A stretch of DNA of 33,223 bases from an uncultured Verrucomicrobiae bacterium (GCA_963788655.1 CAWBHS010000111.1:1-33223), one strand, 5' to 3'; shown: positions 1-33,223, counted from the stretch's first letter. The notes: generated from the sequence alone by a model not told the origin. Numbers and translations are program-made.

Positions 1-2
1 GC

Positions 3-239
3 GTCGATGGCGGCAGAGCCACGGCAACGATCCAAAACAGCACGGTGAGCAACAACTCCGGACAGTCTGAACACGTTCCAGGCAGTGGTGTTTACAACTA
101 CTCAATCGACCAGGAGAATCCATATTGGAAAGGCACTGCAAAGCTGACCGTTCAGAACAGCACTGTGAGCGGGAATGGCCCATATGGATCGGTGTTACTC
201 GACGCGAACTCAATATGGATCGAGGTTGTCTGCCATTGA
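3..239 (+). CDS. 3' part of a right-handed beta-helix repeat (secreted/outer-membrane-type) protein, running in from the window edge and probably truncated
   Basis: Frame is open from base 3: VDGGRATATIQNSTVSNNSG...GVYN...KLTVQNSTVSGN, with two copies of the xxNSTVSxN beta-helix repeat. Confidence 0.55.
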   Translation, partial: VDGGRATATIQNSTVSNNSGQSEHVPGSGVYNYSIDQENPYWKGTAKLTVQNSTVSGNGPYGSVLLDANSIWIEVVCH

Positions 240-600
240 GCCGCTCTCCCTTGTGGCACGTGGTCATAATTTTGTCTCGTATAGCGGATTGTCCTCGGGA
301 CTTCCGATGCGACCAATCGGTCCAGGCGATGCGCCACGGCGGGTTTAGGAACGCAAGTAAGTAATAAGCGGCACCGCCTGAAAAATGAAAATTTGGTTAG
401 CAGCTCACCCTCACAATCCCCCGTGCCGCGTCTGCCGGGGGTCACCACGCCTTTGTAAACGGAAAACCAAGTAAAGTGTCTCAAGTAGGCGACGACCTCC
501 TATAGGTCAAAGGCGGGCGATCGTTAAGCGCAAAATATGTATGAGTTATCGCAAATATTACGTGCATTGCTTGGCCCGTACTGTAGCCTCATCGGCACCC

Positions 601-1866
601 ATGATAACACCACTTACACCACTCGTTCGCGACGCTTTCCTCGATCCGGCACTAAGCCTTCTGCCCGACCTCGATAACTACCGCGACGGGCTGGAGTACT
701 CTGATACCGAGTTCATTACTCTGGGGGTCCGCCGCATCAATACCTTCCATCCTTCCGGACGCGCCTTTCTCCAGTCCGTTCGTCAGTGCGATCTGACCGA
801 CGTTTCCCTGCGCGCCTATTTCGGAGCGGCCAGCAGCCCGCGCCGCCTGGCGTTGCTCCACGAACTCAACCCCACGCTCTCTCGGAGGATCAGCGCGGTG
901 ACTGATCGCTTTGGGGATTTTCCGGAACTCGCCGGCTGGGATATCCTGGCCTTGGACGGACACGATATTCAACATGCCACCCACGAACCCAAAGCCACCA
1001 TGACGAGCGGGCGGCGGGAGGTGCCAGACACCGTCACTGGGCTCTTCCTGCGCGATCTACGGACCGGCGCCGCACGAGTGCTGGCGCAGACCGATGGCCA
1101 TCAACACGAATGGGCGGCGGTCAAAGCCCGCCCGTGGAGTGACTTTCATTGGCATCCCGAGGCCACGCACACCCTCCTGACGATCGATCCGGTGGCCGTG
1201 GACTTTGAGTTCCTGCGGGGCGCGAAATTCAAGGGCGGTTTCACGGTGATTACGCGCATGAAGGCCAATCTGGTGGTGCGGGAAGCCAGGCCATTAACGT
1301 GGAACAAGAAAGATCCCCGCAACCAGGGCGTGCTCTCCGACGAGCGGGTGCGGTTGGGAGAACCGGGTGAGTTTCGCCGCGTTCGCTACCAGGATCCGGA
1401 GACCGGCGAGATCCATGAGTTCTTGACCACGGAATTCCATTTGGCCCCCGGGGTCATCGCCCAACTCTACCGGCTGCGGTGGGACATAGAGAAGTTCTTC
1501 GATGTCTGGGAGAACCTGCTAGCCGAGAAACGGGCGTGGGGGTCCGGGCCAGTGCCCGCACAGGTGCAGAACGAGTTTCTGGTCCTTGTTCACAATCTAC
1601 TGCTCCTCTTGAGTGGCCGGTTGGAAGCCGAAGAGGGAATTCGGGACGCAAAGGTGGAGGGGAAGTATGAGGCCGCACTCAAGAGGCGAAGCACGGTCGC
1701 GCGGCAGAAGGGCAAAGCGGTGTCTCGCTGGGTCCGGTTGTTACGGCGGATTACCCGCTGGAGCAGTCAGTTCACGCGGTGGTTGCAAGACGCGATGGTT
1801 CACGGGTGGGAGTGGAACCTGGCCATTGCTAAGCTCAGGCCACTTATGCTTGCCTATCTCCGCTGA
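601..1866 (+). CDS. IS4-family DDE transposase (alternative start 541)
   Basis: LALDGH (D1), IDPVAVD (D2) and YRLRWDIEKFF (IS4 YREK-type motif); uninterrupted ORF. Confidence 0.85.
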   Translation: MITPLTPLVRDAFLDPALSLLPDLDNYRDGLEYSDTEFITLGVRRINTFHPSGRAFLQSVRQCDLTDVSLRAYFGAASSPRRLALLHELNPTLSRRISAVTDRFGDFPELAGWDILALDGHDIQHATHEPKATMTSGRREVPDTVTGLFLRDLRTGAARVLAQTDGHQHEWAAVKARPWSDFHWHPEATHTLLTIDPVAVDFEFLRGAKFKGGFTVITRMKANLVVREARPLTWNKKDPRNQGVLSDERVRLGEPGEFRRVRYQDPETGEIHEFLTTEFHLAPGVIAQLYRLRWDIEKFFDVWENLLAEKRAWGSGPVPAQVQNEFLVLVHNLLLLLSGRLEAEEGIRDAKVEGKYEAALKRRSTVARQKGKAVSRWVRLLRRITRWSSQFTRWLQDAMVHGWEWNLAIAKLRPLMLAYLR

Positions 1867-1931
1867 TGCACCGTGACGCGATCGGAAGACGCCCGAAGAA
1901 TCCCCTTATGCGAAAACTCACCGACCATTCT

Positions 1932-3249
1932 CCCCGCTACGCGGGCGCCTTCTGCTTTGGCCGCACACGCCGGTGGAAGGATCTGGAAGGCAAATGTCAC
2001 ACTCAGGAACTGCCTCCAGACCAGTGGCGCTTTCTCAAACAGAACGCCCATGCCGGCTATGTCAGTTGGGACCAGTTCCTGACCAATCAAAAACGGCTGT
2101 TACAAAACAGTCAGGCCCATGGCGGAGAACGCAAAGCGGGTCTACCGCGCGAAGGGCCGGCTCTCCTCCAGGGACTGGTTGTCTGCGGCAAGTGCGGCAG
2201 TTCGATGACCCTTTGCTACCATCATCGCGGCGGACGATTGACCCCGGATTATCTCTGTCAACAGAACTGTGTTCAACGTGCCGAGGTCACCTGCCAGCGA
2301 ATCCCCGGCGGCGGGATTGACGAAGCCGTCGGACAGTTGCTGGTTCGAGAGCGTAACGCCGCTGAGTCTGGAAATCGCGTTGAATGTGCAGGACGAAATC
2401 CAAACGCGTTTGGCCGAAGCGGATCGGCTCCGGCAGCAACAGGTGCAACGGGCGCAATACGAAGCGGACCGGGCGCGGGCGCGCTACCTGCGAGTCGATC
2501 CCAACAATCGTCTGGTCGCCGACACGCTGGAAGCGCAGTGGAACGAGAAGCTGCGTTGGTTGGCTCAAGCGAAAGAGGACTGCGAAAAACAGCAACGCAT
2601 AGACTCAGCACAACTCACCGAAGAACAAAGGGCTAAAATCCTTGCCTTGGCCACGGACTTCCCGAAACTGTGGCAAGCGCCCACGACGTCGGACCACGAT
2701 CGCAAACGGATGGCGCGTTTGCTATTGGAGGACGTCACCCTGCGACGTGAACAGGAAATCAGCGTTCAACTGCGCTTCAAAGGCGGCGCAACGCACCAAC
2801 TCCGATTGCCGTTGCCAAAGTCAGCGTGGGCTTTGCGCAAAACTAAACCGGAGATCATCGCTGAAATCGACCGACTCCTTGACGACCACACGGAGGACGA
2901 AGTCGCTCATCTCCTCAACCAACGAGGCTGGCACTCCAGTGCCGGCAATCCCTTTACTCGCCGAATGGTTCACGTCTTGCGGCATTGCTATCGGTTGAAG
3001 ACTCGTTTTGCGCGGCTCCAAGCGCAGGGGTTATTGACGCAAAGGCAGATTGGACCGATGATCGGCTCAGTCGCCAGCCGCGTGAACTACTGGCGTCAGG
3101 TTGGCGTGCTCAAAGCAGTCAAGTTTGGCGGCGAGAACAAATACCTTTACTACAAACCGACTGAAGCCGACATGGATCAAATCCGCCAACGCCGGCAGAA
3201 ACGCGGTGTGAAACCCAAAGTGCTCGACCATCACTATGAAGCGCAGTAA
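1932..3249 (+). pseudogene. Large serine recombinase lacking the N-terminal catalytic domain; frameshift near 2345
   Basis: PRYAGAFCFGRT and HAGYVSWDQF (recombinase domain), LLQGLVVCGKCG...YLC (zinc ribbon), then coiled coil and RKRMARLLLEDV; 5' part replaced by the IS4 end. Confidence 0.85.
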
Positions 3250-3860
3250 GAAACCTTCGCGTTGTGGCGCGGCATCGCCGGCTTCGTCGGCAAGATCACG
3301 GTGCCGTAATGTTCACAGAACGACACCACCTTGGGATTGAGTTCGGGCTCGAACCAATCGACCTTCTTGACGGCCGCCCGCAGGTTGTCGATGACCAGCG
3401 TTCGCACCACCCCGCCAAAGTGCCGCAGCGCATTTTCCAGCCCGCGGACGAAGTTCTCGGTCGTCTGTCGCCAGAAGACCTCGGTGTATCCCTTGCGCGA
3501 GTGACTCAAGACCACCCGTAAGACATGGGGACGGCGCCGCCGCCCCTCCTCGACCACCCAAGCCCCCTGGCCAAAATCGACCTGGGCCTCTTGTCCCGGC
3601 TCACTCTCCATCCGTCGGAACGGCAAGGGATGGGGCTGTTCCAACTGCCGCACAAAGCGTTTCACCGAATCGTAGCCGCCGGTAAACTGCTGTTCGCTCA
3701 CCAAGTCCTGATGAATCCGCTGAGCCGACAAGCCACGGTCCAAACCGGCTTGCATGAAGCTCGCAAAAGGCTCGCAGTGGCTGACTCGGCCAGGCCGGGA
3801 CCCGGCGGGCGAAAGGGTTAGGTTTGACGGCTCGGCTGCAGGCTGGCTGAGCGCCGCCGT
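3250..3860 (-). pseudogene. istA: Internal fragment of IS21-family transposase IstA
   Basis: GLSAQRIHQDL, YDSVKRFVR, EPGQEAQVDFG, LSHSRKGY, LVIDNLRAAV, PAMPRH; the N-terminus and everything from the catalytic KGKVE onward are missing. Confidence 0.88.
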
Positions 3861-4828
3861 CAACACCACCGCCGCGCGTCCGTGCTGCTTGAGGATGGTG
3901 AAGATGTGCTGGAGGAAATTGAGCTGCTTGTTGCTCGTGCTCGCCCAAAAATCGTCGCGGTTGATGATGAGCGATTCCTTGGACGACTCGCCCGCCTCGT
4001 TGACGATGGTCACACTACTCTTCTTGCCGAACGGCGGATTGGCCAGGACAATCTCGTATTCGCCGTGTTTCCCGGCCAGCGCATCCTTCGTCACTACAGG
4101 TAAGCCGCCGTCGCCCAATGGGAGGTCGGACTCCGACCCGATGCCGTGCAAAAGCAGATTCATCGCGCAGAGCCGGGTAACGCCATCCACCAGCTCGATG
4201 CCGAACAATGTTCCATTCCGGAGCTTCTTCTTCTGCGCGCGATCAAGCTGGTAATGCCTGGCAATGTAATCATGCGCCGCGAGCAGAAACCCGCCAGTCC
4301 CGCAAGCGGGGTCACAAATCATATTGCCAGGTGCAGGTTGCACCACATCCACCATCGCGGCGATGAGCGGGCGCGGCGTGAAATATTGGCCCGCGCCGCC
4401 TTTCACGTCCTCGGCGTTCTTTTGCAGCAACCCTTCGTAAGCGTCGCCCTTCACGTCGGCGGACAGGCTGGACCACTGCTCCTTGTCAATCAGGTCCAAG
4501 ATGAGCCGGCGCAGCTTGGCTGGGTCTTGGATTTTGTTCTGCGCCTTGCGGAAAATGACACCGAGCATGCCCGCCCGCTTGCCGAGTTCCTCCAACGTGT
4601 GCCGGTAAAGAATTTCCAGATCATCGCCATCCGCGCCCAGCAACGCCCGCCAATCCTTGCCCTTGGGAATGGGCGACGGCTTGTTGAACGGCGGACGCGA
4701 CTGTTCATCCGCCATTTTCAAGAACAGCAGAAACGTGAGTTGTTCAACGTAGTCGCCGTAGGACAGGCCGTCATCCCGCAGGATGTTGCAGTAGTTCCAA
4801 AGCTTTTGGACGAGGGCGGTGGGGGTGC
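3861..4828 (-). pseudogene. hsdM: Type I R-M methyltransferase hsdM, copy A; start codon at 6979 is separated by ISAs1 and the 3' third is lost
   Basis: LVQKLWNYCNILRDDG, GQYFTPR, motif I DPACGTGGFL, motif IV NPPF; homology to the full copy stops at GRAAVVL. Confidence 0.92.
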
Positions 4829-6965
4829 CAGGGCCAATGCGACGTTCTGAGCCAAGCTGCTGAGGATTAGGTGGTCAGCACTTTTTGCGGGACAAGCGCC
4901 CTTAAACTTTTTAGGGTTGGGCGCATGAGCAAGTATCCATTGCCCGCACCCGACGAACAGACTTTGCTGGACCAGCTTCAGGTCAGGCTGGTAGAGCCGC
5001 TCGAGCTGCCTCGGTTTCATAGTCTGCTCCGTCGCTTCCATTATCTCGGAAGTCTCAAAGCCGTGGGTGAACGGCTTTACTATGTGGCCACTGACGGCGA
5101 AGGTGACTGGCTTGGGTTACTGGTTTTCAACGGTGCCGCCAAGCACTTGAAGCTCCGCGAGAAGTGGATCGGCTGGACGAGTGAGCAGGCGCGGCGACGG
5201 CTGAGCTTGGTCGTCAACAACAGTCGCTTCTTACTGTTGCCGCATAAGAACGTCCCCAATCTGGGCTCCAAGGCGTTGCGGTTGGTTTTGGAGCGGCTTG
5301 GCAATGATTGGCAGGCCCGCTACGGCCATCGGGTGTTGGTGGTCGAAACGTTTGTCGATCCCGATCAGTTTTGCGGCACGGTTTACACGGCCAACGGTTG
5401 GGAAGAACTCGGTCAGACCGATGGGTGGGGACGCCAACGCCGCGACTACTACGTCAAACATGACCAGCCCAAGCGGTTGTTCGTGCGGGAACTGTGCCGC
5501 AACGCCCGCCGGAGTCTGCAAGCCGAGCATCTCAAAGCCGATCTGGCCATGGTCGAAGCCAAAGTGCCGAGGCGCTGCCCCATGCGGTTTAAAGAAATTG
5601 AGTCCATCGCCCAACAATTCAAGCACGTGCCCGAATATCGTTCTCGCTATGGCTCCTACCCGCTGTGGTCGCTGTTGACCATCGTCTTGCTGGCGGTGCT
5701 GTGCGAGGCGCCCCGAGGCCAAAAGGACCGGGAGAAATTTGCGCGCGGTTTCAGCCAGGGGCAACGCCGAGCTTTGGGAATTCGCCGCAACCCGCAGGGC
5801 AAATACCCGGCGCCCCATCAGTCGACTTTTTGCCGATTTTTTCAGCACGTCGATGGCCGCAAAGTCGAGGAAGCCATCCTGGCCATCCAGGCGCAAGTGC
5901 GAGGCAAGCCGCCCACCGAAGACCTGATCGTCTTGGATGGCAAGGAGCCCAAGCATGGCGGAGGTCAGGCGGTGCTCAGTGCGGTCACCGTCCCCAGCCA
6001 GTTTTACCTGGGCAGCGCCATCGTGGAAAAAGACAAAACCAACGAGATCCCGGTGGCTCGCCAACTCTTTGAGCGCTTGGATTTGGCAGGGCGCTTGGTT
6101 TCGCTCGATGCCCTGCACACCCAGAAGGAAACCGGGCGCGAACTGGTGATCGAGCATGGAGCCGATTATCTGCTCACGGTGAAGGACAATCAGGCCACCG
6201 TCCACCGAAACATCGAGCAACTGATCCCGGCCCCCCAGGCCGATTTTCCCCCCTCGGGAGCCCACGCCGACCCAAGCGCGCACCCAGGAAATCAACAAAG
6301 GCCGTCCTGAGAGCCGGTCCCTCCGCACGGCGGTGCTGAGCGCCGAGCAAATCGGCTTTCCCTTGGCCGAACAAGGGGCGCTGCTTTTACGCCAAGTTAA
6401 AGGGCGCAAAGACGAACTGGTTTCCTTGGTGACCAGCGCGGAGCCGGAGAAACTGCCCGCGCAAAAATGGCTGCGCTACAACCGATTTGCCTGGGGGATT
6501 GAAAACGGCACCCATCAACGTTTGGATGTCTCTCATAACGACGATCGATGCCGGATCCGCAACTCCAACGGAATCTGGGTCATGGGGATGTTCCGGCGCC
6601 TGGGCAACAGCCTCTTTATGGAATGGCGATCCCGTCAGCCTAAGCCCGAACACGAAACCACGACCGATTTCCAGATGCTGATGGCTGAAGAGCATCGGCG
6701 CCGAGCCGGGCGCACCGTCTTGTCCAAACGGCCCGGGTTTGCTTGAGGTGGAGCCCACGGGTGAGGCCGCCCCTCGAAGTTCTCAGCGAACTTCGCGGCG
6801 GAGCTTTGCCGCCCAATCCCTTAAATCCGCCGGTGGAACGGCATCTTGGCCTCCAACGGTGCTTCCTCGCGACGTTGGCCGCTGCAGGGACCACTAAGCC
6901 AAGGCCCATGCCGATCGTCTCCCCGCGACCTTGGCGAGCCCAGAACGCTTCGTGCATTGCCCCTG
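4829..6965 (+). mobile_element. ISAs1-family insertion sequence inserted in the first codons of hsdM copy A
   Basis: Terminal IRs CAGGGCCAATGC (4829) and GCATTGCCCCTG (ends 6965); 10-bp flanking direct repeat GTGGGGGTGC (4819-4828) / GTGGGGTTGC (6966-6975). Confidence 0.93.
4925..6746 (+). CDS. DUF4338 (DruA-like) domain fused to an ISAs1-family transposase; frame change at 6244-6253
   Basis: N-terminus HYLG, NNSRFLLLP, VETFVDP, YTANGW (DUF4338); C-terminus LDGK, KTNEIPVA, DALHTQ, DYLLTVKDNQ, then EINKGRPESR and WGIENGTHQRLDVSHNDD in the next frame. Confidence 0.88.
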
Positions 6966-7029
6966 GTGGGGTTGCTCATGAATGAAAATTCCAGTTGTCG
7001 GCGGGCTCAATTTCTGCTTTATTAACTGC

Positions 7030-7070
7030 GGAGGCTTTGTGGGGCGTAAGTTCTGCATTGCCTTTTTTAT
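7030..7070 (+). ncRNA. Candidate DUF3800-associated small RNA (hairpin plus U-tract), convergent with the DUF3800 gene
   Basis: AGGC-TT-TGTGGGGC-GTAA-GTTCTGCA-TT-GCCT-TTTTT: GNRA tetraloop and four G-U pairs that only form on the + strand; possible promoter TTGTCG-17-TTTATT at 6995-7023. Confidence 0.6.
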
Positions 7071-7974
7071 TTTCCCTCATCCGCTTCCCGCTCCTTTTTG
7101 GGACGAAGATCATCCATATAAAAGACACCATAGACCGGCCATTCCTTCCCATCGCTTTCATCAAAGCGCTTCCCGACATAACGCATGTCAAACGCCGCCT
7201 TCGCCAACGGCTCAATTTCTTGTCGCGTGGCCTCGGTCATCTTGTTCAACCGCGTGCCCCAGTTAAAACAATACGCCGCGATGTCAGCCAGTTGCACCGC
7301 CGTGGTGAGGTCGCTGTGGACGAAGAACGGCTCTGGCACAATTCTGGAACTCCGCTGATAACCCTTTTCCGTTTCCAAGAAATACCGCTCCATCTGGTGG
7401 ATTAGGATTCGGCTTTTGGCTTTCTCCAGTTCATCAAACACCACCAAGCCCATTTCCGTCGGCGAGCGGTCTTCCAAATAGTAATAAAATCGCTGGAAGA
7501 GAAAGGCGTAATCCCGGCGCAGCATATTGGGATCGCCCGGCTGCGAAGCTTCCGTGCTCACCAGCGCCGCGAAAGTTTTCACGCGATGACTGGCGCAAAG
7601 ATCGAGCACACGCCCGACAAACGCCCGCGCCGCCTGACCATAAGCCGTGAACTCATCCCGAATGCGCGCCTCCGCTGCACCACCTTGGGATTCACGCCAG
7701 CCCTTCATTAAAAAGTCCCGCGCCAAATCCCGCCGCCGGTTTGGTTCAATTGCCGGACCTTGCCGGGCGTGCTTGAAAGTTTTGTTTTTCAGGAGTTTGT
7801 TGCCCTTGAACTCCACGCCGACTTTCGCCAGATGAACTCCAAAAAACTCAATCTCCGCCGCGCGGATAGCCTGAATCAAATTCCATAAATCCGCTTCCGC
7901 CACCGCCACTGCTGCCAGAACTTCATAAGGCCATCGCCGTGGTCGTGGCCGCTTTCATCAATGAAGAAGAGCAT
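7067..7974 (-). CDS. DUF3800 domain protein (RNase H-like fold); one indel near the 5' end
   Basis: MLFFIDESG start, VVFDE, and FVHSDLTTAVQLADIAAY: the DES...QLAD signature of DUF3800. Confidence 0.85.
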
Positions 7975-7986
7975 GGGAAAGTTTTA

Positions 7987-8097
7987 TCAGAGTTGGCCTG
8001 AAAACGCACGCTGAAGGATGGACTGGCGGAGGCTGCTGGCGCGCTGGAGGTTGGCGGACACCACCGACTCCAACTCCTCCACCACGCTCAACCGCCG
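7987..8097 (-). repeat. hsdS: Duplicated hsdS 3' end (conserved terminal helix)
   Basis: RRLSVVEELESVVSANLQRASSLRQSILQRAFSGQL* versus RRLSVVEELESVVTANLQRATRLRQSILQKAFTGEL* at 17691-17801. Confidence 0.92.
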
Positions 8098-8109
8098 CTT
8101 GTCTGCAAC

Positions 8110-8304
8110 CAGCAACGCCGGCCAATCCTTGCCCTTGGGAATGGGCGACGGCTTGTTGAACGGCGGACGCGACTGCTCATCCGCCATTTTCAAGAACAGC
8201 AGAAAGGTCAACTGCTCCACATAATCGCCGTAGGACAAACCGTCATCACGAAGGATGTTGCAGTAGTTCCAGAGTTTTTGGACGAGGGCGGTGGGTGTGC
8301 TCAT
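8110..8304 (-). repeat. hsdM: Truncated hsdM 5' end, copy D (65 codons), fused in frame to the hsdS 3' fragment
   Basis: MSTPTALVQKLWNYCNILRDDG...KGKDWPALL, then VADK, then hsdS sequence. Confidence 0.92.
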
Positions 8305-8841
8305 TTTGTAGATTTTGATTTCCGTTTGCGAGAAACGTGTGACTTTCGCTTCGTGTTCTTCGTTTCGCGCATATAAACCTTCTTGAGACCAAGAAACATG
8401 TGGTATTGGCTTTTTCCCGTTCTGATAATTGGTCCACGCAAATCCAAACTCACGCGATTCTCTTTCTGTCACTTCGTGTTCTTCAGATAGAGGCGCAACA
8501 CCTTTTCCTCTTAGTGTTTTTAATGCGGCATTGACCGACATTTTGACTGCATCCCATGCAAAACCTTGAACAATTCCCTCCCACATCACTAAACCCAATG
8601 CAACAAGCCAGGGGTCTGGAGGAACGAGTGAATATTCTATACGTTTCCCTTGGCGCTTATCCGCCGCCTCCATCGCAGGGTAAAGAACGTGTTCGTAAAT
8701 TAGTGAAGAAACACGAATGCGCGCATTAAATGGATTTTCCTTAAAGTGCGGGTTGGTCACATGGATGTTTACTCCGTCGCGTTGCGGAGCATCGGTTACA
8801 TTCACCTCGAATGTTTTTGGGTTAAATTGGATATATTTCAT
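8301..8841 (-). CDS. Hypothetical protein, AT-richer cargo gene
   Basis: ORF from 8841; removing one C near 8409 gives ...QYHMFLGLKKVY...KSTK*, whose TGA overlaps the hsdM ATG (ATGA) as at other junctions. Confidence 0.6.
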
Positions 8842-8857
8842 TTTGGGATGAGATTGC

Positions 8858-9338
8858 TCACGATGCGGGCGTTGAGTTTTTCCGGAAAAGTTCTTCGATC
8901 TTGATGTGGGCGAAATAAAGCGTGGCCGAAACTGTTATCGCCCCCACAACCGATGTAAGCAAAAACGCCGATTGGTAAGGCTCAGGCGCTTTCCAATCGA
9001 AAAAAAAGGCAGGACACTCCTGCGACCGTGAATATGGCCGCATATGCCAGCCCAATAATGCAGCCGAGCTTGAAGTCAAAGTAGAGTTCCCAACTTTGCA
9101 GTGCGTTGCGTTTGTCAGCCTCTGGCATCAGGATGTTTTTAACTACGGTTGTGTCGTAAACAACCAGTCCGACGGGCAAAAGCCCGAAATACTTTAAAAG
9201 CTCTGCTTGGCTGCCGACGCGTTCGCTGAGCCACCCAAGTCCTGATGGAAAGAAAAGCCACGCAGCTGCCCCCGCTACGCAAACGAAAAACTCAAGCGAC
9301 ACCAAGACGTATCGCAAAATTGATAGCAGGGTTTTCAT
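8858..9338 (-). CDS. Hypothetical membrane protein with about 4 TM segments; indel in the A8 run at 9000-9007
   Basis: Four hydrophobic stretches across two joined frames; start coupled (TGATG) to the upstream gene. Confidence 0.7.
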
Positions 9339-10231
9339 CAATGCTGCATGTCCCGTTCTTCTGAAATCCCTTCAAAGAATTTCGCCGCAGCTTTGGCGAG
9401 TTCGGATGGTTCGGGCTCTTTTGCGAATAGGAAGCTTTTGTGTGTGTCGGAAGTCCGAATCACGACCTCCTCGCCTCCTTGCTCTCCGATTATCTTGCCG
9501 TGACCATACCCGTCTGCAGCCATGAGCATTGCGGCGTCGGTTATGTCGACAGGAGAATCTGTTTGAGAAGCCGCCTGCGAATGCTCCAAAAGGTTTTGCA
9601 TTATCGTCAGGAGCTGAGTGTTAATGCCACCGCCATCCGTTTTCTTCTCCCGAATAGCGACCTCCTCCGCATTTCTGCGAACGATATAGTCTTTGAGCTT
9701 CGCCCAGCGGTCTCCAAAAAGTGGATTCGGAGGATGAACCTTTGCGCTCATCTCCGTGATCCGTTCCAAACTGTGGAGTTTTTCAACAAATTCGCGGTAG
9801 TCGGCAACTGGTTCGACAGAACACTCCACAAAGAAGTTTTCGTATGCCGCTTGGATGAGCGAGCAAAACCGCTTTGGGAAGAGGTCTTCCTGAATCCCGT
9901 TCCAAACATGCATAAAGGCGATGCCGGAGAAATTAGGCAAATAGACGAATGGTGAGCTGGCAACCAGAAGGTTTGGCGCTAGCGCTTCACGCTGGGCTTT
10001 ATTTGCGGGATCAACAACAGTGACGTGCCCCTCGCTGGAATACTTTGCAAGTTTGCCAAAGACGAACTTCGGAATGCTCTGTTGGCCATCCACTGCATCG
10101 GTGATTGCCCAATCAAATTTACCGATTCGCAGGACAGGTGCATTCAAGGCTGCGGCAATCAGCTTGTCTTGCGTCAACCCGCCCATCTTAATGACGCGAG
10201 ACATGTAGTATCGTCCTTTTTGTTTCTTCAT
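9338..10231 (-). CDS. Hypothetical protein, tentatively DUF4747-like
   Basis: Intact 297-aa ORF, AT-richer than hsd genes, with KVHPPNP and AADGYG motifs; family call from recollection only. Confidence 0.6.
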   Translation of the reverse strand: MKKQKGRYYMSRVIKMGGLTQDKLIAAALNAPVLRIGKFDWAITDAVDGQQSIPKFVFGKLAKYSSEGHVTVVDPANKAQREALAPNLLVASSPFVYLPNFSGIAFMHVWNGIQEDLFPKRFCSLIQAAYENFFVECSVEPVADYREFVEKLHSLERITEMSAKVHPPNPLFGDRWAKLKDYIVRRNAEEVAIREKKTDGGGINTQLLTIMQNLLEHSQAASQTDSPVDITDAAMLMAADGYGHGKIIGEQGGEEVVIRTSDTHKSFLFAKEPEPSELAKAAAKFFEGISEERDMQH

Positions 10232-10268
10232 AAATCGTGGCTGGTCATGGGTGAATCGCCATTATGGC

Positions 10269-10395
10269 TTAAACTCCCTGCTGCTTTCCTTTGCTGTAAT
10301 AGATGGCGATCAGTTTTTGCAGCGCAGCAGAAACGCGTTTCCCGTCCTTTGCCAACGATGCCAAAACCAAATCGTTGACAGTCTTGTCTTTCAAC
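10269..10395 (-). pseudogene. 3' remnant of an unknown cargo gene cut by IS66
   Basis: LKDKTVNDLVLASLAKDGKRVSAALQKLIAIYYSKGKQQGV* begins exactly at the IS66 left end. Confidence 0.5.
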
Positions 10396-10453
10396 GTAAC
10401 CGTCCGGCGACGCCGTCTTACGCTGAGCGCAGCGGGCGTGGCAGGATGGCGGG

Positions 10454-10813
10454 GTGAAACAACGAACATCCAAATCCGCCGAACTCCGACGACATCGCAC
10501 CCCAGAAGAGAAAGCCAGGATCCTCAGAGAGCACGAACGCAGCGGGCTCTCGCTGCTGGCGTTTGCCCGAGCGCACGGGCTGTGCTACGCAAGCCTGCGC
10601 CGCTGGAGATCCCGCCCCTGCCCGGGATCCCTCGTTCCCGCAGCGCCTGCTCCCCAGGCCGATCCGCGATTCGTCCCGGTGACGGTCGAAAGTGAAGTCT
10701 CGGGCGGGGATTACGTTCTGAACTTGGCCGGAGGGCGTTCTCTGAGGATCCCGCTGCGGTTCGAGCCAGATTCCTTGCGCCGACTGCTCAGCGTGCTGGA
10801 GGGCGTGCAATGA
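10454..10813 (+). CDS. tnpA: IS66 accessory protein TnpA (HTH)
   Basis: EEKARILREHERSGLSLLAFARAHGL...LRRWR, FVPV, overlapping tnpB start. Confidence 0.82.
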   Translation: MKQRTSKSAELRRHRTPEEKARILREHERSGLSLLAFARAHGLCYASLRRWRSRPCPGSLVPAAPAPQADPRFVPVTVESEVSGGDYVLNLAGGRSLRIPLRFEPDSLRRLLSVLEGVQ

Positions 10814-11166
10814 TCGGTCTTTTGCCCACCACGACGATCTACCTGGCTACCGCTCCCACAGATTTGCGCAAAGCCTACGACGGGCTGGCGGTCTTGGTTC
10901 GCCAGAGCCTGGGTCAAGACCCGCTCAGTGGCAGCCTCTACGTTTTCTGCAACCGCCGAAAGGATCGGATCAAGATCCTCTTTTGGGAAGAAGGCGGGTA
11001 TTGGCTGTGCGCTCGACGGCTTGAGCAGGGGACCTTTCGTTGGCCACAGAAGCAAGAAACCTGCGCGCGCTACCGCCGCGAGGAACTCCTGCTGCTTCTG
11101 GGAGGCATCGACCTGGAGGAGACCCGAGCGCGGAAGTGGTATCGGCGCGGGGCGGAAAATAAATAA
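10810..11166 (+). CDS. tnpB: IS66 accessory protein TnpB
   Basis: PTDLRKAYDGL, DPLSGSLYVFCNRRKDRIKILFWEEGGYWLCARRLEQGTFRWP. Confidence 0.95.
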   Translation: MIGLLPTTTIYLATAPTDLRKAYDGLAVLVRQSLGQDPLSGSLYVFCNRRKDRIKILFWEEGGYWLCARRLEQGTFRWPQKQETCARYRREELLLLLGGIDLEETRARKWYRRGAENK

Positions 11167-11215
11167 ACTTCCCGCTGGACTCTACTCCTCATCTCTGCTT
11201 TCATCGTGGGCAGAG

Positions 11216-12091
11216 ATGAACGAAACCTTCGAACTTCAGGGTCGTAGCTGGCAGGCCCAACAGATCCAAGAGCTTGGTCAATGGGTGAGCCAGAACCCGA
11301 CGTGGAGCCGCTACCGGATCTCCCGCGAGCTGTGCATCCGGTGGAGTTGGATTCGCCCCAACGGGCAGTTGGCGGACATGGCCGCGCGCAGTTTCCTCAA
11401 CAAGCTCCACGCGCGAGCCCTGATCCAACTGCCCCCCTGCCGGCGGGCGAGTCCCAACCGGATGAAGCACCGGCAGCTGGCATGCGTGGCGGTGGACTCC
11501 CGTCCCGTGGAAGGAGAGCTGGGCCAGTTGGGAGCGCTTCATCTCCACGAAGTCAGCCGGGATCCGGAGCGCCGAGCGGTGTTTGAGAGCCTCCTGGCCC
11601 GGGAGCATTACTTGGGCTACCGCAGCCCGGTGGGTGAGAACCTCAAGTATCTGCTATGCACCGAGCAGGATCGTCCGGTGGCCGCCTGGCTTTTCGGCGC
11701 GGCGGCCTGGCGGTGTGAGGCGCGGGATCGGTGGATCGGCTGGAACGATCGCGAGCGTGCCGCCGGACTCCATCGAATGACCAACAACACCCGGTTCCTC
11801 ATCCCCCGGTGGGTGCGGGTCCGTGGACTGGCCAGCTGGGGTTGGCGTCAGGTGAGTCGACGCCTGGTGAGCGACTGGAAAGCCAAGTATGGGCATGGCA
11901 TTGAGTTGGTGGAAACGTTCGTGGATCGGAGCCGCTTCCATGGAGGCGCTTACGCGGCCAGCAATTGGTTGGAGGTGGGGCTCACCCGAGGACGCAGCCG
12001 TGGGGATCGCGAGCGCCGGATCCATGTGCCCAAGAAAGCCGTGTATGTGTATCCACTGAGCAGCCAGGCTCGCCAAAGGTTGTGCCGATGA
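11216..12091 (+). CDS. Stand-alone DUF4338 (DruA-like) protein
   Basis: SRYRISRELC...W..PNG, HYLGYRSPVGENLKY, NNTRFLIP, VETFVD...YAASNW..VG.TRGR. Confidence 0.87.
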   Translation: MNETFELQGRSWQAQQIQELGQWVSQNPTWSRYRISRELCIRWSWIRPNGQLADMAARSFLNKLHARALIQLPPCRRASPNRMKHRQLACVAVDSRPVEGELGQLGALHLHEVSRDPERRAVFESLLAREHYLGYRSPVGENLKYLLCTEQDRPVAAWLFGAAAWRCEARDRWIGWNDRERAAGLHRMTNNTRFLIPRWVRVRGLASWGWRQVSRRLVSDWKAKYGHGIELVETFVDRSRFHGGAYAASNWLEVGLTRGRSRGDRERRIHVPKKAVYVYPLSSQARQRLCR

Positions 12092-12685
12092 GCGAGTCCC
12101 CAGAGGAAAGGCTGGCGGAGGAAATCCGGCGGTTGCGCGAGGAGAACGAGGCGCTGCGCCTTCAACACAGCCAATGGCAGTCGGAAAACGAGGCGCTGCA
12201 CCTTCAACACAGTCAATGGCAGTCGGAGAACGAGGCGCTGCGCCTTCAACACAGCCAATGGCAGTCGGAGAACGAGGCGTTGCGAATCCAGCTCCAGGAG
12301 CTTGAAGTCATTCGTCGCAACCTGGAGCACACGATCGCCGTTTACCAGCGATGCCTCTTTGGTTCGCGATCCGAGAAGATTGATCCCAAAGAACTGGAGG
12401 CGCGGATTGCCCAAGCGGCAGCCGAAGCCCGGGAACAACTGGCCAAGGAGAAACGCCCCGGAGATCCTCCGCCCGAAGCCGAGGAAGAACAACCCGAAGA
12501 GAAGGCTACGGCAGACACCTCTGCCGACCCAGCCGACCCATCCACGGATCGGCAGAAAGCCAAGAAGCGCAAAGCTCGCCCGCACGGTCGCGGAGGTTTT
12601 CCCGCGCATTTGCCGCGTCGACGAATCGAGCATCCCGTCGATCCCGCCAAGGCCGTCTGTGCATGTTGCTCGGATCATCCCCCCC
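12088..12685 (+). pseudogene. tnpC: IS66 transposase TnpC, N-terminal part only
   Basis: Coiled coil, LFGSRSEK, HGRGGFPAHLPRRRIEH, start of the zinc finger CACC; DDE domain absent. Confidence 0.85.
12142..12284 (+). repeat. 42-bp tandem repeat, about 3.4 copies, in the tnpC coiled coil
   Basis: GAGAACGAGGCGCTGCGCCTTCAACACAGCCAATGGCAGTCG units at 12142, 12184, 12226 and a partial one at 12268, encoding ENEALRLQHSQWQS. Confidence 0.95.
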
Positions 12686-12756
12686 GATCGCCTCAGCCGC
12701 CGAGGCAACCCACCTGCGATGCGGGTACCGAAACACTCCGCTCCCCGCCTGCCCAT

Positions 12757-13651
12757 TCAATACTCCACATTGCGACATTTCTCCTCAAGCTGACCTCGCA
12801 CCAGATCAATCGCTTCCTTGCTGAGAGTTTCTTTGCCGCGGCCAGTGATCACTTGGGGGAGCACCTTGGGATTCACTACGCGCACCGGGCCAAGTCTTTT
12901 CTCGGTGACCCAATACCCAGGAAAGGTCAGTACGGCGGAAACATCGAAGTCTTGCCCGGTCACCCTTTTGAGCCATTCCTTTAGCCACCTGGCATTTTTG
13001 GAAGCCTGCAGCAACCCTTTCCGGTCCTCACCCCAAGGACAGATGACGCGCTCACCGTCAAAACACACTTCGTGATCCTTGAACCCTGGTCGGGCTCGAC
13101 CTTTCCGCCGTGTCTTCGTTTCCACCACCCAAATCCCACCGGGTCCGACAGCTACGTGGTCGATGTTAAACTTGCCCGCGGCACCGTCACACGGAACATC
13201 GTGGAATACGAACCACCCTTCGCGCTTCAATGGTTCCAACCATTCCGCAACATATCGTTCGCCGAAGAATCCGAGGTAATCATCGGCCCGCTGCTGCAAC
13301 CGACGCAGATACCATCGAGCACAAAGGAGCAACGAAAATGCAAACACGACTGTAACAATCAATAGTCCTGTAACCGGTGACGACGGTAGGAATAAGTCCA
13401 TGACGTGGAACATCGTAGCGCCGGCCATTATCGGGATGAAAATTACCGCAAGCCCCCCACTGCAGATCCGCTTCGTCCTTGTCGATCACGCGGCGCCATA
13501 GATATTCTCCGGGCATCCGGATTAATTTAAGATCTTCTGGAAACGGTTTTCGCGTGTGGTGCTTCCGGCGGTCCCACCAAATAATTCCCAGCAGCACGCC
13601 AAAGAACAGGCCGATATAACCGACCACGTAAGGAATCCCGCTTAAATTCAT
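12757..13651 (-). CDS. Membrane-anchored NERD (nuclease-related domain) protein; indel near 13455
   Basis: N-terminal TM segments; GERYVAEWL, VFHDV, NIDHVAVGPGGIWVVETK. Confidence 0.85.
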
Positions 13652-13654
13652 ACG

Positions 13655-15196
13655 TTATCCCTTCAAATCCTCCGCAATGGTGGCGAACTGCTCCAGTGCC
13701 GCTTCCAGGTCGTCGCTGATGTCGTGCGGCGATGATTTCTGGCGCGGGCAGGTTGGCGGATTCTTCCAGCGCGTCGTCTTTCAGCCAGAAGATGTCCAGG
13801 TTCACCTTGTCGCGCTTGGTCAGTTCTTCGTAGGTGAAGCGACTTGAACCGCTCGCGTCTCGACGCGGTTGTGGCGGCTGGTAGCGGCGCGTCGCTCCGT
13901 GACCGCCGATCCCGGCGGCGCTGACACAGCGCCGCTACTACCAAAATAACAATTCACAAAATCATCCAGATCACTCCGCTTGAGCGTGTTTTCCTTGAGC
14001 GTGAAATGCAGGTTCGTGCGCAGGTCGTAAATCCAGAGCTTCTGCGTCCACGGCTTTTCCTGCGCGGGTTTGCGGTCGAAGAACAGGACGTTCGCCTTCA
14101 CGCCTTGCGCGTAGAAGATGCCGGTGGGCAGGCGCAGCAGCGTATGCACGTCCGCCTGCTTGAGCAATTCGCGCCGGATGGTTTCGCCCGCGCCGCCTTC
14201 AAACAGCACGTTGTCCGGCAACACCACCGCCGCGCGCCCGTGCTGCTTGAGGATGGTGAAGATGTGCTGGAGGAAATTGAGCTGCTTGTTGCTCGTGCTC
14301 GCCCAGAAATCGTCGCGGTTGATGATGAGCGATTCCTTGGACGACTCGCCCGCCTCGTTGACGATGGTCACGCTGCTCTTCTTGCCGAACGGCGGATTGG
14401 CCAGGACGATCTCGTATTCGCCATGCTTCCCGGCCAGCGCATCCTTGGTGGCCACCGGCAGGCCGTTGTTCAGTGGCATGTCCGCCTCGGACTCACCCGC
14501 CGATGCCGTGCAGCAGCATGTTCATCGCGCAGAGCCGGGTGACACTGTCCACCAGCTCGATGCCGAAGAGTGTGCCGTTCCGCAGCTTCTTCTTCTGCGC
14601 GCGATCAAGCTGGTAATGCTTGGCGATGTAATCATGCGCCGCCAGCAGAAAACCGCCCGTGCCGCAGGCGGGATCACAGATCGATCTTGCCCGGTGCAGG
14701 TTGCGACCGCATCCACCATCGCGGCGATGAGCGGGCGCGGCGTGAAATATTGGCCCGCGCCGCCTTTCACGTCCTCGGCGTTCTTTTGCAGCAACCCCTC
14801 GTAAGCGTCGCCCTTCACGTCGGCGGACAGGCTGGACCACTGCTCCTTGTCGATCAGGTCCACGATGAGCCGGCGCAGCTTGGCCGGGTCCTGGATTTTG
14901 TTCTGCGCCTTGCGGAAAATGACGCCGAGCATGCCCGACCGCTTGCCGAGTTCCTCCAACGTATGGCGATAATGAATTTCCAACTCGTCGCCATCCTTGG
15001 CCAGCAACGCCGGCCAATCCTTGCCCTTGGGAATGGGCGACGGCTTGTTGAACGGCGGACGCGACTGCTCATCCGCCATTTTCAGGAACAGCAGAAACGT
15101 CAACTGCTCCACATAATCGCCGTAGGACAAGCCGTCATCGCGCAGGATGTTGCAATAATTCCAAAGCTTTTGGACGAGGGCGGTGGGGTTGCTCAT
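13655..15196 (-). CDS. hsdM: Type I R-M methyltransferase HsdM, full-length copy C with several indels
   Basis: GQYFTPR, DPACGTGGFL, NPPF, LRLPTGIFYAQGVKANVLFF, C-terminus NLDIFWLKDD...IAEDLKG*. Confidence 0.95.
13881..13938. repeat. Inverted GTAG-type REP doublet inside the hsdM coding sequence
   Basis: GTAGCGGCGCGTCGCTCCGTGACCGCCG ... CGGCGCTGACACAGCGCCGCTAC. Confidence 0.7.
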
Positions 15197-15600
15197 TTTC
15201 TCTTCGGCAAAAGTTTTCGCAACCGCCGGGTGGCTTCGGCACGATCTATCTCGCTCGCCGCCACCGCCAGCGTCAGTTCTTCCCACTCCGACCCGTCGGT
15301 CTTTGGTTCGAGCCGTTCAAACGCAGAAACACGAGGCACGCGCCCAGCGCCGCCCGCTTGTTGCCGTCAATGAACGGATGATTCTTGCAGAGGTAAAACA
15401 AATACGCCGCCGCCACTTCCGCAATGTCCCGGTAAGGCGAACTGCCCGCCGAATCTCGCCTGCGGCGCGGCCACCGCCGATTCCAGCAACGCCCTTTCAC
15501 GCACGCCGTCCGAGCCGCCGAAGCGGCCGATGGCTTCCGCGTGAATCTCCCGCACATTCTCCACCGTGGGATGGAAGCAATTGTTTGGCGTGGCGCTCAT
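15193..15600 (-). CDS. doc: Death-on-curing (Doc/Fic) family toxin, with indels
   Basis: IHAEAIGRFGGSDGVRERALLESAVAAP, AAAYLFYLCKNHPFIDGNKRAA; stop overlaps the hsdM ATG. Confidence 0.9.
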
Positions 15601-15824
15601 GCCAGCTTCTTCATCGTCCGCGCGTAGTCCTTCATCGTCGCCTTGATGACCCGCGACACCTCGGCGCGCGAAGGCTTGGGACGCAGCGGCGTCAGCGTGA
15701 TCGTGCCGCCCTCGTGGACTTCCACGTTCACCTGGTCGCCGGCCTTCAAGCGCGCCAGATCCATCAGCGCCGCGTCAAACATCAACCCTTGCGAGTTGCC
15801 AATCTTTGAAATCGTTTTAACCAT
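15597..15824 (-). CDS. AbrB/MazE-type antitoxin
   Basis: KTISKIGNSQGL...LKAGDQVNV swapped-hairpin signature; ATGA overlap with doc. Confidence 0.9.
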   Translation of the reverse strand: MVKTISKIGNSQGLMFDAALMDLARLKAGDQVNVEVHEGGTITLTPLRPKPSRAEVSRVIKATMKDYARTMKKLA

Positions 15825-15830
15825 GTTGTT

Positions 15831-15859
15831 AAACTATGTTTTACGTGCGATTCTGTCAA
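15831..15859 (-). promoter_or_regulatory. Sigma70 promoter of the TA operon, probably giving a leaderless mRNA
   Basis: TTGACA-17 bp-TAGTTT, with the ATG only 6 nt after the -10 box. Confidence 0.75.
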
Positions 15860-15868
15860 GCCAGTGGT

Positions 15869-16180
15869 CGGATCCTGGATTTTGTTCTGCGCCTTGCGGA
15901 AAATGACGCCGAGCATGCCCGACCGCTTGCCGAGTTCCTCCAACGTATGACGATAATGAACTTCCAACTCGTCGCCATCCTTGGCCAGCAACGCCGGCCA
16001 ATCCTTGCCCTTGGGAATGGGCGACGGCTTGTTGAACGGCGGACGCGACTGCTCATCCGCCATTTTCAGGAACAACAGAAACGTCAACTGCTCCACATAA
16101 TCGCCGTAGGACAAACCGTCATCGCGAAGGATGTTGCAGTAATTCCAAAGTTTTTGAACGAGGGCGTTGGGGTTGCTCAT
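15869..16180 (-). repeat. hsdM: Truncated hsdM 5' end, copy B (104 codons)
   Basis: MSNPNALVQKLWNY...KAQNKIQDP, then an abrupt switch to the TA promoter. Confidence 0.93.
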
Positions 16181-16188
16181 GTCCTGCT

Positions 16189-17694
16189 TCAAACGATCGT
16201 AGTTTTCGTCATGCGGCTTTCTGCCATGCGTTTTGCAAGAGTGTCGCACATGGAAGCAACTTGTGCGCTTAAGTCGCCAGTCACATCGTATGTTATTCCA
16301 CCAACGCGGCTGCTCTCATCGAACAAACCAGGCGGTGCATCGGAAAACCAAACCGGAATGACCCCACCCTTTTTGAATTTCTTCTTAAACTGGTCGGATT
16401 CAAATTTTGTCCAGATGCGTTTCGGATATTCCTTGCTCAAAAGCACGACGACAAATTGGGCATCCGATTGGTAGATGGGGCGCAGGTAGTCTTCAACGTC
16501 CTCCGCAAGTATCCGGTGTTGTTCATTCTTGTCGTAGAAGACTTCGACCTCTCGATCACCAAGATTTGCAAAGATTGCCTCTGCGACATTTCGTTCTGAA
16601 CCAGCGAAAGAAAGCGCAAAATCATACCGTGATGGAAATTTGATTCCAAGGTAGCCAACATCCTCTGCAAAGCGATCCCAAGAAATATTTCGCAAGTAAA
16701 ATACGAATTGCGGATCTTCAACTGTCAACAGATGGTTGCGAGCCTCATAATGCACTACTTCGGCCATTTGCGGCACTGACCTCAACAAATCAACCAAGTA
16801 GTTCTTTTCGATGATTTGCGTTAAGCTGCCCTTCAAATCGGGATACCGCACCTGAGCTTTATCCAGCGAGAGCGTCCATTCGTCAGACGTGCCGAGCCAA
16901 TACAACAAATGGAGATACGGAGCACGACCCTCACGCCTCAAGCGTGTTCCTTTGGCAAATTCTTGGGTGCGGGACTGAAACCGCCTGGCAAGCGTATCGA
17001 AAACACGCGCTTTAACCTCTGGAAAGCTGATGGTTGTCTCGCTTTCTACCTCTTGTGCTTCAAGAACACCTGCATCAAGGCACGTGTGATAGGCCAACAT
17101 TTGCGCCAAATAGAAGCTACCTTTGGCAGACTCAATAATTTCGTCCCGGATGTTTATGGCGACTTTTAGAGCTTCCTCACCCTGTCGCAGGATTTCAGCG
17201 ACTCGTTTATCTGGGTTTGCTTCGAACGGGATGGTTTCTAGTCTGTTCGTTAGATCGTCTGCAAAATTTATTAAGGCTTCACCAGCTCTGTTGATTCCAA
17301 TCGCCACGACCTTACTGTCTGCGCGACCTTCGTCTGCCAGAACTTTCATCAAGTCGGCAATTTGTCTCTTTTCGCCGTCGGGCAGCTTGTGAAAATCGTC
17401 TATTATCACTGTTCCCAAAGGCTGCATTTTTGGGAGTTCCTTGATAAGCGCGACATCTTCAGATTTCCGGGCTGAGAGCTTCACGGCTTTCTCTGTAATT
17501 CCAACCTCTTCCATTGCCTTCGTGATGGCGGTTGTCTTGCCGATTCCCGATGGACCTTCGACGATAATCCCTCTACCAGGTGTCTTGAGCGCCATAAGCA
17601 GGCGTGGGTATTCCTCTGGCTTTACAAAGGTATACTTTGGGATGCCTGAAATAGTGAACACTTCGTGTAATTGCAATTTTGGGTCGTTGCTCAT
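16189..17694 (-). CDS. P-loop ATPase (STAND/AAA-like) with C-terminal TIR domain, 501 aa
   Basis: Walker A GPSGIGKT, Walker B VIIDDFH; TIR YDFALSFAGSER...VFYD...LLSKEY..RIWTKFE; ATG overlaps the hsdS stop. Confidence 0.87.
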   Translation of the reverse strand: MSNDPKLQLHEVFTISGIPKYTFVKPEEYPRLLMALKTPGRGIIVEGPSGIGKTTAITKAMEEVGITEKAVKLSARKSEDVALIKELPKMQPLGTVIIDDFHKLPDGEKRQIADLMKVLADEGRADSKVVAIGINRAGEALINFADDLTNRLETIPFEANPDKRVAEILRQGEEALKVAINIRDEIIESAKGSFYLAQMLAYHTCLDAGVLEAQEVESETTISFPEVKARVFDTLARRFQSRTQEFAKGTRLRREGRAPYLHLLYWLGTSDEWTLSLDKAQVRYPDLKGSLTQIIEKNYLVDLLRSVPQMAEVVHYEARNHLLTVEDPQFVFYLRNISWDRFAEDVGYLGIKFPSRYDFALSFAGSERNVAEAIFANLGDREVEVFYDKNEQHRILAEDVEDYLRPIYQSDAQFVVVLLSKEYPKRIWTKFESDQFKKKFKKGGVIPVWFSDAPPGLFDESSRVGGITYDVTGDLSAQVASMCDTLAKRMAESRMTKTTIV

Positions 17695-19207
17695 AATTCT
17701 CCTGTAAAAGCTTTTTGGAGGATGGACTGGCGGAGGCGGGTGGCGCGCTGGAGGTTGGCGGTCACCACCGACTCCAACTCCTCCACCACGCTCAACCGCC
17801 GCTCCACTTCCGCCACGATCCGCGTCTGCTCGGCCAGCGGGGGAAGCGGGATAGCAAGCATCGATTCGAGCTGAATCGATGAGTTGACGCCTGGGCGTGT
17901 CACGCCGCGAACATGCGCTAGGCGACGCGTGCTTCACGTATCAGCCCGGTAACTGCGCTAATGCGTAAACCGCGATCGCTGAACTGATGAAGATCGCTGA
18001 ATTCAGCGTGCACGGCAGAATATGCCCTGTCATTCTCCAATCATGCAGCCACGCCGGTCGAACGCAGACGTTGCCGAGCGAGCAGCCTGATGTCGCCAGA
18101 GCTCGCCAGCGCAGACTTATAACGCGCGTGCTGGTGAATTTCGGCGTACGCATAATGCAGCCTGTCCGGTCTGAACCCGTTTCCACGCACGTTCTGACCG
18201 CAATGAACTGGCACGCCGCATCTCCGTGTAATTCGTGTTGTGCAATTGAGCCGACGGTCCGGCCTGCACGCGTGTTAGACGATCTTGTCCAGATACCGAC
18301 TCGCCCACGTCCAGCCTTCGGGAAGCGACGGGAGATTGGCGGTGTCGGGGGCGGCGGGTTCTTTGTATTTGCCACGGCCCTGCCAGTTTTGGCGGCGCTC
18401 GGTGAGGATGCGGGCGAGGAGTTCCGCGCCGGTTTCAAACTTGGTTTTCGACTTCTGCCCTCGGCCCGCTGACTTCTGAAGTTCTGCCTCCGTGGGGACG
18501 AGGCGGCCTTCGCAGGCGGCTTTGAGGACGGCGGCGCGGTAGCGTTTGAGGTTGGCCTGCACCCGCCGCAACGCCGCCACCCCCGCCTCCAGCCGCGTGA
18601 ATTGCTTCTCAATCTCCGCCACAATCCGCCGCTGTTCGGTTCATGGAAACAGGAACGAAAAGTTTAGAACGAAGAAATGTCGCGTCGGTCGCACCGCTGG
18701 ATAAAGCGCGCCTTGAACCTTCTCGCACATCGCATCAATGAAATCATTGGTCTGAACAGCGTAGAAAAGAAATCCCGGCTCGGCGTCCTTTGCGCGCAGC
18801 ACATGAAAGCCAGTTGAACCAATCGCGCCGTCAAGGTCAGGCGGAACAAGCGCCACGGCGTTGAGATTTGGGCGCGTCATGGACACAACCACATCGCCAG
18901 CTTTCAAGACCTGCTTTGCCCGACTTGGCGCTTTCGCTACTGGCAAGACCTTCGGCTCAATGATTCGCTTCGTCTCGCGGTCGATACTGCTAATGTCAAC
19001 GTAGGTGAATTCTCCCCGGCTCGGTGGGCCGTCCTGAGCCACGCGGCTTTCCGTCATTTCACCAAGCGCAACCGTGTCACTTTCTTTCGCCGCTTCAGGG
19101 CTCGACATGTTTGGGGAAACGTGACTCAGGGCGGCGTCGCTGCGCTCCTTGCCCTGGGCTAATTTCTTTCGCCCCGTTGGGGCTGCGGTTGTGGCGTTCG
19201 CGCTCAT
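17691..19207 (-). CDS. hsdS: Type I R-M specificity subunit HsdS; many indels, TRD2 garbled
   Basis: TRD1 APSRAKQVLKAGDVVVSMTRPNLNAVA...STGFHVL; central EQRRIVAEIEKQFTRL...LPEGWTW; C-terminal IPLPPLAEQTRIVAEVE. Confidence 0.9.
19081..19184. repeat. Multi-hairpin palindromic repeat element encoding the HsdS N-terminus
   Basis: TTTCTTTCGCC direct repeats flanking CAGGGCGGCG...TTGCCCTG, ending in a GCCCCGTTGGGGC hairpin. Confidence 0.65.
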
Positions 19208-20091
19208 TGCCAAAGCGGATGTTGCCGCCAGTTCGACGGGATGCTCATCGGCGGCAGCGGAATTTCTTTGTATGCGTCGAACAATTTGAAGAGCCGCGTG
19301 TGCCACTGGCTTTGCGGCGCGGTTTGTTTCAGCGCATACCGGAGCAACGTGAGTACTGCGAAGATGCGGTGGTTCGGCACGGCGTGCGGTGGATGCCAGC
19401 GGGCATCGTGGCGGGCGTCGGGCAGCATCGGCTTGATGGCGAGTTCGCGATTCCAGAGCCGGGCGTGGTGGGCGCAGAGGTTGCGGATGTAATTCAGCGT
19501 GAGCAGCCAGGAGAAAAGCACGTTGCCGCTGATGCGCAGGTCCGCGCCGATGGTGCGCTGGGTGTGTTTGCCGCAGTGCCGGAACATGGTGAGCATCTGG
19601 CCGAAGGTCATGGTTTCGGCGGCGGTCCAGAGCGGCAGGTCGGGGAATTCGTCGTAGGTCTTGCGGAAATGGTCCACAAAAACTTCGCGGCTGCGCATGG
19701 CGTTGTCGTGGAGGTCATCGAGCAAGCGTTGGTGGTCCGCCGCCGGGATGCCGGGAAAGGCGGCGGGGGTTAAGTGGGCGAATGCGCCATGCCGGTGGAC
19801 GAGTTCATAGACGAGCCGGGAGCGGATGGCGATCTCGACGCGCTCAATAGCGTCCATGATGAGCAGGCGGAGCTGGCGGTCGAAGGTGTAGCGCCGCCAG
19901 ACGTTGGAGAAATTCGTGCCGGGCGCAAAAGAATTATCCGGCTGCTTGAACGGATACCAGTAGGCGCTGAGACGGTAGTAGCTGACGGCGGCGAGCCGGG
20001 CGACGAGTTCCGCCTTGTCGGCCACCAGACCGCGCGCGAGCAACTGGTCGGCTTGTTGATCGTAGGTGAGCGGGAGTTTGGCGTATTTCAT
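19204..20091 (-). CDS. Abi family (AbiD/AbiF, Abi_2, HEPN) protein
   Basis: VSYYRLSAY, YTFDRQLR, IERVEIAIRS, PLW..E.MTFG, HEPN RNLCAHH.RLWNR. Confidence 0.93.
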   Translation of the reverse strand: MKYAKLPLTYDQQADQLLARGLVADKAELVARLAAVSYYRLSAYWYPFKQPDNSFAPGTNFSNVWRRYTFDRQLRLLIMDAIERVEIAIRSRLVYELVHRHGAFAHLTPAAFPGIPAADHQRLLDDLHDNAMRSREVFVDHFRKTYDEFPDLPLWTAAETMTFGQMLTMFRHCGKHTQRTIGADLRISGNVLFSWLLTLNYIRNLCAHHARLWNRELAIKPMLPDARHDARWHPPHAVPNHRIFAVLTLLRYALKQTAPQSQWHTRLFKLFDAYKEIPLPPMSIPSNWRQHPLWQ

Positions 20092-20115
20092 GGGCGCTCG
20101 CCTCCGAATCGGGGC

Positions 20116-20172
20116 AATAAAAAACCCGCCACATTTGAGCTTGGCTTGCACCAGAGGCTTGGCAGGTATGCT
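20116..20172 (-). ncRNA. abiF-type RNA motif (candidate RNA antitoxin) upstream of the Abi gene
   Basis: ACCTGCCA-AGCCTCT...-TGGCGGGT stem followed by a T-tract; possible promoter TGGACA-16-TATTGT just upstream. Confidence 0.72.
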
Positions 20173-20248
20173 GGGAACACAATACCCAACGCTGGGTTTT
20201 TGTCCACATCAAATGTGAACATTTTGTGAATAAGATGTGGGCTGGTTA

Positions 20249-20302
20249 TCATGCCGCGAGCACCTCGTTGAGTTCATCGAGCAGCTTGGGCAGTTGCTCG
20301 CC
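20249..20302 (-). repeat. hsdR: Duplicated hsdR 3' end
   Basis: GEQLPKLLDELNEVLAA* versus GDQLPALLDELNTVLAA* at 22101-22154. Confidence 0.88.
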
Positions 20303-20309
20303 GCTTGTG

Positions 20310-20415
20310 GGAGCGCGGGCTTCAGCCCGCTTCACCGTGGACCTACCAGGAGACGTGACGGCATTTCCAGCGTCGTCGGCATCCGGGCGTTGAAGCGGCG
20401 TGAACGCCGCGCTCC
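20310..20415. repeat. Inverted GGAG-type REP doublet
   Basis: GGAGCGCGGGCTTCAGCCCGCTTCA (20310-20334) and inverted GGAGCGCGGCGTTCACGCCGCTTCA (20391-20415), with compensatory stem changes. Confidence 0.8.
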
Positions 20416-20433
20416 GAGATTGGCGCGTCGCAT

Positions 20434-20745
20434 TCATTTCCGTGACCCCCGTTTTTTGCGCGTCGGTTCCTGTTCTTCGGCAGGTGCTGTCACGCGTTGG
20501 GCACAGGACGGGCAACGAAAGATATTATCCGCCAATTGCACGAAGCGGAGGCCGGTGTCTTCACCCAAGGCGTCGCTGCGGCAGGTGATCAGCAGGCCGG
20601 TGCTGGTGACATCCTCCAGCAGGCCGCAGCGTGGACATTCCAGCAACTCGCGTTCGTTGGTGAAGACGCCGAGGGCCTTCGCCCGCTTTTGCAGGTCGGT
20701 TAGCTCCCGAGCCAGTTCATGCAGTTTCGTGTCTGACGGTTTCAT
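20434..20745 (-). CDS. Small hypothetical zinc-ribbon protein
   Basis: CPRC and CPSC motifs; ATGA overlap with the fic stop. Confidence 0.7.
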   Translation of the reverse strand: MKPSDTKLHELARELTDLQKRAKALGVFTNERELLECPRCGLLEDVTSTGLLITCRSDALGEDTGLRFVQLADNIFRCPSCAQRVTAPAEEQEPTRKKRGSRK

Positions 20746-21962
20746 GCAGCCCTCCCGGCGGGTTCGACCGGCAAATCAAGGAAGAGTTGCGGGAAGTAGA
20801 ATTCGTGAATTTTCGCCGGGAACGCCACGCGCAGCGGGCCTTTGGGACTGGGGGTTTCAAAATAACCCTCCTTCAGTCCCAGCTTGATGATTTCGACGGA
20901 GACGGTGGCGGCTTTGCCGGTGATTTCCTGCACGCGGGCGCGCGGGATTTCGCCTTCATCCACGAGGGTGCGAGCCACGTGCATCAGTTCCTCCCGATAG
21001 CGCTTGAGATGCAGGGCCTGAAACTGGAAGTAGCGTTCCACCCGTGTGCGCAGCGCGGGCAGGTTCAGGAGTCCGCTCATGAACTGGATCTGGTCGAGCA
21101 TGGTTTCGAGGAAGAACACGCAGAAGTCGGCCAGCGCCGCGTCGGAGAGATTGCCCCGGCCATCGAGATCGCCGCGCCGCCCCTGATCGGCGGCTTCCAG
21201 GCTGGCGTAGTAGCGTTGCCGATGGCGGGCCAGGCCGCGTGCGAGCGTCCACAGGCCGTGGCCGGCAATGCCGTGGTGGATCATCTGCGCGTGGGATTGG
21301 AGCCGGATGACGCGGCCGTTGCCGTCGCCAAATGGGTGGATCCAGGCAAGCCGATGGTGTGCCGCAGCGATGGCCACCAGACGGTCGGTTTCCAAAATAT
21401 ATTTGTCCCCGTAGAAGGAGTGAAACCGGCTCAAGAACTGGGGCAAGGCGGCAAAATCCGGCGGGGTATGTTTGCCGACATCCACCATGAAATCGCGCAG
21501 GCTTCCGGGTTGGAGTTGGTAACGCTGACCGCTCTTGGTGACAGCCCAGTGCAACGGTTCGGGGAGGCGGGTATAAAATTCACGGTGGAGCCAGCACAGA
21601 AAATCGGGGGAATAAACGTCCACCGACTCTCCAGCCATTCGCTCTTCCATGAGTTTTTCCACCGCGATGTGGGCCAGACTGAGCTGCTGGTTGGCATGCT
21701 GGGTTTGATCGTGCGAGAAATCGCGCTTCATCGCCCGTTCGATGTCCCGGGGGATGGTCTTGTGACCTTCGATCAGGTTGGAATAATAGCAGTTCATTTC
21801 GCGGACCAAATCCGCCACCCGCTGGAGCACCAGCGGTGAATGAACTTGGCCAGTCAACCGGCCCGACGCCTTGAGGATTTCACAGGTCAATTCAGCCAGA
21901 CGGCCACTCTGTGCCTTAGGGAGCAGAGGTTCCATCGCGCTGGGCTGCCGGTAAACTTCCAT
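20742..21962 (-). CDS. Fic family protein
   Basis: YYSNLIEG inhibitory-type motif and canonical HPFGDGNGRVIR. Confidence 0.93.
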   Translation of the reverse strand: MEVYRQPSAMEPLLPKAQSGRLAELTCEILKASGRLTGQVHSPLVLQRVADLVREMNCYYSNLIEGHKTIPRDIERAMKRDFSHDQTQHANQQLSLAHIAVEKLMEERMAGESVDVYSPDFLCWLHREFYTRLPEPLHWAVTKSGQRYQLQPGSLRDFMVDVGKHTPPDFAALPQFLSRFHSFYGDKYILETDRLVAIAAAHHRLAWIHPFGDGNGRVIRLQSHAQMIHHGIAGHGLWTLARGLARHRQRYYASLEAADQGRRGDLDGRGNLSDAALADFCVFFLETMLDQIQFMSGLLNLPALRTRVERYFQFQALHLKRYREELMHVARTLVDEGEIPRARVQEITGKAATVSVEIIKLGLKEGYFETPSPKGPLRVAFPAKIHEFYFPQLFLDLPVEPAGRAA

Positions 21963-22100
21963 ATCTCGAATAATCCGAAAATCTTTGTGAAAATCTTAGA
22001 ACAATACTAAACCACTAGTAACAAGCATTTTGTAAATCATCAAATCTTCATTTCCAACCGTTATCCGAAAATCTGTCTGAAGACCATACCTCCACACGGG

Positions 22101-24954
22101 CTACGCGGCCAGAACGGTGTTCAGTTCGTCCAGCAATGCCGGGAGTTGATCGCCAAACAACTGGTGGGCTTTGCCCAGACCGCCGCGCTGCACGAAGGGA
22201 GCATAATCGAAATCCCCGGGTCAATGCTGATGGCCGTGGCGATGTGATCGCGGATCAAATTCAGCCACGCGAGTTGCTCCGTGTTGAATTTGACGCCGGC
22301 CTTGGCTTGGTCCATGAGCCATTCGTTGAAGCGTTCGGTCACGGAGTCGGCGAAGGGCGCGAGGACGGGCTGTTGTTCCAGCGCAAAGCGGACGAGGGCG
22401 ACGAGGTCGGCAAAGCGGCCGGCCTGCGAGCGGCCTTTGACCTTGCCGGGTTTGGCGGCGGCGAAGGCGTTCCAGAGATTGTCCTCGGTCCAGGCGGCGT
22501 GCTGGTCGCGGAGTTTCTTTTCCAGTTCCTTGAGCATCGGTTCGGTGAGCCGCTGTTTGTAGGGGCGGCGAGTAGAGCAACTGGAGCGCGGTGATCTCGG
22601 CCTGGTGCTGCTCGATGTAGTCGCGGAAGGACTTGGCGGTCTCGGCATTGTTTTGCGTGCTGGCCTGCGCCGGGCCGGCGTAAATCAGGGTGTCCCGCGA
22701 AATGATGTCGATGGTCTGCTCGGCGGCCTTGGCGACTTTCTTGAGCAGGTTGCGGAGGTCGGGGTTGGTGGCGAGCGGCGCAAGGGCGGCTTTGACGCGG
22801 AGGTCACGGACCTCGGCGATTTCTTTGGGCGTGGGTTCGACGTAGGAAGCGGCCGGCGACGGAGCGCCAGCCCTACCTTTGGCTTCCGCCAGGATTTCGT
22901 CGGGGTCAATGGCGGCCAGCATGGCCTTTGGAAATTTGGGCGAGGGTCTGGCCTTTGGCGGTTTTGACCACCTCGGCTTCCACTTCGGCATCGAAGCGGC
23001 GTTCGAGGCGAATTAGCCGTCCCGCGAGGGACTCGACGGCGGCGACTTCGGTCGTGCCGAGCGCGGCGGCATCGAGGAGTTTGTCGAAGCTGACGGTGGG
23101 TTTCTTTTCCAGCGGACGGGATTCGGTCTGCACGCGTTCGGTCACGCCCACGGCATCCACGATGAGGTAGCGGGTCTTGCGTTTGACGCCGGGGTTGACC
23201 TGTTCCATCTCGGTGTCGGACACCACGCGCACGCCGCGGCCTTTCATCTGCTCGAAGAAGTTTTTCGACGCCACGCTGCGCATGAAGAAGACGATTTCCA
23301 GCGGCTTGATGTCCGTGCCGGTGGCGATCATGTCCACGGTGACGGCGATGCGCGGATTGTAGCTGTTGCGGAAGGCGCTGAGGATTTGTTCCGGCGTCAG
23401 GCTGGCGGTGCGTTCCCATTTGAACACCTCGATTTCCTTGCCGTCCACCAGCTTCTTGCCGACCGGGATGCGGGTGAACCCGGTGCGGTAGGTGATTTTC
23501 TGGCAGAAGTCGTTGCCCTTGCCGAACACCTCGCGGCAGAGGCGGACGATGTCGTCGGCGTGGGTGTCGTCCTTGGCGAAGATGAGCGTCTTGGGCAGGT
23601 CGGTGCGGCCGGGAAACATCTCGGTGAACACCTTGTCGCGGAACGTTTCCAGCACCGTGCGGATCTGGTCGGTGGCAACGACGTCGCGGTCGAGGTCGCT
23701 GGCGTCGTAGGCGAGGACTTCGTCGAGCTGTTCCCAGCGGACCTTGCGCGTCTGGCGGTCGCGTTTGTCCACCCAGAGCCCGGCCTCCACCTTTGAACCC
23801 GCCTTCGGTGATCTGCGTTTTGATGCGGTAGATGTCGCAGCCCACGTTCACGCCATCGGCCACGGCTTTCTCGTGGTTGTATTCCATCACGAGGTTTTGC
23901 TGGAAGAAGCCGAAGGTCTGCTTGGACGGCGTGGCGGTGAGGCCGATGAGCGAGGCATCGAAATAATCCAGCACCTGCCGCCAGAGATTGTAGATGGAGC
24001 GATGGCATTCGTCGGTGACGATGAAATCGAATTCCTCGATGGGGAACGCGGGGTTGTATTCCACCGGGACGGGCTGCTTGAAGAGCGTTTCGGCGGATTC
24101 AATCGGCAGGTCATCGAGGTCGGGGGCGGTTTCCGTCTCGCCTTTGAGCATGGAGTAAATGCGCTGGATCGTGCCGATGACCACGCGGGCGGAGGTGTCG
24201 AGCTGATTGCTGCTCAGGCGCTGGACGATGTATTCCTCGGTGAACTTGTAGTTGTTCACGGGCGAGACGAACTGCTGAAATTCCTTGAGCGTCTGGTCGC
24301 CGAGATTGCCGCGATCCACGAGGAACAGGACGCGTTTCGCCCCGGCGTATTTGACGAGGCGATAGATGAAATTGACGGCGGTGAAGGTCTTGCCCGAGCC
24401 GGTGGCCATCTGGATGAGCGCGCGCGGACGCCCGGCGATCAGGGAGACTTCGAGATTTTTGATGGCCTCGAACTGCGCGGGCCAGAGGTTGCCTTGGTCA
24501 GCGGCGGAAATTCCTGAAGACGCTGGGCGAGTTGTTTTTCCTGCTGCACCCAGGCGAGCAAGGTTTCCGGGCGATGAAACGAGAACACGCGACGGCTGCG
24601 CGGCTGGGGATCGAGGCGGTTGGTGAAGAAAGTTTCCGCGCCGGTGCTTTCGTAACAGAACGGCAGCGGTGATTTCCAGGCGGGCAGGCCGAACGGCACA
24701 CCGGCGACATACTTGGCGGATTGTTCCTCGACGCTCGTGAGGGTCACGCCGGCGGGCTTGGCCTCGACCGTGCCGATGGCTTTGGCGTCCACGAAGAGCG
24801 TGTAATCCGGTTCGCCGGTGGCAAAGGAGAGTTCGCAAACCGCTACACCGCGAGTTGCGCTGAGAGGTTGATTTTATCCTTCGTTTGGACAGCCCAGCCC
24901 GACGCGGTGAGCATGCGCGTCAATCTGTTCACGGGCTTTTTCCTCCGGAGTCAT
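22101..24954 (-). CDS. hsdR: Type I restriction enzyme R subunit, several indels
   Basis: MTPEEKAREQID, PDY.LFVD...VEAK nuclease motif, MATGSGKT, DECHRS, GLTATP, ATGTD, QMKGRGVR, C-terminus LLDELNTVLAA*. Confidence 0.95.
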
Positions 24955-24999
24955 TCAGACAATGTGAGCCAAGGACGAACGGGCACCACGGTAATCGGC

Positions 25000-25073
25000 G
25001 TTGAATGGATTAGCGTTCCCTGCCACTGCCAGTGCGGGACCACATATTTCCGGCATGAGTCGGCCTCGGTCAT
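25000..25073 (-). pseudogene. Degenerate 5' remnant of a different hsdR
   Basis: MTEADSCRKYVVP resembles the EADTCRKYVxPKL N-terminus of another HsdR subfamily. Confidence 0.5.
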
Positions 25074-25479
25074 GAAATAGCAGCCTTGGCTCGTTTGACA
25101 GGCGTGCTCGCCCGGGCGACAAAAGACTGCGAAACCAACCTGCTCGAATCAACGGCTGGAGGAATTCTTTAGCGCCCGCACCTGAATTTGCACGTAAAAA
25201 ATCAAGTCGATCTGTCCTGCCAACCACCCGAGTGCCAATTAGAATCTGCCGGTCACCCGAAGACATTGGTCGCATCGATGCGGCACCTTGAACCTGGTGA
25301 AGAATAGCTGCTGCGCCGTGACGGCTGAAATGGGACTTCCACAATGTAAGGGCTTTTTCGCGACTTCAATTGATCGAGGACCGGTTGCGATGCGTTATCA
25401 CCGTTCTCCCGGTCTCCCGCAAAGCACCCCGGCAATTTGCCCTTAATCGACCTGGGTGCCCGCGTTGCTGTCGGCAAAA

Positions 25480-28261
25480 TCAATCCACAACTGACGCAAA
25501 CTGGTAGTCTCCGGAATCCAGCGTCAGGATCGCTGTTCCCTTTTCCCGGCGGAGGAATTGAACACCCTGGACACGATCGAACGGCTTTCCGCTCTCCAGG
25601 ATCCGCGCCTGATCCGGCGCCGGAAGATAGACGGTCGCCGTCGCCCCCACCGGCACGCGCACGTGCAATATGAATTGACCTTTCTCTCGCCTCCATTCGC
25701 TCACGATGGTGCCCCGCACCGATTCGTACGCCGCCTTGACCCACTTCAAATCGCCCACCGGCTGAGGTTGGATGATGATCTTGTCGAACGCGACCGCGTC
25801 GGGCGCGGGCTGGATACCGGCCAGAGCCTTGTAGAACCACTCGCTGACGGACCCAAACATCGGGTGGTTGTGCGAGTAGGTGTTGTCGCTGAACTCCCAG
25901 TGCTCCCAAAGCGTGGTCGCGCCGCGCTCCAGCATGTGCCCCCAGCCCGGGAACGTGCGCTGGTTGACGATTTCGATAAGCAACGTCAGCCCGCCCCAAG
26001 TCGGTCAGCGCCTCGAGCATGAACTTGGTTCCGAAAATTCCCGTGCTGAGATGACCCTGGTGCGCCTCCTGGATGTCCTTGACGAGCACGTCGAGAGCCC
26101 GCGTCTTTTCCTCGGCGGGTACCAGTCCCAGGTGGAGCGCGAAGGCCTGGCACGCTTGCGTGGCGGCGTCATAACGGCCAGTGCCCGGTTGGAGAAACTT
26201 CTGGTTGAACGCGGCTTTGATGCGTTCGGCTTGGGCTTCGGCATCCGCTGCGTCGTCGTCGTTGCCCAGAATCCTGGCCATCCGGGCAAAGAGTTTCACG
26301 TTGAAATAGTAGAACGCCGTTCCCGTCAGCGCTCGCGGCTTGGGCACGAGGCTTTCGTGGTCGCTGATGCCGTTGTCCAGGATGCCGTCCTTCGCGCGTG
26401 AATGCAGCAGCGCGATCCATTGCTTGGTCGCCGCGTATTGGTGTTCCAGCAGACGCCGGTCGCCGTAATACTGGTACAGTTGCCAGACGAGGAGCGGTTG
26501 CGCCGTGCCCCAGCCAATCGGGCCCGACATGTCGCCAAGACCCGCGTCGCTGATGCCCACGTACGGCGCGGTTTCGGTGAAGCCGCCGTTCGGTCGCACG
26601 GCGTCCAGCGAGGTCCTGCGCGGCCTTCGCGTAGAAGCGCGACATGTCGAAATTCAGCATCGCCATTTCGCTCGACGCCACGATATCGCCGCCGTAGCCA
26701 AATTTCTCGCGGTGCGGGCAATCGGATTGGACGCTGAACAGATTCGCCAGTTCGGTCCACCGCACCATTTCCTGGATGCGGTTGAACAATTCATTCGAGC
26801 ATTCGAACGAACCGGCGGAGGGCACGTCGGAATTCAGCCGCAAACCCTCCAACGAATCGAGCGTGGGTTGGCCGGGGAATCCGGTGACTTCGACATAGCG
26901 AAAACCGTGGAACGTAAACCGCGGCGTGAAAACCTCCATTCCTTGCCCCTTCAACACGTATTCGTCGAGTTGGAACGCGGTCTTCGGCTGGCCCACCCCG
27001 TCGTAACGATAGTCCTTTCCACCGCCCTTGATCTGGCCGGCAACGGCGGTCATGCCGTTGAGGGTGCCGTCGGGATAAAGGAGTTCGCCGGAGCGCAAAC
27101 GCACCCGCGTGCCCGCCGGACCTTGGACCCGCAAGCGCGCCCAGCCCGCGAAGTTTTGTCCAAAATCGAAGATGAACACGCTCGGTTTCGGCTCGGTGAG
27201 CTTCACCGGCTTGAGCGTGCGCGTGATGCGGATGGGCGGCGCGTCCTGCGCCTGGAGCGGACCGAGTTGGGGCTTCCGCGCCAACACGGCGGTTGCCCAA
27301 CGCGAATCGTCAAAGCCCGCCGTGTCCCAGCCCGGCTGTTCGCGTCGCGCGTCATAGACTTCGCCCAGATAGACACTGTTGCGAAGGACCGGACCGTCGC
27401 CAACGCGCCAGGTTTCGTCGGTGCCGATAGTCTGCGACGTGCCGTCGGCGAACTCGACCACGAGTTGCACAATGGCGCGCGGCTCGCCGGTGGTGAGTGC
27501 CTCGCCCGGCTTGATGCGCCCCCACATCGCCAACGGCAACGGATTGAACCACCCGTTGCCCAACATGACGCCCACTGCGTTTCGTCCGCGCGTAAGCTGC
27601 GCCGTAACATCGTAAGTCGAATACAACACGCGTTTCGCGTAACTGGTCCACCCCGGATCCAGGACATGATCGCCCACGCGCTGCCCATTGAGGCGAAGCT
27701 CGTAGTAACCGAGGCCGCTGACGTAGGCGCGAGCGCGGGTCACCTGCTTGTCGAGCGTAAACTCCTTGCGGAACAGCGGTGCAGGATGATCGTCGAACGC
27801 CTTCTCAGCGGGGATTGGCCCGGCGACCTTCCGTTGAATCCACTTCGCCCGCCAATCATCCGGGCTGAAGCAATGCCATTTCCCACCATGCCGGCTGGCT
27901 GTAATCCGAGGCTTTGTTGTTCACATCCCACACGCGGACTTTCCAATAGACCCGTTGTCCCGAACGCAGCGTCTGGCCGGCATACGGCATATTAACCGAC
28001 TGGCCCGAAGCCACTTTGCCGCTGTCCCACAAGTCCGCCTGCCCCTCCGCCAGTTGGTCGGGCGTGGCGGCCGCGAGGATCTGATAAGCAGTCTGGCGCT
28101 GGCCGCGTCCGTCGGATTCAAGCACCCAGCTCAAGCGCGGCTGCGGGGTATCAAGGCCCAACGGATTGGTGCGGTAATCACACTTCAAAGCGCCCACGTC
28201 TCAAATTCGCACCCAGACAGGTGCATAGGGAAAGCATCAGCAATAGCGTAGCTCTGGTCAT
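25480..28261 (-). CDS. Secreted GH78 alpha-L-rhamnosidase, with indels
   Basis: Signal peptide, NPLGLDTPQPRLSW, ARAYVSGLGYYEL, DFGQNFAGW, FTFHGFRYVE, DCPHREKFGYGGD, GATTLWEHW, SHNHPMFG. Confidence 0.93.
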
Positions 28262-28391
28262 GCCGGTACGATATAGAGCCAAGCGGCGGGGCGACAAGGC
28301 GAAATCCGGCTACTTGTCGTAAAGCAGGCGCACACAGATAACAAAACGGCTTGGCCGCTGCTCCGTTTCTCTGTCACATTCAGCGCCGACG

Positions 28392-29441
28392 ATGAACCGA
28401 AAATTCTTCTCCATTATTTTGGCGAGCGCAGTCAGCGCTTTTTTCCTGTGCGGCTGTGCGACCGTATCCAAGCCACCGCTGGAACAGCAAGTCGGCGAGT
28501 CGGTGGTCTTCATCGGCGACCAGCCCGCCGCCCTCGCTTGGCTGCCGATTCGTGGCCAGCCCTTGCACGTGCGCAGCACTTACCTGCCGGCGGCCGATAC
28601 GGTGGAATACACCGAGGGGCGTGATTTCACTGTGGACTACGCGAAGGGCACCCTCCAGCGCACGCCAGGGTCGCGCCTGCCCGACTTCCGCACGAACATT
28701 CTCTTTGGCCAGGAGAGCTTCGACCACACCAAGTTCCCCGGATACGGTAACGGCGGATTTTTTGCGTTCGTGGATTACTCCTTCAGGAAGGCAACAGCCT
28801 GGCCAGTGCAGGCACCGCAAACAAACCTTCTCCAACGAACGCACGCCAGGCTGGTGGGAGGAGAAAGCGTGAAAATCGTGGCGTTCGGCGACAGCATCAC
28901 GGCCGGCGGTGAGGCTTCCAAGCCGGAATACATCTTCTGGAACCGCTGGGCGAATGAGTTGCAGCGCAAGTACCCAGTCGCCCGTATCACCGCTCGGAAC
29001 GGCGCCACCGGCGGTGACAGCACGGTGCAGGGTTTGCAGCGGCTACCGGCCAAGGTGCTGGCGGAACACCCGGATCTGGTGTTGATAGGTTTTGGCATGA
29101 ATGACCACAACATTGGGGGCGTGCCCGTGCCTCAGTTTGAGCAAAACCTTAAGGTAATGATCGATCGCATTCGCCAGGAAACCGGGGCTGAGGTTATCCT
29201 GTTTTCCGCGTTTCCGCCCAATCCAAAGTGGAAGTTCGGGTCGCATCATATCGCGGACTACGCGGCCGCAACGGAGCGCGTGGCTCGTGAAGTATCTTGT
29301 GCCTACGCTGACGTGTTTAACAACTGGCAGGCGCTGGCGAAGCGCAAGAAGCCGGAGGATTTGCTCGGCAACAACATCAATCACCCGAACGATTTTGGGC
29401 ATTGGATTTATTCTCGGGTGCTCTGCGCGATGGGCCTCTGA
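28392..29441 (+). CDS. SGNH/GDSL hydrolase, probable lipoprotein
   Basis: LCGC lipobox-like signal; FGDSIT, GFGMND, NHPNDFGH. Confidence 0.9.
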   Translation: MNRKFFSIILASAVSAFFLCGCATVSKPPLEQQVGESVVFIGDQPAALAWLPIRGQPLHVRSTYLPAADTVEYTEGRDFTVDYAKGTLQRTPGSRLPDFRTNILFGQESFDHTKFPGYGNGGFFAFVDYSFRKATAWPVQAPQTNLLQRTHARLVGGESVKIVAFGDSITAGGEASKPEYIFWNRWANELQRKYPVARITARNGATGGDSTVQGLQRLPAKVLAEHPDLVLIGFGMNDHNIGGVPVPQFEQNLKVMIDRIRQETGAEVILFSAFPPNPKWKFGSHHIADYAAATERVAREVSCAYADVFNNWQALAKRKKPEDLLGNNINHPNDFGHWIYSRVLCAMGL

Positions 29442-29472
29442 CCAATGCGGAAGTGGGAAAGGCTTGAATGCT

Positions 29473-31659
29473 TCAATTCCTTGGCGAGGAGTTGGTGCCG
29501 GCTCGCTTGCCCAAGGCCTGGTAATGCTTGTGAATTTCCGCGGCGCTTAAGGCGCGACTGTGAAGCTTTACTTCATCGAGCATCCCGGTGAAATGCGCAC
29601 GGTGGCCCGGTTCGTAGTTACCCAGGCAGAGACGCGCCTCACTCGGCTTGACTGGGCCCGGCCGTTCCATCGTGCCGCACTCCTCACCGTCCACATAGAT
29701 TCGCATGATCTTGCCATCGAACGTGGCTGCCAGATGCACCCACCGCCCCGTCGGCAGCGGCGTTGTGGCCTTAAGATGATGGCTCCAGTCGGTCAGCGGC
29801 ACTTCGAAACAGGGTTTGCCTTGCAGCACGCCCAAACGATAGCCAGCCGAGGTGCTGCCCGCGACAACGCGATTCACGAACCACTTGTTATCCTGTCCGG
29901 CCAAATCGGTTTTCACCCAGCATTCGAGGCTGATGGCATTTGTTGGCGACAGGAAACTATGGTTTTCCACCAGCACGCATCCGCCGCCGCAGACGAGGGC
30001 GAGGCCATCGACGCCGTTGGTTCGCGTCGTGTTGCGCAGCAGGCCGCCCAGCCGATGGCCCGAATAGTCGAGCGTTATGGGACTGTCCTGCTCTTCGTCG
30101 AACGCCCACCAGGCAATCAGGCCCTCTTCCAACGCGCCAGGCTTGGTGGCCTTCTGCGAGAGCCGTTTGCGTTTTTCCTCCAAGAGTCGCGTGTGTTTCT
30201 TGTCCGCCGTGTCATACGGCCCCAGGCCGATGTCTTCGGGAATCAAGTCCACGTGCGGTTCGGGCGCAGCGGAAAACACCTTGCGCACGGCATCGACGTA
30301 GCCGAATCCGAACTCGCGATACGGTGCAAGGTAATGGCCTTCGCCCCACTCATTCCAGTTGTCCAGCAGGAGCATCTGGCTGCCGAGTTCATTTGCCGGC
30401 AGCGTGGCGATAAAGTCTTTCGCCCACCGAAGCAGCGTCGCGAAATCCGGTGGCGGAATTTTCCAGATGCTCCCTTCGTCGTGCCAACCACTCCAGGCCT
30501 GCGACACGGTGACCACTTGCGGCAGGATGCCGAGCTGCTGCGTCTTCCGGATGTAATTCATCTGGGCCTGAATGGCTTGTGGCGGAGTCGGGCTGTTGGG
30601 GATGCCCCAGCAATAGGCGAAGGTGTAGTCGAGACCGAGTCGCTTCATCAGCTTGAGGTGATTCGCCTCGAGTCCGCGGTATTCGCCAAGGAGATACAGC
30701 CCGGCAAAGCCCGCGTCCCGGCAGGCCTGACGCATCCGCGCAAATGCCTGCTTGACGTTCTCCACACCGCCCAAGTCCGGCACGAGGAATTCCGGCGGTA
30801 GATGAACAGCAACGGCTTGCCAGCGATCTTGAGGTAGCTCGGATGCTGAAAGTAATTCGTCATCCAATACGGAAGCAGATTTACCATGAGGTCGCGTTCG
30901 TCCGCCACGCCTGCTTTACCGCGCGACTGGTTCTCCCACATGATCGTGAATTTCATCTTGTCGGCGAAACGCGACTTGAACAGTGCATCGTGGATGGCGC
31001 TGCCAAACTGGGTTTTTACCGCGCCACCCTGGCTGGTGCGATACCAGCAATAGACAAAGAACGAAATGCCGTGCTCGACCGCCCATTTCGTCTCCCAGTC
31101 AGCGACCTCCGGATTTTCTTGGGCGTAGAGGCCCAGTGCGGGCGTGCGTTCGGGATGCTTCACGATGTTGGCCCACATGTAGGGCTTGTCCGCCTCCCAG
31201 AGAGGACAATGATGCGCGCCAACGAGAACCTTCGTGCGCACCACCATAGGCTCAGGGATGTAAGGCAACTGACGCGCCTCCAGAGCGGGAAGAAAGTCCA
31301 TCGTCAGCGACGCGCCGGCGACCGTCATGGTCCCCACGGTTACTTGCAGGCGCAACGGGTAAGCGCCCGCTTCATCCGCTTCGATATTCCACCAATTGCC
31401 TTGCTTCACTTTCTTCGAGTCGCACGACCGGTGCGGCCTCCGAACCCACGATCCGCACGCCCGGTCGGAACGACGAGGCTGGCCGCGCGTCCACGACGGC
31501 GCTACCCATGTTCTCCAGGATCGCCATGACCGGCGTTGTCCGGAGCGCGCGGCTGAGGGGCTTCTCAGGAAGAAAGCGGCTGACGCGAATCGAGTTGGGG
31601 CCTGCTGCCGCCTCGCCAACCGCCAGGAAAAGCGCAATGAATGTGAGCCGGCTTTTCAT
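29473..31659 (-). CDS. Secreted GH99-like/WbsX-type glycoside hydrolase with C-terminal LamG domain, with indels
   Basis: P.LG.Y, EHGISFFVYCWY, MWEN, YFQHPSYLKIAGKPLLFIY, DNWNEWGEGHYLAP; C-terminal WVHLAATFDG...YVDG...LDEVK. Confidence 0.8.
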
Positions 31660-31737
31660 ACGGCGATTCTCTTTGGTAGTGTGGCGCAAGCCAAGATGAA
31701 TATCTGTATTGCTTTAGCGGAACTCACGTAGCCGAAT

Positions 31738-33223
31738 TGAGCCAAAAGTATTGTTACCCGGGAGGGGGGGTGAGTTCGGGAGAAATGATCCGTTGTGCCA
31801 GAAGTTACTGTTACCGTGGCCGGAATGGATAAAACGATGAGTCAGCGGACCCGGGAAGAAGTAATCACGAAGCTGCGAGGGCGTTACCAAAGCGCCGGCG
31901 CCGAACACAAACACAAGCTGCTGGATCAAGCGCAAGCGGTGCTGGGCTACCATCGCAAGTCGGCGATCCGATCCCTACGCGCCCCGACGGTGGAACGTGG
32001 GCCCCGGATTATTACGGGGCGACCCACGAGTTACGAACCGGGGGTCTTGCTGCCCTGGCTACGACCGATCTGGGCGGCCACCGACTAGGCGTGCGGCCAG
32101 CGCCTGGTCGCGATGTTGCCGGAGTGGATTCCGGCGTATGAACCGGAGGAACGGCGGCTGCCCCCGAAGTGCGGGAAAAACTTTTGGCCGCCAGCGGACG
32201 GACCCTGGACCGGTTGCTGGCACCGTTGCGCGGTCAGGGCTCCGGGCGTTCGTTGACGCGGCCGGGCACGTTACTGCGCCAGCAGATTCCCATTCGCGGC
32301 AGCGTGTGGGAGGACGGCAAGGCCGGTTGGCTGGAGGTCGATCCGGTGGCGCTGTGTGGGGGCAGCGTGGCGGGGGAGTTTGTGGGGATGGTTGACGGCG
32401 TGGATTACGCGACGACGTGGGTGGCGGTGCGGGCGATCTGGGGACGGGGCCAGGCGGGCACGCTGGCCGCGTTGCGCGATGTGGAAGCCAGCCGGCCCTT
32501 TGCGTTGCTGGGTTTGGACAGTGACAATGGGGGTGAGTTTTTGAATTACCACGTGTTGCGTTGGCTGCAGCAACGCAAGCGACCGGTGTTCATGACCCGC
32601 AGCCGGCCCTACCAGAAAAATGACAATGCGCATGTGGAGCAGAAGAACTGGACGCACATTCGGCAATGCTTTGGCTATGAGCGTCACGATAACCCGGAAG
32701 TCGTTGAGCTCATCAACGTGCTGGTCAAGGGCGCGTATGGTCAGTTGCTAAACTACTTTCACGCCAGCTTGAAGTTAGAACGTAAGGAGCGCACGGAGGG
32801 CCGGGTACGACGCATTTACGGCAAGGCCCAAACGCCGTTGGCCCGGGTGCTGGCCAGTGCCGAGGTCACCGCGAAAACCAAGCGACGTTTGGAGCAGGAG
32901 AAGGCTGAGTTGAATCCCTTTGCGCTCAAGCGTGAGGTCGCTCGGAGTTTGAAAAAGATTGCCTCCCTGTGCCGAGCGCGCGCTTGAACTGTGAATAACT
33001 CGCCCCCCCCATACCCCCCCCTTGGGCCGTCCGTTGGCGACCGCAGGGGGGCGCGAGCTAAGGGCTCGCTAGCCCGCCCCCCTGCTCGTTTTAACTTGCA
33101 ATCGATGATCCCAAAACCTACAGAGAACCAAGAACAGTTAACAACAAAACGTGAGCCATTGGGTAACACCCCTTTTGGCACAACGAATCACCTTCCCGGG
33201 TAACAGTTACTTTTGGCACGCGG
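31738..33223 (+). mobile_element. ISNCY-type (ISLbi1-like) insertion sequence; right end reaches the window edge
   Basis: Two direct copies of GCCA(A/G)AAGT..TGTTACC on the left (31741, 31797) and two inverted copies on the right (33161-33180, 33195-33218). Confidence 0.8.
31825..32987 (+). pseudogene. Integrase-core DDE transposase with in-frame TAG (32086-32088) and a frameshift near 32165
   Basis: GYHRKSAIR, LEVD.VA.CG, LDSDNGGEFLN, TRSRPYQKNDNAHVEQKN. Confidence 0.85.

Follow-up and report, generated by a model that had tools for sequence, protein, structure and literature searches.

The window, that is, the whole 33-kb contig analysed here (CAWBHS010000111.1, with repeats at its ends), belongs to a MAG of an uncultured Verrucomicrobiae bacterium that is 86% complete, with 5.6% contamination and 115 contigs. 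Its minus strand carries a complete type I R-M operon, hsdR-hsdS-hsdM, whose two internal junctions, here called the R-S and S-M slots, are filled with other genes: a SoFic-like Fic gene with a Zn-ribbon ORF and then AbiF in the R-S slot, an AAA-TIR gene and then a MazE-like/Doc pair in the S-M slot. All of these lie embedded between hsdR and hsdM in the same orientation, and the borders of the cassettes are marked by end-anchored leftovers of the hsd genes themselves: an hsdR 3' end (17 codons), an extra hsdS 3' end (~40 codons) and hsdM 5' ends (105 and 66 codons). Downstream of the main operon follows a second, truncated copy made of cargo, DUF3800 and hsdM. The main operon reads, from hsdR on:

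22101..24960, minus strand: hsdR, full length against a 930-aa reference, in at least six frame pieces
20745..21962, minus strand: SoFic-like Fic-domain cargo gene, first R-S cassette (Pfam Fic 3e-12; PADLOC SoFic 5e-28)
20437..20745, minus strand: Zn-ribbon-like ORF of 103 aa, its start overlapping the Fic stop by 4 nt
20310..20416, no strand assigned: dispersed REP-like repeat, with the Zn-ribbon ORF on one side and the hsdR scar on the other
20249..20302, minus strand: R' scar, 17 codons and the stop from the end of an hsdR allele, ending GCGGCATGA as the native R/S joint does
20124..20166, minus strand: candidate abiF RNA motif just upstream of the AbiF ATG (Rfam RF03085, E 0.0038)
19204..20091, minus strand: AbiF/AbiD (Abi_2) gene, second R-S cassette (Pfam Abi_2 2e-52; PADLOC AbiD 4e-65)
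17691..19207, minus strand: hsdS, full length, its reading requiring passage over an in-frame stop and a frame change
16192..17694, minus strand: AAA ATPase-TIR cargo gene (Pfam TIR_2 and AAA; PADLOC PDC-S59 6e-20)
15866..16180, minus strand: M1' scar, codons 1-105 of an hsdM allele
15193..15824, minus strand: MazE-like antitoxin (15824->15597) and Doc toxin (15557->15273, probably on to 15193)
13655..15196, minus strand: hsdM (M2), equivalent to the full 485 aa, two stretches being out of frame
12760..13428, minus strand: NERD-domain gene downstream of hsdM (Pfam NERD 8e-19)

In tblastn, six pieces of hsdR cover residues 4-930 of HsdR from the relative L011, and both motor and C-terminal domain are present (Pfam ResIII 9e-36, SWI2_SNF2, EcoEI_R_C 3e-19); M2 aligns to residues 1-485 of 485 of the reference M011, with Pfam HsdM_N and N6_Mtase spread over three frame pieces. 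For hsdS, residues 157-266 and 406-459 of L011 HsdS are matched (central part 75%, C-terminal part 87%; tblastn), and the N-terminal part matches what precedes the HsdS core in relatives; Pfam Methylase_S does not match the window's hsdS frame pieces, although the homologous genes of relatives do match. Frameshifts break hsdR, hsdS and one hsdM, and because rpoB and other genes of the same assembly are broken too, the many frame breaks of the window are probably long-read sequencing errors. The NERD gene also lies downstream of hsdM in the relatives L061 and L062 (tblastn).

The cargo belongs largely to known or candidate defence families, with PADLOC matches in the window to SoFic, AbiD, PDC-S59 and PDC-S23 (6e-10). 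In the R-S slot, the Zn-ribbon ORF matches Zn_ribbon_9 weakly (20.7 bits, below cut-off), and the REP-like repeat that follows has a 25-nt end found in at least 20 other places of the genome and in many genomes of the order; in other metagenomes it shows constant flanks and a variable middle. The R' scar matches residues 914-930 of the reference R011 (88%, tblastn) and is 83% identical to 22101-22154 (tblastx). The sequence-only reading that preceded this analysis had placed hsdR 3' ends at 22101 and 20249; both are there, the second comprising merely 17 codons (20302->20252). A homologue of the Fic protein in genome G012 (93% aa identity) has an hsdR 3' piece directly after it, with 26 nt identical to the window's R'. 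Of the AbiF gene and RNA described earlier, the gene is clear from its Abi_2 match and the RNA is a sub-threshold candidate (34.8 bits against a Rfam gathering score of 37).

In the S-M slot, the first 9 nt of the AAA-TIR gene are the same as those of hsdM. M1' is 95.7% identical to 14881-15205 (blastn) and matches residues 1-105 of M011 at 89% (tblastn). The genes behind it match Pfam MazE_antitoxin and Fic/DOC, as well as NCBIfam doc_partner and DOC_P1 (43.7 bits, above cut-off), and the left edge of the pair, with a promoter-like TTGACA box, is common to L006, L017 and L021. L006 shares the 105-codon M' scar, the MazE-Doc pair and hsdM with the window (88.8% over 822 nt) and has other cargo upstream, and its Doc ORF ends on the hsdM ATG. 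The ATGA overlaps claimed at 19204, where the AbiF stop overlaps the hsdS ATG, and at 17691, where the hsdS stop overlaps the AAA-TIR ATG, are as described, the one at 15193 holds given one Doc frame correction, and a further one lies at 20745 (Fic/Zn-ribbon). The overlap claimed at 8301 had to be dropped, the upstream ORF running in frame into the fragment with no stop on the ATGA.

The truncated second unit is interrupted and bounded by mobile elements:

10395..12689, plus strand: copy of an IS66-family element, lying between the complete operon and the truncated second locus
8305..10231, minus strand: cargo ORFs of 297, 119 and 178 aa, all three low in GC, upstream of the M3' scar
7987..8304, minus strand: M3'/S' joint, where hsdM codons 1-66 run in frame into the final ~40 codons of an hsdS allele and through its stop
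7070..7975, minus strand: DUF3800 cargo gene, starting 11 nt past the S' stop, with one frame break (Pfam DUF3800 8e-9)
3861..6979, minus strand: hsdM (M4), consisting of 15 nt (6979->6965), an ISAs1-family insertion (4829-6966) and codons 5-319 in frame (4828->3861)
3237..3860, minus strand: fragment of an IS21-family transposase, joined to M4 where that gene is cut and marking the left limit of the array (Pfam rve)

The IS66-family element (Pfam HTH_Tnp_1, TnpB_IS66, LZ_Tnp_IS66) has a 99.8% identical copy on contig C113. The three low-GC ORFs have no match in Pfam, PADLOC or NCBIfam; by language-model features only, the first may be RexA/DUF4747-like (Atlas 0.98, with recognition below the usual level). 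The joint behind them matches residues 1-74 of M011 and 423-459 of the reference S011 (tblastn), and GTTGC, shared at this joint, is only suggestive of microhomology. The DUF3800 protein begins MLFFIDESG; the RNA that the sequence-only reading had set beside it finds no match in Rfam at E<=1, leaving that part of the claim without support. The insertion in M4 is a 2.1-kb ISAs1-family element whose terminal inverted repeats are imperfect and which has duplicated ~7 bp of its target (mobile-element gene at 4871-6307; transposase 86 bits against a cut-off of 70). The hsdM 5' ends noted at 16180, 15196, 8304 and 6979 all have their ATG, the one at 6979 being a piece of 15 nt that forms one IS-split gene with the copy at 4828. 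The IS21 fragment truncates M4 at codon 319 (base 3861); it matches positions 37-230 of the 294 in the NCBIfam model transpos_IS21 (169 bits against a cut-off of 160). A serine-recombinase fragment lies at 1866-2633. Apart from this fragment and the IS transposases, the 119 ORFs of the window give no integrase-family Pfam match. The description of the array as integrase-free passes over two IS elements within the interval and the remains of IS21 and of a serine recombinase at the edge, but none of them delimits a cassette.

Every repeat on which the sequence-only reading was built exists; all are direct, lie on the minus strand and go far beyond chance. In self-blastn, 3857-4828 matches 14215-15192 (981 nt, 90.5%), 14881-15205 matches 15865-16190 (326 nt, 95.7%, E 6e-149), 8109-8307 matches both 15001-15199 and 15985-16180 (~199 nt, 94-95%) and 8012-8099 matches 17716-17803 (88 nt, 95.5%); the hsdS 3' ends at 17691 and 7987 are found again by tblastn, and R and R' form a direct repeat of ~51-60 nt. 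Inverted repeats of at least 40 nt number zero in the window, all hsd fragments being direct. The copies differ mainly at synonymous sites and are therefore distinct alleles, as had been proposed from codon differences that the alignment bears out (the Arg of ILRDD is CGC/CGC/CGT/CGG, and YVEQL is TACGTTGAACAACTC in one copy). Synonymous and non-synonymous differences from M2 are 8/3 for M1' (dN/dS 0.10), 10.5/2.5 for M3' (0.06) and 23/12 for M4 (0.14), and R and R' differ at 11.5 of 13.7 synonymous sites; the scars of relatives have a pooled pN/pS of 0.23.

The same anatomy recurs in relatives. We surveyed 80 related loci from many phyla. One HsdM N-terminal query gave 580 confirmed matches and the best 80 were taken, so the sample is not random. 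Among these best 80 of 580, 52 of the 60 measurable S-M gaps are occupied (683-6093 nt) and 8 measure 233 nt or less. The S-M cargo is very diverse and of defence type (RhuM, ABC-type ATPases, ImmA-like HTH+M78, DUF5131, MazE/PIN, AbiE, GmrSD, SLFN, RT+PRTase), and the R-S slot holds DUF1016, SLFN, DUF4143 and others. At the other extreme, empty junctions are found in L011 and L013, and in the compact L011 R, S and M are joined by ATGA overlaps with zero cargo. In L001 similar flanks enclose unrelated cargo: its hsdS 3' end and hsdM are 95.7% and 90.7% identical to those of the window, and its cargo is RhuM instead.

Extra hsd pieces are strongly polarised. With a 485-aa HsdM query on the best 80 of 580 loci, 19 of 22 extra HsdM pieces begin at residue 10 or before; 17 of these, in 13 loci, lie upstream of the full gene, each spanning at most 115 residues. 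All 22 are on the operon strand and none covers residues beyond 167, and a motif scan of 1.17 Mb returned zero copies on the other strand. Each of the 5 extra HsdR pieces is anchored at the 3' end and located between hsdR and hsdS, and extra HsdS pieces extend to the stop codon. Breakpoints vary, from 23 to 115 codons for hsdM and from 17 to 59 for the hsdR scars. Stacked arrays of the form cargo-M'-cargo-M'-cargo-hsdM are found in L004, L008 and L020, and direct M'/S' joints in the window, L008 (two), L016, L017 and L020, where all six read in frame from the hsdM ATG to the native hsdS stop. In the window and in joints of L016, L020 and L008, S' starts at residue 419 of a 461-aa reference, with M' lengths of 66 versus 25-26 codons; a purely random illegitimate joint would not predict this constant starting position, which counts against the mechanism discussed below. 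The 26-codon M'/S' joint is common to L008, L016 and L020, and the M1' scar to L006 and the window; several scars may thus stem from one shared event, and the counts therefore overstate independent events. In some relatives hsd genes carry internal deletions: HsdR 1-222 is joined to 804-930 in L029, and HsdR 1-326 is followed by the hsdS end in L040. Another point against that mechanism is that nothing sets the history of the hsdM 5' part apart from that of the rest: 0 of 465 pairs among 31 intact genes combine a synonymous difference <0.15 in codons 1-105 with one >0.45 in codons 106-319.

With 5'-anchored extra hsdM pieces in 15 of 80 loci, terminal duplications recur among relatives and slot contents vary, where invariant slots free of duplications would have spoken against the sequence-only reading. 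Its variable slots and allelic ends stand; what falls away is the integrase-free label in its strict form, the integron comparison (see below) and the DUF3800 RNA.

How could such leftovers arise? The duplicated ends are most economically explained by recombination with its anchor in conserved hsd sequence, and we hold it probable, with appreciable reserve, that they are scars of homology-anchored recombination with allelic operons in which one joint was illegitimate. The platform would be a horizontally mobile type I R-M operon of ATGA-joined genes, its two internal junctions serving as slots for anti-phage cargo. Allelic operons would exchange cargo by RecA-type homologous recombination in the conserved hsd flanks, the hsdR 3' end, hsdS 3' end and hsdM 5' end acting as homology arms. 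Two long arms would give a clean swap with zero trace; with one short arm, or a circle entering by a single crossover, the other side would be closed by an illegitimate joint, placing the new cassette beside the resident one with an end-anchored hsdR, hsdS or hsdM fragment of the other allele at the border. Repeated rounds could have stacked Fic+Zn-ribbon, R' and AbiF in the R-S slot and AAA-TIR, M' and MazE-Doc in the S-M slot, and the second unit (cargo, M'/S', DUF3800, hsdM) would have been severed later by IS elements. In-frame M'/S' mini-ORFs would keep translation coupled, and the repeats may still be able to delete or exchange cargo, including by RecA-dependent excision or swapping.

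Such a route has a counterpart in homology-facilitated illegitimate recombination and in single-crossover (Campbell-type) integration, whereby one homologous anchor and one illegitimate joint add foreign DNA beside the anchor; it is described for laboratory transformation with artificial donors, and is not known to have been linked to the turnover of defence cargo inside operons. Its product is exactly an end-anchored duplicate from a second allele, which is what we propose for the window. More tentatively, the remnants could also be working parts: portable homology arms, such that hsdS3'-cargo-hsdM5' and hsdR3'-cargo would form an integrase-free cassette system of one operon family in many phyla, with M'/S' mini-ORFs relaying translation and cargo added, swapped or deleted by the general recombination of the host alone, the restriction operon serving as docking platform.

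The array might alternatively be debris of whole operons, several complete and related type I R-M operons with different cargo having come to lie side by side within a defence island and been collapsed by deletions and IS activity. The truncated second hsd unit behind the IS66-family element, the ISAs1 insertion and the IS21 fragment would fit this history, as would the internally deleted hsd genes of L029 and L040; yet random deletion should also leave 3' or internal hsdM pieces and 5' hsdR pieces, whereas 19/22 HsdM pieces are 5'-anchored and 5/5 HsdR pieces 3'-anchored, the M'/S' joints are in frame in 6/6 cases and no scar of the main operon borders an IS. We therefore regard this history as unlikely while granting it a real chance. 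Insertion in situ with long target duplication, followed by divergence of the copies or overwriting of the full gene by allelic replacement, appears improbable: it would account for the target-insert-target layout, for a border without mobility gene and for the empty sites of L011 and L013, and the repeats of 51-316 nt are within the range described by Furuta et al. (2010; PMC2853133), but the near-identical repeats of the cases presented there contrast with copies that are here 70-96% identical and differ mostly at synonymous sites, which is unexpected for dead fragments diverging in place. Nor are the M'/S' joints simple target duplications.

A chimeric assembly concatenating the alleles of one operon from co-existing strains is conceivable in a MAG of this completeness and contamination, all the more as the window is an entire contig ending in repeats. 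Against it, the same architecture is present in independent assemblies (the M'-MazE-Doc-hsdM composite of L006 and the stacked arrays of L004, L008 and L020), indel-type errors suggest long reads, able to span repeats of 0.2-1 kb, and strain chimeras switch alleles and do not make in-frame end-to-end joints, making such an artefact very improbable. Least probable of all, in our view, is a dedicated, unrecognised site-specific system that inserts cassettes at fixed hsd-end positions and would be a true integron analogue. The identical S' start (codon 419 of 461) in the window, L016, L020 and L008 and the many cargo genes that begin and end exactly on ATGA overlaps are what such a system might produce; the variable breakpoints in hsdM and in the hsdR scars are not, and a recombinase gene is neither present at or near the cassette borders of the window nor recurrent among the slot-cargo Pfam matches of relatives.

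The end-anchored allelic scars at every cassette border make cargo turnover in restriction operons readable. They suggest homologous recombination of the ordinary kind among allelic operons, in which an occasional one-sided event stacks cargo; should this operate widely, it would explain why cargo is co-oriented and ATGA joins are frequent, and would provide a simple rule to delimit embedded cassettes and thereby find new defence genes.

Embedded defence is not new in itself: defence genes inside type I R-M operons are already published (Payne, Hughes, Fineran and Jackson, 2024; 10.1101/2024.01.29.577857), and TgvAB in Vibrio cholerae VPI-2 is embedded defence cargo (PMC11411939). The window shares with these cases, and with PrrC in EcoprrI, anti-phage cargo between hsd genes in operon orientation, and its cargo families are likewise known or candidate defence (SoFic, AbiD/F, the TIR-ATPase PADLOC candidate, Doc). 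Both papers list embedded genes and test their function (10.1101/2024.01.29.577857; PMC11411939), and on the route of arrival the Discussion of Payne et al. (2024; 10.1101/2024.01.29.577857) offers the idea of a 'genomic sink' only. Three points are new with respect to these papers: every border bears an end-anchored hsd scar, one slot can stack several cassettes, and M'/S' joints are read in frame.

Furuta, Abe and Kobayashi (2010; PMC2853133) described direct repeats of tens to hundreds of bases that flank an R-M insert, with a border without integrase or transposase. In the cases presented there, the R-M system is the insert and the repeats are near-identical, whereas here the R-M operon is the target, other defence genes are the cargo and the copies are diverged alleles. 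Direct repeats longer than 30 bp with an empty site are found at the window too (R/R' ~51-60 nt, M1'/M2 316 nt; L011 and L013); near-identity of the copies is not (M1'/M2 95.7%; R/R' 83% at the protein level).

The window also differs from two specialised systems. In phase-variable hsdS shufflons, such as the pneumococcal ivr locus, inverted partial hsdS copies and an adjacent recombinase exchange target-recognition domains. Partial hsdS copies adjoin a type I operon here as well, but they are direct (0 inverted repeats of at least 40 nt), represent conserved gene ends instead of recognition domains and border cargo. As in integrons (IntI, attI, attC, Pc), the cassettes of the array are co-oriented, form a stack downstream of an operon and have short recurring sequence elements between them. 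The comparison made earlier, of an integron without integrase, is an analogy of layout only and does not hold as a mechanism, given the variable breakpoints (23 to 115 hsdM codons) and nothing like attC or attI: the array is without tyrosine recombinase, its separators are remnants of hsd gene ends, 17 to 115 codons long, in place of attC sites of fixed architecture, and several cassettes carry their own promoter-like sequence or RNA motif.

The window is one entire contig (C111) of a metagenome-assembled genome of 8.96 Mb (115 contigs, N50 126 kb, completeness 86%, contamination 5.6%), and every gene of the array is carried on the minus strand. The array contains a complete type I restriction-modification operon, in which anti-phage-type genes (cargo) fill slots at the hsdR/hsdS (R-S) and hsdS/hsdM (S-M) junctions, and leftover hsd gene ends (scars, marked by a prime) lie at cassette borders.

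Features of the complete operon
about 24960 to 22101, minus strand: hsdR
21962 to 20745, minus strand: Fic-domain gene (PADLOC SoFic, 5e-28)
20745 to 20437, minus strand: Zn-ribbon-like ORF, 4-nt overlap with the Fic stop
20416 to 20310: REP-like dispersed repeat
20302 to 20252, minus strand: R', a 17-codon hsdR 3' remnant with terminal GCGGCATGA, as at the native R/S joint
20166 to 20124, minus strand: abiF RNA candidate (sub-threshold Rfam match)
20091 to 19204, minus strand: AbiF/AbiD
19207 to 17691, minus strand: hsdS, its ATG overlapping the AbiF stop
17694 to 16192, minus strand: AAA-TIR gene, its ATG overlapping the hsdS stop; the gene opens with the same nine bases as hsdM
16180 to 15866, minus strand: M1', codons 1-105 of an hsdM allele
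15824 to 15193, minus strand: MazE-like/Doc pair, with a promoter-like box ahead of it
15196 to 13655, minus strand: M2, full-length hsdM
13428 to 12760, minus strand: NERD gene

The second hsdR 3' end listed in the sequence-only reading, R', does exist but is very short. Across the whole window nothing matched Rfam at or above gathering thresholds: the RNA proposed ahead of AbiF has a match that falls just below (34.8 vs 37 bits), and the one proposed beside the DUF3800 gene has no Rfam match at E<=1 in 6800-22300. Another sub-threshold match, to Acido-Lenti-1 RNA (19152-19184, plus strand, opposite hsdS; 28.4 bits vs a gathering score of 37), is probably due to chance. The REP-like element (20310-20416) spans about 107 nt, with conserved ends of 25-30 nt and a variable middle; these ends recur at least 20 further times in the genome, are shared by many genomes of the order and are very abundant in the sediment metagenomes examined.

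Beyond the complete operon lies a truncated second unit, shaped by mobile elements.

Features of the second unit
10395 to 12689: IS66-family copy, separating the complete operon from the truncated second unit
10231 to 8305, minus strand: three unassigned cargo ORFs
8304 to about 8107, minus strand: M3', hsdM codons 1-66
about 8106 to 7987, minus strand: S', ~40 codons from the 3' end of an hsdS allele, joined to M3' in frame and without a gap
7975 to 7070, minus strand: DUF3800 gene
6979 onward, minus strand: M4, a fourth hsdM, interrupted after 15 nt and continuing at 4828
4829 to 6966: ISAs1-family element inside M4, with inverted repeats and a ~7 bp target duplication

The sequences starting at 6979 and 4828 belong to a single hsdM gene split by the ISAs1-family element; the gene ends at codon 319 (base 3861), truncated by an IS21 transposase fragment. 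The description of the array as integrase-free leaves out the IS elements that lie inside the interval. In the IS66-family element, the LZ_Tnp_IS66 ORF contains three tandem 42-nt repeats (12141-12283, 93-97% identical). At the left edge of the array, a 1.75 kb IS (DDE_Tnp_1; 185-1932), with four further genomic copies at 99.6-99.9%, sits in or beside a serine-recombinase (XisF-like) gene fragment (1866-3249). The three cargo ORFs at 8305-10231 match no family in Pfam, PADLOC or NCBIfam. Language-model features liken the 297-aa protein (9341-10231) to DUF4747/DUF6731/RexA clusters (score 0.98, with recognition below the usual level), and a 119-aa hydrophobic ORF (8985-9341) comes after it; on this predicted likeness, the two may form a RexAB-like abortive-infection pair. 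The same type of search (Atlas) gave nothing usable for the 178-aa protein.

The repeats themselves are real and all direct (blastn E <=2e-34; no inverted repeats), and the codon differences quoted for the hsdM copies are present in the alignment. Compared with M2, synonymous/non-synonymous differences number 8/3 for M1' (dN/dS 0.10), 10.5/2.5 for M3' (0.06) and 23/12 for M4 (0.14). The picture is less clear for S' and R', which are short (5.5/9.5 and 11.5/5.5). Dead fragments diverging in place would be expected to approach a dN/dS of ~1, so these low values mean that the copies diverged as working genes before coming together; by this measure the hsdM copies are alleles, as the sequence-only reading had it, and not fresh duplicates. 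Nearest-neighbour identities were not decisive as a test of origin: each of the four hsdM 5' copies is 91-96% identical to the related loci L001 and L002, roughly the level at which the copies resemble one another. A test of whether the hsdM 5' part evolved separately was negative (0/465 gene pairs with discordant synonymous divergence).

Relatives were collected with the HsdM N-terminal 224 aa as query, and the best 80 of 580 confirmed loci were analysed. Their identity is 70-98%, and they represent Verrucomicrobiota, Planctomycetota, Acidobacteriota, Pseudomonadota, Nitrospirota, Chloroflexota and others. This is a clearly mobile operon, absent from the one same-genus genome searched. In two compact loci (L011, L013), the genes overlap by ATGA and cargo is absent. 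Among the best 80, the hsdS end and hsdM start could be placed in 60, and the S-M gap measures 683-6093 nt in 52 and at most 233 nt in 8. S-M cargo includes ABC-type ATPases (7 loci), RhuM (5), MazE/PIN-type pairs (5), HTH+M78 (4), DUF5131 (3) and AbiE, GmrSD, SLFN and Nmad3 (2 each), and further Fic/Doc, RT+PRTase, HipA, DndB, Cap15, HEPN, KAP and DUF3800; the R-S slot holds DUF1016 nucleases, SLFN, DUF4143 and antitoxins. This diversity supports the reading of both junctions as variable cargo slots. Many cargo ORFs start on the hsdS stop and finish on the hsdM start. In L031 (9930-9995), a 62-nt S-M spacer resembles the two ends of the RhuM cassette of L001, L010 and L016 (~11 codons from its start, ~9 from its end), which suggests that cargo is also lost through internal deletion.

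Published work already describes defence genes embedded in loci of type I R-M, BREX, DISARM and Hma (Payne et al., 2024), and likewise PrrC and TgvAB. In the literature searched, which includes few subscription journals, we found no description of hsd-end remnants at cargo borders. The earlier observation is confirmed and its interpretation partly supported. As an example of such remnants the array is large and clear, and loci from several phyla support it.

Scars recur in the relatives. With a 485-aa HsdM query, the best 80 loci yielded 22 extra HsdM pieces, 19 of which begin at residue 10 or before, spread over 15 loci; 17 of these 19 lie upstream of the full gene (13 loci), all on the operon strand and none longer than 115 residues. 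A motif scan likewise placed two or more hsdM starts in 13/80 loci and none on the opposite strand. Extra 3'-anchored hsdR pieces between hsdR and hsdS occur in 5/80 loci and extra hsdS ends in L008, L016 and L021, while L004, L008 and L020 form arrays of the order cargo-M'-cargo-M'-cargo-hsdM. Some scars of relatives contain stop codons, and the pooled pN/pS is 0.23. In L021 (6879-7479; also G025:C4:39970-40538), three hsdS 3' ends stand in tandem ~203 nt apart, with other cargo and the Doc cassette downstream.

The Doc cassette has an identical left edge in four loci, and its left neighbour varies between a 105-codon M', a 25-codon M' plus S', and a decayed M'. L006 shares with the window the 105-codon M' scar, MazE-Doc pair and hsdM (88.8% over 822 nt), and its upstream genes differ; its M' scar (8600-9360) is broken by three GC-rich inserts of ~138, 110 and 69 nt. 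In another genome of the order, a Fic homologue (93% aa identity) is directly followed by an hsdR 3' piece with 26 nt identical to the R' of the window, and no hsd genes lie within about 4 kb of it.

Direct M'|S' joints number six (the window, two in L008, and L016, L017 and L020), and all run in frame from the hsdM ATG through the native hsdS stop. Those of L008, L016 and L020 have a common breakpoint, from hsdM codon 25-26 to HsdS residue 419, and may by this likeness descend from one old event; this leaves about four independent joints, which would all be in frame by chance in about one case out of 80. We infer that the M'|S' mini-ORFs bridge translation coupling from upstream cargo to the next gene.

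Five features define the scar pattern: it is end-anchored, co-directional, allelic, variable in its breakpoints and short. The pattern is consistent with allelic operons having recombined through conserved hsd sequence, an illegitimate joint closing one side, and we favour this reading. Long arms on both sides would produce a clean and invisible cargo replacement; if one arm were short, or if a circularised piece integrated through a single crossover, the cargo would be added and M', S' or R' would remain, which would also account for the short scars. As a rival origin, a collapse of whole tandem operons is in our view unlikely. In two-scar arrays, scar decay showed no consistent age gradient. 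Long target duplication in situ is documented for the insertion of R-M complexes themselves (Furuta et al., 2010, PMC2853133), and it is improbable here, the copies having diverged before they came together. In S. aureus, chromosomal defence islands have been shown to be exchanged through homologous recombination that follows lateral transduction (PMC12829572).

Reading frames of the assembly are broken in many places. Frame breaks put hsdR in six frame pieces, give M2 two out-of-frame stretches and hsdS one stop and one frame change, and split the alpha-L-rhamnosidase flanking the array (25256-28197) into four frame pieces. Since rpoB of the same assembly (G000:C45:53113-54568) has its Rpb2_6 domain divided between two frames, as are further methylase genes, the frameshifts most likely stem from indels introduced in a long-read assembly rather than from decay; such errors throughout the assembly mean that frameshifts alone cannot mark any gene here as a pseudogene. 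ORF cover (>=250 aa) did not discriminate as an error measure (0.78 for the window contig vs a median of 0.79). Of the words sampled from 13600-22200, no public sequencing run contained a share above 0.15, and reads of four public runs gave short contigs of other metagenomes only, which neither confirm nor refute the window assembly; these contigs carry hsdS end-hsdM start and R' end-hsdS start joints, with sides of only 24-37 letters. Given that the same scar types recur in relatives, we consider an assembly chimera of different alleles very improbable.

A dedicated site-specific system would be the nearest to an integron, and we give it hardly any credence, the breakpoints being variable. 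The S' start (VAEVERRL, residue 419 of the reference HsdS) is nevertheless constant in the window (7987-8106), L016 (8535-8660), L020 and L008, where M' measures 66 or 25-26 codons. This coincidence across joints of differing M' length is not predicted by the favoured recombination between allelic operons, and reflects either a preferred breakpoint or a fixed left end of S' units.
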